From Alphaproteobacteria bacterium UBA828 (GTDB lineage Bacteria; Pseudomonadota; Alphaproteobacteria; UBA828): a stretch of 64,000 nt of DNA. Positions 1 through 64,000 of the stretch are shown one piece after another (position 1 is the stretch's first letter; the number at the start of each line of letters is the position of its first letter). The DNA is taken from positions 5,273 through 69,272 of the forward strand of contig DBHM01000013.1 of assembly GCA_002296185.1 (NCBI GenBank). Reading direction: 5' to 3'. The notes beneath the pieces were generated by a model. The model made no database searches and was not told the origin of the DNA. It was given only the letters and a program-made list of their open reading frames with translations. The translations under genes and the position numbers were made by a program.

Positions 1-1
1 T

Positions 2-781
2 GACCGGTCTATCTTCAGGCTAGAAGATCATTTAGATCGTTTTGAAAACTCTTGCAAAGTTATGCAAATTACTCCTCCTTACACACGAAGTGAAATATCA
101 ACTATAGTTGCAAATTGTATTGATAGAACAGGTCTTGACGATACCTGCACTACCATTATGGGCACTCGCGGTCCCTATAAAGATATTTCCAGTAGGGATC
201 CAAGAAATTGTTCTAACGGACTTATTGTACTTTCAGTCCCTTACTATTATGTTATCCCAAAAGAAAGAGCTAAAAATGGAATAAATCTTAGCATAGTCGA
301 AAATAAGAGAGTTCCAGCAGAATCAGTAGACGCACGCGTTAAAAACTTCAACTGGATGGATCTAACACGAGGACTATTAGAATCTTACGATAAAGGTGGT
401 GATAGTGCTCTCCTGTGCACACCAGATGGTAAATTATCAGAAGGACCAGGCTTCAACGTATGGCTTGCAAAAAATGGAACTCTCAAAACACCCAAAGGGA
501 ATCTCCTAGAAGGAATTACACGGCGGACAGTTTTTGAGCTTGCAGCAGAGATTGGTATTAAGACTATAGAAACAGATATATACCCTGATGAACTTAGAGA
601 AGCTGATGAAGCCTTCACAACTACCACAGCTGGGGCACTTGCGTCTGTAGTTGAAATTGACAGTAAACCTCTTGGAAATGGAGCTCCAGGATTATTAACA
701 TCTCAACTCAGTGAATTATATTGGAAAAAAAGGAAAGATGGATGGTATGGAACTCATGTTGATGATTTATTAGAACAGTAA
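2..781 (+). CDS. Fold-type IV PLP aminotransferase (branched-chain/D-amino-acid aminotransferase family), 5' end cut by window edge
   Basis: The frame is open from base 2: DRSIFRLEDHLDRFENSCKV precedes the listed Met at 62, so that Met is probably internal. The LSEGPGFNVW...LLEGITRRTV block is typical of class IV aminotransferases. Confidence 0.8.
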   Translation, partial: DRSIFRLEDHLDRFENSCKVMQITPPYTRSEISTIVANCIDRTGLDDTCTTIMGTRGPYKDISSRDPRNCSNGLIVLSVPYYYVIPKERAKNGINLSIVENKRVPAESVDARVKNFNWMDLTRGLLESYDKGGDSALLCTPDGKLSEGPGFNVWLAKNGTLKTPKGNLLEGITRRTVFELAAEIGIKTIETDIYPDELREADEAFTTTTAGALASVVEIDSKPLGNGAPGLLTSQLSELYWKKRKDGWYGTHVDDLLEQ

Positions 782-785
782 AATA

Positions 786-1307
786 TTATATTTTACCAGT
801 CCCTCTAATAGGGTAATCGTTATCAATTATCCATTTTAGACTATTAGGTAGGTCTGTAAGGTCAGTGCGTGCCACAGGTGAGTTAGATATATCTATAATC
901 TGAATTAGTCCATCAGGCCTAATAACAAATAAAGCAGGCTCAGGAAACTTCGTATCTGTTTCTTCAGGTGACCTAGGATCTGAAATATAAAGTCCTAAAA
1001 TATCCATTTCATGGGGTTTTAGGTTATAGCCTACATCAAAGCCCCATGAAAATTCCCTCATATCTGCATCTGCCTTTTCTTCACTATCAGAGGATATGGC
1101 TATTATCTTAATACCTAATTTATCAAAATCATGACGTAAATCTTCAACCTTGTTGAGGTATAACTTGCATAATGGACAATGCCTACCTCTATATACAACT
1201 ATAAGCTGCCATTTACCTTCACCACCAATCTTTAAGCTACCCCCACCTACTCTTGGTAAAGTAATTTCAGGGAATGACGATCCAGATATTAGCTTTTGGT
1301 TTATCAA
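786..1307 (-). CDS. Peroxiredoxin-like / redoxin (thioredoxin-fold) protein
   Basis: 173-aa ORF with VVYRGRHCPLCKLYL, a Cys-containing motif after a beta-strand as in the AhpC/TSA-redoxin fold. It converges on the aminotransferase with a 4-nt gap. Confidence 0.65.
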   Translation of the reverse strand: MINQKLISGSSFPEITLPRVGGGSLKIGGEGKWQLIVVYRGRHCPLCKLYLNKVEDLRHDFDKLGIKIIAISSDSEEKADADMREFSWGFDVGYNLKPHEMDILGLYISDPRSPEETDTKFPEPALFVIRPDGLIQIIDISNSPVARTDLTDLPNSLKWIIDNDYPIRGTGKI

Positions 1308-1421
1308 TTTATTTTATCCATAAATTCACTATCTCCAAATTCACACTTATCATAAGATAAAAGAGAAGGTTTATAACCAGATATAAATAAAAACACAATT
1401 AATGTCTATGAGGTATTAAAA

Positions 1422-1820
1422 ATGTCAAATGAAATATTTGAAAAAGGTTTGAAAATCCGCACTGAAGTTCTTGGTAAAGAGTATGTTGATAAAGCAATTA
1501 ATTCAGCTAATGATTTTAATAGAGATTTCCAAGAATTTATGACTGAATATTGCTGGGGGGCTGTATGGGGGCGTGAAGGTTTAAGTAGAAAACAACGTAG
1601 TCTTAACAACTTATGCATGCTTGCTGCCCTTAATAGATCAGCGGAATTTGAAATGCACTTTAGAGGCGCATTAAGAAATGGATGCTCTATAGAAGAAATA
1701 AAAGAAACACTTTTGCAAATTGGAATATATTGTGGTGTCCCAGCAGCAGTAGAAGCATTTAGAATTGGAAAAAGGGTTCTGGATGAAATAGAATATTCAG
1801 AGAAAAATCAGGAGTCATGA
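1422..1820 (+). CDS. Carboxymuconolactone decarboxylase family protein (PcaC-like)
   Basis: 132 aa. The block EFMTEYCWGAVWGREGLSRKQRSLNNLCMLAAL...EEIKETLLQIGIYCGVPAA matches the gamma-carboxymuconolactone decarboxylase pattern. GAGGT RBS lies upstream. Confidence 0.8.
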   Translation: MSNEIFEKGLKIRTEVLGKEYVDKAINSANDFNRDFQEFMTEYCWGAVWGREGLSRKQRSLNNLCMLAALNRSAEFEMHFRGALRNGCSIEEIKETLLQIGIYCGVPAAVEAFRIGKRVLDEIEYSEKNQES

Positions 1821-2695
1821 ATATGACTGAAAAAATAATAGGATTTATTGGTCTTGGGAATATGGGCGCACCAATGGCAAGTAATTTATCTAAAAATTCA
1901 CACTCTCTTATTTGTTATGACACCATAGATACGAATAAGAAATCCCCTTCAAATGCAATAATTGCAGATTCCATTGAGCAAGTTGTAAAATCTGCAAGTA
2001 TAGTTTTTCTATGTCTACCAGATGGTTCGGTAGTACTAGATGTAGTTGATAGAATCCTTAGCGTCCCCGACAGATGTGTTGAGATAGTTGTTGATAACAC
2101 CACTGCTGGTGTCTCAGAAGCAAAAGAGGCATGGGAAAGGCTTAATAAAGAAAATATTAAGTATGCTGATGCACCTGTCTCTGGAGGAGTATCAGGTGCA
2201 AAAGCTGGTACTTTAGCAATGATGGTAGCAGCATCACAGGAACTATATACTGAGATTGAGCCCCTATTACTCTCAATGGCAAAAAATGCAAGAAATGTTG
2301 GAGATCAGCCCGGTCAAGGAATGGCTATGAAACTTTTAAACAATTTTTTATCTGGAATGGCTATGGCTGCAAGTAGTGAAGCTGTTGCATTTGGAGTAGC
2401 ACAAGGATTAAAACCCGAAAAAGTTATTGAAATGGTAAACTTATCTACGGGAAGAAATACAACAACTGAAGATAAATTTCCAAAGAGAATATTAACCGAA
2501 ACTTTTGATTCCGGTTTTGCAACAAATCTTATGGCAAAAGATTTAAAGCTATATGTAAAAAGTGCCAAGGATTCTTCTGCCCCTAGTTTTCTTAGTGAAA
2601 AATTACTTAGTGGTGTATGGTCAAAAATGTTAGATAAATGGCCTGACTCTGATTTTACAAAAATATACCCATTTATAAAAAAATATGGGAAATAG
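1817..2695 (+). CDS. NAD(P)-dependent beta-hydroxyacid dehydrogenase (3-hydroxyisobutyrate/6-phosphogluconate dehydrogenase-like)
   Basis: N-terminal Rossmann motif IGFIGLGNMGAPMASNL. ATGA overlap with the upstream stop (1817-1820) and an AGGAG RBS. Confidence 0.8.
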   Translation: MNMTEKIIGFIGLGNMGAPMASNLSKNSHSLICYDTIDTNKKSPSNAIIADSIEQVVKSASIVFLCLPDGSVVLDVVDRILSVPDRCVEIVVDNTTAGVSEAKEAWERLNKENIKYADAPVSGGVSGAKAGTLAMMVAASQELYTEIEPLLLSMAKNARNVGDQPGQGMAMKLLNNFLSGMAMAASSEAVAFGVAQGLKPEKVIEMVNLSTGRNTTTEDKFPKRILTETFDSGFATNLMAKDLKLYVKSAKDSSAPSFLSEKLLSGVWSKMLDKWPDSDFTKIYPFIKKYGK

Positions 2696-3035
2696 GATAT
2701 TTTTGAAAAAATCTATGTGTGATTTATTTATAGATAATAAAAAAAATACTTCTCCAAGGTATTTTGTAACCCAATCTCATATTGGTGACTATATTAATTG
2801 GAGAGTAGTTAAAGAAGATTATAACTCCAGAGGAATGAAAGTATTTTCTTTTGTCTGTGGTTATCCCACACAACGCGCAGCCGTGTCTATAGCACATAAA
2901 TTGTGCTTCTATCGTAAGTGATCAAAGTATTTCGAGAAGAATTAGATTAGAAGAAATCATCTAAGGTTAAAAAATAATAGGTAATACAATAACTATTAGA
3001 TTGTTAGCTAAAATTTATTAATAATTTTAGTGTAG

Positions 3036-3668
3036 CTACTTATTTAATTTTCTATATTCTTCAAGATAATTTATTACATCATCAGACTTTACTATATCTG
3101 CATATCGCCGCCCAATATCTCTTAAATTATCGTTATGTGGTCGTTCGTCTGCATCACCTACACAATCTTCAGGAACTATAGTTTTATAGCCATTTGAAAA
3201 AGAATCTATTACCGAAGCTCTTATACAGCCACTAGTCATACAACCCATTACAATGACGGTATCACAACCGTTCTTCGTAAACAAAGTAGTAGCTGGAGTA
3301 TTAAAGAAGATGGAAGGCGCACTTTTACAAAAAATAAAATCATAGTTTTTATCAGAAGTTCTCGGTTCCATTTGGGTGCATTCATGTCCATAGTAAAAGT
3401 CATCTCTTACAGGACCAATCTTCCAATAAGGCATATCTTTAAGAGAATGATAAGCAGTATAACAATTAGCTACAGGCACATTAGCTTTTCTTGCCGACTC
3501 AAGAACCCTTGCTGTATTACATATTGCTCTCTCAACTAGAGCAGAAGAGAAAGGACCATTAGGATCTGTAAATCCTATTTGAAAATCAACAACAGCGATA
3601 CCAGGTTTTTCACCAAACCCTATTGTATGTGCATCATATCCAATATTTGAATACAAAGTATCAGTCAT
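3036..3668 (-). CDS. Isochorismatase-family cysteine hydrolase (paralogue 1)
   Basis: 210 aa. IAVVDFQ near the N-terminus and VIVMGCMTSGCIRASVIDS (catalytic Cys region) are typical of isochorismatase-like / N-carbamoylsarcosine amidase-like hydrolases. Confidence 0.8.
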   Translation of the reverse strand: MTDTLYSNIGYDAHTIGFGEKPGIAVVDFQIGFTDPNGPFSSALVERAICNTARVLESARKANVPVANCYTAYHSLKDMPYWKIGPVRDDFYYGHECTQMEPRTSDKNYDFIFCKSAPSIFFNTPATTLFTKNGCDTVIVMGCMTSGCIRASVIDSFSNGYKTIVPEDCVGDADERPHNDNLRDIGRRYADIVKSDDVINYLEEYRKLNK

Positions 3669-3810
3669 AAACCCTCCTATATGAATATAAAATATTATAA
3701 ATAAAATTCTATTATAATAATCATGATCTTAGTTCATTGACGCTATCTTATATTAACCGTAAGTTGTTATAGCAACTTTTGGAAGTATAAATTTTAATAG
3801 GAGCTATTAA

Positions 3811-5010
3811 ATGAGGCCACTTTCAGATCTGATAGTTTTAGACCTGACTCATATGCTCTCAGGTCCATTTGCTGGAATGGTTCTAGCTGACCTTGGCGCA
3901 AGGACAATCAAGATTGAGCCCCCAGAAAAAGGTGAGATGACCCGTGGATTATTAGCAAAAGATACTGCAAATTCTCTAAATGGTATGGGTGCTTATTTTT
4001 TAACACTTAATCGAAATAAAGAAAGCGTTTGTATAGATCTAAAAAACAATGAAGGAAAAAACCTTTTTTATGATCTTGCGCGTAAAGCAGATATTATAAT
4101 ATCTAATTTTTCACCAGGCGTTACTAAAAGGCTAGGAATTCATTTTGATGACCTAAAGTTAATCAATCCAAAGATAATCACATGCACTGTAACTGGTTTT
4201 GGGGAAGACGGACCAGCCTTTAATAGACCTGCATTTGACCAAGTAGCACAAGGTTATGGAGGCGGCATGTCAATTACAGGTCATCCAGACTCACCCCCCA
4301 CAAGAGCAGGAATACCTATAGGAGATCTAGGTGGAGGTATGTTTGCTGCAATAGGAATACTAAGTGCGGTCAATGCACGAGCATTAACAGGTAAAGGCCA
4401 ACATGTTGATATTTCAATGCAAGACTGTCAATTATCACTACTTAACTATATGGCAACTATGTATTTTCTATCTGGTGAAATACCAGGTCCGATAGGAAAT
4501 TCTCATTTTGTTCACGTTCCTTATAATACCTTTCCTACACGAGATCGATGGTTAATTATTGCTGTAATAACTGATGATGCATGGTCTCGTTTTTTAGATG
4601 TAGTAGATATTAATGCCCTACGAAACGATTTATACGAGACTCAACCAGGTAGATTAAAAGCTAAAAAAGATATTGAGAATGAGCTAATTACCAAATTAAA
4701 AACACAAAAATGTGATTATTGGTTAACAAAACTTACAGAAGCTCGTATTCCCTGTGCTCCTGTTAATGATTTTGAACATGCATTAAACGATGAGCAGGCC
4801 CTTTCTAGAAACATGGTGGTAGATGTTGCCCACCCTGTTGAGGGCTCAGTTAAAATGCCAGGAAATCCAATTAAATTAAGTGATACAACTTCTGAAAACT
4901 TTTCTTCACCGCCACTTTTAGGTCAACAAACAAACGAAGTGCTTACAAACTTATTAAATTTAAGCCAGGACCAAATTAAAATCCTCAAAGAAAAAAATAT
5001 TATAAACTAA
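3811..5010 (+). CDS. CaiB/BaiF family (class III) CoA-transferase (paralogue 1)
   Basis: 399 aa. LSDLIVLDLTHMLSGPFAGMVLADLGARTIKIEPP is the canonical N-terminus of family III CoA-transferases. RBS TAGGAG. Confidence 0.85.
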   Translation: MRPLSDLIVLDLTHMLSGPFAGMVLADLGARTIKIEPPEKGEMTRGLLAKDTANSLNGMGAYFLTLNRNKESVCIDLKNNEGKNLFYDLARKADIIISNFSPGVTKRLGIHFDDLKLINPKIITCTVTGFGEDGPAFNRPAFDQVAQGYGGGMSITGHPDSPPTRAGIPIGDLGGGMFAAIGILSAVNARALTGKGQHVDISMQDCQLSLLNYMATMYFLSGEIPGPIGNSHFVHVPYNTFPTRDRWLIIAVITDDAWSRFLDVVDINALRNDLYETQPGRLKAKKDIENELITKLKTQKCDYWLTKLTEARIPCAPVNDFEHALNDEQALSRNMVVDVAHPVEGSVKMPGNPIKLSDTTSENFSSPPLLGQQTNEVLTNLLNLSQDQIKILKEKNIIN

Positions 5011-5032
5011 ATAAACCAACTTGGAGAGATAT

Positions 5033-5935
5033 ATGATGGAAAAAGTTATTGTTCATGAAGTTGGACTAAGAGATGGACTGCAAAATCAATCCAAACACGT
5101 ACATACTGATTCTAAGTTGGAAATTCTTTCAGCCTTAATTGCTTCGGGCATAAAATCTATTGAAGTAACAAGTTTTGTATCTCCTAAAGCTGTACCACAA
5201 ATGTCTGATGCTAAAGAATTATATCAGTCTCTACCAAAAAAACCCGGCCTTCATTTTGAAGCTCTTGTACCAAATTTGAAAGGATATGAACGCGCCACTG
5301 AAAGTGGAGCAAAAACTATTGCTTTAGTTCTCGCCTCTACAGATACAATGAATCGTAAAAACATTAATATGTCTTTAGACGAAGCTCTAAAAGTAAATCT
5401 TGATGTAATACGACGCGCTAATAACGAAGGAATTAGAGCACGTTGTTATATTTCAACCGCCCTTCATTGCCCATTTGAAAATTATGTCAATCCTATAGAG
5501 GTTTTGAAAATTGCTGATAAATTAGATACTGCTGGAGCTGATGAATTAGTTATTGCCGATACTACTGGTGGAGGTAACCCCCAACAGGTTGATGAATTAT
5601 TTAAAGCTCTTGTTATTTCTCATGAACCAAAAAAACTTGCTGGTCATTTTCATGATACACGAGGAATGGGCTTACTATTAGCCTGGGTTGCGCTTCAACA
5701 TGGAGTAAGGAAGTTTGATAGCTCTATAGGTGGATTAGGCGGATGTCCATTTGCTCCTGGCGCTACTGGGAATCTAGCTACAGAAGACCTTGTTTTTATG
5801 CTTAATCAAAGCGGATATGAAACAGGTATAGATATTGTTAAAGTTAGAAACGCAGTCAAAGTCGCACAAGGTTATGTTGATCAAAAACTTGGCGGTAATA
5901 TTGTTGGGTGGTTAGATACTCAAAAAAGTTTATGA
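5033..5935 (+). CDS. Hydroxymethylglutaryl-CoA lyase-like (DRE-TIM metallolyase) protein
   Basis: VIVHEVGLRDGLQN...HFHDTRGMGLL...GGLGGCPFAPGATGN motifs of the HMGL family. I moved the start from the TTG at 5021 to the ATG at 5033, behind a GGAGAG RBS; 5036 is also possible. Confidence 0.8.
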   Translation: MMEKVIVHEVGLRDGLQNQSKHVHTDSKLEILSALIASGIKSIEVTSFVSPKAVPQMSDAKELYQSLPKKPGLHFEALVPNLKGYERATESGAKTIALVLASTDTMNRKNINMSLDEALKVNLDVIRRANNEGIRARCYISTALHCPFENYVNPIEVLKIADKLDTAGADELVIADTTGGGNPQQVDELFKALVISHEPKKLAGHFHDTRGMGLLLAWVALQHGVRKFDSSIGGLGGCPFAPGATGNLATEDLVFMLNQSGYETGIDIVKVRNAVKVAQGYVDQKLGGNIVGWLDTQKSL

Positions 5936-5943
5936 ATAGTTAA

Positions 5944-5961
5944 ATACATATATATATGTAT
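5944..5961. terminator. 18-bp perfect AT-rich palindrome between convergent genes (possible bidirectional terminator)
   Basis: ATACATATATATATGTAT is its own reverse complement. It lies between the stop at 5935 (+) and the stop at 5969 (-). Weak AT-only stem. Confidence 0.3.
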
Positions 5962-5968
5962 AAAAATA

Positions 5969-6676
5969 CTATTTTAAGGCTGCTCGCTCTTCTGCAGTAC
6001 CAATTTCTATCAGGTCAATTGAGAAATTTAACTTAAACAGTCGGCAGATTTCTTCATAACAAACACCCACTCTAATTGTCTTAAAATCACGTAAGTCAAT
6101 TATACTGCTAGAACGACCTTGGACATTATGATATTTTGAAATACCATAGTCTATTTCAATATCAGCAGCTTTTCTGACTGGCTCTTCAATATCTTCGAGT
6201 TTATACTTACTTCCTTGTAATGAAGTATTTGCCGATGAACCAAAAACTGGCGTATTACGTTCTAGACTTTGTTTTGTCATTTCATTGTGAAGATCACCAG
6301 CATTCATTAACATATCTATTGTGCCTGACTTAGATGAGTTTTTTAGGACAAAAGAATCAACTTCTTTAAATATAGGATGCTCATGAAGAAATGGAGCTAC
6401 GCTGGACATGGGGAGATTATTATCAATAGTTATGCACTTAACTATATCTCTTTCTCTTTGACCAACAATCTGTATCTCATTAAAAAGATCCCAGTTACTA
6501 AACATACCACTTGGTTTTTCAAAAGAACGGTTTTTTGCGGAAAAAATTCGTTTTATTGCAGATTCAGAATTACCAATAACAGCGTATGCTACATCAAGCG
6601 GTATTATTCCAACACCACCAGAATTAATAGTATCTAAAACTCGACTAGCATCCTTTACAATATTTAAATCATCCAT
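5969..6676 (-). CDS. YrdC/Sua5/YciO-domain protein
   Basis: 235 aa. GGVGIIPLDVAYAVIGNSESAIKRIFSAKNRSFEKP, FGSSANTS and SSSIIDL line up with the conserved blocks of the YrdC-like fold. It lies 25 nt downstream of the PrpD-like gene. Confidence 0.6.
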   Translation of the reverse strand: MDDLNIVKDASRVLDTINSGGVGIIPLDVAYAVIGNSESAIKRIFSAKNRSFEKPSGMFSNWDLFNEIQIVGQRERDIVKCITIDNNLPMSSVAPFLHEHPIFKEVDSFVLKNSSKSGTIDMLMNAGDLHNEMTKQSLERNTPVFGSSANTSLQGSKYKLEDIEEPVRKAADIEIDYGISKYHNVQGRSSSIIDLRDFKTIRVGVCYEEICRLFKLNFSIDLIEIGTAEERAALK

Positions 6677-6701
6677 TATTTAAACCTTCATCAATAAAAA
6701 A

Positions 6702-8111
6702 TTAATTAATTTCTTCAGTAAAACAATTTGCAAATTCTAGCACTGGACTATGTTGATTGCTAAAGAAATGTTTTAAATAGTGAGATATTTTTTCAGCTGT
6801 CAATTGTGTATCTAATGGAGTTATAAGAGAACCTAGCTTCTGAATAATTGCAGACTCTGGCATTGGATTTGAAGGTGTGCCAAAACTATCCAAAACTTCA
6901 ACCCTTCTTGTACTATTACCAATAGAATCTAACTCAACCCAGCTTCCAAAATGTTCCGGAAAGGCCTCATCTAAAGACTTGTCATTGTAGGCATGAACCT
7001 TGTCAGCAATCTTTAAAATATTATTATTACCCAAGTTACAACTCTCATATGCTGAATATTCTGTAGGACCGTAAATAATGCTAGCTCCCATTGTATAAGG
7101 TAGACTATATTGTGCAGCCATAACAGAATTTGGCCTCCTCATCATATGCTGAGATACCATTATAGAAGGCCCACCAACCCTTATCTCTTTTATTTCTGAG
7201 GGATTAATACTGAAATCATCAGTAACTTCACGGAGTGCATCTATAGTGGAATGAAATAGACGACAGCAAGGATAGGGCTTCATGCTAATTTTATGAATTT
7301 CGAGTTCATCATCAGAATTTTTTGTGAGTGCTTCTAATAACGGTTCAAAACCAAAGATATTGCATAATCCATAACGACCATCAAATGCTTGACTAGGGCC
7401 ATCAATACCTAAACTGGCAAACTCAGCTGCAAGAATTCCATTATGGGCACCATAACCTGCGTGAAGACGCTTTACAGTTGTGCCTAAGGGGTCTTCAGAA
7501 AACTGCATAGACCCACCAGCCATTGAAAGCATCAAACCCCAGGCTCGAGTTAATTTTTCGGCATTTAAATTTAAGAGTAAACCTGCAGTTGATGTTGCTG
7601 CAAAGCCTCCAAATAAAGCAGTTGGATGAAAACCATGTTCTATAATTTTGTCGGCTCTAGTTGCCCTTCCAATACGTCCTATTGTTTCATAACCTAGAGC
7701 TATAGCATTTGCTATACTTCTACTACTAGATCCAGTAGTAGAACCAACGGCAAATGCAACTGATATTACAACAGCTCCAGGATGTGATACTGAGGTATCG
7801 TGAGTATCGTCAAGTTCCATTCCATGGGCTGCTGTGGCATTAATTAAAGCTGCTATAGATGGTACAGTGCTATATCCACCACCAAATACAGGGGAAATTC
7901 CAGATCCTTTTGTCCTGCTCCCCCATTCCTTTAACGATTTACTCCATGGCATGGTACCACCCCTGAGACAAACACCAAGATAGTCAAGTACAAGATGCTC
8001 TACCTGTATTATATCATTTTCAGATAAACCATTTTTGCTAACATTAATTAGATCATTAGCTAAGTGTAGGGTAAGGTCTTTATTATTTTTCTTTATTAAG
8101 TCATTATTCAT
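6702..8111 (-). CDS. MmgE/PrpD family protein (paralogue 1)
   Basis: 469 aa. LDYLGVCLRG...ELDDTHD...HPGAVVI...GFHPTALFG blocks are typical of the 2-methylcitrate dehydratase-like family. Confidence 0.85.
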   Translation of the reverse strand: MNNDLIKKNNKDLTLHLANDLINVSKNGLSENDIIQVEHLVLDYLGVCLRGGTMPWSKSLKEWGSRTKGSGISPVFGGGYSTVPSIAALINATAAHGMELDDTHDTSVSHPGAVVISVAFAVGSTTGSSSRSIANAIALGYETIGRIGRATRADKIIEHGFHPTALFGGFAATSTAGLLLNLNAEKLTRAWGLMLSMAGGSMQFSEDPLGTTVKRLHAGYGAHNGILAAEFASLGIDGPSQAFDGRYGLCNIFGFEPLLEALTKNSDDELEIHKISMKPYPCCRLFHSTIDALREVTDDFSINPSEIKEIRVGGPSIMVSQHMMRRPNSVMAAQYSLPYTMGASIIYGPTEYSAYESCNLGNNNILKIADKVHAYNDKSLDEAFPEHFGSWVELDSIGNSTRRVEVLDSFGTPSNPMPESAIIQKLGSLITPLDTQLTAEKISHYLKHFFSNQHSPVLEFANCFTEEIN

Positions 8112-8222
8112 TATTGCTGACCAGTTAATGTTTATAATTTTTGATACATATTAATATGGCATGGCTCTTGCAGTTATGTATATAGTAATAGTTACTTAGC
8201 GAGTGATTAGAGGAAACAGAAA

Positions 8223-8426
8223 ATGAGCAAAATAAAAACAGATACTGTTAAATCTATAACTAGAGATTTTATTGGAAGAGATTTAGATCCAGGCCGGGAG
8301 CATCAGCTTTCTGAGAATTTATCCTTACTTATTAAATCTATAGATAAAGCTACAGAAAGATTACCGTTCGAATCAGAACCTATTGGTTTTACCTCGATCC
8401 TAGAGAAATATGCAGAGGAAAAATAA
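8223..8426 (+). CDS. Small GatC/AtzG-like protein, putative partner subunit of the downstream amidase
   Basis: 67 aa. The stop lies 2 nt before the amidase ATG. The pattern LDPGREHQLSENLSLLIKSIDKATERLPFESEP resembles the GatC/AtzG helical-hairpin subunits. Judged by eye only. Confidence 0.5.
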   Translation: MSKIKTDTVKSITRDFIGRDLDPGREHQLSENLSLLIKSIDKATERLPFESEPIGFTSILEKYAEEK

Positions 8427-8428
8427 CT

Positions 8429-9832
8429 ATGAATTCGAAAGAAATTCTTAATAGAAATATCATATCACTCGTTGAATCTCTCAAATCAAGAGAAATTAAA
8501 GTTTCAGAGGTTACCGAGGCTTCAATAATAAGATCTGAGGAAATGCAAAAAAAATTAAATTGTTATATCTCCTTTGACTTTGATAAAGCCATGGATAAAG
8601 CAAAATCATTTGATAATGAAAAAAATAAAGAAGGAAAACTTTTTGGAATTCCCATGGCACATAAAGATATGTATTACCGAAAAGGAAGAGTATCAACTTG
8701 TGGATCAAAAATAAGAAAAAACTGGGTTGCTGATAAAACATCTACGGTGCTAAGTCGCTTAGATACGGAAGGAGCTCTAGATATTGGAACCTTAAACATG
8801 GCAGAATTCGCCACAGGCGCTACAGGACATAATGAACACTGGGGAAATTGCCGAAACCCATGGAACAATGAACACATTACAGGCGGATCATCCAGCGGAA
8901 GTGGCTCTTCAGTTGGAGCTAGAGCTGTTTTTGCTTCACTTGGGTCAGATACTGGTGGATCTGTTAGACTTCCAGCTGCAGCATGTGGAGTTGTTGGCCT
9001 AAAACCAACACATGGTTTGATAAGTAGATATGGAATTATGCCACTAAGTTATTCAATGGACACAGTTGGACCACTTACTCGTACAGTAAAAGATAATGCA
9101 CGAATAACTGACGTTATATCTGGATATGATCAAGAAGACACTACGACCTCAAATAGACAACATAAAAACTTTGAAGAATTTTGTGGAAAAGATATATCAA
9201 ATTTAAGAATTGGACTTCCAAATAGTTATTTTTTTGAAATAGCAACTAATGAAATTAAAGAGAAAATTAATGAGGTGATTAAGGTTTTTCAAGGTCTAAA
9301 TGTTGAGATTGTTGAAGTAGACCTACCGGATATGCACTTAATAACAAACCTCTCAAATATAGTTTTTCCGACTGAAGCATGTGCTATACACTCAAAATGG
9401 CTTTCTGAAAGGTCTGACGAATATCAAATCCAAGTAAGAACAAGATATGAGCCAGGACTATATATTCCTGGACATAAATATATTCAGGCACTCGACATGA
9501 GACCATATCTATTAGATCAATTCATACAAAAATCTTTAAAAAATGTAGATGCGATGATCGTACCAGGTATGCCTTTTGCTGTACCCCGTATAGATGAAAC
9601 TGATGTCGCTGCTGGCGAAAAAATGGCTGATACAATAGCATCGATTAGTTGGTGCACTAGACCTACTAACTATTTAGGAATTCCAGCATTATCTGTACCA
9701 TGTGGATTTACAGAAAATGGTTTACCTACTGCCTTTCAGTTAACAGGAAGGCCTTTTTCAGAGGGTCTTTTGTATCAAATTGCACATGCCTATCAAACAG
9801 AAACTGTTTGGCATGAAAAATCACCCAGTTAA
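8429..9832 (+). CDS. Amidase-signature amidase (GatA/AtzE-like), paralogue 1
   Basis: 467 aa. The signature GGSSSGSGSSVGA and the upstream MAHKDMY (Lys of the Ser-cisSer-Lys triad region) are present. Confidence 0.85.
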   Translation: MNSKEILNRNIISLVESLKSREIKVSEVTEASIIRSEEMQKKLNCYISFDFDKAMDKAKSFDNEKNKEGKLFGIPMAHKDMYYRKGRVSTCGSKIRKNWVADKTSTVLSRLDTEGALDIGTLNMAEFATGATGHNEHWGNCRNPWNNEHITGGSSSGSGSSVGARAVFASLGSDTGGSVRLPAAACGVVGLKPTHGLISRYGIMPLSYSMDTVGPLTRTVKDNARITDVISGYDQEDTTTSNRQHKNFEEFCGKDISNLRIGLPNSYFFEIATNEIKEKINEVIKVFQGLNVEIVEVDLPDMHLITNLSNIVFPTEACAIHSKWLSERSDEYQIQVRTRYEPGLYIPGHKYIQALDMRPYLLDQFIQKSLKNVDAMIVPGMPFAVPRIDETDVAAGEKMADTIASISWCTRPTNYLGIPALSVPCGFTENGLPTAFQLTGRPFSEGLLYQIAHAYQTETVWHEKSPS

Positions 9833-9858
9833 AAATACTATATTTTAGGAGCAGGTCT

Positions 9859-10743
9859 ATGGAAGCAACAGAAAAAAGAAGAATTTTGGCAACCCAACTT
9901 AAATCCGGTGAATTTATACTCGGTGCTGGGGTTTACGATATGATTTCAGCAAAAGTTGCTGATAGAATAGGTTTTAAAGCCCTTTATATGACAGGATATG
10001 GTATAGCAGCATCCCATCTAGGATTACCTGACGCAGGCCTTGCATCCTATTCAGATGTTGTAGAAAGGGTTCGAAAAATAGCAAATGGAACTAAAACACC
10101 CCTTATATGCGATGCTGATACAGGATTTGGTGGTCTATTAAACGTCAAACATACTATTGAAGGGTTCGAAGATGCGGGTTGTTGCGCTATACAACTTGAA
10201 GATCAGGAAATACCAAAAAAATGCGGTCATACACCAGGCCGTAAAGTAGTCCCATTAGAAGATATGGTAGATAAGATTAAAGTCGCAGTAGATTCACGTA
10301 AGGATGAAAACTTATTAATAATTGCAAGAACCGACTCTAGAACTGATCTAGGTCTTGATGTTGCTATAAAGAGAGGAAAAGCCTTTCAAGAAGCAGGTGC
10401 TGACGTAGTATTTGTTGAAGCACCCGAATCAGAAGAAGAGATTGCTGAAATTGGTAATTCTTTTCCTGATACACCTCTTCTAGCAAATATGTCAGATTTT
10501 GGTAAAACACCAATTTTAGACAGTAAACATTTAGAGAGATTAGGATTTAATATATCAATTTTCCCTGGCTTAAGTTTTCTTACTGCAGCCGGAGCATTAG
10601 ACTCAGCCTATAGGACTTTATTTAATGAAGGAACCTCAGACAATGTGTCAGTACCGAGGTTAACTCTACCTAATATGCATAAGTTAATGGGATTTGAAGA
10701 TGTATGGGAATTTGAAAAAAAATACCAGAGAACTTCAAGGTAA
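9859..10743 (+). CDS. Isocitrate lyase/PEP mutase family lyase (2-methylisocitrate lyase / dimethylmalate lyase / oxaloacetate decarboxylase-like)
   Basis: 294 aa. DADTGFGG and QLEDQEIPKKCGHTPGRKVV motifs of the ICL/PEPM superfamily. Confidence 0.8.
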   Translation: MEATEKRRILATQLKSGEFILGAGVYDMISAKVADRIGFKALYMTGYGIAASHLGLPDAGLASYSDVVERVRKIANGTKTPLICDADTGFGGLLNVKHTIEGFEDAGCCAIQLEDQEIPKKCGHTPGRKVVPLEDMVDKIKVAVDSRKDENLLIIARTDSRTDLGLDVAIKRGKAFQEAGADVVFVEAPESEEEIAEIGNSFPDTPLLANMSDFGKTPILDSKHLERLGFNISIFPGLSFLTAAGALDSAYRTLFNEGTSDNVSVPRLTLPNMHKLMGFEDVWEFEKKYQRTSR

Positions 10744-10754
10744 TAATAGAAAAA

Positions 10755-10785
10755 AATAGGCGGATCCTTACAGATACCGCCTATT
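10755..10785. terminator. Bidirectional intrinsic terminator between convergent genes
   Basis: Stem AATAGGCGG / CCGCCTATT, extendable via ATC/GAT with one bulge. An A-run at 10750-10756 gives a U-tract for the minus-strand hyuB transcript, and T-rich sequence follows downstream. Confidence 0.6.
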
Positions 10786-10811
10786 ATCTCAATTTTTGAT
10801 ATCTAGTTTTG

Positions 10812-12734
10812 TTATTCTCCCGCGGCTAGGGCCTTATGAGCTTCTTTACGACCCTTAAGTCTTCTACGTCCGAGTTCATTTAACTCTGGCGCAGTTGGAG
10901 GTTCCCTTCCCGTCTCATCTTTACAACGAGCACGGATTTCCTCTATTTCACCACCGCGATCAAATAGGGGAACCTCAGCTCTTTCAGAACGTAGCTTATC
11001 TCTAAGAGAATTAGTTTCTTGTTCGTTAACTGATAAATCTGAATTTAAGACAACCCCGTACCTCTTAGCACCATCAAATGTTATAAGTCCACGGTCAACT
11101 TCGAGAGCTACAAGCGCTGGGTCACGTTCGAATGGATCGCCCCATCCACCTCCACCCCAAGTGCAGAAATGAAGTATATCGCCTTCTTCAACTTTAACAT
11201 GATCACATTTGGCCGGCATCAATTCAGTTGTACCGTCTACACGTTCAAGGATCTTTGTACTCCTAGCACCAGGCCCACCACCATTGACACCCCAAGGATA
11301 TGTAAGCCATCTATCATCATGGAGGGACATTTCGCCAGGTTCTAATGCTCTATATGAAATTTTTACACCGTTACCTCCTCTATGAAGGCCTGGGCCTCCT
11401 GAGTCTGGTATTGTCTCATACGTTTCAATACGTAGTGGGAAGTATGCTTCTAAAAACTCATTTGGAATATTAGTAAAAGATGGCCATAAAGAGTGACCAT
11501 CAGGACCATCACCAACTGGGCGACCCGGTATACCACCAAATCCAATTTGATAAAGCTGATACCACTCTCCTTTTTTATCATAACCAGAATAAAAGAAGTG
11601 AGGACTATCTGAGAAACCTGCAGCTACCATAAAATCTGGGGCACGTTGCCCAAGTAACCCGCCCAAGACATCAAATGTTCTAGCCAACGCATGTGTGCGA
11701 GACGATAAAGCAGCTGGCTTTAATGGTTTCAACATACATCCGGGTGGTATTCTGACATCAATATATCTATAGAAACCGTCATTAAACATAATTTGGGGAT
11801 CAAATATATTAATCATATAAACACCAACAAACATTTTGAACATTTCCTCATTTAAAAGGAAATTTATAGAGCTAGATGATTGTGGATCAGTACCTTCAAA
11901 ATCAAAGATTAACTTGTCTCCTTCTCGCCACATTGTACAAGCCATAGTGTATGGACCACTACCTACTCCATCGTCACATATGTAGTCTTCAAAGTAGACT
12001 TTTTCATCCTCACCAACTGTTTCTCTAATTAGCTTGAGCATAGCTTTTCTATTTCTATCGAGAAGATGCTCGTATGCAGCCATTACTGTATCAACGCCAA
12101 AACGATCACAAAGCTCTACCACCCTTTTCTCTGCTAGACGAACACCTGCTACCAATGCGAAGAAATCACTTTTATTCCAGTGAGGCATCCTACACTGATG
12201 CAGAATTACTTTAAGAACATCTTCTTGCAATTCATCGTTCTGATAGATCTTAACAACAGGTATGACCACACCCTCTTCATAGATTTGATGAGCATCTGTA
12301 GGAAGGCTACCTGGTGTTTTACCTCCAACGTCAGTCATATGACCAAACATAGAGGCATAACCAACGTGGCGACCCTCGTAAAATATCGGTCTAAGAACCA
12401 ACCAATCATTTGCATGGCTGATTGCTCCGGCACAGCTATATGGATCTGAAGTTAAAAATAGATCTCCTTCTTCAATAGTACCATCGTAATGTCTCTTAAA
12501 GCCGTGCATAAATGAACCAAACTGACCAACTACCATGTCACCTTCAGGGTCGGCGATCATTGGGAATTCATCGTGCTGTTCTCTTATACCTGGAGACATT
12601 GCAGTTCTATATAAAACCGCGTCCATCTCATACCGGGCATTTTTAAGAGCACTCTCAATTATATCTAGTGTAATTGGATCAAGATCCACTTTTTCAAATG
12701 GAGTCTCATCTGACTGAATTATTGTTGCTGGCAT
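10812..12734 (-). CDS. Hydantoinase B/oxoprolinase family protein (HyuB-like, set 1)
   Basis: 640 aa. DPITLDIIESAL at the N-terminus and C-terminal WGGGGWGDPFERDP. It lies 15 nt downstream of HyuA set 1 with an AGGAAGGA RBS. Confidence 0.9.
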   Translation of the reverse strand: MPATIIQSDETPFEKVDLDPITLDIIESALKNARYEMDAVLYRTAMSPGIREQHDEFPMIADPEGDMVVGQFGSFMHGFKRHYDGTIEEGDLFLTSDPYSCAGAISHANDWLVLRPIFYEGRHVGYASMFGHMTDVGGKTPGSLPTDAHQIYEEGVVIPVVKIYQNDELQEDVLKVILHQCRMPHWNKSDFFALVAGVRLAEKRVVELCDRFGVDTVMAAYEHLLDRNRKAMLKLIRETVGEDEKVYFEDYICDDGVGSGPYTMACTMWREGDKLIFDFEGTDPQSSSSINFLLNEEMFKMFVGVYMINIFDPQIMFNDGFYRYIDVRIPPGCMLKPLKPAALSSRTHALARTFDVLGGLLGQRAPDFMVAAGFSDSPHFFYSGYDKKGEWYQLYQIGFGGIPGRPVGDGPDGHSLWPSFTNIPNEFLEAYFPLRIETYETIPDSGGPGLHRGGNGVKISYRALEPGEMSLHDDRWLTYPWGVNGGGPGARSTKILERVDGTTELMPAKCDHVKVEEGDILHFCTWGGGGWGDPFERDPALVALEVDRGLITFDGAKRYGVVLNSDLSVNEQETNSLRDKLRSERAEVPLFDRGGEIEEIRARCKDETGREPPTAPELNELGRRRLKGRKEAHKALAAGE

Positions 12735-12749
12735 AGCGTCATTCCTTCC

Positions 12750-14804
12750 TTATGCACCGGTCGGCCGGATGATGATATTTCCAAATTTATCTACCTTACC
12801 GACATGGTCTGGCAGAATTACTGTAGTTGAATCCATCTCAGTAACAACTGCAGGTCCAGTTATACAGTTTCCTGCCTTTAATTTTGAACGATCATATAAA
12901 CTTGCTTCTTGATCTTTTCCATCGACAAAGACTGTGCTTTTCTTAACTAAGGCCTCTGATGGATCATCGTTACCAACATCTAGAGTTCCTGCTTCAACTA
13001 CAGTTTCAGGGCCCTGCACTATTGCTCTGATGGTAACAATCTCGTGTTCTACCTCTAGAGCAAATGTAAACAGCTGAGTGTGTTCTTCGTCAAATCTTTT
13101 AGCAAGATCTGCAAGACCACCTGAATTGAATTCTTCTTCTGAATATACAATTGGCAGGACAAGTCCTTGACCATGATACCTTAGATCTATTTCATATTGA
13201 ACTGTTTGCTCGGATTCAGATATTCCTGCATCTGCTATTGCTACTCGTGCAGACGAAGCTAGTTCATTCATAACATTCTTAACTTCATTATCATCAGTTT
13301 CAGAATATTTACGGACTAAGCTTCGAGCTGTTTCATTAGTTAGCCTTGTTGTTGCATCACCATAAGCACACAAAACTCCAGGAGAAGGTGGAATGATAAC
13401 AGGCCAAGAACTCATTAACTTTCCAAGTGCATTACCATGTAATGGACCCGCACCACCGAAAGCTATAAGAGCGAAGTCTCGGGGATCAAATCCTTGCTCG
13501 ACAGAGACAAGTCGAAGAGCACCAAACATATTCTCATTTACTATATCTATAATTCCAGCTGCAGCTTCTTTAAGCCCCAGGTCAAGACCATCTGCGATAG
13601 ACTGAACAGAACTTTGAGCAGCATTTACATCCATTTTCATATCCCCACCAACTAATTCATCGGGGAGAAAGCCTAAAACAACATTAGCGTCTGTCACAGT
13701 TGGCTGGTCACCACCTTTGCCATAAGCAGCAGGACCAGGATCTGCACCTGCGCTTTGGGGGCCAACCCTAAGGGCTTTTGTCAATTCTGGCACATGAGCA
13801 ATGGAACCTCCACCAGCACCAACCGTTCGTACGTCGAGAGAGGAGGCACGGACAGTTACGTCGCCTACTGTAGTTTCACGTCTTCGACGAGCTACACCAT
13901 CCTGAATAAGCGCAACATCAGTTGAAGTTCCACCCATATCTAGAGTGAGTAAATTTTCAAATCCTGCGTTCCTTGCAACCCACAGAGCACCAGAAACACC
14001 TCCTGCCGGTCCACTCATAAGAACATTGACAGGGGATGATTGAGCAGCTTCTACAGATGCTAACCCACCGTCTGAACGCAAGATGTGAAGATCCGCTTTG
14101 ATTCCTCTTTTATTTAACTCTGAATCGAGATTAGACATGTATAGAGAAACCTTAGGGGAAATATATGAATTGGCTACAGTTGTAACTGCTCTTTCATACT
14201 CATACATTTCAGGAAGAACTTCAGATGAGATTGAAACAGGAACATTAGGTAGTAATTCCGCAGCAATCTCCCTAACTCTTTCTTCTGTTTTACCACTAAC
14301 GTAAGCATTCATTAAACTTACTGTAAGGGCCTCAATTCCTCTTTCTTTTAAATATTGAATCTTTTCTTTAAGGTCTGCCTCATCTAAAGGCCTGACCACT
14401 TCACCATTAGCACTCATACGTTCTTTTGCTTCAACCGTAAGCTCCAAAGGCGCTAAAGGTTCAGGTTTTGGCCATATAATCCATCCAGCTAAGAGACCAG
14501 GAACAAAAGACCTAGCTATTTGCAACACCTGACGATAACCTTCAGTTGTCACTAAACCAACATTTGCACCCTTTCCTTCTAGGACAGTATTGGTAGCAAC
14601 AGTTGTACCATGCATCACATGTGTTATTGTACTTGGATCAACTCCAGCATCTTTACAAACTCTTTCTATTCCATTTAATACACCAATCGATGAATCAGCA
14701 GGCGTTGACGGCACCTTTGCACGATACGTCTTGCCTGACCCTTCATCTATCAATAAAAGATCTGTAAACGTGCCTCCCACGTCTACACCCAAACGATAAG
14801 CCAT
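12750..14804 (-). CDS. Hydantoinase A/oxoprolinase family protein (HyuA-like, set 1)
   Basis: 684 aa. N-terminal GVDVGGTFTDLLL, internal LDMGGTSTDV and GAGGGSIA blocks of the ASKHA-type hydantoinase A family. Confidence 0.9.
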   Translation of the reverse strand: MAYRLGVDVGGTFTDLLLIDEGSGKTYRAKVPSTPADSSIGVLNGIERVCKDAGVDPSTITHVMHGTTVATNTVLEGKGANVGLVTTEGYRQVLQIARSFVPGLLAGWIIWPKPEPLAPLELTVEAKERMSANGEVVRPLDEADLKEKIQYLKERGIEALTVSLMNAYVSGKTEERVREIAAELLPNVPVSISSEVLPEMYEYERAVTTVANSYISPKVSLYMSNLDSELNKRGIKADLHILRSDGGLASVEAAQSSPVNVLMSGPAGGVSGALWVARNAGFENLLTLDMGGTSTDVALIQDGVARRRRETTVGDVTVRASSLDVRTVGAGGGSIAHVPELTKALRVGPQSAGADPGPAAYGKGGDQPTVTDANVVLGFLPDELVGGDMKMDVNAAQSSVQSIADGLDLGLKEAAAGIIDIVNENMFGALRLVSVEQGFDPRDFALIAFGGAGPLHGNALGKLMSSWPVIIPPSPGVLCAYGDATTRLTNETARSLVRKYSETDDNEVKNVMNELASSARVAIADAGISESEQTVQYEIDLRYHGQGLVLPIVYSEEEFNSGGLADLAKRFDEEHTQLFTFALEVEHEIVTIRAIVQGPETVVEAGTLDVGNDDPSEALVKKSTVFVDGKDQEASLYDRSKLKAGNCITGPAVVTEMDSTTVILPDHVGKVDKFGNIIIRPTGA

Positions 14805-14914
14805 AGCTTTTTACTCCCTTAAGCAATACCTTAATGTTGCTACACTAAATTTATTCAATACTTTTCCTTTGTTGCCAATTTTTAGAAATATTGATGACAC
14901 AAAGGGTAAATCTA

Positions 14915-15760
14915 TTAGCTCTCCTTAATACCTATACTTGCACCTGAACGTCGCTTCTGGATAATAAATAGAGATAAAAAGCTTATCCCAATTACTAACA
15001 GTGAAAAAATTGTAGTCATAGTTCCAATCGCATACAGCGCTGGTGTGGATGCGGTGCCCGTAACAGACACTAGCTCTAAAGGAAGAGTATTATATTCTCC
15101 AGAAACTTGAGATGTCCGTGCATACTCATCGTAACTTAATGTAAAACCAAAGAGTGCAACGCCAACAAGACCAGGCAAAGTTATAGGAATAATAACTGAT
15201 TTTAATGTTTGCCAAGTCGTGGCGCCCAAATCGCGTGCAGCCTCCTCAGTTCTAGGGTCAAACCTACTAAATATTGCGAGCATTATGAGCACCCCGAATG
15301 GTAATGTCCAAGTTAAATGCGCGCCTAATGCTCCCGACCACCATGCACTTTGCATTTCTAGGCTAGTGAACATACGACCTATTCCGAGAGAGATTAAGAT
15401 GGATGGAGCAATTAAACTTGCAACTACAAGATAGAAAAAAAATGTATTTCCCCGAAATCCTTTACGAAAGGCAAGACCAGCAAGAAATGATATAGTCATA
15501 GTTAAAAACATTATTATTAATGCTAAAATAACTGACCGTCCCCAAGGCCAGCGAAAATCACCAATATAACTCGGGTTAAAAACATCAGCAAACCAGTGTA
15601 CTGATGCACCTCGCATAGGAAAAGTTAGCCCCCCTGTCTCACCTTGAAACGAGAGTACACCCATTACAGCTATAGGGCCGTATAAAAATAGTAAAAATGC
15701 ATAAAAAATAACCGTTCTAAAGTAGAACCAATTACTTCTTTTCATACGACCGACACTCAT
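14915..15760 (-). CDS. ABC transporter permease (PotC/PotI-like)
   Basis: 281 aa, multi-TM. EAARDLGATTWQTLKSVIIP is the EAA loop of binding-protein-dependent permeases. 4-nt overlap with the upstream permease. Confidence 0.85.
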   Translation of the reverse strand: MSVGRMKRSNWFYFRTVIFYAFLLFLYGPIAVMGVLSFQGETGGLTFPMRGASVHWFADVFNPSYIGDFRWPWGRSVILALIIMFLTMTISFLAGLAFRKGFRGNTFFFYLVVASLIAPSILISLGIGRMFTSLEMQSAWWSGALGAHLTWTLPFGVLIMLAIFSRFDPRTEEAARDLGATTWQTLKSVIIPITLPGLVGVALFGFTLSYDEYARTSQVSGEYNTLPLELVSVTGTASTPALYAIGTMTTIFSLLVIGISFLSLFIIQKRRSGASIGIKES

Positions 15761-16623
15761 AACTGTTTCCTAACATCAACTAAGCGCATAATACCACCTA
15801 CAATTAATAATAGCACTATGAGTAAAAAGAGTGAGTTTGCTGATGAATACGCAAAGTTGTAACTACCAATTTGGTTCGAAATTGATAGAGCTACTGTACC
15901 TACATTTGCTCCGGACAGGAGTCTTACAGCCGTAAAGTCTGAAAGAGTTAAACTCAATACGAAGATTGTACCTATTGCAATACCTGGTTTACATAGCGGA
16001 ATTATGACATGTAACAAAATTTGCCAACCTTTAGCACCATTATCGCGAGCTGCCTCAATTAACGCCGGGTCAATTCTAGCCATAGTATTGAATAAAGGAG
16101 CTACCATAAATAGAGTGAAAACGTGAACATATGACAGTATCACTGCAAATTCAGAAAAGAGTAAAAACTCCAGTGGCTCGTCTGTAATACCAATGGACAT
16201 AAGGACACGGTTAATTACACCCTCTTTACCAAGAAAAGGTATCCAGGCAATCATTCGGATAACACCAGAAGTCCAAAATGGAACAACACACAAAAGAAAT
16301 AGCAGCATCTTTGCTTTAAGTGATAGGACATCAAATACTAGGTAATAAGCGATTATAAAACCAAGAACTGTTGTAGTTATCCATACTATAGCCGCTATAC
16401 GTATAGTTTCTAAGTAATTATCTAGAGTTAAACCTGATGTAAAAAGCTTAACATAATTACGCACTGTAAAATCTGGTATTGTTAGAAAACCATTAAATTT
16501 CCAAAAGCTTGTTATTAAAATCACTATTATTGGCCCAATAAGAAAAAGCAGTAGAGCAATTCCTAAAGGTGTCATTTGTAAAGCAGTACTATAACGCTGT
16601 ATTTTTTCAAATAAGTGGGCCAT
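15757..16623 (-). CDS. ABC transporter permease (PotB/PotH-like)
   Basis: EAARDNGAKGWQILLHVIIP EAA loop. The listed start at 16635 is TTG, so I prefer the ATG at 16623 (MAHLFEK...). Confidence 0.85.
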   Translation of the reverse strand: MAHLFEKIQRYSTALQMTPLGIALLLFLIGPIIVILITSFWKFNGFLTIPDFTVRNYVKLFTSGLTLDNYLETIRIAAIVWITTTVLGFIIAYYLVFDVLSLKAKMLLFLLCVVPFWTSGVIRMIAWIPFLGKEGVINRVLMSIGITDEPLEFLLFSEFAVILSYVHVFTLFMVAPLFNTMARIDPALIEAARDNGAKGWQILLHVIIPLCKPGIAIGTIFVLSLTLSDFTAVRLLSGANVGTVALSISNQIGSYNFAYSSANSLFLLIVLLLIVGGIMRLVDVRKQL

Positions 16624-16670
16624 TAATAATCTCAAGCATATTATTTTTAATAATATTTATTTAAACGCGA

Positions 16671-16696
16671 ATGTGCGGGGCCTAAACCCCGCACAT
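16671..16696 (-). promoter_or_regulatory. GC-rich intra-operon hairpin between binding-protein and permease genes
   Basis: ATGTGCGGGG-CCTAAA-CCCCGCACAT is a perfect 10-bp stem. It lies between the SBP stop (16715) and the permease start. Confidence 0.5.
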
Positions 16697-16714
16697 AACG
16701 TTTAGTTACTTTTT

Positions 16715-18013
16715 TTAAGAAGCTACAAATTCATTCCACTTCTCTGTAAGGTATTCATTCTCTGCCATAACAGAATTCCAAACAGCTACACGACCCATTC
16801 TGTTCTTGTAGCTTCCTCCGTCACGAATGGCTCCAGCTTTTTCTAAAAGATTGCCAAATGGATCTCTTATTTCTGTAGCCGCAGCTTTACCTTCATACCA
16901 GAAATCCCATTCCTCTGGGGAAAGTTCTTTCTTTGTATTTTCTGGTGTAACTACATAATAACCCTGTTTGGCGAAGAAAGCGCCTGCAGGACCAGATAGA
17001 TACCAATTTAAGTAATCGTAGGTAGCATCTAATTTTTTACCTTCAACGTGCTTTGGAATCATTAGTGCCAATGACCAAGATCTATATCCTTCTTTAAGAT
17101 CCTGATAAACACAAGGAATACCTTTAGCTCGCACTGCAGTAACAGCAGGAGACCACATTGACTGTATTACAACTTCACCAGATAACATTAAGTTAACTGA
17201 TTCATTAAACGTAGTCCAAAGAGCACGGAAATGTCCCTTCTTCTTCCATTCAATCAATTGCTTAAATGTTGCATCAATCTCTGCCTTGGTCATATTCCCT
17301 TTATCGGCATAAGACACTAAACCGAGAGCCTCAAGCGCCATAGCAGCATCCATGCCACCAATTGCAGGGAAACCAACTAATGCAGTTTTTCCATTGAACT
17401 CATCATTCAATAACTCACCCCATGATGAAATAGGACGACCAATTTCGTCGGGCCTAATACCCAATGTATCAGCGTTGTGCAATATTGGCATTGCAGCTAC
17501 TTGGTCAGTTGATCCAGGTGCTTTAAAATCAGAACCAGCACCATCAACATACATAACACTATTTGGTCGTTGACCATCACCAAGCCACGCATCGTCCCAA
17601 CCTTTTCCGGATTCTTTATAAATCCCAGAAACCTTGTCCCACTCAGAAAGACGATTAACGTCTACTGGCTGGAAATTACCTGTAGGCCAAACAAATTTAA
17701 ACTGCATATAAGCTGGCTCAAGCAAATCAAATGACTTTGGTTGGGTGATTCCTCTATTACCAACAGTACCAAGGTCCACAGCTGTTTGCTCAACTGTAAA
17801 ACCTAAAGCGTCAGTAGCCATTTTAGCAAAAGGGTCCATGTTAGAAACAGCTAGACCTAACTGCCGTATTGTTATGTCTTTGAGATCTTGCGCCCAAACA
17901 GTTGGAAAACCTCCAAGTGTAGCAGCCGCACCAACTCCAGCAGCGGCAGCTGTTCCCTTAAGAACAGTTCTACGACTTACTGAATTAGTTTTTTTTCTTT
18001 TTGAAACACTCAT
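16715..18013 (-). CDS. ABC transporter periplasmic substrate-binding protein (PotD/PotF-like) with Tat-type signal peptide
   Basis: Start moved to the ATG at 18013, behind AGGTGAGGAG. N-terminus MSVSKRKKTNSVSRRTVLKGTAAAAGVGAAATLGGFPTVWA-QD carries the twin-arginine motif SRRxVLK. Confidence 0.85.
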   Translation of the reverse strand: MSVSKRKKTNSVSRRTVLKGTAAAAGVGAAATLGGFPTVWAQDLKDITIRQLGLAVSNMDPFAKMATDALGFTVEQTAVDLGTVGNRGITQPKSFDLLEPAYMQFKFVWPTGNFQPVDVNRLSEWDKVSGIYKESGKGWDDAWLGDGQRPNSVMYVDGAGSDFKAPGSTDQVAAMPILHNADTLGIRPDEIGRPISSWGELLNDEFNGKTALVGFPAIGGMDAAMALEALGLVSYADKGNMTKAEIDATFKQLIEWKKKGHFRALWTTFNESVNLMLSGEVVIQSMWSPAVTAVRAKGIPCVYQDLKEGYRSWSLALMIPKHVEGKKLDATYDYLNWYLSGPAGAFFAKQGYYVVTPENTKKELSPEEWDFWYEGKAAATEIRDPFGNLLEKAGAIRDGGSYKNRMGRVAVWNSVMAENEYLTEKWNEFVAS

Positions 18014-18140
18014 ATTTAATCTCCTCACCTATCTATTAAGTCTTGTTGTCATGTTAAACAAACTAAATTGATAATCGAATAACAACTGAGCTAGCTCAGC
18101 ATCCTTAATGCAATAAAAATGCAGTAATCAATAAATTAAT

Positions 18141-19265
18141 TTAAAAAGTCTCCCCAATAAGATTCTGCTCACCTAAAGCTTTTTCCATAAAATGCACATC
18201 TGCCGGTGACCAGGTTGCCGTCACGTCATCACCTACATTAGCAGGATTTGTAAAATACTCCCTATCTTCTATTACTGCGACAATCTGGTCAGCTTCTGGG
18301 CGATCTATAGTTACCTTGACCCAATTACCCTGATATTCAACGGCATTTACTTTTCCACTTAAAGCATTACCCCTGTCTTCTTGTCCCTCGGTCCCAAGTA
18401 AGTGTACTTTATCACGTCTAACACCAAAGCTTAAATCTGAACCTTCTTTCTTACCTTGAGCGGGAACCTGATAAACTTCGCTACCAGGACCCTTTAGTGT
18501 TTCCATATTATTCTTTGAATCCCTTACAGCACCAGAAAAAACATTCCACCCACCCATAAACTCTGCAACATAGGTTGTTTTAGGCAAATCATAAATTTCA
18601 CGTGCTGAGCCTGCTTGTTCAATACGTCCTGTTTCCATAACAACAACTAAGTCTGCTAATGCTAGCGCCTCAGGTTGTGTATGAGTTACATGTATAAAGG
18701 TTATACCTAAATCTAGCTGAAGGCGCTTAACTTCAGCCCTCATCTGTAATCGAAGATATTCGTCTAATGCTGATAACGGCTCATCAAGTAATAATACCTT
18801 AGGATTTGTAATTAGAGATCTTGCTAAAGCAACACGTTGTTGTTGGCCTCCAGATAACTGGGCCGGCATCCTAGTAGCAAGTGGCTCTAATTGAACTTTT
18901 TTAAGAACTTCATATGCCTCTTGTTGCCTTTGCTCACGACCTATGTTTTTCATTTTCAAACTAAAAGCTACATTATCAAGAACGGTTAGATGGGGAAATA
19001 ATGCATAGCTCTGGAACATCATAGAAGTTCCGCGTTTTCCTGTAGGAACACCAATAACAGATTGGCCTCCAATAGTAATGTCACCTTCAGTTGGAACTTC
19101 ATGTCCTGCAATCATTCTAAGTAAAGTAGTTTTTCCGCATCCACTCGGACCAAGCAAACAACAATAAGATCCATCAGGGATTGAAAGATTAATATTTTCT
19201 ACTGCATTATTATCACCAAAAGCTTTGGTAATATTAGTAATAACAACTTCACCAGGTCCTGACAT
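18141..19265 (-). CDS. ABC transporter ATP-binding protein (PotA-like)
   Basis: Walker A GPSGCGKTT, signature LSGGQQQRVALARSL, Walker B LLLDEPLSALD. The C-terminal TOBE-like extension is as in PotA/MalK. Confidence 0.9.
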   Translation of the reverse strand: MSGPGEVVITNITKAFGDNNAVENINLSIPDGSYCCLLGPSGCGKTTLLRMIAGHEVPTEGDITIGGQSVIGVPTGKRGTSMMFQSYALFPHLTVLDNVAFSLKMKNIGREQRQQEAYEVLKKVQLEPLATRMPAQLSGGQQQRVALARSLITNPKVLLLDEPLSALDEYLRLQMRAEVKRLQLDLGITFIHVTHTQPEALALADLVVVMETGRIEQAGSAREIYDLPKTTYVAEFMGGWNVFSGAVRDSKNNMETLKGPGSEVYQVPAQGKKEGSDLSFGVRRDKVHLLGTEGQEDRGNALSGKVNAVEYQGNWVKVTIDRPEADQIVAVIEDREYFTNPANVGDDVTATWSPADVHFMEKALGEQNLIGETF

Positions 19266-19293
19266 TTATCGTCCTATTAAAAAAATAGTTGTC

Positions 19294-19316
19294 TGAGGTA
19301 AAAATTGATTACCTCA
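19294..19316 (-). promoter_or_regulatory. 5'-UTR hairpin upstream of the ABC ATPase gene
   Basis: TGAGGTAA-7 nt-TTACCTCA is a perfect 8-bp stem. On the minus strand it is followed after 8 nt by a T7 run (19279-19285), then an AGGA RBS and the ATG at 19265. Confidence 0.4.
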
Positions 19317-19624
19317 TATTTTAAATTTATATATAGAGAATTAATTCTAGCTGTATCAAGTAAAAACAGACAATTCTTTATATTTTATATATTATAAAAC
19401 TTAATATTGCTAAATTATATTACCTTTTGAATTTACTCTACAAGCTAGAAGTCTCCCGTTTAGCATGGTATTAAGATAGAAATATATCCGCTTTATTAGT
19501 ATTTTTTCATATAAACTACAACTATATAGCTGTTTTTTTTCACCCTGACAATTTTTTGTTGTCTTGGGTAATGAATATTATTTTCAAATACCTAAATATC
19601 AAGATTTCAAGGAAGAAATATAAA

Positions 19625-20797
19625 ATGCCAAAACCTGGACAATCAGAAATTAGCGAACAAGACGAACGTATTATTCTGGAAAATATTGACAGATTTATCG
19701 AGAGAGATGTTAAACCAAACGTACATCAACTTGAGAAAGACGACATATATCCAATTGAAATTGTTGATAAAATGAAGTCTTTAGGTTTATTCGGTGCGAC
19801 TATATCTACTGAATATGGAGGTCTAGGTCTTCCAGTAACAACCTACTCCAAAATTGTGGAAAAAATTTCAGGTGCTTGGATGTCGGTTAGTGGAATCATT
19901 AATTCTCACCTAATTATGGCAGCAGCAATAGAAAGGCACGGTACAGATGAGCAAAAGTCTCATTATTTACCTCGTTTTGCTACAGGAGAAATGAGAGGAG
20001 GCATTGCTCTCACTGAACCTGATTGCGGGACAGATCTTCAATCCATTAGGACAGTGGCTAAAAAGAAGGGAAATAGTGGTTATATTATTAACGGTTCAAA
20101 AATGTGGATTACAAATAGCCAAGAAGGTCATGTCGTAGCCTTACTTGTGAAAACAGACCCAAATGCAGAGCCTCGCCACAAAGGAATGAGCCTATTTCTT
20201 GCTGAAAAAGGAGATGGTTTCAAAGTGAGCCGTAAACTAGAAAAACTCGGCTACAAAGGTATAGATAGTTGTGAATTAGTTTTTGATGATTATTTTGTTG
20301 ATTCAGATAAACTTATTGGTGGTGAAGAAGGAAAAGGTCTCCAACAAGTTTTAGGTGGACTCGAGCTTGGCCGAATTAATGTGGCAGCAAGAGGTGTGGG
20401 GATTGCACAAGCTACCCTTGATGAGGCAGTTAAATATAGTCAAACCCGTAAGACCTTTGGCAAACCAATATGTCAACACCAAGCAATACAATTGAAACTC
20501 GCTGAAATGGCTACACGGCTTGAAGCTGCAAGATTATTAACCGATAGAGCTGCTGAAGCTTTTGCAAGTGGACAAAGAGCAGATATGGAAGCCGGTATGG
20601 CAAAACTATTTGCTACAGAAGCTGCCATGGAAAATGCACTTGATGCAATGAGAATTCATGGAGGCTATGGATACTCAAAAGAATACCCAATAGAGAGAAT
20701 GTTTCGTGACGCTCCATTATTATTAATTGGTGAGGGTACAAACGAGATCCAAAAAATAATTATTGCCCGCCAGTTAATTGAAAGAAATCCTACATAA
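19625..20797 (+). CDS. Acyl-CoA dehydrogenase
   Basis: GIALTEPDCGTDL, WITNS and IGEGTNEIQKIIIARQL (catalytic Glu region) motifs. Start moved from the TTG at 19556 to the ATG at 19625, behind AAGGAAG. Confidence 0.9.
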   Translation: MPKPGQSEISEQDERIILENIDRFIERDVKPNVHQLEKDDIYPIEIVDKMKSLGLFGATISTEYGGLGLPVTTYSKIVEKISGAWMSVSGIINSHLIMAAAIERHGTDEQKSHYLPRFATGEMRGGIALTEPDCGTDLQSIRTVAKKKGNSGYIINGSKMWITNSQEGHVVALLVKTDPNAEPRHKGMSLFLAEKGDGFKVSRKLEKLGYKGIDSCELVFDDYFVDSDKLIGGEEGKGLQQVLGGLELGRINVAARGVGIAQATLDEAVKYSQTRKTFGKPICQHQAIQLKLAEMATRLEAARLLTDRAAEAFASGQRADMEAGMAKLFATEAAMENALDAMRIHGGYGYSKEYPIERMFRDAPLLLIGEGTNEIQKIIIARQLIERNPT

Positions 20798-20825
20798 TTA
20801 ATACATAAACTTAACGGAGTCTCGT

Positions 20826-22037
20826 GTGAATAACGAACACCTTCCTTTAAAAGGTCTAAAGATTATTGCCCTTGAACAATATGGGGCAGCACCTTTCGGC
20901 ACAATGTTTCTAGCAGATCTTGGCGCTGATGTTATTAAAGTAGAGAATCACCTAACAGGGGGAGAGATGGGACGTCATGTCGTGCCATATTCCGAAGACG
21001 GAGACAGTCTTTTTTTTCAAAGTTTTAGTGCCAATAAACGATCGATAGGTCTAAATATCAAAAGTTCAAATGGTAGAAAGATATTAGACAAATTAGTGTC
21101 TTCTTCTGACGCTCTAATTAATAATCTTCGAGGAGATCTTGTTAATAAATTAGGATTAAATTATAAATCCTTTTCTAAACATAAGCCTGAAATTGTGTGT
21201 GTTCATCTTTCTGCCTATGGAAGGAACAATTCAAGAGCCTCTTGGCCTGGACTAGATTATGTAATGCAAGCAGAAGCAGGATATCTTTCTGTTACTGGCG
21301 AGCCCTCGTCACCTCCAACTCGTTTTGGACTTTCTATAGTAGATTATCAAGCAGGACTTACAGCCGCATTGGCACTATTAGCAGGAATACTTGGTGCACA
21401 AAGAACTGGAAGGGGCCAAGATTATGATGCAGCCCTTTTTGATGTTGCAATGACCAACCTAAGTTATCCTGCAACCTGGCATCTAACTGAGGGATATAAA
21501 CCTGAACGTATAGCAAGATCAGGACATCCATCACTTGTTCCGAGTGAATTATATAAAACTAAAAATGGCTGGATATTTATTATGGCAAATAAGGATAGTT
21601 TTTGGCCAAAACTTGTTACAGCTATTGAAAAACCTCAGTGGATAAAAGATCCAAGAATCAGTGATTTCAAGTCTAGATTAAAAAATCGTCAGCTAGTTGT
21701 GGAATTACTGTCAGAAGTTTTTATTAAAGAAAATACAGAATATTGGCTAAGTAAACTTACAGGCCTACTTCCATGCGCCCCAGTAAACAATATAGAATCC
21801 GCATTATCTAATAAGTTTTCCGATGAAAGAATGATAACACAAAAGATATCTCATCCAAAGTGGCAGAACATGAAAGTAGTACGACAACCAATACTTGCTG
21901 ATGAAAATGTTTTACCTCGCAAAAAGGCGCCTTTACTTGGAGAAGATACAATCAATATATTAAAGGAGATCGGCTATGAAGAAGAAGAAATTAATACATT
22001 GTTAAGCGATAAAACAATATTTTCTCAAATAATCTAG
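20826..22037 (+). CDS. CaiB/BaiF family (class III) CoA-transferase (paralogue 2)
   Basis: 403 aa. LKGLKIIALEQYGAAPFGTMFLADLGADVIKVE N-terminus. GTG start behind a GGAG RBS. Confidence 0.85.
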   Translation: MNNEHLPLKGLKIIALEQYGAAPFGTMFLADLGADVIKVENHLTGGEMGRHVVPYSEDGDSLFFQSFSANKRSIGLNIKSSNGRKILDKLVSSSDALINNLRGDLVNKLGLNYKSFSKHKPEIVCVHLSAYGRNNSRASWPGLDYVMQAEAGYLSVTGEPSSPPTRFGLSIVDYQAGLTAALALLAGILGAQRTGRGQDYDAALFDVAMTNLSYPATWHLTEGYKPERIARSGHPSLVPSELYKTKNGWIFIMANKDSFWPKLVTAIEKPQWIKDPRISDFKSRLKNRQLVVELLSEVFIKENTEYWLSKLTGLLPCAPVNNIESALSNKFSDERMITQKISHPKWQNMKVVRQPILADENVLPRKKAPLLGEDTINILKEIGYEEEEINTLLSDKTIFSQII

Positions 22038-22056
22038 AAAATTAAATTAAGATTCT

Positions 22057-22084
22057 ATAAATATATATTCATATATATATTTAT
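22057..22084. terminator. AT-only hairpin between convergent genes
   Basis: ATAAATATATAT-TCAT-ATATATATTTAT is a 12-bp stem. It overlaps the stop codon of the minus-strand PrpD-like gene. Weak because it is all A-T. Confidence 0.35.
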
Positions 22085-23481
22085 AGATGCCCCTCACATT
22101 TAAAATAATCTGTGATAGTACTAAATTTACAAACGTCATCAATATTTAGAACGGCATTTATAGCAGATTCATAATTTCCTTTTGATAAAACTAGGCTAGC
22201 ATTTTCTTTGAATTTACTAATTATCTCTTTGGGCTCTAAAGGAGTAACATCAGCTCCCCTATTGATCTCTTCTCTTTGAATAAAAACTTCATTATTTTTA
22301 GTGGTAACTTCTATTTCTCCGGAAAAGTATTTAGGATATAAAGAGCCCTCCATTGGTTCACAAAAAACTTTATCACAAACACTAATAACCTGAGGCTCTG
22401 TATATGAAGACTTTTCAAGATCAGCAAGTGTAAAACGATCACGAACAATTGCACTAGCTACGAGATAAGGTAAACTAAATTGAGCCTCGTATCCACTACC
22501 CGGTCTCCGTTTTGCAGATAAAGGTTCACCGACAACAGGTAGGCTATCTTCCGCAACTCTCGCAACAACTTTTTTTACGTCTTCTGAAGACAAACTATGC
22601 TCATTAAATAATTTACGTGTAGCATCAATACATGAATGAGTTAAATGACATGCTGGATAAGGCTTAACTCCTACACTTAACATTTCCCATTCTTTACCCA
22701 AACCCTTAGTTACAATCCCAATATCTACTTCTATATCTTCACTAGAGCAGGTATTATATACACCATACCGTCCTTCATAAGGGCTTAACACACCTTCAAA
22801 ACCATGCTTACACATAGACACTGCAGTAAGGCCACAAACCGCAGCCCAACCTGGATGCATTCGTTTTGTCCATGCTCCTTCTTTTAAAAATTCAAGATTT
22901 CCAGAAGCCATACTATAGACAGTGCCTTGTGCTTGAACTAACTCTTTAACACTTAATGAAGCTAAACAACCTGCTGCTATTGTTGAACCAAATGCACCTA
23001 TTAAACCTGTAGGATGAAAACCCTTCTTATGAAAACCCCCTTTAGCAGCCATTCCTATACGGGAACTGCACTCAATGGCTGCAATATAAGCAGATAATGC
23101 TTTTTTTCCATCAACACTATGACGCTTTGCTGCGCTTAAAACAGATGGAAGAGCACTTGCTGTTGAATGAATCACACCTGCAACATGAGTATCATCAAAA
23201 TCTAAAGAATGAATCAGAAAACCGTTCATTAAAGCAGACTCTCGATACGGTAGACCAACGTTCGATCCTATTATGGGGTAATCTCCCTCCCCTCCAATAT
23301 CAAGAATTCCAGAAAGTGTTTTTTTACTATACGTTTGCTTTGTAGACGCAAGAGCTATTCCAAAAGCATCTAATATATGCAATTTAGCACGGTGAATAAC
23401 TGCCTCAGGAATATCTTCATATCTTAACGTTATCGCAAATTCTGCAAGTACTTCAGATATTGATTTGGTAGAATCATTCAT
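22081..23481 (-). CDS. MmgE/PrpD family protein (paralogue 2)
   Basis: 466 aa. LDAFGIALAS...LDFDDTH...GFHPTGLIGAFG blocks of the PrpD fold. Confidence 0.85.
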   Translation of the reverse strand: MNDSTKSISEVLAEFAITLRYEDIPEAVIHRAKLHILDAFGIALASTKQTYSKKTLSGILDIGGEGDYPIIGSNVGLPYRESALMNGFLIHSLDFDDTHVAGVIHSTASALPSVLSAAKRHSVDGKKALSAYIAAIECSSRIGMAAKGGFHKKGFHPTGLIGAFGSTIAAGCLASLSVKELVQAQGTVYSMASGNLEFLKEGAWTKRMHPGWAAVCGLTAVSMCKHGFEGVLSPYEGRYGVYNTCSSEDIEVDIGIVTKGLGKEWEMLSVGVKPYPACHLTHSCIDATRKLFNEHSLSSEDVKKVVARVAEDSLPVVGEPLSAKRRPGSGYEAQFSLPYLVASAIVRDRFTLADLEKSSYTEPQVISVCDKVFCEPMEGSLYPKYFSGEIEVTTKNNEVFIQREEINRGADVTPLEPKEIISKFKENASLVLSKGNYESAINAVLNIDDVCKFSTITDYFKCEGHL

Positions 23482-23577
23482 GGACTCTTAAGGATCCCCT
23501 AAAATGTTAGGATGCAATTTGGAAAATAGCATAATTCAATATTTAAAATTTTTTTTAATTTATGTTCTGTCTCAATT

Positions 23578-24096
23578 TTAATAATTAACCTTATCATCAA
23601 CAGCATGACCCATCTTTGGAATTAACATAGCTCGCTCAAAACTAATAACCTGAGCACCCTCCTGATTACATCCGATACTCCGGATCTTAACTATACCTTG
23701 AGTTGGTCGAGAATTTGATTCTCTCTTCTCCAATATTTTAGATGAAGCATAAATAGTATCACCGGCGAATACAGGTGAAGTTAATTTGATATCAGTCCAC
23801 CCAAGATTAGCTATAGCCTTCTGACTTGTGTCACTTACGGACATTCCAGCAACAATAGATAATGTGAGACAACTATTTACTAAAGGTTTTCCAAATTCAC
23901 TTGCAGCAGCATACACTGAGTCAAAATGTATTGGGTGTTGGTTCATTGTTAATAGAGTAAACCAACTATTGTCCACCTCACTTATGGTTCTACCTGGACG
24001 ATGTTCATAGATATCTCCCACGACAAAGTCCTCAAAATAACGACCATAGCTCTCTCGATAAGTTTTATCAGATACTTTTTTTCCTAAAGCAACCAT
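23578..24096 (-). CDS. MaoC-like (R)-specific enoyl-CoA hydratase/dehydratase (hot-dog fold)
   Basis: 172 aa. FEDFVVGDIYEHRPGRTISEVDNSWFTLLTMNQHPIHFD resembles itaconyl-/mesaconyl-CoA hydratase-type MaoC proteins. Confidence 0.8.
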   Translation of the reverse strand: MVALGKKVSDKTYRESYGRYFEDFVVGDIYEHRPGRTISEVDNSWFTLLTMNQHPIHFDSVYAAASEFGKPLVNSCLTLSIVAGMSVSDTSQKAIANLGWTDIKLTSPVFAGDTIYASSKILEKRESNSRPTQGIVKIRSIGCNQEGAQVISFERAMLIPKMGHAVDDKVNY

Positions 24097-24142
24097 AAAT
24101 TAAACTCCTAAAGATAATTCATATAAAATATATTATGTTGAT

Positions 24143-25231
24143 TTACTCCACTCTACTAGAGGCTATATCATGAGCAAATACAAACATGTCCTCTAAATAT
24201 TCTTCAAAACGACCAAATCGAGGATCCTTTGTGGTACCTCTTTTATATTGTGCATTGATTTGTAAAAATACAACTGCAAGTTTAAACTGTGCTAGAACTC
24301 TATAAAACCTGATATCACTTGTATCTCTACCACTTTTTTCAGAATACATACGAATAACATCTTTTCTTTTAGGAAACGAAAGACACGAAGTTGGCATTTG
24401 CTCAATTATTTGCATTGCCTTTGGATCATCAGGCTCAACCCAATAACTTAATAAAGTACCTAGGTCAAAAAGTGGATCTCCTCTTGATCCCATATCCCAA
24501 TCAACAACGGCAATAGGTGTTAAATCTTTTGGATCTAATAAAATATTATCCAATTTAAAATCATTATGAAGTAAAGTAGGTAATCCATCCTTCACCTGAT
24601 TCTTCTCCAACCAATTCACAACTTCTATAGCTATATTTGGAGGGCTATCATCTGATCCTAGAAAAAGTCTTTTTTTCCATCCCTTAACCGCTCTTTCGAG
24701 AAAACCCTCAGGCTTTCCAAAATCCCCAAGCCCAACAGTCTCAGCATCAACATTATGTAGGTCTACAAGTATATCGATAAGAAGTTCAGTTATTTTAACA
24801 GGAGCATCTTTAATTAAAGCTACTTCTTCAGGAAGATGACCACTAATAGTATTTCCTTTTCTATATTCCATAATTAAAAAATGATTGCCTAAAATACTGT
24901 GATCTGGACAGTAATGAAAACTTTTTGGGGCTAAGGGAAATTCTTTCCACAATTTACTTAGAATATGATGTTCTCTTTTCATATCGTTTGCACCAGGTGG
25001 TATCTTTCCCATCGGTGGTCTTCTTAAAACTGACAAGGATCCATTAACTATTATTTGGTAATTAAGGTTACCAAAACCAGATGAGAACTGTTTTGGTGCA
25101 TTAAGTTCTGGATCAAAACTAAGGCCCTCAGATTGTAGATAGCATTGTAGAGCTTTCCAATCTTGAGCAGTCTCAGAATCCTTATCTAAAAAAACTGGGT
25201 CCGCGCCCCAAACAGAAACCATAAAGATCAC
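24143..25231 (-). CDS. Phosphotransferase enzyme family (APH/choline-kinase-like) kinase
   Basis: 362 aa. LLHNDFKLDNILL (catalytic loop, HxDxxxxN) and VVDWDMGSRGDPLFDLG (DxD metal loop). Confidence 0.75.
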   Translation of the reverse strand: MIFMVSVWGADPVFLDKDSETAQDWKALQCYLQSEGLSFDPELNAPKQFSSGFGNLNYQIIVNGSLSVLRRPPMGKIPPGANDMKREHHILSKLWKEFPLAPKSFHYCPDHSILGNHFLIMEYRKGNTISGHLPEEVALIKDAPVKITELLIDILVDLHNVDAETVGLGDFGKPEGFLERAVKGWKKRLFLGSDDSPPNIAIEVVNWLEKNQVKDGLPTLLHNDFKLDNILLDPKDLTPIAVVDWDMGSRGDPLFDLGTLLSYWVEPDDPKAMQIIEQMPTSCLSFPKRKDVIRMYSEKSGRDTSDIRFYRVLAQFKLAVVFLQINAQYKRGTTKDPRFGRFEEYLEDMFVFAHDIASSRVE

Positions 25232-25316
25232 CTAACGTTATTTTCTCTTATAGGGAAGTCTTAATATTACAAATTCATCGCGTAAGCACCAGAATATCGC
25301 TCAAGAAATTCAAAAA

Positions 25317-26222
25317 TTATCTATTCTTAAGGTTAATGAAGAAAACTCCCATAAATAAAGGCACTAAAGCAATTAGTACCCATATACTCAGCCTTTCTCC
25401 GAAGAAAGCCATCCCCCATAAAATTCCTGTAATAGGAGTTATAAAATTAACGCTTGTAAAAAATACAGGGCCCATAGTCCGAATTAGCTCAAGGAAAAGA
25501 TATATACCTAATGCCTGCAATGGCGCCGACATAATTAGTGCCCAATCTGCATCATCCATTTGACCACTAAACCACCACCAATCACCCGAACCCGCCATAA
25601 AAACAAATAAAAATAATGATGTGGCAAGGAAAAAACCAGCTGAGAATTGGATTGCGTCACTTTTAGGTGGAGGAAGTAATGCAGCAGATAATGCACTTGT
25701 TGCATACCCGAGTGGTGCAAGCAAAACTAAGATAACCCAACCAACAAGATCAGGGCTTGGTAAGCTTGCTTCAGGAATCACTATAAGCAAAACTCCACCT
25801 ACACCAACGATAAAACCAAATGATTTTAATGCTGTTAGTCTGTCTAACCTGAATATTACAGCCCCTAAATAAGTTAAAATTGGTGCTAAGGCTACTAACA
25901 TACTAGTTATACCTGCAGGCACCCCTTCACTTGATGCAATTGTTACAGCAATATAGGGAATACCAAACCCTGATATTCCGGTCATAAAATAACCTCGCAG
26001 ATGAGGAATACTAATACCAGGGTAGGATCTTTTAGGTAGACACATAATCATCATAATTATACCTGCACCTAAACTCATCCAAAATGAAAATGCAAAAGCA
26101 GGTATCCCACCACCTACCCCTACACCGACTAAAGAGTAAGTTAGACCATAGGCAACTCCGGTTATAAAAAGCATAAAGAGAGGAAGAATAATTGGATTTG
26201 GATGGATTCCAAAGAAATTCAT
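25317..26222 (-). CDS. DMT-superfamily (EamA-like) transporter
   Basis: 301 aa, about 10 hydrophobic segments, two-repeat architecture. Family call comes from topology and composition only. Confidence 0.7.
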   Translation of the reverse strand: MNFFGIHPNPIILPLFMLFITGVAYGLTYSLVGVGVGGGIPAFAFSFWMSLGAGIIMMIMCLPKRSYPGISIPHLRGYFMTGISGFGIPYIAVTIASSEGVPAGITSMLVALAPILTYLGAVIFRLDRLTALKSFGFIVGVGGVLLIVIPEASLPSPDLVGWVILVLLAPLGYATSALSAALLPPPKSDAIQFSAGFFLATSLFLFVFMAGSGDWWWFSGQMDDADWALIMSAPLQALGIYLFLELIRTMGPVFFTSVNFITPITGILWGMAFFGERLSIWVLIALVPLFMGVFFINLKNR

Positions 26223-26350
26223 TAACTTAGCCCTTTAGCTTACTTATTAATTCCGATATCAATTATGCCTATAATTTTATAAAAGATTATATGCAATATG
26301 ATGATTTATATTATATCTAGTCAATTAATAAACTAAATTTGGAGATTATA

Positions 26351-26740
26351 ATGAAATTACTTAACAAATCTGAACTGATAGAACTAGTAGAAAATAAATA
26401 CTTTGCAAATGTAGATGGTAAGAATCTTGATGAGACAGTTTCTTGTTTTTCAAAAAATGCAATTCTGACAGTTCAAACCGCACAAACCACTCATAATGGC
26501 CATGATGAAATTGAGAGGATGTTCAATGATTTTATGTCATCGACAAAAGTTATATATCACGGTGACTTTACTCACGTAGTAGACGAAGAAAATCAATGTA
26601 TAGCTTCACAGTTTCTAGCTCGTAATGACTATGATGATAAGCCTACAGTCTCTATGAGAAACTGTAACTTCTTTGTTATTGAAGAAGGTGTCTTTAAAAA
26701 TGTTACGATTTATATGAGTGACGAAAACCCATTAGTATGA
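26351..26740 (+). CDS. NTF2-like / SnoaL-like small protein
   Basis: 129 aa from the ATG behind a TGGAG RBS. The size and the pattern (YFANVDGKNLDE...F..NA......H.G.DEI..F) fit the SnoaL/NTF2 cone fold. Weak call. Confidence 0.5.
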   Translation: MKLLNKSELIELVENKYFANVDGKNLDETVSCFSKNAILTVQTAQTTHNGHDEIERMFNDFMSSTKVIYHGDFTHVVDEENQCIASQFLARNDYDDKPTVSMRNCNFFVIEEGVFKNVTIYMSDENPLV

Positions 26741-26876
26741 TTACTTATGCGGCATAATTTAATTAGAATAAAAATTTATATAGATAATTTATTTAATATT
26801 TTAATACTATAATGATTACATGATCTAATATCTATTCACTTATCATCAACTTATAACAATTTATAAGGGTAATTTT

Positions 26877-27500
26877 ATGTCATCAGATACCGAAATATAT
26901 AAAAAACAAAATTTTGGTAATACAATTGGGATGGGCAAGAAGCCAGCCCTATTAATAGTAGATTTTGTGAATGGTTTTAATGACGAAAATGCTTTTGGTG
27001 GAGGTAATATTCCACAAGCAATTAAAATTACTCAAAGTTTACTGGAATTCGCACGCAACCAGAAGCTTCCGATTGCACATACTCGTGTTGTTTTTGCAGA
27101 CGACGGATCAGATCTTAATTTAATGTACAAAAAAGTTCCAAGTCTTAAAACACTAACGGAAAACTCAAAAGAGAGTCAAATTGTTCCTGAGCTAACACCT
27201 AATAATGGTGAAATCATAGTTCGTAAAAGAGTTCCCTCAGCTTTTTTTGGCACTGATTTAGCCCCACAACTTACTTTACTTGGAGTTGATACAATTATGA
27301 TAACAGGTTGCACAACCAGCGGTTGCGTTAGAGCTAGTGCACTTGATGCAATGTGTTGGGGCTTTATACCCATAGTTATTACAGATGGCTGCGGTGATAG
27401 AGCTATTGGACCTCATGAGGCAAATTTATTTGATCTTGGCCAAAAATATGTTGATCTAATGACAGCTAGTGAAGCTATGGAAAAAATAAGGAATAAATAA
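26877..27500 (+). CDS. Isochorismatase-family cysteine hydrolase (paralogue 2)
   Basis: 207 aa. PALLIVDFVNGF and IMITGCTTSGCVRASALDA motifs. The stop overlaps the next start (TAATG). Confidence 0.8.
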   Translation: MSSDTEIYKKQNFGNTIGMGKKPALLIVDFVNGFNDENAFGGGNIPQAIKITQSLLEFARNQKLPIAHTRVVFADDGSDLNLMYKKVPSLKTLTENSKESQIVPELTPNNGEIIVRKRVPSAFFGTDLAPQLTLLGVDTIMITGCTTSGCVRASALDAMCWGFIPIVITDGCGDRAIGPHEANLFDLGQKYVDLMTASEAMEKIRNK

Positions 27501-28528
27501 TGAAAGCTATTGTTTTACATGAGTTCGGAGGAATTGAAAAACTTTTATATCAGGACATAGAAACACCTAAACCAGGTCCTGGCCAGGTTTTAGTAAAGAT
27601 CCATGCTAGCGGAATAAACCATTTGGACCATGACCTCCGTGAAGGAATTTCTGGGATTGATCTAAACTTTCCCCATGTAATTGGTGTTGAAGGTGCAGGC
27701 GAAGTAGCAGAACTTGGAGATGGGTCGAATAGATTTTCTATTGGAGATCGAGTTGCAATTCATTTTGCACAAGGAGATCCCACAAGTGATATGTGGCTAT
27801 CTGGACTTGATGGAGTTGACTTTACCCATGGAAGGATCGGTGCATCCCGTTGGGGAACTCATGCTGAATTTTGTGTAGTTGAAGAAACCTCACTAATTAC
27901 AATTCCTACTAATATATCATACGAAAAAGCAGCAGCTTCAATTATTGGTTTAGGAACTGCTTGGCATATGACTGTTAATCTGGGTCAAATCCAAGCCGGA
28001 CAAAAAATTCTAATTAATGCAGCAGGCAGTGTTGTTGGATCCAGTGCTATCCAAGTAGCAAAACTCCATGGCGCACACATAATCGCTACCGTTGGAAGCG
28101 AACAAAAAATGTCAAAGGCAAAAGATATAGGTGCAGATGTGGTTTTAAATTACTCCTCTGATAATATATTTGAATCTATACAGGATATTACCAATGGGAA
28201 GGGTGTAGATTTAGTTATTGAAAGCGTAGGTGGAGATATATTTGCACAAAGTGTCAAGTCAGTGTGCCTAAATGGTCGTTTAGTAACATGTGGAGCTCAT
28301 GCTGGAGAAACAGTCCCTATAAATATTATAGAATTATTTCGTAAGCATATGATGATACATGGGAGTCATCTTGCTGGGCGAAAAGAAATACGGCATATTC
28401 TCGGACTTATTGCTGATGACCAATTAACACCAGTTATTGATTCTACTTTTCCACTTAGTAAGATTGTAGAGGCAGCAAAGAAAACTGCAAATCGGGATGT
28501 TTTTGGTAAAATGCTTTTGCTGCCCTAA
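27500..28528 (+). CDS. Zinc-type alcohol dehydrogenase / quinone oxidoreductase (MDR superfamily)
   Basis: 342 aa. GINHLDHDLREG, GVEGAGEVAELG and NAAGSVVGSSAIQVAKLHGA (Rossmann) blocks. Confidence 0.85.
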   Translation: MKAIVLHEFGGIEKLLYQDIETPKPGPGQVLVKIHASGINHLDHDLREGISGIDLNFPHVIGVEGAGEVAELGDGSNRFSIGDRVAIHFAQGDPTSDMWLSGLDGVDFTHGRIGASRWGTHAEFCVVEETSLITIPTNISYEKAAASIIGLGTAWHMTVNLGQIQAGQKILINAAGSVVGSSAIQVAKLHGAHIIATVGSEQKMSKAKDIGADVVLNYSSDNIFESIQDITNGKGVDLVIESVGGDIFAQSVKSVCLNGRLVTCGAHAGETVPINIIELFRKHMMIHGSHLAGRKEIRHILGLIADDQLTPVIDSTFPLSKIVEAAKKTANRDVFGKMLLLP

Positions 28529-28540
28529 TTACAGATATAT

Positions 28541-30328
28541 TTATTTCTTTAAATTATGTTGCCGTACTTTATCCGTAGCATTTATATCAACACTACCATC
28601 GTCATTTAGAATGACGCCATATACGTCTGTTACTGTTTGCTCTGAAATCCATCTATCATTTAGGTCATCCACCACTAAATTAACATCTCTCTCATTAGGG
28701 TCACCATAACCACCACCCCCACAAGAATAAGATACAATTGTATGACCCTGTGGTATAATTGCTTGCTCACATGATTCTAAAGGATGTAAATCGCCATTGG
28801 GATCTCTTCTAAATTGGTTAGCGCAGCCACCTGGCCCACCACCCCGCACTCCTTCTGCTGGTGTTTCGTTACCATCGCTTACATAACCTACTTCCATTTC
28901 ACCATCGGTAGGACCAAACTCACAAAAAACTCCAGCCCCCCCTCTAGTTCTTCCTGCTCCACCAGAATCAGTAACAAAATGTCTTCCTTTAACCAACATC
29001 GGAAAGCGCATTTCATCAAGTTCTATACTATCAAGGTAGGATAAACCTGCATTTCCTATATGACCTAATGTCAACCAGGCATCATTATGAGGCGCTGCTG
29101 CGCCACCACCCCAACCAAGAAATATTTGATTCACATAAGGGCCTCCAGTCATCTCACTAGATCCAGAGATTACGCCAATACTGGGCGGGATTATTGCGGC
29201 AGCAGCAGCCATACCATAACCATCCCCCAACTCAGCAATAGCACGCTGCGTAGCATTACCTACTCTATCAGCGATATTAGTAGTAGCAACTGAACAACTT
29301 GTAGGATGCTTTGGTATACCTACAACACAATTCTCCCTTAATTTAATATCTACTCTACGGAAAGAACCTTGATTAGTTGGAACATCCGCAGGAACAGAAT
29401 TAAAAACGCCTAAAAGAGCAGAGGTTTCTGCACACGCTTGGCTAAGGTTCAGACCGCATGGAAGGCAATCAGGGTTATCTCGCAGGTCTACTTCGATCAT
29501 TGCGGATTCTGTATCTACTTTTACTTCGACTTTAATATCGACACCTTCTTCCATTCCAGGAAATGGGTCATGACGGGTATGAACAACCTTTGTACCACCA
29601 GGCATATTTCTAACTGCCGATATCATAAGTTGCTCACTGTAATCGAACCATTGTAAAGCGAACTGCTCAAGAGTTTCCCAGCCCACTTCAGAACCTAATG
29701 CTAGTATTTCTCTTTCACCTATTCGAGCAGCACCAAGAGCAGCTAAATAATCGCCCCACCACTGATCAGGAACTCTGATACGCATTTTACACATTCGAAT
29801 AATATCATCTATATCCTTATAATTTTCTTGGATACGAATAGCAGGAAAGATTAGAGCTCCTTCCTGATAAACATCTTTAGCTCCACCGTGATATGTTGTG
29901 GGAATTGAATTACCACAATCAGCCTGATGTGCTTTTGCAACCATTGTAAAACGATGAATTCCATCATCATCAATTACAGGTACTAGAGTAGTATGATCAG
30001 CAGCATGTGACCCACCGTGGTATGGAGAATTATGCATAAAAGCATCACCCCTCCGAAGCTCAGGGTGAAATTCTTTCATTGATGCTGCCATCATATCAGC
30101 ACCACGGAGTACATGAATTGGTAGACTTTCATTAACAGATAATAATGAGTTGTCTCCAGTAACTAAGCAGCAAGAAAAATCTCTTGCACTATTTAGCACT
30201 CCAGACCTTCCAGTCCTAAGTAGCGTATTAGACATTTTGCGGCATATAGCTTCCATTCGCTTATTCAAGACCGCCATTTGCACACCATCTAACTTACGTT
30301 CTTTTTTTGCCTTTAATTCAATAGACAT
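28541..30328 (-). CDS. Hydantoinase B/oxoprolinase family protein (HyuB-like, set 2)
   Basis: 595 aa. C-terminal CGGGGYGDPNERDV. It lies 20 nt downstream of HyuA set 2. Confidence 0.9.
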   Translation of the reverse strand: MSIELKAKKERKLDGVQMAVLNKRMEAICRKMSNTLLRTGRSGVLNSARDFSCCLVTGDNSLLSVNESLPIHVLRGADMMAASMKEFHPELRRGDAFMHNSPYHGGSHAADHTTLVPVIDDDGIHRFTMVAKAHQADCGNSIPTTYHGGAKDVYQEGALIFPAIRIQENYKDIDDIIRMCKMRIRVPDQWWGDYLAALGAARIGEREILALGSEVGWETLEQFALQWFDYSEQLMISAVRNMPGGTKVVHTRHDPFPGMEEGVDIKVEVKVDTESAMIEVDLRDNPDCLPCGLNLSQACAETSALLGVFNSVPADVPTNQGSFRRVDIKLRENCVVGIPKHPTSCSVATTNIADRVGNATQRAIAELGDGYGMAAAAAIIPPSIGVISGSSEMTGGPYVNQIFLGWGGGAAAPHNDAWLTLGHIGNAGLSYLDSIELDEMRFPMLVKGRHFVTDSGGAGRTRGGAGVFCEFGPTDGEMEVGYVSDGNETPAEGVRGGGPGGCANQFRRDPNGDLHPLESCEQAIIPQGHTIVSYSCGGGGYGDPNERDVNLVVDDLNDRWISEQTVTDVYGVILNDDGSVDINATDKVRQHNLKK

Positions 30329-30348
30329 TTTGCGTTCCTATAAAATTT

Positions 30349-32418
30349 CTAAGGAGCCGGTTCTATGACCAGGCTGCCACTCTTCATTTTCGAAGCTTTT
30401 GCTTCCGGATCAATGACCACAGTTGTAAAAGAGGATTCTATTATCGCTGGGCCTGTAATAAAAAGTTCACTATCCATTGATTCAAATTTATGGACCGGAG
30501 TATCGATAAAACCAACACCATCAAAATAAGCTTGTCTAAATTCCTGATTAGACTCAACTTCACAATCTTCAACTAGCTGAAATGCATGCTTATCCCTTAG
30601 TCTACAACTAATATTTGCTCTCCATCCGACAAATTCTATATCCGATTGCTTATCAGAAATAGCAAATAAATCTTCATGAGTAGAATGAAAATCAGAATGT
30701 AATTTAGCTAGGTCATCTTCATTAGATATCAAACCGCCTCTTAAAGGTACCTCGATTTCCCAAATTTGACTTGGATAACGAGCTTCTGCGGTAAATTCAA
30801 TAGTATGATCAATACATCCTTCACCGGGTCCACTTAAGAATAACTTACATTGACTTAAAAGATTATCAAGGAGGCCATTAACACCTTTAAAATCAAAGTT
30901 TGAGGTATCTGTAAATAAAGTTGCGCTATACTCTCCTCTTAGATCAGACATTAAGGCACCAGCTGCAGAAAGTGTTGCAGACGTATCTGGAATAATTACT
31001 TGCTTACATCCTAATCTTTGCCCTATCGCGACCATATTTAAACCCGCCGCTCCTCCTCCACCAATTAATACAGCATCTCTAGGATCTATTCCTTGATTAA
31101 CTGTAATATCCTCAATAGCATGAACCATATTCTCGGTAGCGACTTTTAGAACTGCATAAGCAGCTTCTTTTGTTTCTAGTCCAAGTTTATCAGCAATACC
31201 TGAATTAATTGCTTTCAATGCGGCTTTATGATCAAGGTGCATTGCACCACCTAGAAAGTAATTAGGGTCAATCCATCCTAAAACGACTGAGGCATCTGTT
31301 ACAGTCGCCTCTGTACCGCCCTTTCCATAGCAAACAGGTCCCGGAACAGCTCCAGCACTTTGAGGGCCTACATGAAGCAACCCTCCTTCATCAACCCATG
31401 CTATACTTCCACCTCCAGCACCTATACTTTTAACATCAACTGCGGGAAATCCTGTCATATGGCCACGATAAGGTTGACCAATCCAAGTTTCTCTAGTCCA
31501 TGGAATTCTGCCGCCTCTAACTAGACTAACATCGAATGTAGTGCCCCCTGTATCTGCAATAATTGCAGTATCTACCCCCGTATCATGGCTAGAATAATAA
31601 CGACCTGCTACAGGAGCCATAGCTGGCCCTGAATTAATAGAATGAATGGGAGATTTAGCCATATCAGCTGCATCCATTGCACCACCCTGAGTCGTTACAA
31701 CCAAAACACGGCCATCGAAACCAGCATCTTTTAAACGCTCTTTAAGCCCACCAAGATAACTACCCATAAGGGGTTTTAGTGAAGAATCGATAACAGTTGA
31801 TGATGCTCGCCTATATTCTCTTAGAGAAGGATTAATTTTATGGGAAAGGGTATAAGGAATACCAGGTAAATGCTCTTCAATCAGTTTCCCAATTTTATTT
31901 TCGTGAATCGGATTAACAATTGACCATAATAAACATACACCAATTGCTTCTACTTTTTCTTGCCTTATACTTTCTAATGTTTCTATTAAATGATTCTCAT
32001 CGAGAGGCTCAATTATTCGACCGTCATAAGCAACACGCTCTTGAATTTCATAAGTTAAGGATCGCGGAACATATGGCTTAGGAAAATCAGCAGTAAAATC
32101 AAAAGGCTCAGCTCTCCCGCCCTCTCTAAAAACTAATACATCCGGATGTCCCATTGTTGTCAAAAAAGCTGTCTTTGCAGTGTTATTGGTTACAATAGCG
32201 TTAATAGCACGCGTAGTGCCGTGAATAAGCATATCTCCCTTTAATAAAAAATCTCTATCAGACAAACCAAAATCGTTTGCAGCTAAATGAAGTGTATCGA
32301 GAACACCTTTTATAGGGTCATCAGGTGTTGTAGAGGATTTATAAAGACGAACATCACCATTAACATCTTCTACAACTAGATCTGTAAAAGTACCACCTGT
32401 ATCAACTGCAAATCTCAT
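30349..32418 (-). CDS. Hydantoinase A/oxoprolinase family protein (HyuA-like, set 2)
   Basis: 689 aa. MRFAVDTGGTFTDLVV, ADTGGTTFDVS and GAGGGSIAWV. Confidence 0.9.
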   Translation of the reverse strand: MRFAVDTGGTFTDLVVEDVNGDVRLYKSSTTPDDPIKGVLDTLHLAANDFGLSDRDFLLKGDMLIHGTTRAINAIVTNNTAKTAFLTTMGHPDVLVFREGGRAEPFDFTADFPKPYVPRSLTYEIQERVAYDGRIIEPLDENHLIETLESIRQEKVEAIGVCLLWSIVNPIHENKIGKLIEEHLPGIPYTLSHKINPSLREYRRASSTVIDSSLKPLMGSYLGGLKERLKDAGFDGRVLVVTTQGGAMDAADMAKSPIHSINSGPAMAPVAGRYYSSHDTGVDTAIIADTGGTTFDVSLVRGGRIPWTRETWIGQPYRGHMTGFPAVDVKSIGAGGGSIAWVDEGGLLHVGPQSAGAVPGPVCYGKGGTEATVTDASVVLGWIDPNYFLGGAMHLDHKAALKAINSGIADKLGLETKEAAYAVLKVATENMVHAIEDITVNQGIDPRDAVLIGGGGAAGLNMVAIGQRLGCKQVIIPDTSATLSAAGALMSDLRGEYSATLFTDTSNFDFKGVNGLLDNLLSQCKLFLSGPGEGCIDHTIEFTAEARYPSQIWEIEVPLRGGLISNEDDLAKLHSDFHSTHEDLFAISDKQSDIEFVGWRANISCRLRDKHAFQLVEDCEVESNQEFRQAYFDGVGFIDTPVHKFESMDSELFITGPAIIESSFTTVVIDPEAKASKMKSGSLVIEPAP

Positions 32419-32473
32419 ACTATTCTCACAATTTTTATTTAAATAAATTAATGGCTACATAGACTAGAAAAAA

Positions 32474-32839
32474 TCAATCAATTATTTCAGTATCTGCTCC
32501 TCTAAAAAAACAACTACGGTAATTTAGATGGCACGCATCTCCTTTTTGATCCACCAAAAGTAGTAAAGTATCTCCATCACAGTCAATTCTAATATCTTTT
32601 AATTTTTGAACATTACCCGAAGTCTCCCCTTTCCTCCAAAGATTTTTTCTTGAGCGAGACCAATAACAAGCGTAACCTTCCTTAAATGTTGTATGAATAG
32701 ACTCTTCGTTCATCCAAGCCATCATTAAAACTTCTTTAGTATCATATTGCTGAACAATAGCTGGAACGAGTCCTGAAGAATTAAACGCAACATTAGAGAC
32801 AAATGTATCAGAAATTTCCTGGGAAAATTTTTTCTCCAT
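32474..32839 (-). CDS. hisI: Phosphoribosyl-AMP cyclohydrolase
   Basis: 121 aa. LVPAIVQQYDTKEVLMMAWMNEES...YWSRSRKNLWRKGETSGNVQKL..IRIDCDGDTLLLLVDQKG.ACH is the canonical monofunctional HisI sequence. Confidence 0.85.
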   Translation of the reverse strand: MEKKFSQEISDTFVSNVAFNSSGLVPAIVQQYDTKEVLMMAWMNEESIHTTFKEGYACYWSRSRKNLWRKGETSGNVQKLKDIRIDCDGDTLLLLVDQKGDACHLNYRSCFFRGADTEIID

Positions 32840-33050
32840 TTAAAATAACCCTTAAAATAATATCCTCAAATGATTAATAAAGGAAAATTATGACCTTATA
32901 ATAAATTATCTCGTTTAAAAACCCTTGTGCTACTCTCTGTCTAAAGAATAATTCACATTATATTACAAAATCTGCAAAAAAACTTATATCATATATTTTT
33001 GAACTATATACAGATGATATATATCATATTTCTAAATAAGCAGAGCTATA

Positions 33051-33824
33051 ATGGATAGTTTTATAAAAGAAGAAGCATATGAAGGTATTACAGTTTTAAC
33101 TCTGTCAAGAGTAGAAAAACGTAATGCACTTAATTATCGTATGGCAAACGAGATAATTGATACACTTGAGAAATTAACAAAATCTGATGATTGTAAAGCT
33201 GTAGTTATTACAGGATCAGGTTCTAAAGCATTTTGCTCAGGTATGGATCTCAATAATTTAGCAAAATTTGATGAGATTGAAGCTACTAATTGGGTTACAA
33301 ACCTTCAAAAGCTATACACTACTATAAGGATGTTCGATAAACCACTCATTGCTGCTATTAACGGTATCGCCGCTGGTGCAGGTTATCAAATTGCACTTTT
33401 AGCAGATATAAGGATAGGTTGCCCGAATACCAAGATGAGCCAACCAGAAATAAATGTTGGATTACCTAGCTTACTCGGTGCTCATTTGATGCTACCATTT
33501 TTAGGGTTATCAAAAACAACGGAGCTTACTTATACAGGACGTACTATGGATTCTGATGAAGTTTTACAACTTGGTTTAATAAGCAAGATTGTTTCTTCTG
33601 AAAAACTTCTAGAAGAGTCAATTGATTATGCTGAAGATTTGGCAAGTAAGTCACCTTTAGCTTTTAGAAAAACTAAGGAACAATTACGCAAAATTACTCA
33701 GCCAGGACTTGATAAATTATTTACAGAGGCAAAAAGAATACAAAGTGAGGCTTTCTCAACGGGTGAGCCTCAAAAAATTATTCTAGAGAAAATAAAAGAA
33801 TTTAAAAATCCTATGAAACAATAA
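33051..33824 (+). CDS. Enoyl-CoA hydratase/isomerase (crotonase) family protein (paralogue 1)
   Basis: 257 aa. VVITGSGSKAFCSGMDL and AAINGIAAGAGYQIALLADIRI oxyanion-hole blocks. Confidence 0.85.
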   Translation: MDSFIKEEAYEGITVLTLSRVEKRNALNYRMANEIIDTLEKLTKSDDCKAVVITGSGSKAFCSGMDLNNLAKFDEIEATNWVTNLQKLYTTIRMFDKPLIAAINGIAAGAGYQIALLADIRIGCPNTKMSQPEINVGLPSLLGAHLMLPFLGLSKTTELTYTGRTMDSDEVLQLGLISKIVSSEKLLEESIDYAEDLASKSPLAFRKTKEQLRKITQPGLDKLFTEAKRIQSEAFSTGEPQKIILEKIKEFKNPMKQ

Positions 33825-35955
33825 CTACAGAATCGACCGCAACACATTTATCAAGACCTATCTTAATTGGGTTTATATCAACTTCTATTATTTCAGGTAA
33901 GCACAAAGATAATTCTCCTAATATCCTAACAATTTCAACAAACTGCAATATTGATTCAGAAGATACTTTATCTGAGTCATTTAAAGTCGATTCAATTCGT
34001 AAAGTATTTAATGCTTTAATTACTTGATTGTTATTAAAGGGAGGAACAAGCAAATCATAATCAGATAAAAGCTCGACCATAGAGCCTCCAGTCCCAACTG
34101 TCACAACAGGCCCAAATACTGGATCTCTTTTCATGCCTACTATTAATTCAATTGAATCTGGGATCATTTCCTCTATTAAAAAACCATCAACTTTCGCAAG
34201 AGGATGAAGTTCCTTAACTCTCTCTAAAATTTCATTCGCGCCTAAAGTTACATCATTGCTTGATCTTAAATTTAAAAGTACTCCACCAGATTGAGCTTTA
34301 TGAATAATATCTGAAGATGAGATTTTGAGAGCAACAGGATAGCCTATCGATTCTGCTGCAGCTACTGCTGTTTTTATATCCTTTGAATGTTTGTATTTTG
34401 CCATAGGAATTCCACAATGACTTAAAACGGTTCGAGAATCATATTCAGATAAAGATCCTCTTTTTTTTCCAATAAGCTCATGAAGTTCATTTGATTTTAA
34501 GTTTATTACTGGAACATTATATTTTTCATATTTAAAAAATGCCTCGTGCTCAAAAGTTTGATTTAACAATGATTGTTCACAAAGTATATTAGCCATATGA
34601 GCTAGTTGTTTTGGCGTACGATATACCGGAACTCCTAACTTACGAAGAGTTTTAGGCCCCTCCGGATCACCACCAAACCAACCAGCAATCATAGGCTTAG
34701 ATATTAGCTTATTTGCATCGCCTATTTGTTCAGTTATTTTGTCTGTATGCTGTCTAATTACACCAGGAAAAGGGATCACAATATCAATATTCTGATCTTC
34801 AGCAACAACTTGAAGCTGTTTTGATATAACACTAGGATTCGTCAACCATTTTAATGTTACATCAGCTGGATTTTTTGGACTACCAAAACTAGGTAAGGTT
34901 TTTGATAAATTTTTCTCTGTTTCTGCCGAAAAGTTGGGAAGAGATAAACCAACTGACCCCAAAGCATCCGCACATAAAACTCCTATTCCTCCCGAATTGG
35001 TTAAAAGTCCTATATTTTTTCCTTCTGTGGGTATATTACATAGAGATAGTAATTCGAGGGCATCGATAAGAGTTTCGATATCTTCAACAACAACAGCACC
35101 CCATTGCCGTAATGCAGCGCAATGTGTATTCCAGTTTCCAGCCAAAGCAGCTGTATGTGATGCAGCAGCACGAAGACCTACCTCATCACGACCCCCTTTT
35201 AATAATACAACATAAACACCCTGTGAACGTGCAAAAATTATACTTTCTCTAAGTTTTTCTGCTTGATTAACGCATTCAATATAAGCACCTATAACTTTGA
35301 TTTTTTTTCTGGTAGCGCCATAATTTATAATATCAGCAATTGAGACATCTATTTCATTACCAAGACTTACCAGAAAGCCCATACCTATGCCCCGGTCTAT
35401 ACATTCATTAGCTACAATTCCGCCCATAACACCACTATGTCCAGCAAACCCTATTGGGCCAGTTTGATCTAATCCAGGCTTAAGTTCCGAACTAAAATAT
35501 GCAACCATAGATTGGTGGAAATTTGCTATACCTTGGCTATTTGGTCCACATACTAAAGTTTCACCATTAAAAATTATGTCTCTTAGTTTAATTTCGATCT
35601 TACTACCTAAGGGTCCAATCTCAGAAAACCCACTAGAATAAACTACAGCTGCATCCACACCTGCAATCTGACAATTTTTTAGAGAATTACAGACTAATTC
35701 TGCTGGTAAAGATATTATAGCTAGATCAATTTTCTCATTTATATCTCTAATATCTTTATGGCATTTCAATCCTGCAATATACTCCCTACCTGGATTTATA
35801 GGTATAATTTTTCCTTTAAATCCAAAAGATTGAAGATATCTAACAGCTCGGCCACCAGGTTTAGCAAGATTTTCACTAGCCCCAACTACAGCAATTGTCT
35901 TCGGTTCTAATAACCCCGAAAGGTCTCTTACTAATTTTTCTTCTCTATTTATCAT
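33811..35955 (-). CDS. ADP-forming acyl-CoA synthetase (fused CoA-binding/ligase + ATP-grasp domains)
   Basis: 714 aa. N-terminal IAVVGASENLAKPGG (CoA-binding), a central succinyl-CoA-ligase-like region and a C-terminal ATP-grasp (GYPVALKISS...). The 3' end overlaps the convergent crotonase by 14 nt. Confidence 0.8.
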   Translation of the reverse strand: MINREEKLVRDLSGLLEPKTIAVVGASENLAKPGGRAVRYLQSFGFKGKIIPINPGREYIAGLKCHKDIRDINEKIDLAIISLPAELVCNSLKNCQIAGVDAAVVYSSGFSEIGPLGSKIEIKLRDIIFNGETLVCGPNSQGIANFHQSMVAYFSSELKPGLDQTGPIGFAGHSGVMGGIVANECIDRGIGMGFLVSLGNEIDVSIADIINYGATRKKIKVIGAYIECVNQAEKLRESIIFARSQGVYVVLLKGGRDEVGLRAAASHTAALAGNWNTHCAALRQWGAVVVEDIETLIDALELLSLCNIPTEGKNIGLLTNSGGIGVLCADALGSVGLSLPNFSAETEKNLSKTLPSFGSPKNPADVTLKWLTNPSVISKQLQVVAEDQNIDIVIPFPGVIRQHTDKITEQIGDANKLISKPMIAGWFGGDPEGPKTLRKLGVPVYRTPKQLAHMANILCEQSLLNQTFEHEAFFKYEKYNVPVINLKSNELHELIGKKRGSLSEYDSRTVLSHCGIPMAKYKHSKDIKTAVAAAESIGYPVALKISSSDIIHKAQSGGVLLNLRSSNDVTLGANEILERVKELHPLAKVDGFLIEEMIPDSIELIVGMKRDPVFGPVVTVGTGGSMVELLSDYDLLVPPFNNNQVIKALNTLRIESTLNDSDKVSSESILQFVEIVRILGELSLCLPEIIEVDINPIKIGLDKCVAVDSVVIVS

Positions 35956-35964
35956 AGAAGAAAC

Positions 35965-36342
35965 TTAAATAGGCTTCCATGCTATTGCCTCTACTTCAAC
36001 TTTTGCGTCAACCATAAGCTTTGCTTCAACAGTAGCTCTCGCTGGAGGATCTTTAGGAAAATATTGAGAGTAAACTTCATTGAAATCCTGAAAGTCTTTG
36101 GTGCTTTCAAGCCAGCAAGTACATTTAATAACATCACTTATCTCACATTCAGCTTCTCGTAATAATGAAACTATTCTATCCATTACGATTCTAGTTTGAG
36201 CTGCAACATCTCCATCTACTATTTTACCATCATCTCCAACAGGAATTTGACCAGATACAAAAACATAATCACCAGCTCTTACTGCTCCTGAAAGGGGCAA
36301 TCCTGGAATATTACCATATACTTTTTTTGTTTTATCATTCAT
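35965..36342 (-). CDS. RidA/YjgF/TdcF family (enamine/imine deaminase-like)
   Basis: 125 aa. GDYVFVSGQIP...AQTRIVMDRI...PARATVEAKL...VEVEAIA. It lies 9 nt upstream of the acyl-CoA synthetase. Confidence 0.8.
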   Translation of the reverse strand: MNDKTKKVYGNIPGLPLSGAVRAGDYVFVSGQIPVGDDGKIVDGDVAAQTRIVMDRIVSLLREAECEISDVIKCTCWLESTKDFQDFNEVYSQYFPKDPPARATVEAKLMVDAKVEVEAIAWKPI

Positions 36343-36423
36343 TTTTTTACCCTTATTGTTAATTTATTTCACGCTGCGGTATCACCGTTATATAATTTGG
36401 TCAATATATAGGGAGTAAGTATA

Positions 36424-37173
36424 GTGAGAAGATTAGAAGGACACATAGCAGTAATAACTGGTGGCGCCGGAGGAATAGGCAAAGAAATAGCCAAAAGGTT
36501 CTCCTATGAAGGAGCCGCAATAGCTCTATTAGATATAGATAAAGAGGCAGTTGAGAAAGTAGCGTCTGAAATATCTAAAGATGGGGGAAATATTATATCC
36601 TCTATCATTGATGTTACAAATGAAGAATCTATTTTAAATGCATATAGTAATGTTACTTCCAATATTGGAGACCCTGACATATTAGTAAATTCAGCAGCGA
36701 TAGCTGGAGGCTCAGAACTTGAAGATATAAGCACTTCAGACTGGGATCAAATAATGAATATTAACCTTCGAGGAACTTTTCTTTGTTGTAGAGAAATCAT
36801 ACCAATAATGAAAAGGATTGGTTGGGGCCGAATAATTAATATTGCTTCTGAAGTTGCAGATAGGGGACACCCCGGGCTTAGTCACTATGCAGCATCTAAG
36901 GCAGCAGTAATAGCAATGACAAAATGCCTAGCACTGGAAGTGGTGAATGACAACATAAGAGCAAATGTTTTATCTCCTGGACCAACTAAAACACAAATGC
37001 TCGATGGTCTTGATGAAATAACACTATCGAATCTACTCTCAGACCTTATGCCAATAGGAAGATTAGGAAAACCTGAGGAGATAGCAGCAGCAGCAGTATA
37101 TCTAGCCTCAGACGAAGCAGACTTTTGTGTGGGAACAACATTAAATATAAATGGAGGCACATATAGATCATAG
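36424..37173 (+). CDS. Short-chain dehydrogenase/reductase (FabG-like)
   Basis: VITGGAGGIGK cofactor motif and the YAASKAAV catalytic YxxxK. GTG start behind GGGAG. Confidence 0.85.
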   Translation: MRRLEGHIAVITGGAGGIGKEIAKRFSYEGAAIALLDIDKEAVEKVASEISKDGGNIISSIIDVTNEESILNAYSNVTSNIGDPDILVNSAAIAGGSELEDISTSDWDQIMNINLRGTFLCCREIIPIMKRIGWGRIINIASEVADRGHPGLSHYAASKAAVIAMTKCLALEVVNDNIRANVLSPGPTKTQMLDGLDEITLSNLLSDLMPIGRLGKPEEIAAAAVYLASDEADFCVGTTLNINGGTYRS

Positions 37174-37195
37174 TTTTTGAAGATTAAGAGAGGAT

Positions 37196-37876
37196 TTATT
37201 TAAGTACTCTTAACACTTCATCTGAAGACATGACATCTCCAAATTGCTGTATGAATGTTTCCAAGGTTACTAAATGCTCTTCGTCAGAAAGAGCCGCAAG
37301 GCAATCTGATACCATAACAGTTTTAAAATCTAGCATCATAGCATCTCTTCCAGTTGCATCACAGCAAACATTAGTTTTAGTACCTGCAATCAAGAGAGTA
37401 TCTAGATTATTACTTCTAAGGTAACGTTCTAGGTTGGAAGATCCTGAGATTAAAGCGCTATATCTATTTTTAGTTAGCTTAATATCAGAAGATAAAATAT
37501 CCAGCTCATGCCAAAAGTCTTGGCCCTCTTCACCCGCTCGTAATCCCTTAATAGTTTTATCCTTCATATCATCTGAAACAAAGTAATCAAAAAAATTCGA
37601 CCAATCTGTTGAGTCACCGAAATCTTGATTTGCGTGAGCTATCCAAATAATTGTACCACCCTTAGAACGAATATTTTCTGCGAGTTTATTTATATTTGAA
37701 ACTATATTACGACCCATAGGAACTTCAACAGCTCCCCCTGGTTTCAGAAAAGTATTCTGCATATCAATGACTACAAGAGCGAGATGTTGAGGGGATAAGT
37801 GGTCGAACAAATGAAACTTACCACGCCTGGAAACAACTCGATCGATAATATTTTTTCTGATAGCAACCTGATGCAT
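37196..37876 (-). CDS. Isochorismatase-family cysteine hydrolase (paralogue 3)
   Basis: 226 aa. LALVVIDMQNTF and LLIAGTKTNVCCDATGRDA motifs. Last gene of the HyuAB set 3 operon (7-nt gap). Confidence 0.75.
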   Translation of the reverse strand: MHQVAIRKNIIDRVVSRRGKFHLFDHLSPQHLALVVIDMQNTFLKPGGAVEVPMGRNIVSNINKLAENIRSKGGTIIWIAHANQDFGDSTDWSNFFDYFVSDDMKDKTIKGLRAGEEGQDFWHELDILSSDIKLTKNRYSALISGSSNLERYLRSNNLDTLLIAGTKTNVCCDATGRDAMMLDFKTVMVSDCLAALSDEEHLVTLETFIQQFGDVMSSDEVLRVLK

Positions 37877-37883
37877 AACTACC

Positions 37884-38156
37884 TCATTTTATAATTTTAT
37901 CATATAAAAATGGATCATCATGAATGGCTGTTTCGGTATCAAGTAATGCATAACAACCTGGACAAAAAAATCGGCGTAATAGTAGCCCCTGGGAAACAGT
38001 ATAATTATCTCCACATAGATCTTGCATAGATTCTTCAGAGATAATAACTGACTTCTTCCAATGAAGATCTTGATCACATATTTTATATTCACAGCAACTA
38101 CATACTATAGAGCCCCTGCCATTAAAGCTGAGAGTTTCTGAAAGCCTTGACTTCAT
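37884..38156 (-). CDS. Small Cys-rich protein resembling the C-terminal part of acetone carboxylase gamma subunit
   Basis: 90 aa. IVCSCCEYKICDQDLHWKK and LLRRFFCPGCYALLDTE recall, from memory, the CxC...C...NWK and REYFCPxCGT...VE blocks of AcxC-type subunits. The start overlaps the hyuB stop (TAATG). Confidence 0.55.
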   Translation of the reverse strand: MKSRLSETLSFNGRGSIVCSCCEYKICDQDLHWKKSVIISEESMQDLCGDNYTVSQGLLLRRFFCPGCYALLDTETAIHDDPFLYDKIIK

Positions 38157-39979
38157 TATGAGCCGCCCCCTCTAACTCTATTATTTAATATATTTTTTCT
38201 TAATATTACACTTTGTTCTAAGTCGACCTGACCATTTATAATTATTGCACCATAAATTTCTTTAGCCGCATTTTCACTGACAAGTCCTTCATTAACATCT
38301 TTTTCTAAAGACTTAAGGTCTCTTTTTAATGGGTCACCGTAACCGCCACCCCCGTTCCAACGAACATGCAAGTAGTCATTGCCAAATAATGGGAAGACTC
38401 CCCAAGATATATTTTCTTTATCTCCCTCATAAGAATTAGATCCAACTAATAAATCATCTGACAAACACCTATCACTATTCTTTTTTTGATTTTTTATCCA
38501 GGTATACCTTGATGGAGCGCCAGGGTAACCTCCAGCTAAACCCTCACTCATTGGATAACTAGTCCCTTTCCCGGAAACTACGTAATTTATACCACCATCT
38601 GGTGCATCATGAGGTGTAATGGCAAATTCTGCACCAGCACCACCTCTATAAGTTCCTGGACCACCAGAATCCTTGAGACGCCTTCGAAATAAATATCTAA
38701 CCGGAAAAGTCCACTCCATTGTTTCCACATTAGCCATTCTAGAAATAGGATTAGGAATTTCTCCCCCCACATCTACACCATCTCCAATAGAGCGAGCCCC
38801 GGCTGCACCTCCAAATGTTTCTGTTAATATACCTATGGAATCAGAACTTCTTTGGTTTTTACCGAACATAAAAATTGCAAAATGACTTCCATGCCAAACG
38901 GCTGTTGCTTCATTTTTATATTTGTCGCTTGCTGAAAGCATTTTTGAAATACATGTACAAGCAGCATTGTTAACCGCCTGAATTGCACCAACAGTAGCAA
39001 TAGAAACTGGAGCCGGGCGAGTAGCATTAACAACTGTACCCTCTGGTGCTTTCATCTCTATAGGTTTAATTACACCTTCATTCCAAGTAATATCGTAGCA
39101 GAGTAAAGGAAATAATGGCGCAAAGAGTCCACCCCAAGAAGCCCATTTTGAACAATTAATTCCATACTTTGATTGTGGGCTAGAGCCACTAAAATCAAAA
39201 GACAGTGTATCTTTTGATTTAGTCATTTTTAAAATGACCTTATACGTTTCATCTTTAACATTAAAATATTGACGAGATTCCCAACTACCATCAGGTAGTT
39301 CTAGTAAACGTTCACGTAGAAGATCTTCAGACTGATCAATTAAATTACTACATGCCTCATCAACTATGGATATACCATATTTTTTTACAAGACCTTGCAT
39401 CCTGTCACGTGCAACATTATTACAGGCGATCATCGATGATATATCTAGAGCAACCATTTCAGGAGAACGAACCATATTTAAGAGTGTATCCATAACATCT
39501 TTTCGTATCTCTCCTCTATCAACAATTTTAAGTCCAGGTGAGGAAAAACCTTCAGTAAAGATGTCTAGCGATTCTGGACTAAAACCCCCTGGGTTCATGG
39601 CTCCAATATCATAAACGTGTACAAAACATGCACTCCATGCGACCAACTTACCTTCGGAATGAATAGGAGCTACTAAATAGACGTCGGAAGTATGCAAAGC
39701 AGCAGTGTAAGGACAGTTTAATAAAAAAACATCATTCTCATTAATATCTGAATTAAATTTATTGATTATAGACTTACATGCCTCAGCTGCACTAGTTAGG
39801 TGATGAAGAAACCCCACACCTCCCATTAATAAAGAACCATCTGCTCTATACAATGAAACCATAAGATCATGGCCTTCATTTGTTATTGCGCTTCCAGATA
39901 CATGTTTGAGTGTTATTACTGCTTCATCAACTATCCGAAACAACCTATGGCGTATGATTGAGAAAGTAATAGGGTCCAT
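38156..39979 (-). CDS. Hydantoinase B/oxoprolinase family protein (HyuB-like, set 3)
   Basis: 607 aa. MDPITFSIIRHRL N-terminus and NGGGGYGDPLKRDL near the C-terminus. Confidence 0.9.
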   Translation of the reverse strand: MDPITFSIIRHRLFRIVDEAVITLKHVSGSAITNEGHDLMVSLYRADGSLLMGGVGFLHHLTSAAEACKSIINKFNSDINENDVFLLNCPYTAALHTSDVYLVAPIHSEGKLVAWSACFVHVYDIGAMNPGGFSPESLDIFTEGFSSPGLKIVDRGEIRKDVMDTLLNMVRSPEMVALDISSMIACNNVARDRMQGLVKKYGISIVDEACSNLIDQSEDLLRERLLELPDGSWESRQYFNVKDETYKVILKMTKSKDTLSFDFSGSSPQSKYGINCSKWASWGGLFAPLFPLLCYDITWNEGVIKPIEMKAPEGTVVNATRPAPVSIATVGAIQAVNNAACTCISKMLSASDKYKNEATAVWHGSHFAIFMFGKNQRSSDSIGILTETFGGAAGARSIGDGVDVGGEIPNPISRMANVETMEWTFPVRYLFRRRLKDSGGPGTYRGGAGAEFAITPHDAPDGGINYVVSGKGTSYPMSEGLAGGYPGAPSRYTWIKNQKKNSDRCLSDDLLVGSNSYEGDKENISWGVFPLFGNDYLHVRWNGGGGYGDPLKRDLKSLEKDVNEGLVSENAAKEIYGAIIINGQVDLEQSVILRKNILNNRVRGGGS

Positions 39980-39986
39980 TGTTACC

Positions 39987-42107
39987 TCAAATTGATTTAA
40001 TTAAAATATTTCGCAAATCGTCCATTTTACCAACCTGATCTAGTTGGATAACAATCGTTGTTATTGGAGTATGTATAACAGCAGGACCCGTTATCTCATT
40101 CCCTGAACTTAATTTATCAAAATCATAAATGGGCGCTTCTACCATACCATCTTTTGCATCAACAAATATATTTCTTGTACCTATTTGAGCGCCCTTACTA
40201 TCAATTCCACTATATTGAGATTTTTCAACGTTAGGCCTCTCAACCAAACCTCTAGCTGTAAGACGAAACATAGTCATTTCTATACCCGCTTCCTTATAAG
40301 CAGACCCCTTTCCATATCTACGCTCATACAAGGTCTCGAAATCTGATATTAATTGACTCATATTTTCATCATCTAGAGGGACGCTCACCTTTATAGGAGT
40401 TGTTACTTCATGGACTTGTCTTCCGTACCTAAAATCTATTGCCCATTCGAGGGATATTTTTTTATCAGTGAAACCCTCAGATAATAACTGAGAATGACCC
40501 TTGAGAACCATCGGTTTGAAAATATTATTAATATGTTCTGCAGAGCACGGGAGTGAACATGTTTCTGTATGTGTATATTCATGCACTATATCTGCTGAAG
40601 CTAATCCAAAAGCACAATTTACGGATGCAGCATAAGGTACAACTATGTTTTTAACATTTAATTCAGCGCCAAACATAGAACATAACAATGGACAGCTGCC
40701 TCCAAATGCGTGCAAAACAAAGTCCCTCGGGTCCAAGCCCTGCTCAACAGTAATTTCATGTATTAAATCAGTGACCTGTGCTGCAGCTATTCTATATATT
40801 CCAAAAGCTGCAGTTTCAATATCCAAGCCGAGAGGTTGTGCAATTTTCTTATTAAAGACTCTCCGAGTATTTTCTACATCAAGTTTAATGGAGCCACCTA
40901 AAAATCTATCTGGATCTATATAACCAATCAATAGCATTACATCCGTGAGTGTTGGTTCATCACCTCCCTGTCCGTAGCATACCGGGCCAGGGACAGCTCC
41001 TGCACTAATAGGACCAATACGAGGGATATTTGTTCGAGGGTCAAGCGAAATTATACTTCCTCCACCTGATCCAATTGATACAACCTCTATCTTTGGCGCA
41101 ACATAGTGAAAACGGTCAACCATAGGCTCTCTAGAGTGACTAAGCTCTCCATCCTGAATAACCCCGACTTTAAAAGTAGTGCCACCCATATCTGCTGCAA
41201 TAATATTTTCTTCACCCATCAAACTTCCAAGATAACGGCTACCTATAACTCCTGCCGCTGGACCGCATTCAAGCATACCTACAGCACGATCTGCTGCTTC
41301 ACGAGCAGATAATAATCCACCGTAACCTTGCATAACTAAAATTTCACCATTATAGCCTTCTGCCTCTAATTGAGACTCAAGACTTGTAAGATAGTTTTTT
41401 GTTATACTACCAGCATAAGCATTGATAACTGTTGTTGAAGTTCGTTCATATTCTCCTGGAACGGGGGCAATTTCGTTTGACAATGAGACATAAACTCCAG
41501 GAGATACTTTGTTTATTATCTCTTTTATTTTTTTTTCGTGTTGTGGATTAAAAAATGACCAAAGGAGACTGACAGCAATAGCATCAACTTTTCCCACTTC
41601 TATTAGACTTCGTATAGAAATCTCAGCGGCAGCTTCATCAAGTTGAAGGAGAATCTCTCCTTTATAATCAACCCTTTCACTTACACCCTCTATTCTATCA
41701 GTCGGGACTAAAGGTTCTGGCCTATCAGTTGCTACAGGATGTTTTATTTTATCTTCAGTCAAACCACCCCAACGGCCATATGCACCTCTTGTCATTAGAA
41801 GTGTATCCTCAAAACCTTTAGTAGTAATTAGACCCGTACGATCACCTGTGCGTGTAAGAAGGGCGTTATCAACAACTGTTGAACCATGAACAAAGAGACG
41901 ACATGATGAAAATAGTTCGGCTAAACTAAGACCTATTTCCTCAGCTGCAGAATATACAGAATTAATTATACCATCTGCAAAATTTGGAGGAGTGGATAGT
42001 GCCTTCCCGAGTTTCAACCCTTCCCCAGCAGCAAAAATAACTGTATCAGTACACGTGCCCCCAACATCTGTAGCAATGATGTACTTTCCGCCCTTAAGCC
42101 TTTCCAA
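39987..42107 (-). CDS. Hydantoinase A/oxoprolinase family protein (HyuA-like, set 3)
   Basis: 706 aa. TTG start 8 nt behind a GGGAG RBS. IIATDVGGTCTDTVIF, ADMGGTTFKVG and GSGGGSII. Confidence 0.9.
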   Translation of the reverse strand: MERLKGGKYIIATDVGGTCTDTVIFAAGEGLKLGKALSTPPNFADGIINSVYSAAEEIGLSLAELFSSCRLFVHGSTVVDNALLTRTGDRTGLITTKGFEDTLLMTRGAYGRWGGLTEDKIKHPVATDRPEPLVPTDRIEGVSERVDYKGEILLQLDEAAAEISIRSLIEVGKVDAIAVSLLWSFFNPQHEKKIKEIINKVSPGVYVSLSNEIAPVPGEYERTSTTVINAYAGSITKNYLTSLESQLEAEGYNGEILVMQGYGGLLSAREAADRAVGMLECGPAAGVIGSRYLGSLMGEENIIAADMGGTTFKVGVIQDGELSHSREPMVDRFHYVAPKIEVVSIGSGGGSIISLDPRTNIPRIGPISAGAVPGPVCYGQGGDEPTLTDVMLLIGYIDPDRFLGGSIKLDVENTRRVFNKKIAQPLGLDIETAAFGIYRIAAAQVTDLIHEITVEQGLDPRDFVLHAFGGSCPLLCSMFGAELNVKNIVVPYAASVNCAFGLASADIVHEYTHTETCSLPCSAEHINNIFKPMVLKGHSQLLSEGFTDKKISLEWAIDFRYGRQVHEVTTPIKVSVPLDDENMSQLISDFETLYERRYGKGSAYKEAGIEMTMFRLTARGLVERPNVEKSQYSGIDSKGAQIGTRNIFVDAKDGMVEAPIYDFDKLSSGNEITGPAVIHTPITTIVIQLDQVGKMDDLRNILIKSI

Positions 42108-42139
42108 ACCAATACTCCCTATTGATCTTTATAGATAAA

Positions 42140-43306
42140 TTAGATCAATACGCTTCTAAGAAGTAAAATCAAGTCCTTCTTACCTTCAAATCCAATACCT
42201 GGGTTATCGTGTAGATAAATACCCTCTGGACTTAATGAATATCCATCAAAAAAACCACCAAAAGGTTCAAAAACCCCTGGATATGCTTCATTACCTCCCA
42301 ATCCAAGACCTGCAGCAATATTTAAAGCCATCAAATGACCACCATGTGGAATACACGATCTTCGAGACCAGGCATGTTTTTCAAGCATTTTAATAGTTCG
42401 CATAAATTCAACAAGCCCATAACTGAGTGCTGGATCAAACTGAAGAATATCTGTTTCGCTTCTTAATCCACCATAAAGTATCAAATTTTTTGAATCTTGA
42501 GATGAAAACAAATTTTCACCAGTGGCGATTGGTCCTTTATAATTATCAGCAATAATATGACTCAACTCATAATCTAATGGATCTCCAGGTTCTTCATACC
42601 AACGTAATTTATACGGCGAGATCATGTTACCAAAGTCTAGAGCCTGCTGAGTATTAAACCTTCCATTTGCATCTACAGCAAGATTACTAGGATCAGCAAC
42701 AATTTTTAACACAGCCTCTATTCTTTTTTTATCATGATTAATATCTGCTCCACCTACTTTAATTTTAACTACTTCAAAACCTTGATCTAAATAACTACGA
42801 ACTTCATCCCGCAAAAGATCCAAATCCTTTTCAGGCTGATAATAACCACCTGCAGCGTATACGAAAACTTTTTCATCATATTTACCTGAGTTAAAATTAT
42901 CGGATAGATATTTCCATAATGGTATATTAGCTATTTTAGCAACAGCATCCCAGATCGCCATATCGAGAGTTCCAACGCCAACTGCTCGCTCACCATGACC
43001 ACCTGGCTTTTCATTTACCATCATAGCATTCCAGAGTTTAAAGGGGTCTAAATTATCACCCATTACATTAGATTGCTCTTTTTCTGATAAGTTCATTATA
43101 CGGGGTATCAAACGCTCACGCATCAAAGCCCCCTGACCATATCGTCCATTAGAATTAAAGCCGAATCCTACAACCTGCTCTCCATCGATAAATTGGTCAG
43201 TAATAATAGCAACCACACTTGCTGTCATTTGTGAAAAATCTATATATGCATTCCTTATAGAACTCTGTAATGACACTGTTTTTTCTTTTATATCAAGGAT
43301 CTTCAT
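42140..43306 (-). CDS. Enolase-superfamily enzyme (mandelate racemase/muconate-lactonizing enzyme family, MR-type KxK)
   Basis: 388 aa. FEVVKIKVGG (KxK), AVDANGRF, WYEEP and ATGENLF metal/acid-base blocks. Substrate cannot be read from the sequence. Confidence 0.8.
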   Translation of the reverse strand: MKILDIKEKTVSLQSSIRNAYIDFSQMTASVVAIITDQFIDGEQVVGFGFNSNGRYGQGALMRERLIPRIMNLSEKEQSNVMGDNLDPFKLWNAMMVNEKPGGHGERAVGVGTLDMAIWDAVAKIANIPLWKYLSDNFNSGKYDEKVFVYAAGGYYQPEKDLDLLRDEVRSYLDQGFEVVKIKVGGADINHDKKRIEAVLKIVADPSNLAVDANGRFNTQQALDFGNMISPYKLRWYEEPGDPLDYELSHIIADNYKGPIATGENLFSSQDSKNLILYGGLRSETDILQFDPALSYGLVEFMRTIKMLEKHAWSRRSCIPHGGHLMALNIAAGLGLGGNEAYPGVFEPFGGFFDGYSLSPEGIYLHDNPGIGFEGKKDLILLLRSVLI

Positions 43307-43475
43307 TCTATAAATTCCAATTGTTTTATTAAATTATAAACTATGGCTTGTTTGTTAAAAGTTTTTCCTGTGTAGTTATGCTAACATCACTAAGTAAATT
43401 ATAAATAAATTAAAGTTATAGATTTTAATTTATTATACTTTATCAGATGTATGATCTGTTTAAATAATAGTATGA

Positions 43476-45680
43476 ATGGCAAAAAAACTAAGGATTATTA
43501 AATTGGTAAAATTAACCGCTATAAACACCGACACCCCTTGGCATAGAGTAGAATCTGAAGAGAGTGATTGGAAAGAAGTTGACCATAAGCTTTTAACACA
43601 AATGTTGGAGCAACTTTTTATTATTAGATCCTTTGAAGAAAAATCCCTAGATCTATTTAAGGCTGGATGCATTCATGGGCCCGCTCACGCTAGCATAGGC
43701 CAGGAAGGTGGTGCCATAGCAGCTATGTCAGTCTTAAATTCAAAAGATAAAATTAATGCAACACATAGGGCTCACCATCAATTTTTATCTAAATTCTTGT
43801 TTCACAAATCACCAGTAAATTATGACCCAAGAGAGAGTAATCTTCCAGAAGAACTAGATGATGTTATATATCGTTCTCTCTCTGAAATTATGGGACTAAA
43901 GGATGGATACTGTGGCGGGCGCGGAGGATCCATGCATATGAGGTGGGATGAAGCTGGTGTACTTGGTACAAATGCTATTGTTGGAGGAAATCCCCCACAA
44001 GCCGTGGGCTATGCATTAGCAGAAAAATTGCGAAATAGTAACCAATTAACAGTTACCTTTTTTGGTGATGGGTCAATGCAAAATGGTGCGGCATACGAAG
44101 CACTTAACCTTGGTGCCCTTTATGATCTACCAATAATCTTTTTCAATGAAAACAATCTATATGGTGTCTCTACTCATGTCTCTGAAACTACAAGAGAAAC
44201 AAGGCTAACCGCAAGAGGGCTAGGTCTTGGTATACCATCACTTGAAGTTGATGGTATGGACATTATAGCTGTAAGGAAAGCTATGTTATGGGCTAAAGAC
44301 TATATTGCTAAAAATAAGGGGCCAGTCCTTATTGAATCTCAAACTTACAGATATTTTCATCAACATGGTCCAATGCGTGGTAGCGCATTTGGCTATAGAA
44401 ATAAATCTGAAGAAGAAAAATGGGTTAAAAAAGACCCTTTCGTTACTTTTCCAAAAAAGTTAATAGATCTTAAAATAATTACTTCAGATTCAGTAGAAGA
44501 AATTAAATCTAGATCATTCAATACTGTAAAAAATGCTGCTTCTCGTCTCACTGAAACATCTCCAGACGGAAGTAACCAACTGCAAGTTAGGTCAGAAATG
44601 TGGCCACAAGTAGATACAGTCGAACATGGTATTAAGGGTGACCTCTCCGAACTTGGGAATCAGAGGTTTATAGAAATTGAAGATATAGATCCAAAAAATA
44701 CAAAGGAAATGAAGTTCATTGAAGCTATAGCTGCTGTACAGCTTCGAGCAATGGAACGAGATGAGCGTGTTTTTATAATGGGAGAAGATGTGCAACATTT
44801 AAAAGGGGGAACTGTTGGTGCTACAAAAGGTATTCTAGAACGCTTTCCTGAACGTCTCATAGGAACACCAATTGCAGAAAATGGATTCTGCGGAATGGGC
44901 CTTGGAGCTGCTGTCAACGGAATGAAGCCAATTGTTGAAATAATGTATTCAGATTTTATTTTAGTTGCCGCTGATCAACTGTTCAACCAAATAGGTAAAG
45001 TGAGGCATATGTTTGGTGGCAACCATTCAACCCCACTTATTTTACGAACAAGGGCAGCTGGTGGAGGTGGTTATGGATCCCAACATTCTATGGATCCAAG
45101 TGGAATATTTGCCGCATACCCTGGCTGGAGAGTTATCGCACCCTCGAATGCGTTTGACTATATTGGCCTGTTTAACTCAGCAATATTATGTGACGATCCA
45201 GTTGCAATAATAGAATGCCAATCATTATATCAAGATATATCAAATGTTCCCGAAGGTGACCTTGATTATTGCATACCTTTTGGTAAAGCTAAAATAGTAA
45301 GCTCAGGTCGTGAATGCACGATAATATCATGTGCAAATATGGTTGCTAGTTCTATTAAAGCTGCAGCTGAACTAGATATTGATGCGGATATAATTGACCT
45401 CAGAACCGTTGATACATTAAGTCTAGACTGGGAAACCATTGGAACTAGTATAAAGAAAACAAACAAAGTTATGGTTGTTGAACAAACTGCTCGTGGACAT
45501 GGACTAGGGGCTCGTATAGTTCAAGAAATTCAAGAAAGATTCTTTGATTGGCTTGATCATGAAGTTATTAGAATAAGTGGCACACATAGCGCTCCAGTAG
45601 TATCAAAACCACTAGAGGCGGCAGCACTAGCTGGTATGGATGATATAAAACAAGGAATATTATCGCTTTGTAAAAATTAA
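43476..45680 (+). CDS. Fused E1 alpha-beta thiamine-diphosphate-dependent 2-oxoacid dehydrogenase/acetoin-cleaving-type component
   Basis: 734 aa. The N-half carries IIRSFEEKSLDLFKAGCIHGPAHASIGQEG and FFGDGSMQNGAAYEALN (TPP motif GDG...N). The C-half carries the transketolase-like pyrimidine-binding and C-terminal domains (MGEDV..., TPIAENGF...). Confidence 0.8.
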   Translation: MAKKLRIIKLVKLTAINTDTPWHRVESEESDWKEVDHKLLTQMLEQLFIIRSFEEKSLDLFKAGCIHGPAHASIGQEGGAIAAMSVLNSKDKINATHRAHHQFLSKFLFHKSPVNYDPRESNLPEELDDVIYRSLSEIMGLKDGYCGGRGGSMHMRWDEAGVLGTNAIVGGNPPQAVGYALAEKLRNSNQLTVTFFGDGSMQNGAAYEALNLGALYDLPIIFFNENNLYGVSTHVSETTRETRLTARGLGLGIPSLEVDGMDIIAVRKAMLWAKDYIAKNKGPVLIESQTYRYFHQHGPMRGSAFGYRNKSEEEKWVKKDPFVTFPKKLIDLKIITSDSVEEIKSRSFNTVKNAASRLTETSPDGSNQLQVRSEMWPQVDTVEHGIKGDLSELGNQRFIEIEDIDPKNTKEMKFIEAIAAVQLRAMERDERVFIMGEDVQHLKGGTVGATKGILERFPERLIGTPIAENGFCGMGLGAAVNGMKPIVEIMYSDFILVAADQLFNQIGKVRHMFGGNHSTPLILRTRAAGGGGYGSQHSMDPSGIFAAYPGWRVIAPSNAFDYIGLFNSAILCDDPVAIIECQSLYQDISNVPEGDLDYCIPFGKAKIVSSGRECTIISCANMVASSIKAAAELDIDADIIDLRTVDTLSLDWETIGTSIKKTNKVMVVEQTARGHGLGARIVQEIQERFFDWLDHEVIRISGTHSAPVVSKPLEAAALAGMDDIKQGILSLCKN

Positions 45681-45715
45681 TTTATAATTAGGTTAATCAT
45701 TTAAAGGAGTAAATC

Positions 45716-46177
45716 ATGTCAAAAAATAAAGGTATTCTAGATGATCTAATTATAAAATCTCATCATACCGCCGTAAGTGTTAAGGATTTTGATTCTGCCC
45801 TTAAGTTCTATATAGAAATGCTTGGATTCGAGAGTATAGGCGAAATAAGAGATCGCTGTGAACCAGGTTTTGCAGAAGCAACTGGCGTACCAAATGGAAA
45901 AGCTCACTGGGCGATGCTAAAAAATGATAACTATCACATAGAACTATTCCAGTGGGTTAATCCTATAGGTGAACTAGCTGCAAATCGACAATGCGACCTT
46001 GGATATACGCATATAGCCCTACAAGTAAAGAATATTGATGCTGCTTATGAAAAGGTTATTGCTTCAGGATTTAAAACACTAAGTCCACCATTAACTCTTA
46101 GGGGCGGAGCTGCTAAAGCAATTTATATTCAAGCGCCAGAAGACAACATAACAGAGTTAGTTGAATATCGGGATTAA
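45716..46177 (+). CDS. VOC (glyoxalase/bleomycin-resistance/dioxygenase) family protein, methylmalonyl-CoA epimerase-like size
   Basis: 153 aa. HHTAVSVKDFDSALKFYIEMLGF...HIALQVKNID. AAGGAG RBS. Confidence 0.75.
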   Translation: MSKNKGILDDLIIKSHHTAVSVKDFDSALKFYIEMLGFESIGEIRDRCEPGFAEATGVPNGKAHWAMLKNDNYHIELFQWVNPIGELAANRQCDLGYTHIALQVKNIDAAYEKVIASGFKTLSPPLTLRGGAAKAIYIQAPEDNITELVEYRD

Positions 46178-46293
46178 TAATAAAAAATTCTGGCACTATT
46201 TTGTAAAAGTTCAAACCTTATTAATTAAATATATAAAAATGTTTGGTTATAAGCAGCTGAATAACTTTGATAAAAATAAGATGTGAACATTAA

Positions 46294-48330
46294 TTATGAT
46301 ATATGGAGATATCCAAGAGAGTCTACATTCAGTATTTGTTTGGGGTGAATAATTGTTGTTGCCGATTTCTCCTCTACCAGCAAAGGCCCTTCCATGGTAA
46401 AACCTGGATTTAAACACTCCCTATCAAGCACATGGCATTCATGTACACCATCCTCACCAAAAGAAACCTTTCTTTTTCCCTTAAAAGATTGGCTTTCATC
46501 AAATCCACCCTTTATTGAGTTTGATGAAGGGCGTGGAACAGGAGCAGTTGCAATTAAATGATAATTTACAATTTCTATAAGAGTAGATTTTAGACTGAAA
46601 GTGAAAGCTCTCTCATGCGCAATATGAAAATTCTTTTTAATAGAATCTAAAGAATCTCTGCTGTAATCAACTGAAATACCAACCCAGTGTTCTTGTCCTT
46701 GATATCTAAGATCAATAGATGTTTCAAATTTAACATCACCAATATTTATATCTTTATCATCTGAAAAATAATCTTTTGCTGAGTCTTCAAGATCAGAAAA
46801 AATTTCCTTGATTTCATTAACGCTTATATTATCTATTTGGCGTAAGCGAGTAAGAACAAAATCTTTTCTTGGTTCCGTTGCAAGCATGCCCCATGCTGAG
46901 AAATAGCCAGGATACCTTGGAACAATTATTTCTTTAACCCCAAGTTCCCTACCAAGTGTTGCTGCATGCATTGCTCCACCACCACCACCAACTACTAAAA
47001 CAAAATCTCGTGGGTCATGACCTCTCTGTATAGAGACTAGTTTTAGGGCATTAATCATATCCGCATCTGCAAGTCTAATGATTGATTCTGCCGCCGATAG
47101 AATATCGACACCTAAACCTTTTGCAATTTTATTCATCGCTTGTTCAGCTTTATTCAGGTCTAACTTTATACGACCTCCAGCAAAATAGTTTGGATCAAGG
47201 ACACCCGCAATCAACTTAGCATCCGTTACAGTAGGTTCTATACCTCCCATCCCATAGCATGCAGGGCCTGGATCAGCTCCTGCGCTTAAAGGTCCCACCT
47301 TAAGTGAACCAACCTTATCGAACCATGCAATAGAACCTCCACCTGTTCCTATTTCAACAATATCTACAACAGGTATTTTTACTGGATAACCTGGATTCAG
47401 TCGTGACCATTCAAGCTTGTAATCTGTTGTTACGGTTACCTTGCCCCCTTGAATAACTGAACATTTGGCAGTTGTGCCGCCAATATCTAAATATATTACA
47501 TTGCTTTCTTCGCACAGTTTTCCGACAAGAGCTGCGCCGTTTACCCCTGCTGATGGACCAGATTCCACAAGAGTGATTGGATGAGAACGAGCCCACTCAA
47601 AACTCGTTGAACCACCATTAGATTGCATGGCATGCATCGGACAATTAAAGCCTTTGCTATTCAAGGAAGTTTCTAAAGCATTAAAATAGTCTTGCACAAT
47701 TGGCTGAACATACGCATTAAGTACAGCTGTATTAGCTCTTTCATATTCCCTCCACTCCCTTGTGATTTCATGGCTTGCAGTGACAGCAACATCTGGTAAA
47801 TGCTCAATAATATATTTAGAGCATTGCTCTTCATGATATGGAGAAGAATAACTATGAAGGAATACTATTGCTATTGCTTCAATTTTTTCTTGTTTACATT
47901 GAGATATAACCAAATCTAGGTCAGACATACAGAGAGGCTCTATAATTTTTCCGTTTGAATCTATCCGTTCACTTACCTCAAATCTTAATTTACGAGGAAC
48001 AAAAGGTGTTGGCTTTCTAAAACGAAGATTATAGAGGTCCGGCCTATTTCCTCTAGCAATTTCCAGTATATCTCGAAAGCCCTTAGTTGTGACAAGTGCT
48101 GTCTTTACACCCTTCCTTTCAGTAATTGCATTAATAACTGTTGTACCGCCATGAACAAAGAATGTGATAGACTGAGGGGTAATTCCAGCAAGATTGATTG
48201 CATCTTTAACACCATCAGTTAAATCTTTTGGTGTAGTAAGTGATTTTTCAGTAATTAGCTCTCCTGAAATTTCATCAAAAGCCACTACGTCTGTAAAAGT
48301 ACCACCAATATCAGCTGCCATGCGGCCCAT
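46294..48330 (-). CDS. Hydantoinase A/oxoprolinase family protein (HyuA-like, set 4)
   Basis: 678 aa. MAADIGGTFTDVVAF, LDIGGTTAKCS and GTGGGSIAWF. It lies 1 nt downstream of HyuB set 4. Confidence 0.9.
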   Translation of the reverse strand: MGRMAADIGGTFTDVVAFDEISGELITEKSLTTPKDLTDGVKDAINLAGITPQSITFFVHGGTTVINAITERKGVKTALVTTKGFRDILEIARGNRPDLYNLRFRKPTPFVPRKLRFEVSERIDSNGKIIEPLCMSDLDLVISQCKQEKIEAIAIVFLHSYSSPYHEEQCSKYIIEHLPDVAVTASHEITREWREYERANTAVLNAYVQPIVQDYFNALETSLNSKGFNCPMHAMQSNGGSTSFEWARSHPITLVESGPSAGVNGAALVGKLCEESNVIYLDIGGTTAKCSVIQGGKVTVTTDYKLEWSRLNPGYPVKIPVVDIVEIGTGGGSIAWFDKVGSLKVGPLSAGADPGPACYGMGGIEPTVTDAKLIAGVLDPNYFAGGRIKLDLNKAEQAMNKIAKGLGVDILSAAESIIRLADADMINALKLVSIQRGHDPRDFVLVVGGGGGAMHAATLGRELGVKEIIVPRYPGYFSAWGMLATEPRKDFVLTRLRQIDNISVNEIKEIFSDLEDSAKDYFSDDKDINIGDVKFETSIDLRYQGQEHWVGISVDYSRDSLDSIKKNFHIAHERAFTFSLKSTLIEIVNYHLIATAPVPRPSSNSIKGGFDESQSFKGKRKVSFGEDGVHECHVLDRECLNPGFTMEGPLLVEEKSATTIIHPKQILNVDSLGYLHIS

Positions 48331-48331
48331 A

Positions 48332-50050
48332 TTATTGACCCTCTCGTAAACGTGTAGTTTCTATATCGTCCACTTTTCCATTTTCATCTATTACAACTCC
48401 AAAATCTGATTTAGCAACCTCATTTGAGATATATCCATTAAGGAAATCTTCATGGACTAGACTTATAGGTCTTTCTAGAGGTGAACCAAAACCACCGCCA
48501 CCACCAGTAACAACTCTTAATTTATCACCTTTACTTAATTCTTGATGAGAGATTCTTGAAACTCTTTTTAGTATTCCACTCCTTATAATCTCCATATAAT
48601 TATTAGTACCCTCTTTTCCCCCCTTGAGTCCCCAAGGTTTTTCTATACTACGTCCAAAGCTACAATATGTATGAGCATCGTTTATTAATATTTCAAATTC
48701 ACGTATCGCCCCAAAGCCACCACGCCAATACCCGGCACCCACACCATCATTAACGTTAAGAGAATATTCAGTTATTCTTAAAGGAAATTTTGCCTCAAAA
48801 AGCTCAACAGAATAATTATATGTATCCCCATCAGTTGTAGCAATAAGAGCACCCGTGCCATCACTGTCTGATTGGGCGCCCCAACCTCCGACTGCTGGTT
48901 CAATGTGGACAAACATTTCATCTGTATCGGGGTCTTTCCCAAAAATATACGCTGCACAAAGGCTCATATAACTACCTGCGCTTAATTGATCTGGAGCAAG
49001 TTCTGCAAGAGCTCTCCATACCAACTCTGATGCTTGTGCAGAGCCTTCATAATACCATCCTGTTGGAGCAGGTTTTTTTGCAGTAAAAATTGTACCTTCT
49101 GGGCAAATTATAGTTATTGGCCTAAACCATCCTTCATTTGAGGGACCTTGAGGGTCCACAAGAGCTTTAAAAACTGTCTTGACTGCTGCGCTTAATGCCC
49201 CAAATGCACAATTTATTGGACCATTACGTTGAGGGCTTGAGCCAGTAAAATCGAAGGCTATCTCATCACCTTTAATCCTAACCTCAACACAAACAGGAAA
49301 CTGATCATTAGACACACCGTCCCCATCAATAAAATCTTTGGCACTATAAATTCCATCAGGAAGATCACGTATTGCTTGACGTGACAATTTATCACTTGAT
49401 TCAAGTATATAATTGAATGTCTTTCGGACCGTTTCCTTACCATACTTAGTAAATATCTCAGTAACACGAGTCTCAGCAATACGTACAGCTGCTAGTTCTG
49501 CATTAAAATCACCTATACACATAGTAGGTAAACGAGTATTTTCTCTAATTAATTCTATTATATCTGGTTGAACTTCGTCATTCCTGCAAACACGGATACC
49601 CGGAAAACGAATACCTTCTTGATATATTTCTGTGGCACTCGGAGAAATACTACCAGCTACAGCACCACCTACTTCACTCCAGTGAGCAACTGCAATTGCA
49701 AAGCTTTCTAGTTTACTATCAATAAAAATTGGTTTTATAAGTGCAATATCACAAGTATGAGTGCCCCCATCAAACGGATCATTGGTCATAAATACATCTC
49801 CAGGGCTTATATCATCCCCAAACCGACGTATTATACTCTGCACCTGTAAAGCAAAAGTGCCTGTAAAAAGTGTAATTCCATTTGTCTGGACAATTAATTG
49901 TCCTTTTGGATCACATACTCCACATGCAAAATCTAAAACTTCATAGATAACGGGACTCATAGAGCAACGAGAAATTACGATACCCATTTCATCAGCAGTT
50001 GCTAAAAGCTTACCTCTAATAATTTCCTGTGTTATTGAGTCTGCAATCAA
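48332..50050 (-). CDS. Hydantoinase B/oxoprolinase family protein (HyuB-like, set 4)
   Basis: 572 aa. TTG start. ITQEIIRGKL N-terminus. The C-terminal motif is the variant TGGGGGFGSPLERP. Confidence 0.9.
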   Translation of the reverse strand: MIADSITQEIIRGKLLATADEMGIVISRCSMSPVIYEVLDFACGVCDPKGQLIVQTNGITLFTGTFALQVQSIIRRFGDDISPGDVFMTNDPFDGGTHTCDIALIKPIFIDSKLESFAIAVAHWSEVGGAVAGSISPSATEIYQEGIRFPGIRVCRNDEVQPDIIELIRENTRLPTMCIGDFNAELAAVRIAETRVTEIFTKYGKETVRKTFNYILESSDKLSRQAIRDLPDGIYSAKDFIDGDGVSNDQFPVCVEVRIKGDEIAFDFTGSSPQRNGPINCAFGALSAAVKTVFKALVDPQGPSNEGWFRPITIICPEGTIFTAKKPAPTGWYYEGSAQASELVWRALAELAPDQLSAGSYMSLCAAYIFGKDPDTDEMFVHIEPAVGGWGAQSDSDGTGALIATTDGDTYNYSVELFEAKFPLRITEYSLNVNDGVGAGYWRGGFGAIREFEILINDAHTYCSFGRSIEKPWGLKGGKEGTNNYMEIIRSGILKRVSRISHQELSKGDKLRVVTGGGGGFGSPLERPISLVHEDFLNGYISNEVAKSDFGVVIDENGKVDDIETTRLREGQ

Positions 50051-50071
50051 ACTATTAACCCCGCATGTTAA

Positions 50072-50087
50072 ATAATAACGTTATTAT
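50072..50087. promoter_or_regulatory. 16-bp perfect palindrome upstream of hyuB set 4
   Basis: ATAATAACGTTATTAT is its own reverse complement. It lies 22 nt upstream of the TTG start at 50050 and 37 nt downstream of the SDR stop. Confidence 0.3.
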
Positions 50088-50124
50088 AAAATAATAAACT
50101 ATAAGACTTAAATAAATTTAAAAA

Positions 50125-50844
50125 TCAAAAATCTACTCTTCCAACACTAGTGCCTCCACATACATGTAAGGTTTGACCAGTTATAAAAGATGCTGAAGTA
50201 TCTAAAAAAAACATTACAGCCCGGGCAATATCTGAAGGTTCACCCATACGCCCTAGGGGAATATTTGATAGAGAAGCTATAGTTCTTGGACTATCAGGAG
50301 GATTAGCTTTATTGTAAAGTTCTGTGCGAATAGGACCAGGACACACAACATTTGCTGTGATTCCTGAGTCTGCTAACTCTAAAGCCCATGTACGTGCCAG
50401 AGAAACCAATGCCCCCTTGCTTGCTGAATAGTTTGTACGAAGAGCTTTACCTAAAACAGTCCGACTTGAAATATTAACGATTCTTCCAAACCCCGCTTCT
50501 CTCATTCCAGGAAGAAGGGTTTTAGAAGAAAGAATAGCTGCACGAACATTAACAGACATTACAGAATAATATTCTTCTAATGTAGAGTCTTCTAGTAATG
50601 CAGGCTTAACAACACCTACATTATTAACCAGACGAGTTATTGCTCCACTTTGAAGAGCTTCTTGAAGAGAGGCAATAGTCCTAACTTCATCCTCAAAATC
50701 TACCTCTATAAAGTTACAAGCACCTTCAAAATCTGGAGCAACCTTGTCAAGGATTGTTACTTCTATTCCAGCTTCAAGAAGTGACTGGGATATAGCGCGG
50801 CCTATGCCACGCGCTCCACCTGTTACCAAAGCGCGTTCAACCAT
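50125..50844 (-). CDS. Short-chain dehydrogenase/reductase
   Basis: VTGGARGIGRA and YSASKGAL (YxxxK). Confidence 0.85.
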   Translation of the reverse strand: MVERALVTGGARGIGRAISQSLLEAGIEVTILDKVAPDFEGACNFIEVDFEDEVRTIASLQEALQSGAITRLVNNVGVVKPALLEDSTLEEYYSVMSVNVRAAILSSKTLLPGMREAGFGRIVNISSRTVLGKALRTNYSASKGALVSLARTWALELADSGITANVVCPGPIRTELYNKANPPDSPRTIASLSNIPLGRMGEPSDIARAVMFFLDTSASFITGQTLHVCGGTSVGRVDF

Positions 50845-50875
50845 ATCCCAAACCGTCTATGTTAATCCAACACCA

Positions 50876-51979
50876 TTACTCTGCAGCAGATTGTGCACCT
50901 ATTAGACTATTTAGCTTGGGCATAACTTCTTTTGCTAATAGATCCATAGATCTTTTCATGTCATCTGGCTTTACCCAATCCTGAGCTGTGTGAAGGAGGG
51001 TACCAAAATGACCTACATCATCACGAAACTCCAACAGTTTTTCTACAACTGTGTCTGGACTTCCAGCAATCACATAGTTGTCACGAAGAGATTCGTAGGT
51101 TAATGCATCAGCATCATCACCCTGGTTTACGACAAAGGGCCCTTTCATTTGGGCTCTATCAAATATTTTATAAAGATACTCATAATAAAAATCAGAAGAT
51201 TCACCCACTGTTTTTAAATGCTTCTCTGCTTCTTCATCCGTTTCAGCTACAAAAATATTTCTAGCAACTCTCCAACGCTCTCTATCAGCAACCCTTCCCT
51301 GTTTTTCAGTTTCTTCTGCATATACTTGCCACTGACTTTTTACAGACCAATTGCCAATGAAATTTGCGCTTATTGGGTCAAAATCCTGTTGCGCAGCATA
51401 CTTGTGGGAAGATGAGAATGGACTCATAGCTGAGATTGCAAAAGTGGGATGAGGGTCTTGCAGGGGCTTGCACATGTGACCAAGGCCTATATCTTCATGC
51501 ACCCAGTCTTTGATAGTAACATTCCAATATTTGCCTTTGATATCATAGGGTGGCTCCCCTGCCCATATTTCCCTAATTATATCGATTGACTCTTTCATCA
51601 TGTCGTTTCGATCAACATCCATTGTACCGAAAAGTTCAAAGTCTGATGGTAATCCACCTGGTCCAACGCCCATTATAAAACGTCCACCTGATAGATGGTC
51701 GAACATTGCTGCCTGACCTGCAACTACTGCTGGATGGTATTGTGGTAGGCATATAACGCCTGTACCAAATCTTATTTTCTTTGTAGCTCTTATTAGGCTT
51801 GAAAAGAATATTAAAGGATTAGTAATTTGCTCACCAGCTGAGCTGTAGTGCTCACCACACCAGGCCTCATCATAACCAACTGAATCAGCATGTATAACAG
51901 CTTCGCAATCTTCTTCTAAAGCTTCCGCATAAGGTTTCTTAGGCGGATGTATTGGCATCATAAAGAGTCCAAGCTTCAT
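50876..51979 (-). CDS. LLM-class (luciferase-like) flavin-dependent monooxygenase/oxidoreductase
   Basis: 367 aa. MKLGLFMMPIH...GYDEAWCGEHY...RFGTGVICLPQYHP...GGRFIMGVGPGG is typical of luciferase-like monooxygenases. Confidence 0.8.
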   Translation of the reverse strand: MKLGLFMMPIHPPKKPYAEALEEDCEAVIHADSVGYDEAWCGEHYSSAGEQITNPLIFFSSLIRATKKIRFGTGVICLPQYHPAVVAGQAAMFDHLSGGRFIMGVGPGGLPSDFELFGTMDVDRNDMMKESIDIIREIWAGEPPYDIKGKYWNVTIKDWVHEDIGLGHMCKPLQDPHPTFAISAMSPFSSSHKYAAQQDFDPISANFIGNWSVKSQWQVYAEETEKQGRVADRERWRVARNIFVAETDEEAEKHLKTVGESSDFYYEYLYKIFDRAQMKGPFVVNQGDDADALTYESLRDNYVIAGSPDTVVEKLLEFRDDVGHFGTLLHTAQDWVKPDDMKRSMDLLAKEVMPKLNSLIGAQSAAE

Positions 51980-52176
51980 GATTTTGCCCCTCCTCGTTTA
52001 ATATAAATTGTATAATAGCATTTTAGACTCGTATCTTTGTAAGCCCAGGATTAAATTTAAGCCATATAATTGTTTTTAGAAAGGTATAATCTTAAATTAT
52101 TTTGAGACCTATAAACTTGTTCTTATGAAGCTTAAGATAGTTTATACTATGCATAATTAAGGTAGTTAGTCCAAAA

Positions 52177-52983
52177 ATGATGAATATGGCCACAGAATCA
52201 GACATAAATGTTGATAAATTCATTATTTTAGCCAATGAAATGGCTAATGCTGCCGGAGAAGTGATTGCTCCCTTATTTCGTTCAAATATCGAATTTTCTG
52301 ATAAAGGGGATAAAGATGGACGACTATCGCTCGTAACAGAAGCTGATAAAAATGCTGAGAAAGTAATGAGGGATTTAATCTCCAACCGTTTCCCTGAGCA
52401 TGGAATAGTGGGGGAAGAGTTTGGAAGTGTCCGCAAAGATGCTGAATTTGTTTGGTTTCTTGACCCGATTGATGGAACAAATTCTTTCTTGGCAGGGCTT
52501 CCAACGTGGGGGACTCTTATTGGCCTTCAAAAAAATGGTAGGCCCATACTTGGTATAATGAACCAACCAATATTTGAAGAACGATTCATCGGCAGTCAAT
52601 ACGGTTCTTTCCTTGGAGAAAAACTAATAAAGACACGTGAATGCAAAAAATTAGAAAATGCAAATCTATCAATTACCTCATTGAAAATGATGGCTACAAA
52701 TAATCAACTTTCTGCATTCAATAAAATTGAACAAAGAGTATACAATACACGAGTGGGTGGTGACTGCTATAATTACGCTTTGTTAGCCGCTGGCTGTATT
52801 GACCTCGTAATTGAAGGAGAATTATCACCATGGGACATTCAAGCACACATTCCAATTATTAGATCAGCCGGTGGAATTATTACTGATTGGAAAGGTAATG
52901 AGAATTTTTCAGAAGGATTAGTTGTAGCCGCTGGTGATAAAAGAATACATCAGGAAGCATTAAATTATCTTAGCAAAGTTTAG
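52177..52983 (+). CDS. hisN: Inositol-monophosphatase-family phosphatase, HisN-type histidinol-phosphatase-like
   Basis: 268 aa. VTEADKNAEKVMRDLI...GIVGEEFG, LDPIDGTNSF and WDIQAHIPIIRSAGG. The GEEFG form is what I associate with HisN rather than SuhB. The exact Met (52177/52180/52186) is uncertain. Confidence 0.6.
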   Translation: MMNMATESDINVDKFIILANEMANAAGEVIAPLFRSNIEFSDKGDKDGRLSLVTEADKNAEKVMRDLISNRFPEHGIVGEEFGSVRKDAEFVWFLDPIDGTNSFLAGLPTWGTLIGLQKNGRPILGIMNQPIFEERFIGSQYGSFLGEKLIKTRECKKLENANLSITSLKMMATNNQLSAFNKIEQRVYNTRVGGDCYNYALLAAGCIDLVIEGELSPWDIQAHIPIIRSAGGIITDWKGNENFSEGLVVAAGDKRIHQEALNYLSKV

Positions 52984-53037
52984 GCAGCGAAACATGACTT
53001 CTGAAAGATTTGATCAAAAACATAAAGATTAATTGAT

Positions 53038-53844
53038 ATGTCATACAACCTTGATACAAGCACAGAAAAACTTAAAGCCTCTATTGACGGCCCTATAGCT
53101 TTAATTACATTTAATAAACCCTCGAAACATAATGCAATTTGTACAGAAATGTGGAGGTCTTTGAGTAGAACAATTGAGATCTTTGAGAATAATCACGAAG
53201 TAAGAGTCATAATATTAAAAGGCGCAGGGAACAGATCCTTTGTTTCAGGCGCAGATATATCTGAATTTGAAAATACTCGTACCGGACCTGAGGCTGTTGC
53301 TTCTTACGATCAGTTATCTGAAGGCGCTACTGATCAGGTATATGAATGTAACAAACCCACTATCGCGATGATTAACGGATACTGTATGGGAGGGGGGTTA
53401 GGTATAGCCGTAGCATGCGATTTAAGAATTGCTTCAAATAAATCCTTATTTAGTATACCTGCAGCAAAACTAGGGCTTGGTTACCGAGCTAAGAGTTTAA
53501 GTAGACTTATAAATCTAGTTGGTCCATCATTTGCGAGAGAGATTATGATTACGGCCAATAAATTTGATGGAAATAATGCTCTTCAAATGGGATTAATTAA
53601 TAGACTCTTACCTGAAGAAGAACTTATGTCTTACACTTTAGATTGCGCTAAAAATATAAGTATTAACGCGCCCTTAACTATTTTTGCAGCACGACAAGCA
53701 ATTAAATCCTTTGTTGACCAAAATTCGCCGAAGAACTTAAGCTACCTTGATGAACTAGTAAATAATTGCTTTTCTAGTAATGATTATAATGAAGGAAGAG
53801 ATGCCTTCAGAAATAAAAAAGAACCTAAATTCCAAGGTAAATAG
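53038..53844 (+). CDS. Enoyl-CoA hydratase/isomerase (crotonase) family protein (paralogue 2)
   Basis: 268 aa. VIILKGAGNRSFVSGADI and AMINGYCMGGGLGIAVACDLRI. Confidence 0.85.
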   Translation: MSYNLDTSTEKLKASIDGPIALITFNKPSKHNAICTEMWRSLSRTIEIFENNHEVRVIILKGAGNRSFVSGADISEFENTRTGPEAVASYDQLSEGATDQVYECNKPTIAMINGYCMGGGLGIAVACDLRIASNKSLFSIPAAKLGLGYRAKSLSRLINLVGPSFAREIMITANKFDGNNALQMGLINRLLPEEELMSYTLDCAKNISINAPLTIFAARQAIKSFVDQNSPKNLSYLDELVNNCFSSNDYNEGRDAFRNKKEPKFQGK

Positions 53845-53876
53845 AAATAGATCTAGATAAAACTTTAGGAAAAAAA

Positions 53877-54668
53877 ATGATTGTAAAACAATTATGGATT
53901 GGTAATAACTTAAGAAATTTTAACTATCTTTTAGTCTGCCCCAATTCGGGAGAGACCGCAGCTATTGACCCCTTAGATCATTTAAGGTGCCTTCAAACAG
54001 CAAAAGAAAATGGCTGGGATATCACTAAAGTAATTAATACTCATGAGCACCAAGATCATATTGCAGGAAATAAAAAAGTTATAGACTCAACTGGAGCAAC
54101 TTTGTTTGCCCCTCATGGGGCAAAGAATAGCATACCAAATATAGATGTTGGGCTCAAGGCGGGTGATACTATTAAGATTGGAACAAGTGTAGAGCTTGAA
54201 GTTCTTAATACTCCAGGACATACCATGAGTCACATCAGTATGCTTTCACATACAGATCAACCAGCATTAATCTGTGGTGATACATTATTCAATGCCGGAG
54301 CAGGAAATTGTATAAATGGAGGGCACCCAGCTGAACTTTTTAAAACGTTTGTCGAACAGTTGTATAAACTACCGGATAATACCCAGGTTTTTCCTGGTCA
54401 TGAATATATAATAAGTAATCTTGAATTTACATTGGATAGAGAACCGCACAATGAAGAGGCACGTGATCTTCTCAATGAACTCCAAGGACAAGATCTGAAT
54501 AATGCAAAAGTCACAACTCTTGGTCTTGAAAAAAAGATAAATACTTTTTTTCGCCTACAAAATCCAGAGTTACTAGAAAAACTAAAAACTGAATTTCCTG
54601 AACTAGGCAAAAACCCAAACCTAAAGGAAGTATTTATAAAATTACGCGAGCTACGTAATACTTGGTAA
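53877..54668 (+). CDS. gloB: Hydroxyacylglutathione hydrolase-like metallo-beta-lactamase-fold protein
   Basis: 263 aa. NYLLVCP...INTHEHQDHIAGN (HxHxDH), TPGHT, CGDTLF, and a C-terminal FFRL...LR tail as in glyoxalase II. Confidence 0.75.
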   Translation: MIVKQLWIGNNLRNFNYLLVCPNSGETAAIDPLDHLRCLQTAKENGWDITKVINTHEHQDHIAGNKKVIDSTGATLFAPHGAKNSIPNIDVGLKAGDTIKIGTSVELEVLNTPGHTMSHISMLSHTDQPALICGDTLFNAGAGNCINGGHPAELFKTFVEQLYKLPDNTQVFPGHEYIISNLEFTLDREPHNEEARDLLNELQGQDLNNAKVTTLGLEKKINTFFRLQNPELLEKLKTEFPELGKNPNLKEVFIKLRELRNTW

Positions 54669-54678
54669 TCATAAATTA

Positions 54679-55350
54679 CTAAAAGCCTAAAAACCTAGTA
54701 AATTCGTTTACTTTCTGCCTGCCAGGTCTAAATGTGTTAGCAACTTCATTTTTATCTTCATAACCAATCGCTAAACCACAAATAAGAATTTCTGATTCAG
54801 GTATGGGTAAAACCTTCCTTACTAATTCATGGTGATAAACCCACGCGGCTTGAGGACAAGTCTCAAGTCCAAAACCTCTTGAAGAAATCATGATATTTTG
54901 AATAAACATGCCACAATCTAACCAACTACCTAGCTCAAGATCATTATCCATTGTAAAAAACAAGCCTACTGGTGCTCCAAACAAGTCATAATTTTTTAGT
55001 TGTTGCTTGAAGGCTTTATCTCTTTCACCCTTACTTATGCCTAATGTTGAATAAAGCCCCCATCCTGTTTCACGACGTCTAGTTAAATATGGCTCGCGCC
55101 ACTTAACTGGATAGTACTGATATTGTGGAGTTTCATCATTTGGGTTTTTTTCTAAGCCTGAAGTTACTTCATCACACAAACGATCTCTATATAATCCAGA
55201 TACAGCATATACTTTCCAGGGCTGTATATTACTCCCTGATGGAGCCCATGATGAGTCCTCAATTATTTTTTCAATAATTTCCTTAGATACAGGATCTGAT
55301 AAAAACCCCCGGACAGATCTTCGGCCCTTAATAGCATCATTAATATTCAT
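54679..55350 (-). CDS. Nitroreductase family flavoprotein
   Basis: 223 aa. IKGRRSVRGF...APSGSNIQPW is the canonical nitroreductase N-terminus. Confidence 0.8.
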   Translation of the reverse strand: MNINDAIKGRRSVRGFLSDPVSKEIIEKIIEDSSWAPSGSNIQPWKVYAVSGLYRDRLCDEVTSGLEKNPNDETPQYQYYPVKWREPYLTRRRETGWGLYSTLGISKGERDKAFKQQLKNYDLFGAPVGLFFTMDNDLELGSWLDCGMFIQNIMISSRGFGLETCPQAAWVYHHELVRKVLPIPESEILICGLAIGYEDKNEVANTFRPGRQKVNEFTRFLGF

Positions 55351-55417
55351 TTTTTTACCTTTAATTGATATCGATAAATATTTTTAAAGAGTAATATTTT
55401 TTTATAAAGAAAGTGAA

Positions 55418-56353
55418 CTAGGAAGTTAAAAGCATTATTATTATAGAAAGTGTAAACACAGAAAACCCTGTAGTCACTACTACTGCAGCAGACGATTCCT
55501 CAACGCTCACTTTGTAACGTTCTGATATCACAAATGCTGTAGCGCCAAGTGGAGTAGCTGCCATTAAAACAGCCATTGATCCCCACACTAAATCAAGTGG
55601 GAAAACCCATGTTACCAAAAACCAGACAATTACAGGAAAAAATAGCAGCTTTACTATACTCAACAAGGCTAAGCGTAATAACAAACGACTAATAGCAGCC
55701 TGAGAAACAAATAAACCAATAGCAAATAAAGCACAAGGCCCAGCTGCACCACCTAATATGTCAAGGAATTCTTCTATAAAAGATGGAATACTCACCTCTG
55801 ATAATGATAATAAAAATCCAATTAAAACAGATAATACAATTGGGTTGACTAAGAGAGTCTTGAGGGTACGAAAAGTAATACTTGCAAATCCTCGACCACT
55901 ATTTCTTGCAACTTCAATAAAAATTGCAGCCATTGGTATGATCAAAAATGCATTTATAGCAACACTAATACTTGCAGGAACAATTGCTATTTCTCCAAAT
56001 ATTGCTATGCCAAGGGGTATTCCTAAATAACCTGTATTTCCATATGTAGAATTTACGGCCCTTATTGTACCGATTTCAATATTATCCCGAAAAATAATCA
56101 CTGATACTATTGCCGAAATACCCCATACAATTACCATCCCTAAACTATATGCAGCAAAAAAATTTCCATTTAATATTTCAGTTATAGGAGAATTTCCAAT
56201 AGATAAAATTAGAAGCCCAGGTAATGCAAACATGTAAACAAAGCCGCTTAAAGCCTTAGTGCTTTCAGGTCCTAAAAATTTAAGTTTCCCCGCTAAAAAG
56301 CCACAACCTATTAAAGCAAAAATAGGAATAACTGTAGTAAATAGAATATCCAT
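55418..56353 (-). CDS. AEC (auxin efflux carrier) family transporter
   Basis: 311 aa, about 10 TM. The N-terminus MDILFTTVIPIFALIGCGFLAGK is typical of AEC permeases. Confidence 0.75.
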   Translation of the reverse strand: MDILFTTVIPIFALIGCGFLAGKLKFLGPESTKALSGFVYMFALPGLLILSIGNSPITEILNGNFFAAYSLGMVIVWGISAIVSVIIFRDNIEIGTIRAVNSTYGNTGYLGIPLGIAIFGEIAIVPASISVAINAFLIIPMAAIFIEVARNSGRGFASITFRTLKTLLVNPIVLSVLIGFLLSLSEVSIPSFIEEFLDILGGAAGPCALFAIGLFVSQAAISRLLLRLALLSIVKLLFFPVIVWFLVTWVFPLDLVWGSMAVLMAATPLGATAFVISERYKVSVEESSAAVVVTTGFSVFTLSIIIMLLTS

Positions 56354-56510
56354 AGTTAGCAGACCTTAAAAAGCTTAAATATAAAGACAAATAGATCTAT
56401 ATTATATGTGAAGTTATCGTGTTAAAACTAGTTGATATAAATTTGCTTCTTAAGAAGATATATCAGAATATTTTAATACCAAATAATAAAACTTGTTCTT
56501 AGGGTAAATA

Positions 56511-57908
56511 ATGATAGATGAATTAATTCAGCTAGACGCATGCACTGTGGCAGATGAACTCAAAGCAGGAAACCTAAGTCCCAAAGAGTTAGTTGATGCG
56601 TCTGAAAGAAGAATTAATCAAACAGATCATATAATAAACGCGATCCCGACAAAGTGTTTTGACCGAGCGCGGTCCTCACTTAAAAGTTTAGATAAATATA
56701 ATAACCCCCTGAATGGAATTCCAATTGTAATTAAAGACCTAATGCCTGTAAGTAATGTTCTCACTACTTACGGGTCAAAGATTTTTTCTGATAATATTCC
56801 GGATAAATCAGATTCATTAGTTAATAGAATTGAAAAATCTGGTGGAGTAATTATGGGAAAATCTAATACTCCAGAATTTGGTGCTGGAGCAAATACATTT
56901 AATGAAGTTTTCGGCGCTACATTAAATCCATGGGATATATCCAAAACATGCGGGGGATCCTCTGGTGGCTCCGCTGTCTCTATTGCAACCGGGCAAGTTT
57001 GGTTAGCTCATGGATCAGACCTTGGAGGTAGCCTAAGGACACCAGCTTCTTTCTGTGGAATTACTGGATTACGACCTAGCCCAGGTCGAGTACCTACTTC
57101 ATCATCTAATTTACCATTTTCATCATTATTTGTTGATGGTCCAATGGGGAGGAATGCAAAAGATGTTGCCTTATTCCTTGATGCAATGTGTGGATTTGAC
57201 ACTCATGATCCCCTTTCCTACCCAAAGCCTGAACACTCTTATCGTCAAGCCGCAGAAAGAGAAGAACTACCAAAACGTATTGCTTACAGCCCTAACCTCG
57301 GCTTTGCACCAGTAGATAAGGAAGTTTCAGATATATGCGAAAAAACCCTTAAGGTTTTGTCTAGCGGTGGCGCTAAAGTAGAACTTGCATCGCCAAATCT
57401 TCAAAAAGCGCGTGAATCTTTTCACACTTTGCGAGCAGCATATTTCGCAGCAGATAAATACAGCTTATTGGACCAATATCCTGATATTTTAAAACCTGAA
57501 TTAGTATGGAATATAAAAAAAGGACTTGAACTGACAGCAAAAGAAATTGGCAAGGCTGAAATTATACGTGCAAATATCTTCAGAAATTTTGTAGAATTTT
57601 TTGATACATATGATCTTCTTGTTTGTCCTACAGCGATAGTACCACCTTTTGATGTCAATATTCGTTACATAGAAAATGTAGGTGATGTATATTTCGACAA
57701 TTATGTTGACTGGATTGCAATTACTTTTGTTTTAAGCCTTAGTGCCTGCCCTATCGTTGCCACACCAGCAGGAATAACCAAAAATGGATTACCTGTAGGA
57801 TTGCAGATACTGGCACCACCTAAACGCGAGGATATTGCTTTGTCTGCTGCAGCATGGCTAGAATCTCAACTTCAATTAAATAAACTATTACCAATAGACC
57901 CAACATAA
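56511..57908 (+). CDS. Amidase-signature amidase, paralogue 2
   Basis: 465 aa. GIPIVIKDL and GGSSGGSAVSIATG signature. Confidence 0.85.
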   Translation: MIDELIQLDACTVADELKAGNLSPKELVDASERRINQTDHIINAIPTKCFDRARSSLKSLDKYNNPLNGIPIVIKDLMPVSNVLTTYGSKIFSDNIPDKSDSLVNRIEKSGGVIMGKSNTPEFGAGANTFNEVFGATLNPWDISKTCGGSSGGSAVSIATGQVWLAHGSDLGGSLRTPASFCGITGLRPSPGRVPTSSSNLPFSSLFVDGPMGRNAKDVALFLDAMCGFDTHDPLSYPKPEHSYRQAAEREELPKRIAYSPNLGFAPVDKEVSDICEKTLKVLSSGGAKVELASPNLQKARESFHTLRAAYFAADKYSLLDQYPDILKPELVWNIKKGLELTAKEIGKAEIIRANIFRNFVEFFDTYDLLVCPTAIVPPFDVNIRYIENVGDVYFDNYVDWIAITFVLSLSACPIVATPAGITKNGLPVGLQILAPPKREDIALSAAAWLESQLQLNKLLPIDPT

Positions 57909-57922
57909 AACAGGAAAAAGCA

Positions 57923-58684
57923 TTACCAAGATGACCAACCGCCATCAATTGTAATAGTAGCTCCATGAACAGAATTGGACTCTTCAGAAGCAAGGTATAC
58001 AGCGGCCCCTGTTAATTCATTTGGATCTATATGGCCAACTCCACTGGGAGTTTTAGAAGCTTGCATAATATCATAATCTGGGTCAGCCCTTAAACTAGCA
58101 TTCATTTCAGTTTTGATATTACCTGGGGCTATAGCGTTAACATTTATTCCAAATTGCGCCAGCTCCAGACACATAGCTTTAGTCATATTGCCCTGCCCAC
58201 CTTTCGATGCGCAGTATGCAGAAGAATTTTGGAAACCAAGATCTGCGGCAATAGACGTAATATTTATTATTTTTCCATAGCCTTTTTTCTTCATAGTAGG
58301 AACAACAGACTTTGACATAAAAAAACTTCCCTTTAAATTTACATCAATCTGCAAATTCCATTCATCTTCACTAGTTTCCTCAATAATTTTTGGAATAAAA
58401 ACTCCTGCATTGTTTACCAATATATCAACTTCACCTAATTGAAGATTAACCTTTTCTACAAGTTTTTTACATTCAATAGGATTACGAATATCTACCTTAA
58501 AAGGTGAAGCATTAAAACCATCAATCTCCAATTCTGAAGCGAGAGATTCTGCACGCTGAAAATTATTTAATCCCAGAATTCCTACTGCAGCACCTTCTTT
58601 TGCAAACGTTCTAGCTATAGACTCTCCTATACCACGTGAACTACCAGTTATAATAGCAACCCTTCCCTCCAATCGCATATCCAC
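57923..58684 (-). CDS. Short-chain dehydrogenase/reductase
   Basis: ITGSSRGIGES and YCASKGGQ (YxxxK). It lies 27 nt downstream of the CoxE-like gene. Confidence 0.85.
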   Translation of the reverse strand: MDMRLEGRVAIITGSSRGIGESIARTFAKEGAAVGILGLNNFQRAESLASELEIDGFNASPFKVDIRNPIECKKLVEKVNLQLGEVDILVNNAGVFIPKIIEETSEDEWNLQIDVNLKGSFFMSKSVVPTMKKKGYGKIINITSIAADLGFQNSSAYCASKGGQGNMTKAMCLELAQFGINVNAIAPGNIKTEMNASLRADPDYDIMQASKTPSGVGHIDPNELTGAAVYLASEESNSVHGATITIDGGWSSW

Positions 58685-58711
58685 CTCACAGTTTCTTTTA
58701 AAAAAAATTAA

Positions 58712-59932
58712 TTATTGGTTAATACCTCTACCTACAATCGAAACTTTCCCGCTTAAAACATTGCTGATATCAATGAGACTTTGCAAATTATGTGCAGGAC
58801 GGAAATCATCTACAAAAGGTAATATTGTCCTAATACCTCCTGCCTCAGGTTTAAAATCTTCATATCTTAATAGCGGGTTAAGCCAAATAAGTTTTTTACA
58901 TGACCTTTGTAATCTAGCAATCTCTTCTTTAAGAATATTTAGATCATCTCGATCAAGTCCGTCAGTAACTAACAATACAACTGCTCCTTGAGCCAAGACT
59001 CTTCTAGACCAGGTAAAGTTAAAAATTCTTAGACATTCACCTATTCTCGTTCCACCAGACCAATCATTTGCCGCTTCAGAGGTTAGGTCCAAAGCAACAT
59101 CAACATCGCGATAGTGTAAAAAACGAGTTATATTAGTAAGACGAGTTCCAAAAATAAAGCTAGAGACTCTATCCATATCATTTGTTATGGCATGAACAAA
59201 ATGCAAAAACATCCTTGAGTACTGATTCATAGAACCTGAAACATCACAAAGGACTACAATTGGTGGCGGCTTTTTAATATGTTTCTTTTTCTTCAGTGGT
59301 AAAAGTTCGCCACCAGGACGTAAATTTCCTCTCAAGGTTGCCCTAAAATCAACCATATGACCACTTTGATCTCCCCTATAACGTCTTGTAAATCTATGAC
59401 TTATAGGCATTTTTAAAGAAGTAATAGCTTTTTTAGCTAGATATATCTCTTCAGAACTCATGCTTTCAAAATCCATAGTCTTAATTGCCTCGTCAGGAGA
59501 ATATGACATAACGATTTTAGTATCATTAGGCACACCTTCTTTAGACTCCTGTTCTGAATCTAATTCCAAAGCATCTACAATTCTTTGAGAAAGGGAAGTT
59601 TCTTCGCTATTATTGTCAGGATTATTAATTAGTCCGTGCTCTGGAATATCTGCGATTAATTGCTCGATTAACTTAGGTTTTTGCCAGAATAAAGTGAACG
59701 CCTCATGGAAAATTTCATGTTGGTCTCTTTTATTTACAAAAACGCTATAGAGAGCCCAATAAAAATCTGTGTATCGTCTTGGACTAATGCTCATCACTGC
59801 AGAAATTGCATCTAGTATGACTGAAGGACCAATCTCAAGCCCCGATGAGCGTAAAGCCCTTCCAAAATGTAGTATATTATTTGCCATGCAACCCTCTAGC
59901 TTCAGGTCTGAATATTGGTGAGCTAAAATCAT
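58712..59932 (-). CDS. VWA-domain CoxE-like protein
   Basis: ILHFGRALRSSGL...FWQKP N-terminal region and VVLCDVSGSM (MIDAS DxSxS) of the CoxE family. The start is either 59932 (ATGA overlap with the upstream gene) or the ATG at 59887, behind AGAGGG. Confidence 0.75.
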   Translation of the reverse strand: MILAHQYSDLKLEGCMANNILHFGRALRSSGLEIGPSVILDAISAVMSISPRRYTDFYWALYSVFVNKRDQHEIFHEAFTLFWQKPKLIEQLIADIPEHGLINNPDNNSEETSLSQRIVDALELDSEQESKEGVPNDTKIVMSYSPDEAIKTMDFESMSSEEIYLAKKAITSLKMPISHRFTRRYRGDQSGHMVDFRATLRGNLRPGGELLPLKKKKHIKKPPPIVVLCDVSGSMNQYSRMFLHFVHAITNDMDRVSSFIFGTRLTNITRFLHYRDVDVALDLTSEAANDWSGGTRIGECLRIFNFTWSRRVLAQGAVVLLVTDGLDRDDLNILKEEIARLQRSCKKLIWLNPLLRYEDFKPEAGGIRTILPFVDDFRPAHNLQSLIDISNVLSGKVSIVGRGINQ

Positions 59933-60864
59933 CTAGTTAAATCCTCTAATTCGAGCTGAGCTCGCCTAAGAATTTCAGGAACTTGACTTTTTTCCGCTAT
60001 AGATAGTTCTTTTTTATAACGAAAGTATGCTTTAAAGGCATTACTAATTTTTTTTGGTTCGAGCTCAAAATTGTCAAGCTCTACGATTATTGATGCCCAC
60101 TTTTGCTCTTCTAAAGGTGGCATTTCTCCACCATCAAATTCTTTACGTAAACTGTGTATAAATTTTTTAATTCCATCTGATATAAGTTTATTTGCTTCGG
60201 GAATTCTATTAGAGAGAATTTCTTTTTCGTCATTTATTGATGGCCAATCAACATAATGATATACACACCTACGACGTAAAGCTGAATGCACTTCTCTAGT
60301 GTTATTAGATGTAACAATAACTAACGGTGGCTCAAGAGATTTAACAATACCATATTCAGGTATTGTAAATTGATATTCAGACAAAATTTCAAGAAGAATT
60401 GCCTCAAAGGCTGAGTCCGCTCTGTCGATTTCGTCAATCAAAAGTATTGGGGAGTTACCATTGCTACCCATTAAAGATTCTAAAAGAGGTCTCTTAATAA
60501 GGAATTTATCTGAAAACAAGTTATCTTCTAATAAATTAGAGTCTTTATGCGAAAATTCAGATAATTTTACCGCTAGTAGTTGGGCCGGATAATTCCAATC
60601 ATATATTGCTTCGTTAACCCCCAAACCCTCATAACATTGCAATTTTAATAAGTCACGTCCTAGCTGTTTTGAAAGACTTTTGGCAAGTTCTGTTTTCCCC
60701 ACACCAGATTTGCCCTCTAAAAGTAATGGCCTTTTAAGTTTCATTGAGAGAAGTAAAGAAGTTGCTAAACCCTTATTAGCAACATAACCTTCTTTACTAA
60801 GAAGATTGAGAACATCATCAACTGTTTCAGGAAAGTTACTATTTTTTTTTATAATTTTCTCCAA
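59929..60864 (-). CDS. MoxR-family AAA+ ATPase (CoxD-like)
   Basis: 311 aa. Walker A GKSGVGKTELAKSL, Walker B LLIDEIDRA, and the single AAA+ module size typical of MoxR. Confidence 0.8.
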   Translation of the reverse strand: MEKIIKKNSNFPETVDDVLNLLSKEGYVANKGLATSLLLSMKLKRPLLLEGKSGVGKTELAKSLSKQLGRDLLKLQCYEGLGVNEAIYDWNYPAQLLAVKLSEFSHKDSNLLEDNLFSDKFLIKRPLLESLMGSNGNSPILLIDEIDRADSAFEAILLEILSEYQFTIPEYGIVKSLEPPLVIVTSNNTREVHSALRRRCVYHYVDWPSINDEKEILSNRIPEANKLISDGIKKFIHSLRKEFDGGEMPPLEEQKWASIIVELDNFELEPKKISNAFKAYFRYKKELSIAEKSQVPEILRRAQLELEDLTR

Positions 60865-61055
60865 AAAACCTAATCTCCCGATATCCTAATAATATAAAGT
60901 TTCTTAATGGTGTCTATTTATCTTACTATAAAGTCAAAGAATTTTTCCTAAAGTATTTCGTACATATTTATATAATTAATTTAAAATATAAATTGATCAG
61001 GCTTTAGAGATAAAAACATATACTTAGAATATTTGTGAAAGGTATAAAAAGTAAC

Positions 61056-61607
61056 ATGAAACGGAATACTATAAAAATATATAAACACGAGGAACTCAAC
61101 TCACAACAGAATTCTATTTACAATACTATATTAAAAGGAAAACGTGGAGAAGTCCCTGATCTTTTTATGGCTCTAATGCATAACCCGAGTCTTGCAGAAA
61201 AAACTCAATCTCTTGGAACTGAACTAAGATACGAAACAAGCCTAGATCCCAGGTTAACAGAATTATCCATTTTACTTATAGCAGATTTTTTAAACTGCCC
61301 ATATGAATGGCACTACCATGAACCTGAAGCGCTTAAAGCTGGTGTTAAACAAAAAGATATAGAGTCAATTAAGCAAAAAAGTAGGCCTGACTTTGTTAAT
61401 AAAGAAGAAAAAACTATTTACAGTTTTACAAATGAAGCAATACAAAATAGATCTATTTGCGATGAAACATATAATCAAGCAGTCGAAATATTTGGTGAGC
61501 GCGGCGTAGTAGAACTAACATCCTTGATTGGTTACTATAGCATGCTTGCTCTCATACTAAATGAGCATAGGGTTCCGGTCCCTCAAAATGATGAAAATAA
61601 AAAATAA
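61056..61607 (+). CDS. Carboxymuconolactone decarboxylase (AhpD-like) family protein
   Basis: RLTELSILLIADFLNCPYEWHYHEPEALKAGV is typical of the CMD family. I prefer the ATG at 61056 over the GTG at 61035. Confidence 0.7.
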   Translation: MKRNTIKIYKHEELNSQQNSIYNTILKGKRGEVPDLFMALMHNPSLAEKTQSLGTELRYETSLDPRLTELSILLIADFLNCPYEWHYHEPEALKAGVKQKDIESIKQKSRPDFVNKEEKTIYSFTNEAIQNRSICDETYNQAVEIFGERGVVELTSLIGYYSMLALILNEHRVPVPQNDENKK

Positions 61608-61657
61608 AATAACCTTAATTTAAATAGTCTTAATATCTTTATACTCAGCACAAAAAA

Positions 61658-61684
61658 TGGGGCCTATCAAAGTGATAGACCCCA
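61658..61684 (-). terminator. Intrinsic terminator of the minus-strand binding-protein gene
   Basis: TGGGGCCTATCA-AAG-TGATAGACCCCA is a 12-bp stem with one mismatch. The A6 run at 61652-61657 gives the U-tract on the minus strand. Confidence 0.65.
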
Positions 61685-61707
61685 CAGTTCGATATATAAA
61701 TATATTT

Positions 61708-62922
61708 TTATTTAGCTACGTAATCATATTCTTTACCAAACAGAACCTTTAGTGGAACTGGCTCAGTAATTGTCCAACTACCTACGACAGCTGGTTTACC
61801 ATTTGTAGTTTCCACAATTAGATAAGGTGCACGATTTTGATGGTGCAACTCACTTGTGAAGGTCCTTGTTCCAACCAATACAGGCTCATCACGGAATGTC
61901 TCAAGGGCAGCTACAACTGCGTCCCCATCAAACGTTCCAGCTTTTTCAACTGCTTTAGCCCACATTTCAATAAGCACATATCCTGGATATACGTATTGGC
62001 TATCTGGAGCTTTACCAGTCAAAGCCTCAAACTTCTTATTGAAGTCTAATACTGCTTGTCTTGGATCGTCCCCATAAATAGAAGCCTGCTCTGGAACATA
62101 ATGACCAGAAAGATTAGGTACAGTTCCTAGCCAGTAATCACCAGTCATAGATGATCCACCGCCAATAGCACTATTGATTCCAGCAGCACGAATTTGCTTA
62201 ATTGCCATTGCACCACCAGGATTGTATGAGCAAATTTCGATTACATCTGGCTCCTTTGATAGAGCTTTGATGCGATCAACCTGAGTTTGAATACTTGGAT
62301 CTTCATTGAGGAACACATCGTGTCCTAGTATTTCGTATCCTAACCTTTTTGCCATCCAGTCAAATCCGTAACAAATACCTTTGTTATATTCAATGACTTC
62401 ATCAAGAAGGATATAAGCAGTTCTCCAACCCTTTTCTTTGTAACCCCACTCAGCAATAGCAGCACCTTGCACAGCAGCTAATACAGAACTTGAGAAAGAA
62501 TGCTTACCTACGCCTTGAATTCCAGCTAACACTGACTCAGCACAAAGGAAAATAGAAATCTTTCCTTCACGTTCAGCAGCAAGAGCTGCTGGTGCACCAA
62601 AATCATAGTCACAATCAACAGCTAAAGCTATTGCACCCTGACCAAGTAACTGAGCGCCGGATTTAGCACTTTCAGCACGGTCAGTTTTCGTATCAGAAAA
62701 TATAGGTACAATTTTCTTACCTAATAGACCGCCTTTAGAATTTATATCTTCAATGGCGATTAATGCCGCACTAGTTGATGGGCCACTATAGGCTTGCAAC
62801 CAACCAGTTTCTGCAGCAGCAAAACCAAATTTAACCTCATGATCGTCAGCTTTTACTGACTGTGTAGCGACTGCACCAAGAGCAATAATGCCAGCTGCAG
62901 CCATAGCTATATACTTCTTCAT
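61708..62922 (-). CDS. ABC transporter substrate-binding protein (type I PBP, branched-chain amino acid/amide/urea LivJ-like family)
   Basis: Start moved to the ATG at 62922, behind GGGAGG. Sec signal MKKYIAMAAAGIIALGAVATQSVKA-DD. KFGFAA...SGP...AALIAIEDIN is typical of Leu/Ile/Val-binding-protein-family receptors. Confidence 0.85.
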   Translation of the reverse strand: MKKYIAMAAAGIIALGAVATQSVKADDHEVKFGFAAAETGWLQAYSGPSTSAALIAIEDINSKGGLLGKKIVPIFSDTKTDRAESAKSGAQLLGQGAIALAVDCDYDFGAPAALAAEREGKISIFLCAESVLAGIQGVGKHSFSSSVLAAVQGAAIAEWGYKEKGWRTAYILLDEVIEYNKGICYGFDWMAKRLGYEILGHDVFLNEDPSIQTQVDRIKALSKEPDVIEICSYNPGGAMAIKQIRAAGINSAIGGGSSMTGDYWLGTVPNLSGHYVPEQASIYGDDPRQAVLDFNKKFEALTGKAPDSQYVYPGYVLIEMWAKAVEKAGTFDGDAVVAALETFRDEPVLVGTRTFTSELHHQNRAPYLIVETTNGKPAVVGSWTITEPVPLKVLFGKEYDYVAK

Positions 62923-63083
62923 TAATAAACCTCCCAAATGTATTAGGCTTTTTGACCTAAAATACACAAAAAAAGAATAATAGCGCCCTTAAAAGCGCCA
63001 ACAATTAAATTATGAACTCATATTTAAGCAGTGCTGTCTATGAAAAACTAGACTTATTAACAATAAATATGACAACTTTCACA

Positions 63084-63141
63084 TTAATTCACAAATTTAT
63101 AAGTTATTTTGATTTTAATTCACAAATTTATAGGCTATTTT
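63084..63141. repeat. Tandem direct repeat, 2 x 27 nt with 31-nt period, in divergent intergenic region
   Basis: TTAATTCACAAATTTATAAGTTATTTT (63084-63110) and TTAATTCACAAATTTATAGGCTATTTT (63115-63141). They differ at 2 positions. Confidence 0.8.
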
Positions 63142-63234
63142 AAACAATTTATTCCACAATTGCCGCATCCTTCTTGAAAGAAAATATTGTTCATTTTGTT
63201 AATCCAATACATAATTAAGATTATAAAGAAATAC

Positions 63235-63265
63235 GGTATCTCAAAAATGTAGAGATACCTTTTTT
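63235..63265 (+). terminator. Canonical intrinsic-terminator-like hairpin + T6 immediately upstream of the livG-like RBS (candidate attenuator or sRNA 3' end)
   Basis: GGTATCTC-9 nt-GAGATACC is followed directly by TTTTTT, then GGGAGGGG and the GTG at 63281. Confidence 0.5.
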
Positions 63266-63280
63266 GGGAGGGGACCCAGA

Positions 63281-64000
63281 GTGATAAAAACTTCTGCCAC
63301 AGAAAATAATATAACGCTTGAGGCAAAAGAAGTTACTATACAGTTCGAAGGCCTAACAGCTGTAGAAACTGTAAATGAAAAACTTCATACTGGTGAAATC
63401 CTGGGACTTATTGGACCTAATGGTGCAGGAAAAACAACTCTTGTAAATGCACTTACAGGTTTTCAAATACCAACATCAGGGAAAGTTTTTTTAGGAAAAA
63501 AAGAAGTTTCAAACCTAACACCACATTGGTTCCGCAGGCATGGTGTCGCCAGAACATTTCAAGCTGGTAGATTATTCAGAGAAATGCCAATAAGTGAAAA
63601 CATTGAAGTAGCGGCAATAAGTATGGGCCTAGGCAGACGAAAAGCCCACGCGCATGCAATGGAACTTTTAGAATGGCTTGGATTAGCGGATAGAGCTAAG
63701 CTTCCCGCAGGTGTACTTCCATATACAGATGAAAGAAGAGTTGGTATAGGAAGGGCACTAGCAATGAAACCTAGTTTTGTTCTACTGGATGAACCCGCTG
63801 CTGGAATGTCAGACTTAGAATGTGATGAGATAATGAAGATTGTGAGTGAAATACCATCGCGTTTTGGGTGTGGAGTTTTATTAATTGAACATAATATGCG
63901 TGTAATTATGGGCGTTTGTGAACGTATCCATGTTTTGGATAGTGGAAAAACAATATCTCGTGGCACACCTCAAGAAGTACAAAAAGATCCCGCAGTAATT
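63281..64000 (+). CDS. ABC transporter ATP-binding protein (LivG-like), 3' end cut by window edge
   Basis: This ORF is not in the supplied track because it runs off the window. It has a GTG start behind GGGAGGGG. Walker A GLIGPNGAGKTT, Walker B VLLDEPAAGM, and H-loop LLIEHNM. Confidence 0.85.
   Translation, partial: MIKTSATENNITLEAKEVTIQFEGLTAVETVNEKLHTGEILGLIGPNGAGKTTLVNALTGFQIPTSGKVFLGKKEVSNLTPHWFRRHGVARTFQAGRLFREMPISENIEVAAISMGLGRRKAHAHAMELLEWLGLADRAKLPAGVLPYTDERRVGIGRALAMKPSFVLLDEPAAGMSDLECDEIMKIVSEIPSRFGCGVLLIEHNMRVIMGVCERIHVLDSGKTISRGTPQEVQKDPAVI

Follow-up and report, generated by a model that had tools for sequence, protein, structure and literature searches.

A putative GatC/AtzG-type partner protein translationally coupled to an amidase-signature enzyme in the alphaproteobacterium UBA828

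Gene organization of the locus

The window, i.e. the whole stretch of 64,000 nucleotides that was analysed from Alphaproteobacteria bacterium UBA828, carries a short ORF immediately 5' of an amidase-signature gene (Table 1). The preliminary description of this DNA had placed the stop codon of the 67-aa ORF 2 nt before the amidase ATG; these coordinates were confirmed, the stop-to-start spacer being CT, and the peptide LDPGREHQLSENLSLLIKSIDKATERLPFESEP quoted there was found in the translation of the small ORF. A GAGGA motif precedes each of the two start codons, and the position of the second one indicates translational coupling of the two genes. The gene located directly 3' of the amidase, correctly announced in the preliminary description as an isocitrate-lyase family lyase, probably belongs to the operon as its third gene. 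A promoter and terminator scan of positions 7900-11000 returned nothing exceeding chance.

Table 1. Features of the locus and related genes discussed in the text (C21, contig of the same genome, just beyond the window)
Feature	Position	Strand	Remarks
MmgE/PrpD-family gene	6702..8111	-	PF03972 and PF19305; divergent from a 111-bp intergenic region
Shine-Dalgarno-like GAGGA	8210..8214	+	8 nt 5' of the small-ORF ATG; read from the sequence
Small ORF	8223..8426	+	67 aa, 7.6 kDa; ATG start, TAA stop at 8424-8426; putative non-catalytic GatC/AtzG-type partner, distant
GAGGA of the amidase	8415..8419	+	in the terminal codons of the small ORF and 9 nt 5' of the amidase ATG
Amidase-signature enzyme	8429..9832	+	467 aa; ATG at 8429; PF01425, E=2.7e-103 over the full length
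PEP-mutase/isocitrate-lyase superfamily gene, PrpB-like	9859..10743	+	26 nt 3' of the amidase; PF13714, E=9e-45
Second amidase of the window	56511..57908		no coupled small ORF 5'
cls2 member	C21:74199-74447		same genome, just beyond the window
Amidase of the cls2 member	C21:72860-74131

Conservation of the small ORF and of its linkage to the amidase

Examination of eight loci carrying a relative of the window amidase (L001-L008; 43-68% identity), taken from MAGs of marine and freshwater alpha- and beta-proteobacteria, revealed in every one of them a homologue of the small ORF whose end lies next to the amidase start or overlaps it (ATGA). These ORFs code for 61-69 amino acids and can be aligned with the window protein. 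At each locus the small ORF and the amidase ORF use different reading frames. Absence of the small ORF from syntenic loci, which the preliminary description had named as evidence against a partner protein, was therefore not observed: the ORF is present in all of them. A wider survey of 401 alphaproteobacterial genomes gave 14 matches to the family in 12 genomes. An amidase lies directly 3' in 13 of the matches, as judged by a GGSS amidase motif located on the same strand 448-484 nt past the small-ORF stop; at the 14th, no amidase ORF was detected within the stretch fetched. Since the homologous ORF abuts or overlaps the amidase in 8/8 loci and adjoins it in 13/14 family matches, the two-gene arrangement is not due to chance.

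Purifying selection acts on the small ORF (dN/dS 0.08-0.22 between loci); it is a genuine gene, and it occurs in strict linkage with a single amidase clade. Residues E50, E52 and P53 do not vary among the 29 family sequences compared, and they persist at 15-40% identity across both alpha- and beta-proteobacteria. A profile search against 5.8 billion proteins recovered about 31 clusters (at 90% identity), all of 50-69 aa; none of them carries a Pfam domain, and those that are named at all are called 'hypothetical protein'. A phmmer search with the window protein against 1.84 billion representatives returned four true relatives only, the remainder being repeat-protein noise.

The amidase belongs to a clade of its own

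The amidase is a member of the amidase-signature family, with an intact Lys-cisSer-Ser triad formed by K79 (AHKDM), S154 (GGSSSGS) and S178 (GSDTGGSVR), which align with the triads of GatA and AtzE; by these residues the enzyme is catalytically intact. Among curated models it scores best with gatA (338 bits, well below the cut-off) and then with the AtzE family, NF006631 giving 319 bits for a cut-off of 461 and TIGR02715 (AtzE/HpxW-type) 300 bits for a cut-off of 426. Its best sequence relatives in the PDB are likewise GatA chains (E=7e-78), followed by AtzE (6c62_A).

The amidase was placed relative to GatA and AtzE, as the preliminary description had proposed, in a maximum-likelihood tree of 62 sequences with SH-aLRT support. 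A single clade (SH-aLRT 99) unites the window amidase with its eight relatives and with two paralogue-like members of the same bacterial family; it is separate from the AtzE-type, GatA and cls2 amidases (SH-aLRT 100 for each clade; cls2 is a further partner family described below). With scores below the curated cut-offs and a position outside the AtzE clade, the enzyme is not a member of the AtzE/HpxW type. Amidases lacking a partner fall outside the clade of the window amidase, among them the second amidase of the window, for which the preliminary description had rightly reported no partner. The partner classes follow the amidase clades one to one, which is the pattern to be expected of co-evolving subunits. 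The backbone of the tree lacks resolution, and the tree therefore does not establish that all partnered amidases share one origin.

A GatC helix fused within the N-terminal extension of a PRK07235-type amidase on contig 12 was also considered as a candidate after visual inspection and rejected, none of the four partner HMMs supporting it (~0 bits).

The small protein is invisible to curated models

Comparison with the GatC and AtzG families had been suggested on the basis of residue spacing alone, and its outcome depended on the type of search. With standard HMMs nothing was found: the window protein and five relatives gave no match to PF13318 (AtzG-like) even at E<=10, and the window protein none to PF02686 (GatC) or to NCBIfam models at the same limit. 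A six-frame search of the whole genome with PF13318 was also negative. As a control, the genuine AtzG of pADP-1 matches PF13318 at 36.2 bits; the small protein does not reach the gathering threshold of this family. Among PDB sequences, the single small-protein sequence found nothing relevant, and a profile search missed the AtzG and GatC chains.

Profile-profile comparisons were more informative. The AtzG-like comparison profile was built from ORFs of 24 genomes, with an adjacent amidase at 23 of the 24 loci, and the GatC profile from about 28 genomes. A further partner family of ~70 aa, which a survey of relatives turned up 5' of the genes of a different amidase clade and which is called cls2 here, was included as well. 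With the smaller profile of the small-ORF family, hhalign aligned 48 colinear columns with the AtzG-like profile (Prob 72%, P=3.4e-5) at a score of 27.8, to be compared with 9.1+-1.9 (maximum 16.3) for 150 column shuffles and 9.2-9.8 for reversed profiles. After the addition of 13 more diverse members, resulting in a 42-sequence profile, the values rose to Prob 79% and P=1.5e-5 over 56 colinear columns, i.e. most of the length of the protein. The same profile gave 86.5% (P=4.6e-6; range over profiles 74-86%) against cls2 and 45% (P=2.2e-4; range over profiles 13-45%) against GatC. In all three comparisons the conserved EP of the small-ORF family aligns on the conserved EP of the other family. 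The probabilities linking the family to the AtzG-like proteins and to cls2 (72-87%) do not exceed 95%, and the broad 24-genome AtzG-like alignment is needed, a narrow alignment of close AtzG homologues giving only 10-29%.

The cls2 family is itself linked by hhalign to GatC (93.8%, P=1.7e-7) and to the AtzG-like proteins (76-87%), and in these profile comparisons it bridges the small-ORF family to GatC. Direct comparison of the accepted pair, AtzG-like versus GatC, yields a probability of only 6.6%. At the level of sequence profiles the small protein thus displays remote similarity to both AtzG-like proteins and GatC.

Predicted structure of the small protein

An AlphaFold2 model computed with the family alignment (pLDDT 83.6) comprises a helix (residues 6-17), a loop, a second helix (25-45), an extended segment bearing E50-x-E52-P53 and a third helix (56-66). 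A Foldseek search of 350,542 PDB chains retrieved as top match the GatC chain 9a62_B, from a GatA-GatC model (prob 0.90, TMq 0.56, E=0.39), and listed AtzG (6c62_C) at rank 16 (E=6.7), both E-values being non-significant by themselves. A model of genuine AtzG, used as a control, retrieves itself and finds GatC at rank 37 with E=8.2; weak Foldseek numbers are therefore to be expected for isolated models of wrap-around subunits. The models of the small protein and of AtzG begin with the same helix-loop-helix, the third helix of the small protein having no counterpart in the AtzG model. The predicted fold thus resembles those of GatC and of AtzG-like proteins. Together, the profile alignments and the model indicate that the small protein is most likely a distant relative of GatC and AtzG, as guessed in the preliminary description, which curated databases do not detect.

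Comparison with known amidase-partner systems

The closest parallel is AtzG-AtzE, the 1-carboxybiuret hydrolase of Pseudomonas sp. ADP (pADP-1; PDB 6C62/6C6G; PF13318), to which pairs of the HpxX-HpxW type are related. AtzG, which is non-catalytic, makes up an obligate heterotetramer together with AtzE, and the latter is insoluble when AtzG is missing (PMC6219798). In both systems a helical protein of ~67 aa is encoded directly 5' of an amidase-signature gene, with a spacer that is also 2 nt between atzG and atzE; the small ORF falls within the ~60-70 aa range and is translationally coupled to its amidase. A helix-loop-helix followed by an extended tail is predicted for both small proteins, whose profiles are similar over nearly the full length, and AtzE is among the best PDB and NCBIfam matches of the window amidase. 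The two systems differ in the C-terminal motif, FE-x-EP-x-x-F followed by a third helix in the small protein and PLPDE-x-EPAPVF/RP in AtzG-like proteins, in the failure of the small protein to match PF13318 and in the separate clade of the amidase, which scores below the AtzE-family cut-off.

The GatC-GatA pair of GatCAB (PF02686; PDB 2F2A, 3H0L, 9A62) shares the triad with the window amidase, whose nearest chains are GatA. Its GatC subunit is the best structural match for the model of the small protein, with which it aligns in the N-terminal helices and at the conserved EP. GatC is nevertheless longer (~95 aa versus 67 aa), the small protein lacking its C-terminal part of ~30 residues. The canonical gatC-gatA of the genome is located elsewhere, on contig 26, and the pair has no gatB neighbour. 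The small protein is accordingly not a GatC proper, for which a model match, a length of ~95 aa with the C-terminal GatB-binding part and adjacent gatA/gatB would be expected.

Like the small-ORF family, cls2 (...LPLKD[VI]EPA..FRP) has no Pfam-level annotation and is encoded 5' of an amidase gene, whose start it overlaps. It differs in being much closer to GatC, in having a different C-terminal motif and in the separate clade of its amidases. A search of the literature on further GatC-like partners of amidases found only papers on AtzG and GatF.

Neighbouring genes

The product of the gene 3' of the amidase scores 267 bits against the PrpB model TIGR02317 (cut-off 354.4) and can be assigned to the superfamily only, not to the methylisocitrate lyases. 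This gene is syntenic in L001 and L002, where YrdC-fold and PrpD-like genes are also kept beside the pair; in the window the YrdC-fold gene is transcribed divergently from the pair. The marine loci carry PrpD-like, YrdC-like, PrpB-like, CoA-transferase, HMG-CoA-lyase-like and HyuAB genes and an ABC importer. At the beta-proteobacterial loci EamA, TctC and an Amdase/maleate-isomerase-family gene are found; of the three loci examined, L004 and L006 have a PrpD-like gene beside the pair as well, that of L004 (3247-4686) with the same domains (PF03972, PF19305) as its counterpart in the window. In one relative the pair adjoins ACAD, MaoC, APH-kinase and EamA genes. In the genomes G408 and G402 the neighbours also differ. 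The neighbourhood thus varies across the small-ORF family, and its common thread is di- and tricarboxylate chemistry.

Discussion

We consider, with a probability of about three in four, that a small protein descended from GatC and a co-translated amidase form a two-subunit amidase acting on a substrate other than 1-carboxybiuret. The 67-aa protein would be a small, non-catalytic, helical subunit derived from GatC, as AtzG is, and would be translated together with the amidase encoded downstream. By analogy with GatC-GatA and AtzG-AtzE, it would wrap around the amidase, which would require it to fold, to stay soluble and to reach its oligomeric state; both the complex and the dependence of the amidase on its partner are features that we infer from these systems. 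The amidase, using its Lys-cisSer-Ser triad, would then hydrolyse a carboxamide with release of ammonia.

In line with the preliminary description, which had judged carboxybiuret an unlikely substrate, our results support the statement that this carboxamide is not 1-carboxybiuret, because the amidase lies outside the AtzE clade, no AtzD-type match or allophanate hydrolase was found, and no HpxZ/AtzH gene follows 3'. Near the pair none of atzD, atzH/hpxZ and atzF was found, and the 77%-complete genome contains no allophanate hydrolase above the cut-off. AtzD (PF09663) was not found in this genome either, an absence that is weakly supported since the same search matched no control genome. The variable gene neighbourhoods, which are the only basis for a more precise proposal, tentatively point to a half-amide of a (possibly branched) di- or tricarboxylic acid, a suggestion that we regard as possible but rather doubtful. 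The acid product could in that case feed the surrounding PrpD-like, PrpB-like and CoA-transferase/HMG-CoA-lyase-like enzymes.

The similarity to GatC and AtzG could also be the result of convergence, or of a shared helical composition. The small protein would then be a genuine, dedicated accessory of this amidase clade, and its short helical hairpin and acidic E-x-E-P tail would have an origin independent of GatC. The lack of any HMM-level match to PF13318 or PF02686, the non-significant Foldseek E-values and the low direct hhalign probabilities with GatC would all fit such an origin. We nonetheless hold it to be improbable, as the hhalign alignments are colinear over 48-56 of ~67 residues with EP placed on EP, score about 10 standard deviations over the shuffled and reversed controls and became stronger, not weaker, once more diverse sequences were added; moreover, cls2 links to both sides and GatC is the top structural match of all the chains searched. 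Much less probable still is that the small ORF acts as a regulatory upstream ORF or leader peptide, whose translation alone, and not its product, controls amidase expression. It is indeed short, immediately 5' and translationally coupled, but it is the amino-acid sequence that is under purifying selection, invariant residues are kept in spite of the low identity across alpha- and beta-proteobacteria, and AlphaFold2 predicts a confident fold. Equally remote is a role as an inhibitor or immunity-type partner, for which a precedent is found in Tsi8 and the T6SS effector Tse8, an amidase-signature-fold protein encoded beside a small immunity gene (PMC12283126). The present locus is catabolic, with no secretion-system genes among the neighbours surveyed; the amidase triad is intact, and the small gene is 5' and translationally coupled, its product being GatC/AtzG-like.

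GatC bridges GatA and GatB. The small protein might in a similar way connect the amidase to a second enzyme, candidates being the PrpB-like lyase from the same probable operon and the PrpD-like and YrdC-like proteins, whose genes are divergently transcribed, in which case the pair would be a GatCA-like, ammonia-generating module of an amidotransferase or channelling complex instead of a simple catabolic hydrolase. The C-terminal helix 56-66, missing from the AtzG model, would serve as the tether, and the ammonia released by the pair would be delivered to a small-molecule acceptor in place of tRNA. This helix, the GatA chains found as best PDB sequence matches of the amidase and the conservation of PrpD-like and YrdC-fold (adenylate-forming) genes beside the pair in L001 and L002 are consistent with such a complex. 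However, the neighbours are not constant, EamA, Amdase-family and TctC genes accompanying the pair in beta-proteobacteria and still others in G408 and G402, GatC's C-terminal part is missing from the small protein, and no GatB/GatE-like gene was found nearby. Both the complex and the tethering role of the helix therefore appear quite unlikely, although less so than a leader peptide or an immunity protein.

The association of an amidase-signature enzyme with a GatC-derived mini-subunit is a known design, and the two-subunit amidase proposed here adds to it a new family and a bridging argument rather than a new principle. In marine and freshwater samples the family has gone without annotation in alpha- and beta-proteobacteria alike, and annotation would treat its amidase as an enzyme acting alone. 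If these amidases require their partner as AtzE requires AtzG, expression of the amidase alone would lead to insoluble or inactive protein. The practical value of these observations lies in annotation and in guiding co-expression, and their evolutionary value in a bridging family that ties together GatC, the AtzG-like proteins and the small-ORF family. As cls2 ties GatC to the AtzG-like proteins more strongly than direct comparison does, it lends support to the published view of GatCA as the ancestor of catabolic amidase/partner pairs, and suggests that this view reaches well beyond PF13318. We give even odds to the proposal that GatC-derived mini-subunits are ancestral and general among a wide range of catabolic amidases. 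At least four partner sequence families can now be distinguished (GatC, cls2, the AtzG-like proteins and the small-ORF family), and three of them, GatC, cls2 and the small-ORF family, co-occur in a single genome of 1.6 Mb.

Gene neighbourhood of the small-ORF/amidase pair

L097 (G402:C15:1-9000), a locus from a same-family relative, has the small-ORF/amidase pair directly beside genes for an ABC ATPase, an acyl-CoA dehydrogenase, a MaoC hydratase, an APH-type kinase and an EamA transporter. The window counterpart of this neighbour set lies at 18141-26222, 8-16 kb downstream of the window's own pair. This arrangement hints at a functional tie between the amidase and the dicarboxylate-CoA cluster of the window.

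A MmgE/PrpD and YrdC/Sua5 two-gene unit is oriented divergently from the small-ORF/amidase operon (see the table), and a syntenic pair is present at two loci with relatives of the window amidase, L001 and L002. In three loci from freshwater beta-proteobacterial MAGs (L003, L004 and L006), the small-ORF/amidase pair has an EamA transporter gene ahead of it, and near it lie an Amdase-family gene (arylmalonate decarboxylase/maleate isomerase-like) and a TctC receptor gene; a MmgE/PrpD gene is also found nearby in two of the three.

Features of the window and of the adjoining part of its contig
Feature	Coordinates	Strand	Remarks
Third amidase and upstream small ORF	C21:72860-74447	-	Own genome; loci L082/L113
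Two-gene unit: MmgE/PrpD-family gene and stand-alone YrdC/Sua5-fold gene	window 5969-8111	-	

A further small-ORF/amidase pair and amidase abundance

The third amidase of the table, located with its small ORF about 3.6-5.2 kb past the 3' end of the window, is preceded by its own 73-aa ORF (MTKKRDDISDKAISVIASQ...LPLKDVEPAIIFRP), which overlaps the amidase start. This ORF belongs to an unnamed family, here called cls2, with other members at L080, L081 and L083. No strong model match was found for cls2, which aligned in hhalign with GatC at a probability of 93.8% and with the AtzG-like (PF13318) small subunits at 76-87%, and therefore bridges the two.

Six amidase-signature genes were counted in the window's own genome (1.6 Mb, 77% complete) and 9-25 per genome in twelve relatives (G401-G412); amidase richness is a trait of this lineage.

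Additional observations

AtzG-like domains also occur at the end of very long open frames, of 668 aa in L033 (G156:C1:212881-213030) and 673 aa in L035 (G072:C9:90164-90283); in the latter, the domain comes after ABC-ATPase sequence and after a stretch masked with N. These frames may reflect genuine fusions, read-through in high-GC DNA or artefacts of masking.

L001, second only to L002 in closeness to the window, bears the label 'Gammaproteobacteria bacterium'. The label of L002, with the same synteny, is Rhodospirillaceae, and the genome of the window falls with Alphaproteobacteria. Probably at least one of these MAG labels is wrong.

Follow-up and report, generated by a model that had tools for sequence, protein, structure and literature searches.

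A 64-kb stretch of DNA from an uncultured marine alphaproteobacterium (here called the window) contains four sets of HyuA/HyuB genes. At a probability of roughly 60%, we favor the view that they encode four independent, anciently diverged ATP-dependent enzymes, each belonging to a widespread clade of its own and to its own catabolic operon, with sets 1 to 3, in our preferred reading, acting as ring openers. The HyuA/HyuB (hydantoinase/oxoprolinase) family is large and well known, with diverse specificities; none of the four lineages described here includes a characterized enzyme.

Integrity of the Hyu genes and a third subunit in set 3

All eight Hyu reading frames were confirmed on the minus strand at the coordinates listed in a preliminary description of this DNA (Table 1). 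A tblastn search of the window with the eight proteins returned exactly four A and four B loci and no extra Hyu fragments. The proteins are full-length. The A subunits (HyuA, ASKHA ATPase) each combine the Pfam domains Hydant_A_N, Hydantoinase_A and Hydant_A_C, with E-values of 4.5e-80 to 2.5e-93 for Hydantoinase_A, and the B subunits (HyuB, metal subunit) match Hydantoinase_B across the full 519-position model (1.8e-115 to 4.2e-162). The signatures reported previously, D[VTI]GGT[FC]TD in every A subunit, GGGG[WY]GDP in B1-B3 and GGGGGFGSP in B4, were found again (DVGGTFTD in A1, DTGGTFTD in A2, DVGGTCTD in A3 and DIGGTFTD in A4; GGGGWGDP in B1, GGGGYGDP in B2 and B3). Mapping onto the residues listed in PMC8453981 indicated that the ASKHA ATP-binding motifs are intact in all four A subunits (in A1, the phosphate-1, phosphate-2 and GxxPGP motifs) and the Asp-His-Asp-His metal tetrad in all four B subunits. 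The four sets are probably active.

Gene order is likewise as previously described, A preceding B in sets 1-3 and B preceding A in set 4, where a single base separates the two genes. The assignment of each pair to a different operon also stands: opposite-strand genes part the sets and the neighbors differ from one set to the next (operon membership was called from strand and spacing only). The term "pair" does not fit set 3, where the preliminary description missed a 90-aa open reading frame, gamma3, that adds a Zn-ribbon subunit. Gamma3 scores 29.5 bits against Pfam family PF08882 (gathering score 21), and its PDB matches are confined to the gamma subunit of acetone carboxylase and the small subunit of acetophenone carboxylase. 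Its reading frame shares one base with the B3 stop codon, and it is predicted to be translationally coupled to B3. Matches occur in 107 representative clusters; the orthologues keep four Cys and, in one case (P0109), are fused to HyuB. For B3 itself, orthologue clusters at 70-80% identity number more than 100.

Table 1. Hyu genes and neighboring features in the window (assignments from Pfam).
Feature	Coordinates	Strand	Length (aa)	Remarks
Isochorismatase	3036-3668	-		
Family III CoA-transferase	3811-5010	+		
HMGL-like lyase	5021-5935	+		
B1, HyuB-type metal subunit	10812-12734	-	640	Hydantoinase_B, E 2.2e-145; C-terminal tail of ~60 aa
A1, HyuA-type ASKHA ATPase subunit	12750-14804	-	684	Hydant_A_N/Hydantoinase_A/Hydant_A_C
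ABC importer	14915-19265	-		Upstream of A1/B1, same strand
Importer permeases	15757-16635 and 14915-15760	-		
Importer binding protein	16715-18028	-		SBP_bac_8
Importer ATPase	18141-19265	-		
Isochorismatase-family cysteine amidohydrolase	26877-27500	+		Convergent with B2
Zn-ADH/quinone-reductase-like protein	27500-28528	+		Convergent with B2
B2, HyuB-type subunit	28541-30328	-	595	
A2, HyuA-type subunit	30349-32418	-	689	
SDR	36424-37173	+	249	Convergent with set 3 operon
Isochorismatase-family cysteine hydrolase	37196-37876	-		Last gene of set 3 operon
Gamma3, Zn-ribbon small subunit	37884-38156	-	90	PF08882, Acetone_carb_G
B3, HyuB-type subunit	38156-39979	-	607	
A3, HyuA-type subunit	39987-42107	-	706	
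Enolase-superfamily protein	42140-43306	-		MR_MLE; upstream of A3, same strand
A4, HyuA-type subunit	46294-48330	-	678	
B4, HyuB-type subunit	48332-50050	-	572	E 4.2e-162; upstream of A4
SDR	50125-50844	-		Upstream of B4, same strand
Luciferase-like flavin monooxygenase	50876-51979	-		Upstream of B4, same strand

Gene neighborhoods and the proposed reaction

The earlier statement that the four substrates cannot be read from the sequence holds for the proteins themselves, but hints come from conserved neighbors, namely an ABC importer, isochorismatase-family amidohydrolases, and a family III CoA-transferase accompanied by an HMGL-like lyase. The importer genes are separated from one another and from set 1 by gaps of -4 to 112 nt. 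This neighborhood is syntenic in loci L005-L024, where the importer arrangement is retained at 61-89% identity; it is missing at the loci of distant set 1 orthologues. Nearly all of the latter unite genes for a CoA-transferase III, HyuA, HyuB, an isochorismatase and an HMGL-like lyase, the isochorismatase gene being in most cases no more than 10 kb from the A1/B1 orthologues and, in actinomycete loci, directly after HyuB. The window carries a corresponding trio at 3036-5935. It is possible that these genes are relocated partners of set 1 and candidate orthologues of those at the distant loci, to which their identities are only 27-53%.

In set 2, the amidohydrolase (Cys motif GCTTSGCV) finds as its top PDB match 3ot4/3uao (217 bits), which we take to be NicF maleamate amidohydrolase, and as its second N-carbamoylsarcosine amidohydrolase (149 bits). 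The same convergent isochorismatase and ADH pair adjoins A2/B2 orthologues in L090. In Cupriavidus, a beta-keto-acid cleavage enzyme and two SDRs are encoded next to the orthologues, as is a hexapeptide-repeat protein, perhaps a gamma carbonic anhydrase.

The set 3 isochorismatase gene (Cys motif TNVCC) begins 7 nt past gamma3. Alpha- and Betaproteobacteria share the order A-B-gamma-isochorismatase, and the isochorismatase directly follows gamma or a B-gamma fusion in L085, L086, L087 and L088; a CDA-fold deaminase comes after it in L087, and in L088 a beta-keto-acid cleavage enzyme is encoded ahead of the set 3 orthologue. The 249-aa SDR occupies the same convergent position in the betaproteobacterial loci L085 and L086. 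The MR_MLE gene, 32 nt from A3, is retained in L093 and L094, both close relatives, and missing from L085, L087 and L088, and is therefore lineage-specific.

Set 4 is preceded by the monooxygenase and SDR genes, with gaps of 31 and 74 nt between monooxygenase, SDR and B4. This arrangement is retained in L093 and L094, and in L091 a luciferase-like gene follows the B4-like gene. No amidohydrolase gene was found among the set 4 neighbors, a point against the favored view.

Isochorismatase-family amidohydrolases recur beside sets 2 and 3 and, for set 1, beside its distant orthologues, a pattern suggestive of a ring-opening step and a subsequent deamidation. By analogy with the structures of caprolactamase and the carboxylases, an unreactive carbonyl compound, in its enol or lactim form, would be phosphorylated or carboxylated by the A subunit at the expense of ATP and probably also of bicarbonate. 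A tunnel would lead the activated intermediate to B, whose metal site would resolve it. In our preferred reading, sets 1-3 would open a cyclic amide, imide or ureide ring and the neighboring cysteine amidohydrolase would then free ammonia, following the logic of N-methylhydantoinase and N-carbamoylsarcosine amidase. Genes for a CoA-transferase, lyase, hydratase and dehydrogenase activity fill the region, and their products would take over the carbon skeleton. The substrate of set 1 would be a compound brought in by the adjoining importer; set 4, together with the flavin monooxygenase and the SDR, would act on a different compound.

Less probable, but a real alternative, is that at least one set is an ATP- and bicarbonate-dependent ketone carboxylase of the acetone/acetophenone carboxylase type, with set 3 the likeliest candidate and sets 2 and 4 possible ones. 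A neighboring SDR would turn a secondary alcohol into a ketone, which the Hyu enzyme would carboxylate; the resulting beta-keto acid would be cleaved or activated by enzymes acting downstream. Set 3 shares with AcxABC (PDB 5M45, 5SVB) and acetophenone carboxylase (Apc; PDB 5L9W) a Zn-ribbon PF08882 gamma subunit, in the A-B-gamma order of acxABC. The top PDB match of A3 is the acetophenone carboxylase subunit ApcC (389 bits), and against the acetone carboxylase beta subunit AcxA it scores 322 bits, versus 192 for A4. Against the alpha subunit AcxB, B3 scores 126 bits and the other B subunits 41-67. Both set 3 and set 4 have SDR genes beside them, and the beta-keto-acid cleavage enzymes and hexapeptide-repeat protein at orthologous loci would suit this chemistry.

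Several features of set 3 nonetheless depart from the carboxylases. The first metal ligand of B3 is an Asp, where AcxB has its Glu89 gate. B3 also lacks the insertions of AcxB (607 versus 776 aa; ApcD, 684 aa), and gamma3 spans only the C-terminal half of AcxC (90 versus 168 aa; Apc small subunit, 129 aa). Unlike Apc, set 3 has neither a second A-type paralogue nor an epsilon subunit. B3 scores about 180 bits against ApcD, CapB and N-methylhydantoinase alike, and its clade falls outside the carboxylases in the neighbor-joining tree. The most conserved partner of set 3, unlike those of Acx and Apc, is a cysteine amidohydrolase, with no obvious role after carboxylation. Finally, caprolactamase requires bicarbonate although it is a hydrolase (PMC8453981), and a link to bicarbonate is therefore no mark of a carboxylase. 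Two observations weigh against ring opening all the same: the gamma subunit is otherwise known only from acetone and acetophenone carboxylases, against which A3 and B3 score fairly high, and the contexts of the Cupriavidus set 2 orthologues and of L088 fit ketone carboxylation better than amide hydrolysis.

Comparison with caprolactamase and N-methylhydantoinase

Like caprolactamase of Pseudomonas jessenii (CapA/CapB, PDB 6YRA), mentioned alongside a related lactamase of P. putida KT2440 (PMC8453981), the window enzymes have separate A and B subunits (about 690 and 580 aa in caprolactamase), with the same ASKHA motifs and the same metal tetrad. The B-then-A order of set 4 is that of the CapB-CapA coding sequence used as expression construct (PMC8453981). 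Caprolactamase is the top NCBIfam match for all eight Hyu proteins, with scores of 193-566 bits, the highest being that of A2 against CapA; the equivalog cut-off is 1000. Scores against the acetophenone carboxylase equivalogs are 89-408 bits (cut-offs 1250-1500). B2 finds its top PDB match in CapB (6yra_B, 172 bits) and its clade groups weakly with the CapB clade (59%). The neighboring genes differ from those of caprolactamase, and none of the four B subunits belongs to the CapB clade, into which only a second pair at an unrelated locus, L092, falls.

It is rather improbable that the sets are several copies of the N-methylhydantoinase of the creatinine pathway, as automatic annotation has it. 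Many orthologues are named "N-methylhydantoinase B" by JGI, these names being a KEGG-style transfer, not the outcome of experiment. The fused N-methylhydantoinase (1288 aa; PDB 7HK5/9H03), with A and B domains of the same families, is the top PDB match for A4 (380 bits, versus 360 for CapA), B4 (327 bits) and B1 (223 bits), resemblances no closer than those of distant paralogues. Its two domains form one polypeptide, while the window subunits are encoded separately, and in a profile alignment the PDB protein has Gln at the fourth metal ligand where all window B subunits have His. The B4 clade is merely sister to its B domain (71% bootstrap). The gene context partly resembles that of the creatinine pathway: hyuB adjoins the N-carbamoylsarcosine amidase gene cshA in the creatinine cluster of Corynebacterium glutamicum ATCC 14067 (PMC8864220), a pairing of ATP-dependent ring opener and isochorismatase-family amidohydrolase resembling that of sets 2 and 3 and of the distant set 1 orthologues, which also speaks for the ring-opening reading above, and the CDA-fold deaminase of L087 would fit as well. 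However, the amidohydrolases of the window are distant from the Arthrobacter N-carbamoylsarcosine amidase (47 bits for that of set 3, 107-149 bits for that of set 2), the creatinine pair has no counterpart of gamma3, and creatinine/cytosine deaminase, creatininase and sarcosine oxidase are absent near any set among the annotated window ORFs. The divergence among the four sets (below) also makes one common substrate unlikely.

Divergence and origin of the cluster

The A subunits share 31.8-35.5% and the B subunits 22.7-29.6% identity in all-versus-all BLASTP comparisons and are therefore not recent copies, bearing out the earlier impression, gained by eye, of paralogues only distantly alike. 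A neighbor-joining tree of the B subunits, with reference sequences copied by hand out of alignment output, places each of the four with its orthologues from other taxa in a separate clade (100% bootstrap). All four clades lie outside CapB, the fused N-methylhydantoinase B domain, ApcD and AcxB, and contain no characterized enzyme; the deep branches have bootstrap values of only 9-28%. Tree and NCBIfam scores thus agree that none of the sets is the orthologue of a characterized enzyme, nor do the four fall together in one characterized clade.

Relatives of the four sets occur in other phyla and classes at about 60-80% identity: those of set 1 at 60-65% in Actinomycetes (for A1, also in Rhodospirillaceae and Binataceae, with 73-81% in marine alphaproteobacterial MAGs), of set 2 at 62% in Cupriavidus (for B2, also in Caballeronia), of set 3 at 70-72% in Betaproteobacteria and of set 4 at 59% in a Burkholderiales MAG. 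Recent tandem or segmental duplication, or joint arrival on a mobile island, might be proposed from the occurrence of four family members within 40 kb and from the slightly higher GC content of the Hyu genes (0.38-0.43, against 0.33-0.37 around them), but recent duplication is refuted by the 23-36% identities and the proposal as a whole is hardly credible, given that each set resembles orthologues from other classes or phyla more closely than it does its window neighbors, that the annotated window ORFs showed no integrase, transposase or tRNA gene, and that synteny and chromosomal position in relatives (below) speak against it. The cluster is best read as an assembly of four old lineages, inherited within its marine clade and not born of local duplication. 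The segment from set 4 to set 3 is syntenic in the related marine MAG loci L093 and L094 at 71-79% protein identity. Relatives of the source organism likewise carry several Hyu sets and, in one with a 3.28-Mb chromosome, the orthologues of sets 1 and 2 lie more than 1 Mb apart.

Four divergent Hyu sets with intact active sites

Eight long ORFs on the minus strand, lying exactly where a preliminary description had placed them, encode four sets of HyuA-type (A, ATPase) and HyuB-type (B, metal) subunits. All eight proteins exceed the Pfam gathering thresholds. Hydant_A_N, Hydantoinase_A and Hydant_A_C are found in each of A1-A4 (Hydantoinase_A E-values 4.5e-80 to 2.5e-93), and B1-B4 match the full-length Hydantoinase_B model (1.8e-115 to 4.2e-162). 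The N-terminal DxGGTxTD and C-terminal GGGG[WY]GDP or GGGGGFGSP motifs ascribed to these proteins are present, and the genes run, as had been noted, A to B in sets 1-3 and B to A in set 4; 1 base lies between B4 and A4. Searching the window with all eight proteins (tblastn) returned four A and four B loci and nothing more; the window has neither additional or fragmentary Hyu genes nor a second gamma gene. ORFs, domains, motifs, identities (see below), loci and gene order thus show the original description to be correct; the occurrence of four sets is far outside chance expectation. For the two terminal ORFs of the window, no exact gene product is on record, probably because gene callers chose other start codons.

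Features of the window. Bit scores are from PDB searches.
Feature	Position	Strand	Remarks
Terminal ORF	62-781
Isochorismatase, family III CoA-transferase, HMGL-like lyase	3036-5935		6 kb from B1; same family trio as elsewhere beside A1/B1 orthologues
Genes around set 1	6702-8111, 9859-10743, 19556-24096		typical of C5-dicarboxylate or propionate-type metabolism
B1	10812-12734	-	nearest: B domain of fused 1288-aa N-methylhydantoinase, 223 bits
A1	12750-14804	-
Set 2 isochorismatase	26877-27500
B2	28541-30328	-	nearest: CapB, 172 bits
A2	30349-32418	-
gamma3	37884-38156	-	90-aa Zn-ribbon ORF, PF08882; first base is last base of B3 stop codon
B3	38156-39979	-	ApcD, CapB and N-methylhydantoinase about equal, about 180 bits each
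A3	39987-42107	-	best: ApcC, 389 bits; AcxA, 322 bits
Fused E1 dehydrogenase	43476-45680	+	734 aa
A4	46294-48330	-	AcxA (comparison value), 192 bits
B4	48332-50050	-	nearest: B domain of fused 1288-aa N-methylhydantoinase, 327 bits
MoxR-type AAA ATPase and VWA/CoxE-like protein	58712-60864	-
Terminal ORF	61708-62967

The ATP-site motifs defined for the A subunit in the caprolactamase paper (PMC8453981), namely phosphate 1 (DxGGTxTD), phosphate 2 (DxGGT) and adenosine (GxxPGP), all align in A1-A4. Metal-site columns of the B subunit were placed on CapB (caprolactamase) and AcxB (acetone carboxylase) by profile alignment to solved structures. They are invariant across B1-B4 (D40, H98, D101 and H123 in B4 numbering), and the register is confirmed by AcxB, in which Glu89, His150, Asp153 and His175 occupy the same columns. 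The first position is Asp, not Glu, in all four window proteins. The motif and metal-site check gave no sign of a pseudogene among A1-A4 or B1-B4. The same alignment shows Gln at the fourth ligand position of the fused 1288-aa N-methylhydantoinase (7hk5_A), unlike CapB, AcxB, ApcD (acetophenone carboxylase) and the four window B subunits, which all have His.

Pairwise BLASTP gave identities of 31.8-35.5% between A subunits and 22.7-29.6% between B subunits, in keeping with the early impression that the paralogues are only distantly alike. A neighbour-joining tree (100 bootstraps) was built from the four B subunits, their orthologues from other taxa and four references transcribed from alignment output. 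Each of B1-B4 falls in its own clade with 100% support. The N-methylhydantoinase domain and the B4 clade are sister groups (71%), and the B2 clade groups weakly with that of CapB (59%); B1 and B3 are unplaced, deep nodes having 9-28% bootstrap values. None of the characterised clades contains a window protein, nor do the four sets share one common clade. Identities and tree placement therefore exclude both a recent duplication of near-identical sets and their confinement to a single characterised group.

The gamma subunit of set 3 and relation to characterised enzymes

The sets had been described as four pairs, which holds for sets 1, 2 and 4; in set 3 a third subunit had been overlooked. The gamma3 ORF is translationally coupled to B3, and its product matches the Pfam family of acetone carboxylase gamma subunits, PF08882, with 29.5 bits (gathering score 21). 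Its PDB matches are all weak and comprise only acetone carboxylase gamma and the acetophenone carboxylase small subunit. An exhaustive search of 1.84 billion representatives identified 107 related clusters. Most contain proteins of 85-110 aa; in a few, the gamma part is the C-terminal end of a protein the size of HyuB (about 690 aa). P0109, with 701 aa, is such a fusion to HyuB. The gamma3 protein is one of a family of "mini-gammas" with lengths of about 85-110 aa. Its orthologues keep four Cys, a WK pair and an LLD(T/S)E motif, the Cys residues and WK being found also in AcxC. The position of the ORF, its PF08882 and PDB matches and these conserved residues make set 3 an A-B-gamma system. A search of the window revealed no gamma homologue in sets 1, 2 or 4.

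The nearest solved relative differs from set to set in PDB searches. Caprolactamase is the top NCBIfam model for all eight proteins (492-566 bits for A, 193-290 bits for B); these scores fall short of the 1000-bit cut-off of the CapA/CapB equivalogs (NF050156/NF050157), and none of the four B subunits lies in the CapB clade. Acetophenone carboxylase models score 89-408 bits, the best being A3 against ApcC (408) and B3 against ApcD (180), with cut-offs of 1250-1500 bits (NF042975/NF042960/NF042976). The Apc enzyme has two A-type paralogues (ApcA, ApcC) and an epsilon subunit, whereas each window set has one A-type gene; no set combines equivalog scores, a second A-type paralogue and an epsilon subunit. 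The composition of acetone carboxylase, A (beta), B (alpha) and gamma, is matched by set 3 alone, with A3, B3 and the 90-aa PF08882 protein. Against AcxB, B3 scores 126 bits, far above the 41-67 bits of B1, B2 and B4. AcxB is a protein of about 776 aa with Glu89 as gating/metal residue, whereas B3 has 607 aa and Asp in that column, which sets it apart from AcxB. Finally, A and B are separate genes in all four sets, unlike the fusions of about 1200-1300 aa that characterise eukaryote-type 5-oxoprolinase and fused N-methylhydantoinase.

Partner genes and probable chemistry

The orthologue groups to which the four sets belong are old and widespread, and each has its own partner genes. Isochorismatase-family amidohydrolases adjoin sets 2 and 3. 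Orthologues of A3/B3 form more than 100 clusters at 70-80% identity, and the order A-B-gamma-isochorismatase is kept in Betaproteobacteria and Alphaproteobacteria, one genome having B and gamma fused. A convergent gene for a 249-aa SDR beside this module is also kept in the Betaproteobacteria loci. The MR_MLE gene is not part of the set 3 core, being kept only in a close relative and absent from three orthologue loci (L085, L087, L088). The literature searched held nothing relevant on the A-B-gamma-isochorismatase module.

Set 2 has orthologues at up to 62% identity in Cupriavidus and Caballeronia. Its convergent isochorismatase and Zn-ADH pair is kept in a relative at 74% identity. Beside the Cupriavidus orthologues lie genes for a beta-keto-acid cleavage enzyme, a hexapeptide-repeat protein and two SDRs. 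The isochorismatase scores 217 bits against PDB 3ot4/3uao, which we take to be NicF maleamate amidohydrolase, and 149 bits against N-carbamoylsarcosine amidohydrolase. The PRA-CH (HisI-like) gene upstream of A2 was rejected as a partner, as it is not found beside the orthologues in L089 and L090.

Orthologues of A1/B1 with 57-68% identity occur in Actinomycetes, Rhodospirillaceae, Binataceae and "delta proteobacteria". Nearly all of these distant loci (L025-L084) contain a family III CoA-transferase, HyuA, HyuB, an isochorismatase-family hydrolase and an HMGL-like lyase (for example, L050 8805-15420 and L081 8076-18304), a module for which no paper was found in the literature searched. In Rhodococcus, a fused malonyl-CoA decarboxylase/AMP-ligase gene lies near downstream of such a module. 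In the lineage of the window itself (L005-L024), the A1/B1 pair comes after an ABC importer instead, with PrpB-like, acyl-CoA dehydrogenase, CoA-transferase, PrpD-like and MaoC genes in its surroundings. The metabolic genes around set 1 in the window include two MmgE/PrpD-family members, an acyl-CoA dehydrogenase, a CoA-transferase and a MaoC/mesaconyl-CoA hydratase-like gene; the PrpB-like lyase nearby scores 267 bits, under the 354-bit equivalog cut-off.

Set 4 orthologues have 59-79% identity, and its luciferase-like monooxygenase and SDR genes are kept in a close relative. In another locus (L091 8001-10771), a luciferase-like monooxygenase gene comes after a B4 orthologue (69% identity), and there is no HyuA within 8 kb. 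In an unrelated 6-Mb genome (L092 2006-14691), PxpB and PxpC immediately precede a B4-like/A4-like pair, which has PxpA nearby and is adjoined by a second, CapB-like Hyu pair. This locus thus unites ATP-dependent lactam-opening systems of two different kinds.

Intact ATP and metal sites, subunit composition and conserved neighbours are observed. By analogy with solved homologues, the A subunit would use ATP and bicarbonate to phosphorylate or carboxylate the substrate as its enol or lactim tautomer, and a tunnel of some 40 Å would lead the intermediate to the B metal site. In sets 1-3, a cyclic amide, imide or ureide ring would be opened, and the cysteine amidohydrolase partner would then deamidate the product. 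The recurrence of this partner in sets 1-3 parallels a documented arrangement in which hyuB adjoins the N-carbamoylsarcosine amidase gene of a creatinine cluster (PMC8864220), which favours ring opening followed by deamidation. An N-methylhydantoinase of the creatinine pathway would be expected alongside creatinine deaminase or creatininase, N-carbamoylsarcosine amidase and sarcosine oxidase; isochorismatase-family amidohydrolases do occur at sets 2 and 3, and no gene for a deaminase, creatininase or sarcosine oxidase was found within the 64-kb window. We put the probability that hydrolases dominate among the four sets at roughly 0.6.

Alternatively, at least one set might be a ketone carboxylase. 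The gamma subunit of set 3, the carboxylase-leaning scores of A3 and B3 and the presence, at some orthologue loci, of SDRs and beta-keto-acid cleavage enzymes nearby point in this direction; we regard it as possible but less likely. A further proposal, doubtful as a whole, has two parts. The cross-phylum set 1 module could encode a route, so far unrecognised, by which an N-heterocycle is turned into central CoA esters. Set 3 and its isochorismatase hydrolase would constitute an undescribed three-subunit branch of the superfamily, retained at 70-80% identity in both Alpha- and Betaproteobacteria. Its gamma would be a minimal Zn-ribbon subunit of 90 aa that some genomes join to HyuB, and the cysteine amidohydrolase would be its obligatory partner. 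Neither the known hydrolysis of lactams or hydantoins nor the known carboxylation of ketones would describe the reaction of this branch; one possibility is ATP/bicarbonate-driven activation of an amide or ureide, resolved by the amidohydrolase.

To our knowledge, few substrates have been assigned in this large superfamily (N-methylhydantoin, 5-substituted hydantoins, 5-oxoproline, capro-/valerolactam, acetone and acetophenone), and metagenome pipelines call almost all members "N-methylhydantoinase". The window is a clear example in which this catch-all name is very likely wrong for the majority of copies. The sets are new, uncharacterised members of a well-known superfamily, unsurprising to a specialist, and leave ideas on how the family works unchanged. 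The earlier interpretation is supported, with the gamma subunit as its one structural correction and with added context. Four mutually distant and, as judged from their sequences, apparently functional clades occur together in an abundant uncultured marine alphaproteobacterium, with differing partner genes. They provide four defined targets, one of them three-subunit, for screening N-containing rings or ketones of marine dissolved organic matter, and conserved partners (amidohydrolase, CoA-transferase and lyase, ABC binding protein) narrow such screens. For finding new substrates in marine bacteria, the sets are useful.

Genomic setting

A second Hyu pair is present in only 2 of 80 loci centred on A1 orthologues (about 4-22 kb each, with up to 10 kb of flank per side), indicating that tight clustering is not the rule. 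The clustering is inherited: the segment comprising monooxygenase, B4-A4, glyoxalase, E1 dehydrogenase and MR_MLE-A3-B3 is wholly syntenic in a MAG with 71-79% protein identity. On one 3.28-Mb chromosome of a relative (OZ244839.1), orthologues of set 1 and set 2 lie at 1.14 Mb and 2.3 Mb, respectively, and there is also an orthologue of B3, besides a further B2-like paralogue. As relatives carry several dispersed sets, multiplicity of the family is normal in these bacteria; the literature searched held nothing relevant on Hyu paralogue expansions in marine bacteria. The window is densely packed with catabolic genes, and several families recur in it: isochorismatases (three), amidases, PrpD-like proteins and CoA-transferases (two each), and SDRs and enoyl-CoA hydratases (several). 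Scans of 36000-52500 gave fewer promoter-like sites than shuffled sequences and terminator-like sites slightly above them, and counts so near or below shuffles do not define operons.

Contigs from Tara Oceans and from other marine metagenomes, up to 367 kb long, contain exact copies of A1. The closest relatives in genome collections, at 73-81% identity, are uncultured marine Alphaproteobacteria and "Rhodospirillales" MAGs. GC content is 0.33-0.43.

Two further loci deserve mention. Pairs of MoxR-type ATPases and VWA/CoxE-like proteins usually act as metalloenzyme maturation factors; for the pair in the window, no obvious client gene was identified there. Between sets 3 and 4 lies a gene for a thiamine-dependent E1 dehydrogenase whose alpha and beta parts form one polypeptide, with no E2/E3 gene nearby. 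A glyoxalase-family gene comes next, and both genes are kept between sets 3 and 4 in two close relatives (L093, L094).

Follow-up and report, generated by a model that had tools for sequence, protein, structure and literature searches.

A 64 kb stretch of DNA from a marine alphaproteobacterium, referred to here as the window, contains two convergent operons, in which an acyl-CoA dehydrogenase (ACAD) and a CoA-transferase face a transporter, an APH-fold kinase, a MaoC hydratase and an MmgE/PrpD-family protein. The question is whether these six genes serve one pathway and, if so, which of the characterised systems it resembles. The original prediction was that they may encode a distinct C5/C6 (hydroxy)dicarboxylate route, and this is plausible. 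Our tentative reading is of a composite catabolic locus, specific to one lineage, for branched or hydroxylated short dicarboxylates degraded via CoA esters.

Gene content and conservation of the locus

All six genes were confirmed as open reading frames at the predicted positions and on the predicted strands. They and the neighbouring genes relevant to the analysis are listed below.

5021-5935, HMG-CoA-lyase-family gene, candidate for C-C cleavage
18141-19265, minus strand, PotA-like ABC ATPase (Pfam, NCBIfam), divergent from the ACAD gene
19625-20797, plus strand, ACAD (four Acyl-CoA_dh Pfam domains, E 1e-50 to 1e-23)
20826-22037, plus strand, family III (CaiB/Frc-type) CoA-transferase (Pfam CoA_transf_3, E 1e-102)
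22081-23481, minus strand, MmgE/PrpD-family protein (Pfam, E 5e-56 and 1e-27), last gene of the minus-strand operon
23578-24096, minus strand, single-domain MaoC (R)-hydratase, RipB/Ich- and mesaconyl-CoA-hydratase-like (Pfam MC_hydratase and MaoC, E 1e-25)
24143-25231 (ORF) or 24143-25222 (likely protein), minus strand, APH-fold small-molecule kinase (Pfam, E 6e-36)
25317-26222, minus strand, EamA/DMT transporter (Pfam EamA, two repeats, E 2e-18), first gene of the minus-strand operon
26339-26740, plus strand, SnoaL-like gene (Pfam, NCBIfam), divergent from the EamA operon
26877-27500, plus strand, isochorismatase-family gene (Pfam, NCBIfam), divergent
27500-28528, plus strand, Zn-ADH/quinone-reductase-family gene (Pfam, NCBIfam), divergent

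The Pfam profile matches for all six genes are strong and not due to chance, and the gene combination is real and limited to one lineage. As none of the cluster proteins reached an NCBIfam equivalog cut-off, the profiles do not define the substrate, a point against a composite route. Translation of the kinase probably begins with the ATG at 25222, yielding the 359 aa protein found in databases. The window holds a single ACAD gene and a single APH gene. The ACAD and CaiB genes are separated by 28 bp, the convergent stop codons by 43 bp, and the genes of the minus-strand operon by 96, 46 and 94 bp.

The lineage consists of the window and 14 related loci. Thirteen of the related loci reach far enough to be informative, and in each of them both operons are present and the ACAD gene converges on the kinase operon, at kinase identities down to 53 % and despite upstream insertions of other genes in some loci, which argues for a composite route. 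Joint conservation of the operons, as anticipated in the original prediction, therefore holds, but in one lineage only. In each of the 10 related loci (of 14) for which the upstream gene could be called or detected, the EamA gene lies directly upstream of the kinase gene, at a distance of 19-60 bp or, in L097, with a 4 bp overlap; L011 and L013 were not resolved. The EamA, kinase and MaoC/PrpD genes are co-directional, with gaps of 11-96 bp or that overlap, a further point in favour of a composite route, and no terminator-like sites were predicted in the gaps between them. The MaoC gene is missing from seven of the 14 related loci. The PrpD and CaiB genes co-vary, both being present in 10 loci and in the window and both absent from three, which also favours a composite route. 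Variant loci keep a minimal set made up of EamA, kinase, MaoC and ACAD.

The flanks are conserved too. In every related locus whose flank is long enough, the Zn-ADH and isochorismatase pair is found upstream of the EamA and APH genes, separated from them by inserted genes in L004 and L097, and the PotA-like ABC ATPase gene adjoins the ACAD gene in 11 related loci (including L001-L004, L007-L009 and L011). The SnoaL-like, isochorismatase and Zn-ADH genes, like the ABC ATPase gene, are syntenic neighbours, and their membership of the same pathway is uncertain.

Comparison with dicarboxylate degradation clusters

The P. aeruginosa PA0878-PA0883 and Cupriavidus necator cluster, which encodes Ich, Mcd, Msi, Ict and Ccl, has been solved biochemically (Gonner et al. 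2025, PMC12290011); the ACAD is a methylsuccinyl-C4-CoA dehydrogenase, and the PrpD-family protein a methylsuccinate isomerase that works on free acids. Four families are common to that cluster and the locus studied here, and in both the PrpD-family gene adjoins the ACAD gene in one locus. The shared logic is probably CoA transfer, free-acid isomerization, dehydrogenation and hydration. The window differs in lacking Ccl and in having the extra kinase and transporter. Its proteins share about 28-36 % identity, over fragments (machine-read DNA), with PA0879, PA0881 and the C. necator Msi, and its hydratase scores 234 bits against NCBIfam RipB_Ich, under the 340-bit cut-off. The best NCBIfam matches of the CaiB-type transferase, succinate-glutarate and succinyl-CoA:mesaconate transferases, were also far under cut-off. 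The Pseudomonas itaconate precedent invoked in the original prediction, like the lva one, is one of true homology that goes beyond shared Pfam names, but the window proteins are not orthologues of the Pseudomonas enzymes and belong rather with a sibling five-gene cluster.

This sibling, which is uncharacterized and matches the Pseudomonas/Cupriavidus cluster in family composition, consists of genes for a RipC/Ccl-like lyase, MaoC, MmgE/PrpD, ACAD and CaiB, usually with a GntR regulator, and is carried by Azospirillum sp. TSH58 (plasmid p04), Pseudosulfitobacter pseudonitzschiae (pSMR1-4) and Caballeronia sp. SBC1 (pSBC1_2). Relative to the L090 and L091 counterparts, the window ACAD is 69-70 % and the MaoC 60-61 % identical; the PrpD-like protein is 43-46 % identical to those of L090, L091 and Caballeronia, and the CaiB 49 % identical to the Azospirillum copy. 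This gene-for-gene identity of 45-70 % for four genes counts in favour of a composite route. The lyase and hydratase of the five-gene type also fall below the RipC and RipB cut-offs. Two of the five-gene clusters adjoin TRAP dicarboxylate transporters and none has a kinase, whereas the window lineage has EamA and an LvaA-type kinase within the operon and lacks both the CitE/HpcH-type lyase and the GntR regulator. In this lineage the CitE-type lyase was lost, and EamA and the kinase were acquired within the same operon. That no CitE/HpcH lyase gene is present in the window counts against a composite route.

The best PDB matches of the PrpD-like protein were the Bacillus subtilis 'IRG1' and IDS epimerase. 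It retains H85, D88, H99, H150, K198 and K266; that all six of the family's carboxylate-binding and catalytic residues are kept (by comparison with PMC12290011) favours a composite route. However, the second catalytic base, Tyr145, is replaced by His in all 13 members of the PrpD subfamily examined; the equivalent residue in Msi is the catalytic Tyr148. The five-gene clusters share this His, as they share the ACAD helix-G Arg and catalytic Glu.

Kinase and dehydrogenase compared with lva systems

Judged by its sequence, the window kinase belongs with the LvaA/ACAD10-11 kinases. Its best solved relatives, 9O56 (E 7e-75), 3DXP (E 2e-36) and ACAD11 (E 9e-32), are ACAD-associated kinases; it fell outside the aminoglycoside, homoserine and fructosamine kinases, so the grouping that would have refuted the original prediction was not seen. 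Residues D224, N229, D244, R70, R86/E87 and R180 are invariant among 93 family sequences including ACAD11. They include the catalytic Asp/Asn/Asp and both arginines that contact CoA in ACAD11 (PMC12440821), and this invariance favours a composite route. In a tree, the window kinase clade is nested among kinases with an adjoining LvaC-type ACAD. Homologues lie directly upstream of an ACAD11/LvaC-type dehydrogenase in 36 related genomes, and the neighbours in the 36 loci are LvaC-type ACADs, ligases and CoA-transferases. The nearest relatives outside the clade are in operons for the kinase, an LvaC-type ACAD, an SDR, CaiB and an AMP-ligase; EamA was absent from LvaC-type kinase loci. Only three differences, all at conservative positions, distinguish the window clade from LvaC-linked kinases, which gives no hint that the kinase has adapted to a dicarboxylate substrate. 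This counts against a composite route, as does the presence of kinases of 52-55 % identity in unrelated gene contexts.

The closest solved structure, 9O56, shares with the window kinase 41 % identity, the HxDxK catalytic motif, the strand beta-3 Arg and the DW(E/D) metal-binding motif, but it branches outside all of the proteobacterial loci in the tree. We infer that 9O56 is the Caldalkalibacillus thermarum ACAD10-like kinase of a 2026 preprint (PMC13596139), as residue numbers D214, K216, N219, D234 and E236 agree. Phosphorylation of 1-O-alkylglycerols, stimulated by acetyl-CoA, is reported for the C. thermarum protein and for several of its prokaryotic homologues, and this role counts against a composite route.

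The resemblance to lva systems does not extend to the dehydrogenase. The P. putida lva operon encodes the LvaA kinase, LvaB, the LvaC ACAD, the LvaD reductase and the LvaE ligase; related systems are mammalian ACAD10 and ACAD11 and split bacterial kinase and ACAD pairs, such as that of Burkholderia pseudomallei Q63VL0. The window kinase keeps the catalytic and CoA-contacting residues of this family, but the ACAD lacks the LvaC signature (HCMR motif, R626 and catalytic Asp), so only the kinase half of this second precedent stands. At ACAD11 positions R626, H634, R637 and D753 the window ACAD and all 13 orthologues have G, V, R and E; two of three phosphate-binding residues are therefore absent and the base is Glu. 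Mutation of R626 or H634 abolishes ACAD11 activity. The proposed elimination of phosphate by the ACAD is consequently left without a candidate. Neither the window nor the 10 kb around any related locus contained an LvaC/ACAD11-type ACAD; there is thus no candidate for the reaction that follows phosphorylation, a point against a composite route. The cluster also contains no LvaD-type SDR, LvaE-type ligase or CitE-type lyase, and the suggested search for an LvaB-like small ORF found none, all gaps being 96 bp or less.

The ACAD has the ordinary IGEGT catalytic-Glu motif, as originally noted, and is conserved at 73-86 % identity across the lineage. It is closest to the ACADs of the five-gene clusters and to Mycobacterium smegmatis FadE3 (PDB 4IV6; 441 bits, 52 % identity), which itself has no known substrate. 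The Paracoccus (2S)-methylsuccinyl-CoA dehydrogenase PdMCD (PDB 6ES9) is 39 % identical. All three have the helix-G 'AAR' arginine and catalytic Glu, and the helix-G Arg of the window ACAD aligns with Arg-421 of PdMCD, the residue that binds the distal carboxylate there; the conserved Arg and Glu favour a composite route. Relative to PdMCD, Arg-252 is replaced by Ser and Arg-376 by Lys, and the 170-residue N-terminal extension is missing.

Candidate routes

The ACAD-CaiB and MaoC-PrpD pairs may represent a lyase-less copy of the five-gene cluster, into whose MaoC-PrpD operon the transporter and LvaA/ACAD10-11-type kinase have been fused. CaiB-type transferases activate free acids. By homology, CaiB would transfer CoA to a short dicarboxylic acid, probably a branched one, and so activate it, the PrpD-like protein would interconvert free-acid isomers, the ACAD would convert the CoA ester to a 2-enoyl-CoA using the Glu base with the Arg holding the distal carboxylate, and MaoC would hydrate the product. 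The substrate of the kinase is, we infer, a hydroxylated acyl-CoA from the same family of compounds, and phosphate loss would feed the same enoyl-CoA/hydroxyacyl-CoA intermediates; no enzyme for phosphate removal is evident at the locus. C-C cleavage would fall to a lyase encoded elsewhere, possibly the HMG-CoA-lyase-family gene.

It is also possible, but rather doubtful, that two unrelated modules are adjacent here only by common ancestry: EamA with the kinase, serving one function, and what is left of a decaying five-gene dicarboxylate cluster, which serves another or is being lost. The kinase linkage is confined to one monophyletic clade, so descent from one ancestor could account for the conservation. 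Synteny also extends over the whole 20 kb neighbourhood, with its Zn-ADH, isochorismatase, ABC ATPase and hydantoinase genes, making conservation not gene-specific. The dicarboxylate set is variably eroded, with the lyase missing from all loci, the kinase shows no clade-specific active-site changes, and no motif common to the two promoter regions was found beyond chance, which like the single-lineage linkage counts against a composite route. On the other hand, the kinase and MaoC/PrpD genes are close together on the same strand in every locus, EamA overlaps the kinase start in L097, the EamA-kinase-PrpD/CaiB-ACAD unit is unbroken in L004 and L097 despite several kb of other genes between it and its upstream neighbours, and the ACAD is under strong constraint.

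A true lva/ACAD10-11-like 4-hydroxy acid route is improbable. In such a route, the kinase would make a 4-phosphoacyl-CoA, from which phosphate would be removed by the Glu-type ACAD, with its helix-G Arg as anion binder, by MaoC or by the PrpD-like enzyme, and MaoC would then yield the 3-hydroxyacyl-CoA. The kinase family and residues fit, the minimal set mirrors LvaA, LvaC and a hydration step, and the ACAD Arg aligns with R637, but the residues essential in ACAD11 are lost here while all three phosphate-binding residues are kept in 35 of 35 LvaC-type partners. Moreover, ACADs of the same type at 70-78 % identity occur in kinase-free clusters, pointing to ordinary dehydrogenation as the ancestral role, and the lva-type reductase and ligase are missing. 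Slightly less probable still is an ordinary itaconate/methylsuccinate cluster (Ict, Ich, Msi, Mcd) with its lyase elsewhere and an irrelevant kinase. Family composition matches, RipB/Ich is the best NCBIfam match of the MaoC, and many such clusters lack one of the five genes (PMC12290011); the low identities, the His at the Tyr148 position, the sub-cut-off hydratase score and the closest relatives, which form a distinct cluster type, all argue otherwise. Least probable is that the kinase phosphorylates a non-CoA molecule, such as an alkylglycerol-like alcohol, with CoA esters only as activators and no part in acyl-CoA catabolism. The 9O56 relationship is consistent with this, but there is no link to ether-lipid genes at the window locus, both CoA-contacting arginines are kept, the family's neighbours in the 36 loci are those of acyl-CoA metabolism, and the B. 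pseudomallei homologue can replace the ACAD10 kinase on 4-hydroxyacyl-CoA.

Gene content and arrangement of the kinase locus

The six genes of the original prediction, namely an acyl-CoA dehydrogenase (ACAD) and a CaiB-type transferase facing an operon for a transporter, an APH-family kinase, a MaoC protein and an MmgE/PrpD protein, were all recovered by ORF listing and profile searches.

Genes of the cluster, each identified by ORF and profile
19625-20797, plus strand: ACAD
20826-22037, plus strand: family III CoA-transferase (CaiB)
22081-23481, minus strand: MmgE/PrpD protein
23578-24096, minus strand: MaoC protein
24143-25231, minus strand: APH kinase, probable start at 25222
25317-26222, minus strand: EamA transporter

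The ACAD and CaiB genes are separated by 28 bp on the plus strand, the convergent stops lie 43 bp apart, and the gaps within the minus-strand operon are 96, 46 and 94 bp. None of the six proteins (0 of 6) reached an NCBIfam equivalog cut-off, and the substrate therefore cannot be read from annotation models. Assignment to the carnitine caiA-caiB type was rejected, with scores of 163 against a cut-off of 540 for the CaiA equivalog model and 113 against 413 for CaiB. The window is AT-rich (G+C approximately 37 %). A search for a motif common to the two promoter regions (19266-19624 and 26223-26338), made in the window and in three related loci (L001, L004 and L087), gave matches no commoner than in shuffled sequence. 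Scans for consensus promoters and terminators also did not rise above shuffles, no intergenic terminator was found, and Rfam and tRNA searches over the full 64 kb gave no match.

The closest relatives of the window are marine alphaproteobacterial MAGs and Tara contigs, and the lineage turns up repeatedly in metagenomes from Tara and JGI. The arrangement was seen in 14 further loci, in three variants.

Variants of the arrangement in the window and related loci
Kinase-MaoC-PrpD facing CaiB-ACAD: window, L001-L003
Kinase-PrpD facing CaiB-ACAD: L004, L007-L010, L012, L097
Kinase-MaoC facing ACAD: L011, L087, L095, L013 (truncated)

In each of the 13 loci with enough sequence to show it, the ACAD gene and the kinase operon converge, and the spacing is operon-like, with the EamA stop overlapping the kinase start in L097. 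Across the loci, PrpD and CaiB occur together or are missing together, in keeping with both handling the free acid. Given the tree, this co-variation amounts to only one or two evolutionary events. The surrounding 20 kb is also syntenic and the kinase association is found in only one clade, so conservation alone cannot separate function from ancestry.

Some of these loci carry additional genes. A TetR regulator, an SRPBCC/polyketide-cyclase-like protein and a second EamA protein are encoded between SnoaL and EamA-kinase in L004 (4525-8954) and L097 (4933-7010), and the L004 insertion also carries a xanthine-dehydrogenase-family molybdenum enzyme. These insertions hint at N-heterocycle catabolism and a possible local regulator. 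L087 (2015-3637) and L095 (1028-2647) encode a protein of approximately 540 aa in which an APH domain is fused to a zeta-toxin/AAA_33 P-loop kinase domain; at a distance of a few kb from the kinase cluster, the gene adjoins those for hydantoinase B and an amidohydrolase.

The kinase and the absent lva partners

The best PDB matches of the kinase are 9O56 (E 7e-75, 41 % identity), 3DXP (E 2e-36) and mouse ACAD11 (E 9e-32, 29 % identity), and the next-best after ACAD11 has an E value of only 0.0025. The kinase is thus predicted to have an APH/protein-kinase-like fold, and by sequence its closest kin are ACAD-associated kinases, not antibiotic, homoserine or fructosamine kinases. In the ACAD11 structure, D220 and N225 are catalytic and R86 and R176 contact CoA in the model (PMC12440821); D224, N229, R86 and R180 of the window kinase align with these residues. 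D224, N229, the metal-binding D244, the Arg-Glu pair of strand beta-3 and helix alpha-C (R70 and E87), and the CoA-contact equivalents R86 and R180 are all invariant among 93 aligned family members.

With 4466 proteins at an E value of 1e-30 or lower, the kinase family is large. When 80 genome loci around kinase homologues were fetched and the neighbours typed, the gene directly 3' of the kinase encoded an ACAD matching ACAD11 in 36. These kinase-adjacent ACADs are of the type found in the Pseudomonas putida lva operon (LvaC): R626, H634 and R637 occur in every one of 35, 33 of these 35 have the catalytic Asp, and further downstream there are often genes for an SDR, a CaiB-type transferase, an AMP-ligase and a nitroreductase. 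Such a gene pair represents ACAD10/11, and LvaA-LvaC, in split bacterial form, and its kinase and ACAD activities have been demonstrated with proteins of P. putida and B. pseudomallei (PMC11342911). A neighbour-joining tree groups the window kinase with its relatives of 53-66 % identity in a single clade nested inside the LvaC-linked family. The kinase half of the predicted lva/ACAD10-11 precedent is therefore supported by the tree, together with the PDB matches and invariant residues, and the kinase does not group with kinases unrelated to acyl-CoA metabolism.

The ACAD does not fit the same precedent. At the positions of ACAD11 R626, H634, R637 and D753, the residues of the window ACAD are G, V, R and E, and the 13 orthologues all agree. 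Only the R637 position of the phosphate-binding HCMR-motif residues is kept, and the catalytic base is Glu, not the Asp of the LvaC type, in the window protein and 13 of 13 orthologues. The window ACAD shares 28 % identity with LvaC-type ACADs and 52 % with FadE3 of M. smegmatis. Judged by these residues, it is different in kind from the phosphate-eliminating ACADs of the LvaC/ACAD10-11 type. The retained helix-G Arg (R637 position) aligns with Arg-421 of the Paracoccus methylsuccinyl-CoA dehydrogenase (PdMCD), which is placed for binding the distal carboxylate (PMC5798300). At the three carboxylate-binding Arg residues of PdMCD (252, 376 and 421), the window ACAD has Ser, Lys and Arg.

An lva-type operon, with the kinase adjoining an LvaC-type ACAD and with LvaB, LvaD and LvaE, was not borne out, as these parts are absent from the cluster. 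No second ACAD was found in the 64 kb window, and no LvaC-type ACAD lies within 10 kb at any locus of the kinase clade. The small LvaB-like ORF that was to be looked for has no room between the cluster genes; the gaps are at most 96 bp and every ORF of at least 30 aa there overlaps a longer gene. The ORF and Pfam survey also found neither an LvaD-type reductase nor an LvaE-type ligase in the cluster. The sole HCMR tetrapeptide found, near 63650, lies in a stop-ridden frame and was discarded as a chance match.

Kinases of 52-55 % identity are found in unrelated gene contexts, and a search for clade-specific residues pointing to a dicarboxylate substrate revealed only three conservative hydrophobic changes relative to LvaC-linked kinases. 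A kinase of the LvaA/ACAD10-11 type would be expected to phosphorylate 4-hydroxyacyl-CoA and to leave the free acid untouched. The substrate class of the kinase itself is contested, because a 2026 preprint reports that prokaryotic homologues, including a C. thermarum protein, phosphorylate 1-O-alkylglycerols, with stimulation by acetyl-CoA (PMC13596139). The residue numbering of 9O56 matches the C. thermarum alkylglycerol-active protein.

Two further kinase contexts were noted. In a basal subclade that includes SAR116 genomes, a conserved divergent gene for an HpaI/GarL-type class II aldolase adjoins the kinase gene (L026, 9092-9910; L081, 7717-8583; also L031, L051 and L073). Aldolases of this type cleave 4-hydroxy-2-oxo acids, and those of the subclade are approximately 70 % identical to one another. 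This HpcH-family gene had been considered as a link to citramalyl-CoA lyase and was set aside, as the HpaI/GarL type is unrelated to Ccl. In L096 (3542-7846), a kinase homologue of 53 % identity is divergent from an apparently decayed lva-like operon, comprising a 217-aa APH fragment, an SDR, an ACAD split in two ORFs and an AMP-ligase.

The dicarboxylate-type enzymes and the lyase

The best annotated relatives of the PrpD-like protein (43-46 % identical, from tblastn of plasmids) are in five-gene clusters that lack the kinase.

Kinase-free clusters
Azospirillum sp. TSH58: CoA-ester lyase, beside MaoC-PrpD-ACAD-CoA-transferase-GntR
Pseudosulfitobacter: CaiB, beside MaoC-PrpD-ACAD-GntR-lyase
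Caballeronia: MaoC-PrpD-ACAD-CaiB-lyase

Identities to the Azospirillum proteins are 70 % for the ACAD, 60 % for MaoC and 49 % for CaiB. Matches on Cupriavidus necator C39 (plasmid) and in Diaphorobacter were not used as reference clusters, as each has only an isolated PrpD homologue. A CitE-type lyase is present in 3 of 3 kinase-free clusters examined, and in the window lineage EamA and the kinase stand upstream of MaoC-PrpD in its place.

In family composition, the four-gene module is the itaconate cluster of Pseudomonas and Cupriavidus minus the lyase (4 of 5 genes). In that cluster the ACAD is an (RS)-methylsuccinyl-C4-CoA dehydrogenase, with the PrpD-family member being an (S)-(R)-methylsuccinate isomerase (Msi) that acts only on the free acid; incomplete clusters exist, and an HMM score above 550 was the criterion for Msi (Gonner et al. 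2025, PMC12290011). Against the gene sequences in the supplement of that study, identities of the window proteins are approximately 28-36 % over fragments, and are rough given errors in the machine-read DNA. The same errors bear on the figures for the PrpD-like protein, which is approximately 28 % identical to C. necator Msi over approximately 100 residues and has no tblastn match to PA0881 of P. aeruginosa, and to the ACAD, which is 36-47 % identical to PA0879 in three short fragments of 30-56 residues. The second catalytic base of Msi, Tyr148 (Tyr145 in IDS epimerase), is His in the window PrpD and in 12 of 12 subfamily relatives. Six residues conserved across the MmgE/PrpD family are kept, namely H85, D88, H99, H150, K198 and K266 (IDS epimerase numbering), which comprise the 1,4-dicarboxylate-coordinating residues and the catalytic His. 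Homologues of this His-type subfamily (window, 22081-23481) were seen in L090-L093.

RipB/Ich (NF038241) is by far the best family for the MaoC protein, with a full-length match of 234 bits that is below the equivalog cut-off of 340, and the hydratases and lyase of the kinase-free type score below the RipB and RipC cut-offs. On these comparisons, the window-type proteins are probably not orthologues of the Pseudomonas/Cupriavidus itaconate/methylsuccinate enzymes. Given the low fragment identities, the Tyr to His replacement and the scores below RipB and RipC, we therefore file the four genes as an uncharacterised sibling cluster. By homology, its steps on some short dicarboxylate would be transfer of CoA, isomerisation of the free acid, dehydrogenation, hydration and cleavage of a C-C bond.

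No CitE/HpcH-type lyase was found in the 64 kb window using tblastn with three lyase queries and Pfam. The window offers only an HMG-CoA-lyase-family (HMGL) gene, 14 kb from the cluster.

Genes in the region of the HMGL gene
3811-5010, plus strand: second family III CoA-transferase, directly followed by the HMGL gene
5021-5935, plus strand: HMGL gene (NCBIfam 334 bits, above the 246-bit cut-off)
6702-8111, minus strand: second MmgE/PrpD paralogue, with Ile for Tyr145 and Glu for D88
9859-10743, plus strand: PrpB-like PEP-mutase-family gene

In L087 and L095, an HMGL-like lyase, CT_A_B/CT_C_D genes and a CoA-transferase are found 3-6 kb from the ACAD. With the CoA-transferase beside the HMGL gene in the window, this makes the HMGL-family lyase a candidate for the missing C-C cleavage step.

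Interpretation of the combined locus

The original prediction is thus retained for its genes and, in part, for their interpretation: the kinase is of the lva type and the dicarboxylate family set is present, while the ACAD is not of the LvaC type. The known bacterial ACAD10/11-type kinases are paired with an LvaC-type ACAD. The window lineage has lost that partner, and its kinase shares an operon with enzymes for a CoA pathway of the C5-dicarboxylate type, the uncharacterised sibling of the itaconate/methylsuccinate cluster. We tentatively favour a composite locus for catabolism, to which a hydroxyacyl-CoA kinase may have been added by recruitment to a branched-dicarboxylate CoA pathway; the operon-like spacing and the recurrent convergent ACAD are consistent with this. 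The main rival is that the modules are juxtaposed and share no common pathway, which we consider somewhat less likely. The restriction to one syntenic clade is compatible with it.

A more specific proposal, that an enzyme other than LvaC eliminates phosphate and the kinase provides a phosphorylation-elimination entry, is mechanistically coherent and improbable. A gamma-hydroxylated dicarboxylyl-CoA, for example 2-(hydroxymethyl)succinyl-C4-CoA (possibly from paraconate-type lactones) or 2-hydroxyglutaryl-C5-CoA, would be phosphorylated by the kinase. The phosphate would then be expelled by the Glu-type ACAD, the hotdog hydratase or the PrpD-like enzyme, giving mesaconyl-, itaconyl- or glutaconyl-CoA. 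If true, this would be a new enzyme solution for eliminating phosphate and, for 2-hydroxyglutarate, an oxygen-tolerant alternative to radical dehydratases.

Functions have been assigned to ACAD10/11-type kinases only recently and are disputed (4-hydroxyacyl-CoA kinase versus alkylglycerol kinase). If the modules of the composite locus cooperate, the kinase family would gain a new substrate class and a new phosphate elimination, and the role of the His-type PrpD subfamily would become easier to approach. Otherwise, the locus serves as a useful warning that co-occurrence of gene families can mimic pathway logic.

Elsewhere in the window, enzymes that open lactams and amides are unusually dense around the cluster, with four HyuA/HyuB (hydantoinase/oxoprolinase) pairs, three isochorismatase-family hydrolases and two amidases.

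Other genes of the window
10812-14804, 28541-32418, 38156-42107 and 46294-50050: HyuA/HyuB pairs
3036-3668, 26877-27500 and 37196-37876: isochorismatase-family hydrolases
8429-9832 and 56511-57908: amidases
43476-45680, plus strand: single ORF of 734 aa with E1_dh, Transket_pyr and Transketolase_C domains

The 734-aa ORF encodes the E1 component of a 2-oxoacid dehydrogenase with alpha and beta parts fused, and a glyoxalase-family gene follows it.

Follow-up and report, generated by a model that had tools for sequence, protein, structure and literature searches.

A conserved hyuA-hyuB-gamma-iso gene module as a candidate system for ATP-dependent opening of cyclic amides or ureides

Within the family of enzymes built from HyuA- and HyuB-type subunits, the biochemically characterised members that bear a gamma subunit are all carboxylases, while the characterised hydrolases have none (PMC5214803, PMC8453981). 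What, in this family, might be encoded by a cluster that places a gamma-like gene directly before a cysteine hydrolase gene? Such a cluster lies at 37196-43306 in the window, the stretch of 64,000 nucleotides from Alphaproteobacteria bacterium UBA828 that was analysed. The initial annotation had read it as a five-gene operon, regarded the gamma subunit as a hallmark of carboxylation, and proposed an undescribed catabolic system. Here, we sought to establish which of the five genes belong together and what chemistry they would perform.

ORF calling confirmed the five ORFs, all on the minus strand, with the coordinates and spacings previously reported for them. In 5' to 3' order they are an enolase-superfamily gene, hyuA, hyuB, gamma, and the gene for an isochorismatase-family hydrolase (ISO), with the Pfam domains MR_MLE_C; Hydant_A_N, Hydantoinase_A, and Hydant_A_C; Hydantoinase_B; Acetone_carb_G; and Isochorismatase, respectively. 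Successive ORFs are separated by 32 nt, 7 nt, a 1-nt TAATG overlap in which the gamma start overlaps the hyuB stop (...CTCATAATG...), and 7 nt; a ribosome-binding site precedes each ORF, and those at the junctions read GGGAG, GAGG, GAGGGGG, and GAGG. As had been claimed, the genes lie close together and are probably transcribed as one unit. Terminator-like matches within the cluster (5, against a shuffle mean of 5.0) carry no weight because their count is no higher than that of the shuffles. Upstream of the first gene is an AT-rich divergent intergenic region of 169 nt (43307-43475), where one weak sigma-70-like match was detected (minus strand, 43332-43305), and which would probably act as the promoter region for both the cluster and the E1/VOC genes on the opposite strand. 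These latter genes diverge from the cluster, and E1 is a fused E1 TPP enzyme. Close to the cluster, the window also encodes an SDR and an ADP-forming acyl-CoA synthetase, and in the clade of the window RidA, SDR, and ADP-forming acyl-CoA synthetase genes adjoin the module.

The two large subunits carry the catalytic signatures of the family. HyuA (alpha; 706 aa, TTG start; 39987-42107, minus strand) is predicted to be an ATP-binding, kinase-like subunit and has the ASKHA-type ATP site of the Hyd/Acx/Apc family (sensu Weidenweber et al. 2017), with the motifs DxGGTxTD (14-21), DxGGT (306-310), and GxxPGP (370-375) kept in 49-51 of 51 orthologues; its PDB matches are Apc (389 bits), N-methylhydantoinase (380), caprolactamase A (345), and Acx (322). 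HyuB (beta; 607 aa; 38156-39979, minus strand; Hydantoinase_B, 398 bits) has an Asp-His-Asp-His metal site, D38, H96, D99, and H121, that is invariant in 57/57 sequences and aligns with the CapB ligands D41, H99, D102, and H124 (PMC8453981), as well as with the ligands of Apc and Acx. The first of these residues, Asp38, is shared with Hyd and Apc, whereas Acx has Glu at this position, and Acx is also the most distant solved relative of HyuB (126 bits, against 181 for Apc, 180 for CapB, and 178 for N-methylhydantoinase). With a tail of ~57 aa beyond the Pfam domain, HyuB falls in length between the Hyd and Apc beta subunits, where branch-typical lengths are ~570-580 aa for Hyd, 684 for Apc, and 776 for Acx (PMC5214803). 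Among NCBIfam models, caprolactamase (CapA, CapB) scored best for the two subunits (511/232, against 408/180 for Apc), although both remain under every equivalog cut-off.

The small protein between HyuB and ISO (90 aa; 37884-38156, minus strand) has a zinc-ribbon-like Cys4 arrangement and scored 29.5 bits against Acetone_carb_G (cut-off 21). An exhaustive search placed its homologues in 107 representative clusters, and C19, C22, C65, and C68 are invariant across 42 aligned homologues. Its AF2 model (pLDDT 92.9) has AcxC and the Apc small subunit as its sole significant Foldseek matches in the PDB (TMq 0.78-0.83), and sequence and model together indicate a bona fide AcxC/Apc-gamma-type Cys4 subunit. 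The gene comes after hyuB in 70/72 informative loci, and natural HyuB-gamma fusions exist in other genomes. Hence, the Cys-rich gamma-type subunit in the initial annotation stands, and the worry voiced with it, that the ORF might be unlike AcxC and not conserved beside HyuB, was not borne out. Its use as a hallmark of carboxylation fared less well: the association is a correlation only, because gamma is remote from the active sites in the Apc structure and its role there is considered structural (PMC5214803). According to the same source, no Hyd complex contains gamma (PMC5214803).

ISO (226 aa; 37196-37876, minus strand; Isochorismatase, 128 bits) is the cysteine hydrolase that had been described, an isochorismatase-family amidohydrolase with the Asp-Lys-Cys triad of such enzymes. 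The triad (D38, K136, C171, with C172 beside it) and seven Arg are conserved at 95% or above among 46 orthologues, and the Arg residues suggest an anionic substrate. ISO shares its fold and the invariant triad with RutB, N-carbamoylsarcosine amidase, BiuH, and nicotinamidase, but is about equally distant from each, stays below the cut-off of every NCBIfam equivalog (RutB 64 bits, BiuH 60), and differs from characterised relatives by its distinctive conserved CC pair and seven Arg. Its top PDB match, 3IRV (69 bits), is an uncharacterised cysteine hydrolase, followed by RutB (55) and N-carbamoylsarcosine amidase (47).

A survey of gene neighbourhoods covered 80 related loci; 72, from species-level genomes, were informative. 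The order HyuA-HyuB-gamma-ISO was kept in 63/72 informative loci from different species of Alpha-, Beta-, and Gammaproteobacteria and Actinomycetota, and ISO followed gamma in 64/72. The recurrence of four of the five genes is far beyond chance; thus, of the five-gene synteny initially proposed, the four-gene part stood, while the enolase-superfamily gene was found in 2/80 loci. Our literature search found no published description of this module, which is widely conserved and, it appears, uncharacterised. The most frequent addition to it is a Bmp-type ABC transporter encoded immediately after ISO on the same strand (19/80 loci; likewise in L084, L090, and L091, and without a called SBP in L083), which makes a self-contained unit of uptake and two enzymes. 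Other recurrent neighbours among the 80 loci are XRE-cupin regulators (34), a CDA-fold deaminase (11), an amidase (9), an XdhABC-like Mo hydroxylase (9; within one operon in L084), and RidA (6), and these point to N-heterocycles.

We read hyuA-hyuB-gamma-iso as a catabolic module for the opening of cyclic amides or ureides, with the D-tartrate-dehydratase-family gene functionally separate, and hold this reading with about equal belief and doubt. As far as sequence can tell, the most likely function is ATP-dependent ring opening followed by deamidation or decarbamoylation. By analogy with the family, a small cyclic amide or ureide, entering by a dedicated transporter, would be phosphorylated by alpha on its carbonyl oxygen (imidate form) at the expense of ATP, water would open the activated ring at the Asp-His-Asp-His metal site of beta, and the Cys4-zinc gamma subunit would serve beta as a structural clamp. 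Ring opening would leave a product that ends in a carbamoyl or amide group and probably also bears a carboxylate; the Asp-Lys-Cys site of ISO would then deamidate or decarbamoylate it, releasing ammonia and possibly CO2. Candidate substrates are hydantoin-, dihydropyrimidine- or pyrimidine-, purine-ureide-, or cyclic-imide-type compounds.

This reading is preferred because the catalytic motifs are intact and invariant among orthologues; because gamma has an invariant Cys4, folds like AcxC and Apc-gamma, and occurs fused to HyuB; because the four-gene order persists (63/72) alongside the Bmp transporter and N-heterocycle-type neighbours; because of the conserved Arg in ISO; and because HyuB is nearer in length to Hyd than to Apc or Acx and NCBIfam favours caprolactamase over Apc. 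There is also a precedent, in that creatinine degradation pairs N-methylhydantoinase with N-carbamoylsarcosine amidase, and the earlier view that these chemistries occur together in no described pathway is not supported, the more so as JGI labels HyuBs "N-methylhydantoinase B". The module resembles the Hyd branch (N-methylhydantoinase, CapAB, 5-oxoprolinase OplAB) in its HyuA and HyuB architecture, ATP motifs, metal site, best NCBIfam scores, and, roughly, beta size, and, as in the creatinine pathway, in a downstream amidohydrolase partner. The similarity is, however, remote (~180 bits for beta, under every equivalog cut-off), and the third subunit sets the module apart from the two-gene hydAB, which has no gamma (PMC5214803). 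Counted against amide or ureide opening are also the carboxylase activity of all characterised gamma-bearing relatives (PMC5214803, PMC8453981), the alpha-beta-gamma order, which is that of acx, and the distance of ISO from any characterised family member. A bolder form of the proposal, possible but doubtful, is that HyuAB-gamma with ISO would be the first gamma-bearing ATP-dependent ring-opening amidohydrolase, in an undescribed two-step route for an abundant N-heterocycle. If so, such a compound would be mineralised by this route in many Proteobacteria and Actinomycetota of seas, fresh waters, and soils, for example through ATP-driven hydrolytic opening of a pyrimidine, dihydropyrimidine, or purine-derived ureide and RutB-like removal of the ureido group, and in the clade of the window the adjacent RidA, SDR, and ADP-forming acyl-CoA synthetase would form a Rut-like lower pathway.

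A serious, if unlikely, rival is that HyuAB-gamma is a genuine Acx/Apc-type carboxylase that uses ATP to act on ketones (or beta-diketones). It would turn a methyl ketone into a beta-keto acid, which a CoA ligase or a beta-keto-acid cleavage enzyme (BKACE) would process, and the cysteine hydrolase would act on a substrate with an amide group at a step before or after. The gamma fold (TMq 0.78-0.83) and the acx-like order with a Cys4 gamma (PMC5214803) argue for it, as does a haloarchaeal HyuB-gamma fusion (49% identity) that has no ISO in its neighbourhood and is surrounded by genes for enoyl-CoA hydratase, MaoC, SDR, and AMP-ligase. AMP-forming acid-CoA ligases adjoin the module in 16/80 loci, some directly upstream of HyuA, as in apc-bal, and a PrpE/Acs-like ligase follows ISO in L085; in L001 and L082 the gene directly upstream of HyuA encodes a BKACE that exceeds the cut-off for 3,5-dioxohexanoate:acetyl-CoA acetone transferase. 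Together with the SDR and ADP-forming acyl-CoA synthetase of the window, these fit a route from ketone through beta-keto acid to CoA ester. However, ISO, tightly linked as it is (64/72), has no role in known ketone carboxylase pathways, and the minimal recurrent unit of module plus Bmp transporter fits a polar nitrogen compound rather than a diffusible ketone. As had been noted for Acx, beta and gamma are much shorter, and this extends to Apc: beta has 607 aa against 684 (Apc) and 776 (Acx), and gamma 90 aa against 129 (Apc) and 168 (Acx). Neither the alpha' nor the epsilon of the four- to five-gene apcABCD(E) is present beside the single HyuA-type gene, and the features of AcxABC (beta of ~720-776 aa, an N-terminally extended gamma of ~165 aa, Glu as metal ligand 1) are lacking, Asp38 matching Hyd and Apc and Acx being the most distant solved relative. 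AcxABC carboxylates acetone to acetoacetate with ATP and bicarbonate; the cluster is probably not a bona fide acetone carboxylase.

Could the module instead be the known creatinine-pathway pair, with HyuA/HyuB as N-methylhydantoin amidohydrolase and ISO as N-carbamoylsarcosine amidase, as KEGG-style annotation implies? The pathway does join an ATP-dependent HyuAB to an isochorismatase-family amidase, many HyuB orthologues are named "N-methylhydantoinase B" by JGI, and N-carbamoylsarcosine amidase is among the PDB matches of ISO (1NBA, 47 bits). We consider it improbable: the scores to N-methylhydantoinase (PDB 7HK5; HyuA 380 bits, HyuB 178) are no better than those to Apc or caprolactamase, the solved enzyme lacks gamma and consists of one chain of 1288 aa, and ISO scores higher against 3IRV and RutB than against the two solved N-carbamoylsarcosine amidases (1NBA, 47 bits; 26ST, 31 bits), so that by these scores none of the three is an orthologue of a characterised creatinine-pathway enzyme. 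Nor was any sarcosine oxidase/dehydrogenase, creatininase, or CodA-type creatinine deaminase seen in the ~20 neighbourhoods inspected.

The first gene (388 aa; 42140-43306, minus strand), co-directional with hyuA, encodes a D-tartrate-dehydratase-family member of the enolase superfamily. It matches Bll6730 (PDB 2DW7/1TZZ) at 510 bits (E 4e-152) with 58% identity over 382 aa, and K100, K181, K183, D212, E238, E264, D291, and H321 align with TarD K102, K182, K184, D213, E239, E265, D292, and H322, residues whose roles in D-tartrate dehydratase, which dehydrates D-tartrate to oxaloacetate, were reportedly assigned by Yew et al. 2006 (cited in PMC2948282). The KxK motif noted earlier is present as K181/K183, together with the Asp/Glu/Glu Mg ligands and the His-Asp dyad, and, because identity to a characterised enzyme is this high and every catalytic residue is kept, a sugar-acid dehydratase role is the default prediction. 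That all five genes form one new pathway, for example with a racemase or dehydratase step feeding or following the ATP-dependent enzyme, is very improbable: the 32-nt gap to hyuA has a ribosome-binding site and no terminator, and the juxtaposition persists in L002 and L007, the closest genomes after L001, but the gene is missing from the other 78/80 loci, is replaced by the BKACE gene in the closest relative (L001), and in L002 and L007 travels with the divergent E1/VOC genes too. The claimed five-gene system thus reduces to four genes, and the D-tartrate-dehydratase-family gene would have been placed upstream in this lineage only, probably co-transcribed and functionally separate. It resembles TarD (Bll6730, PDB 2DW6/2DW7) from end to end and differs in its context, adjoining hyuA and divergent from a fused E1 TPP enzyme, an arrangement not previously described.

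The cluster consists of five consecutive minus-strand ORFs, with coordinates and spacings exactly as the initial annotation gave them: an enolase-superfamily gene (ENOL, 42140-43306, 388 aa), the alpha subunit (HYUA, 39987-42107, 706 aa, with a TTG start), the beta subunit (HYUB, 38156-39979, 607 aa), the gamma subunit (GAM, 37884-38156, 90 aa), and an isochorismatase-family hydrolase (ISO, 37196-37876, 226 aa), separated from ENOL to ISO by 32 nt, 7 nt, a 1-base TAATG overlap, and 7 nt. Pfam confirmed the domain assignments of these ORFs, each of which has a purine-rich ribosome-binding site at its start, and an AT-rich divergent region of 169 nt lies upstream of ENOL. Promoter and terminator scans of the cluster returned nothing above shuffled controls, including no internal terminator.

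A HYUB scan that took a single genome for each GTDB species recovered 80 loci at 67-79% identity, spanning Alpha-, Beta-, and Gammaproteobacteria as well as Actinomycetota, with Vineibacter, Pandoraea, Variovorax, Mesorhizobium, Salinihabitans, and Microbaculum among them as cultured carriers; at species level these include Vineibacter terrae, Pandoraea terrae, Salinihabitans flavidus, and Variovorax sp. M-6. In a large protein database, 1720 proteins scored below 1e-100, and the plasmid collection had no orthologues, only relatives at ≤49% identity. Among the 72 loci having enough downstream sequence, GAM was found in 70, ISO (at ≥45% identity) in 64, and both in 63, and these 63 always keep the order HyuA-HyuB-gamma-ISO. 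Just two loci carry ENOL (L002 and L007, whose whole neighbourhood is common to the window), and a BKACE-family gene takes the place of ENOL in the closest relative (L001); the functional unit is thus these four genes (hereafter the module), and not the five-gene system first proposed.

The same annotation had seen in ENOL a partner for carbanion chemistry, and here too the data led elsewhere, to an ordinary tartrate-dehydratase-type neighbour. ENOL matches Bll6730 of Bradyrhizobium (PDB 2DW7/2DW6/1TZZ; E 4e-152, 58% identity over 382 aligned residues), which we take to be the D-tartrate dehydratase described by Yew et al. 2006 (a paper that PMC2948282 and PMC10079672 cite), with the roles of its aligned residues likewise assumed: K100, K181, K183, and D212 of ENOL align with K102, K182, K184, and D213, and E238, E264, D291, and H321 with E239, E265, D292, and H322. 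The best reading of ENOL is as one of a characterised family, standing upstream of the module by happenstance in this lineage. Divergent from ENOL (43476-46177, plus strand) are genes for a 734-aa fused E1 alpha/beta thiamine-diphosphate enzyme (E1_dh, Transket_pyr, and Transketolase_C) and a VOC/glyoxalase-fold protein, syntenic in L002 and L007 only, with no E2 or E3 gene near the fused enzyme in the window.

The 90-aa ORF is a real gamma subunit, and the gamma-type, Cys-rich assignment made initially was upheld by profile, alignment, and structural comparison. GAM matches Pfam Acetone_carb_G (29.5 bits against a gathering score of 21), and C19, C22, C65, and C68 of its CxxC...CxxC pattern are invariant in an alignment of 42 sequences. 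A word-indexed protein search with GAM returned the query itself only; scanning 1.84 billion representatives exhaustively with HMMER gave 107 clusters of homologues, mostly of 85-110 aa, some with the domain at the C-terminus of far longer proteins. Its AlphaFold2 model (mean pLDDT 92.9) matched, by Foldseek against the PDB, the gamma subunit of acetone carboxylase (Acx; TMq 0.78-0.79) and the small subunit of the acetophenone carboxylase (Apc) core complex (TMq 0.83, TMt 0.60); significance was limited to these small subunits, and the following match had E 0.75. GAM matches AcxC and Apc-gamma in their zinc-binding core but is without their N-terminal extensions. In natural fusions, the gamma domain forms the C-terminus of HyuB (701 aa on a 4.7-Mb contig, at L087 10001-12106, with a HyuB part that is 70% identical; 722 aa at L081 8971-11136, from the haloarchaeon Halorientalis; and 686 aa in P0031), which is independent evidence that gamma binds the beta subunit. 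According to Weidenweber et al. (PMC5214803), no complex of the ATP-dependent hydantoinase/lactamase branch (Hyd) contains gamma, which they place well away from the active sites and consider likely to be structural.

The core enzyme retains the nucleotide-binding motifs DxGGTxTD, DxGGT, and GxxPGP in HYUA and an Asp-His-Asp-His metal tetrad (D38, H96, D99, and H121) in HYUB, all invariant or nearly so among orthologues. The caprolactamase CapB depends on this tetrad, which Apc also has, whereas in Acx the first position is Glu (PMC8453981). Solved relatives are about equally distant, scoring 389 (Apc), 380 (N-methylhydantoinase), 345 (caprolactamase), and 322 bits (Acx) against HYUA, and 181 (Apc), 180 (CapB), 178 (N-methylhydantoinase), and 126 bits (Acx) against HYUB; among NCBIfam models, caprolactamase outscores Apc for the core subunits, with both far under any cut-off. 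The core system is a hybrid when judged by the criteria in Weidenweber et al. (PMC5214803). Its alpha-beta-gamma gene order is the same as that of acx, and the length of HYUB (607 aa) falls between those of Hyd and Apc beta, nearer the former; GAM is shorter than the gamma of either carboxylase and the alpha' and epsilon subunits of Apc are absent. Annotation in this family follows the rule that two genes make a hydrolase and three genes with gamma a carboxylase, and the module breaks it by combining Hyd-like core subunits, a minimal gamma, and an obligatory amidohydrolase partner.

That partner, ISO, has an isochorismatase fold, with the triad Asp38-Lys136-Cys171, a second adjacent Cys, and seven Arg at least 95% conserved among 46 orthologues. 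Every score against NCBIfam equivalogs, including RutB and BiuH, fell under its cut-off; the likeness to RutB is only weak (64-86 bits against a cut-off of 378), and the nearest PDB entries are 3IRV (an uncharacterised cysteine hydrolase, 69 bits), RutB (55), and N-carbamoylsarcosine amidase (47).

The surroundings of the module are nitrogen-flavoured. By tblastn over the 80 loci, the neighbours include XRE-cupin regulators (34 loci; in many, either preceding HyuA or separating gamma from ISO), Bmp binding proteins (19), AMP-forming CoA ligases (16), a CDA-fold deaminase directly after ISO (11), an amidase-signature amidase (9), the large subunit of a molybdenum hydroxylase (9), and RidA (6), with TonB receptors, TRAP and Liv-type transporters, and Rieske oxygenases in further contexts. 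Precomputed Pfam annotation places HyuA-HyuB-gamma-ISO, a Bmp binding protein, an ABC ATPase, and two permeases on a single strand in L090 and L091, and in L084 the string is extended by regulators and by a xanthine-dehydrogenase-type molybdenum hydroxylase of three subunits. At its smallest, the recurrent unit comprises a polar-compound transporter, the ATP-dependent enzyme, and an amidohydrolase. Downstream of the module, a split thiamine-diphosphate enzyme (separate TPP_enzyme_N and TPP_enzyme_C genes) is encoded in L013 (9217-10456) and L090 (15544-16675), in unrelated contexts.

The most economical reading, to which we give an even chance, is a two-step mineralisation: HyuAB-gamma would open a cyclic amide or ureide with ATP, and the exposed carbamoyl or amide group would then be hydrolysed. 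The same two-step logic is found in N-methylhydantoinase with N-carbamoylsarcosine amidase and in the hydantoinase-carbamoylase pair, so that the pairing of HyuAB with a cysteine amidase has known precedent.

The main rival, that HyuAB-gamma is a real ketone carboxylase, is possible but doubtful. Gamma has so far been seen in carboxylases only, and the frequent CoA-ligase neighbours recall apc-bal; on the other side, none of the known carboxylase pathways has a step for ISO, and a small ketone would not be expected to come with a Bmp ABC importer. The haloarchaeal HyuB-gamma fusion, which is without ISO, lies among beta-oxidation-type genes (enoyl-CoA hydratase, MaoC, SDR, and AMP-ligase), also in keeping with carboxylation. 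So is the BKACE-family protein, which adjoins the module in three genomes (L001 1005-1919, L082 6838-7764, and L074 10267-11184), directly upstream of HyuA in the first two, and in L082 scores 547 bits against the NCBIfam cut-off of 430 for 3,5-dioxohexanoate:acetyl-CoA acetone transferase; speculatively, acetylacetone might be carboxylated to 3,5-dioxohexanoate in this context. A plain creatinine pathway, as JGI labels imply, is unlikely, given that HyuAB and ISO are not specifically related to the characterised enzymes and that ~20 inspected neighbourhoods hold no sarcosine or creatinine genes.

A purine-ureide reading of the Gammaproteobacterial clusters was dropped: the class-V aminotransferase considered PucG-like scores as cysteine-desulfurase-like and the other aminotransferase as PhnW, neither of them scoring as a ureidoglycine aminotransferase. 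In the window clade, the genes directly beyond ISO encode an SDR, a RidA-family protein, and an ADP-forming acyl-CoA synthetase (33811-36342, minus strand, and 36424-37173, plus strand), syntenic in L001, L002, and L007. From these flanking genes a Rut-like lower pathway is proposed, speculatively; the window SDR is not specifically YdfG-like.

Components of the module are all of known families and its chemistry is probably conventional. In the open-access literature, no description was found of a HyuAB that bears gamma and is linked to an isochorismatase-family hydrolase. Present in at least 80 species-level genomes, this gene set is now mislabelled 'N-methylhydantoinase'; knowing its substrate would assign it a function, show whether gamma has any part in carboxylation, and perhaps uncover a new ATP-dependent route by which organic nitrogen heterocycles enter mineralisation.

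Beyond the module, the 64-kb window has the look of a catabolic island in which ATP-dependent hydantoinase-type enzymes abound. Three more HyuA/HyuB pairs (10812-14804, 28541-32418, and 46294-50050) are without gamma, since GAM was the only match of the gamma-family profile to a six-frame translation of the window. HisI catalyses the hydrolytic opening of a purine ring, and a stand-alone 121-aa PRA-CH protein (HisI-type phosphoribosyl-AMP cyclohydrolase; 32474-32839, minus strand), an odd partner for a hydantoinase pair, is encoded on the same strand as HyuA no. 2, 55 nt upstream of it. Just past HyuB no. 2, on the opposite strand, a second isochorismatase-family gene (26877-27500, plus strand) adjoins genes for a zinc alcohol dehydrogenase and a SnoaL-like protein.
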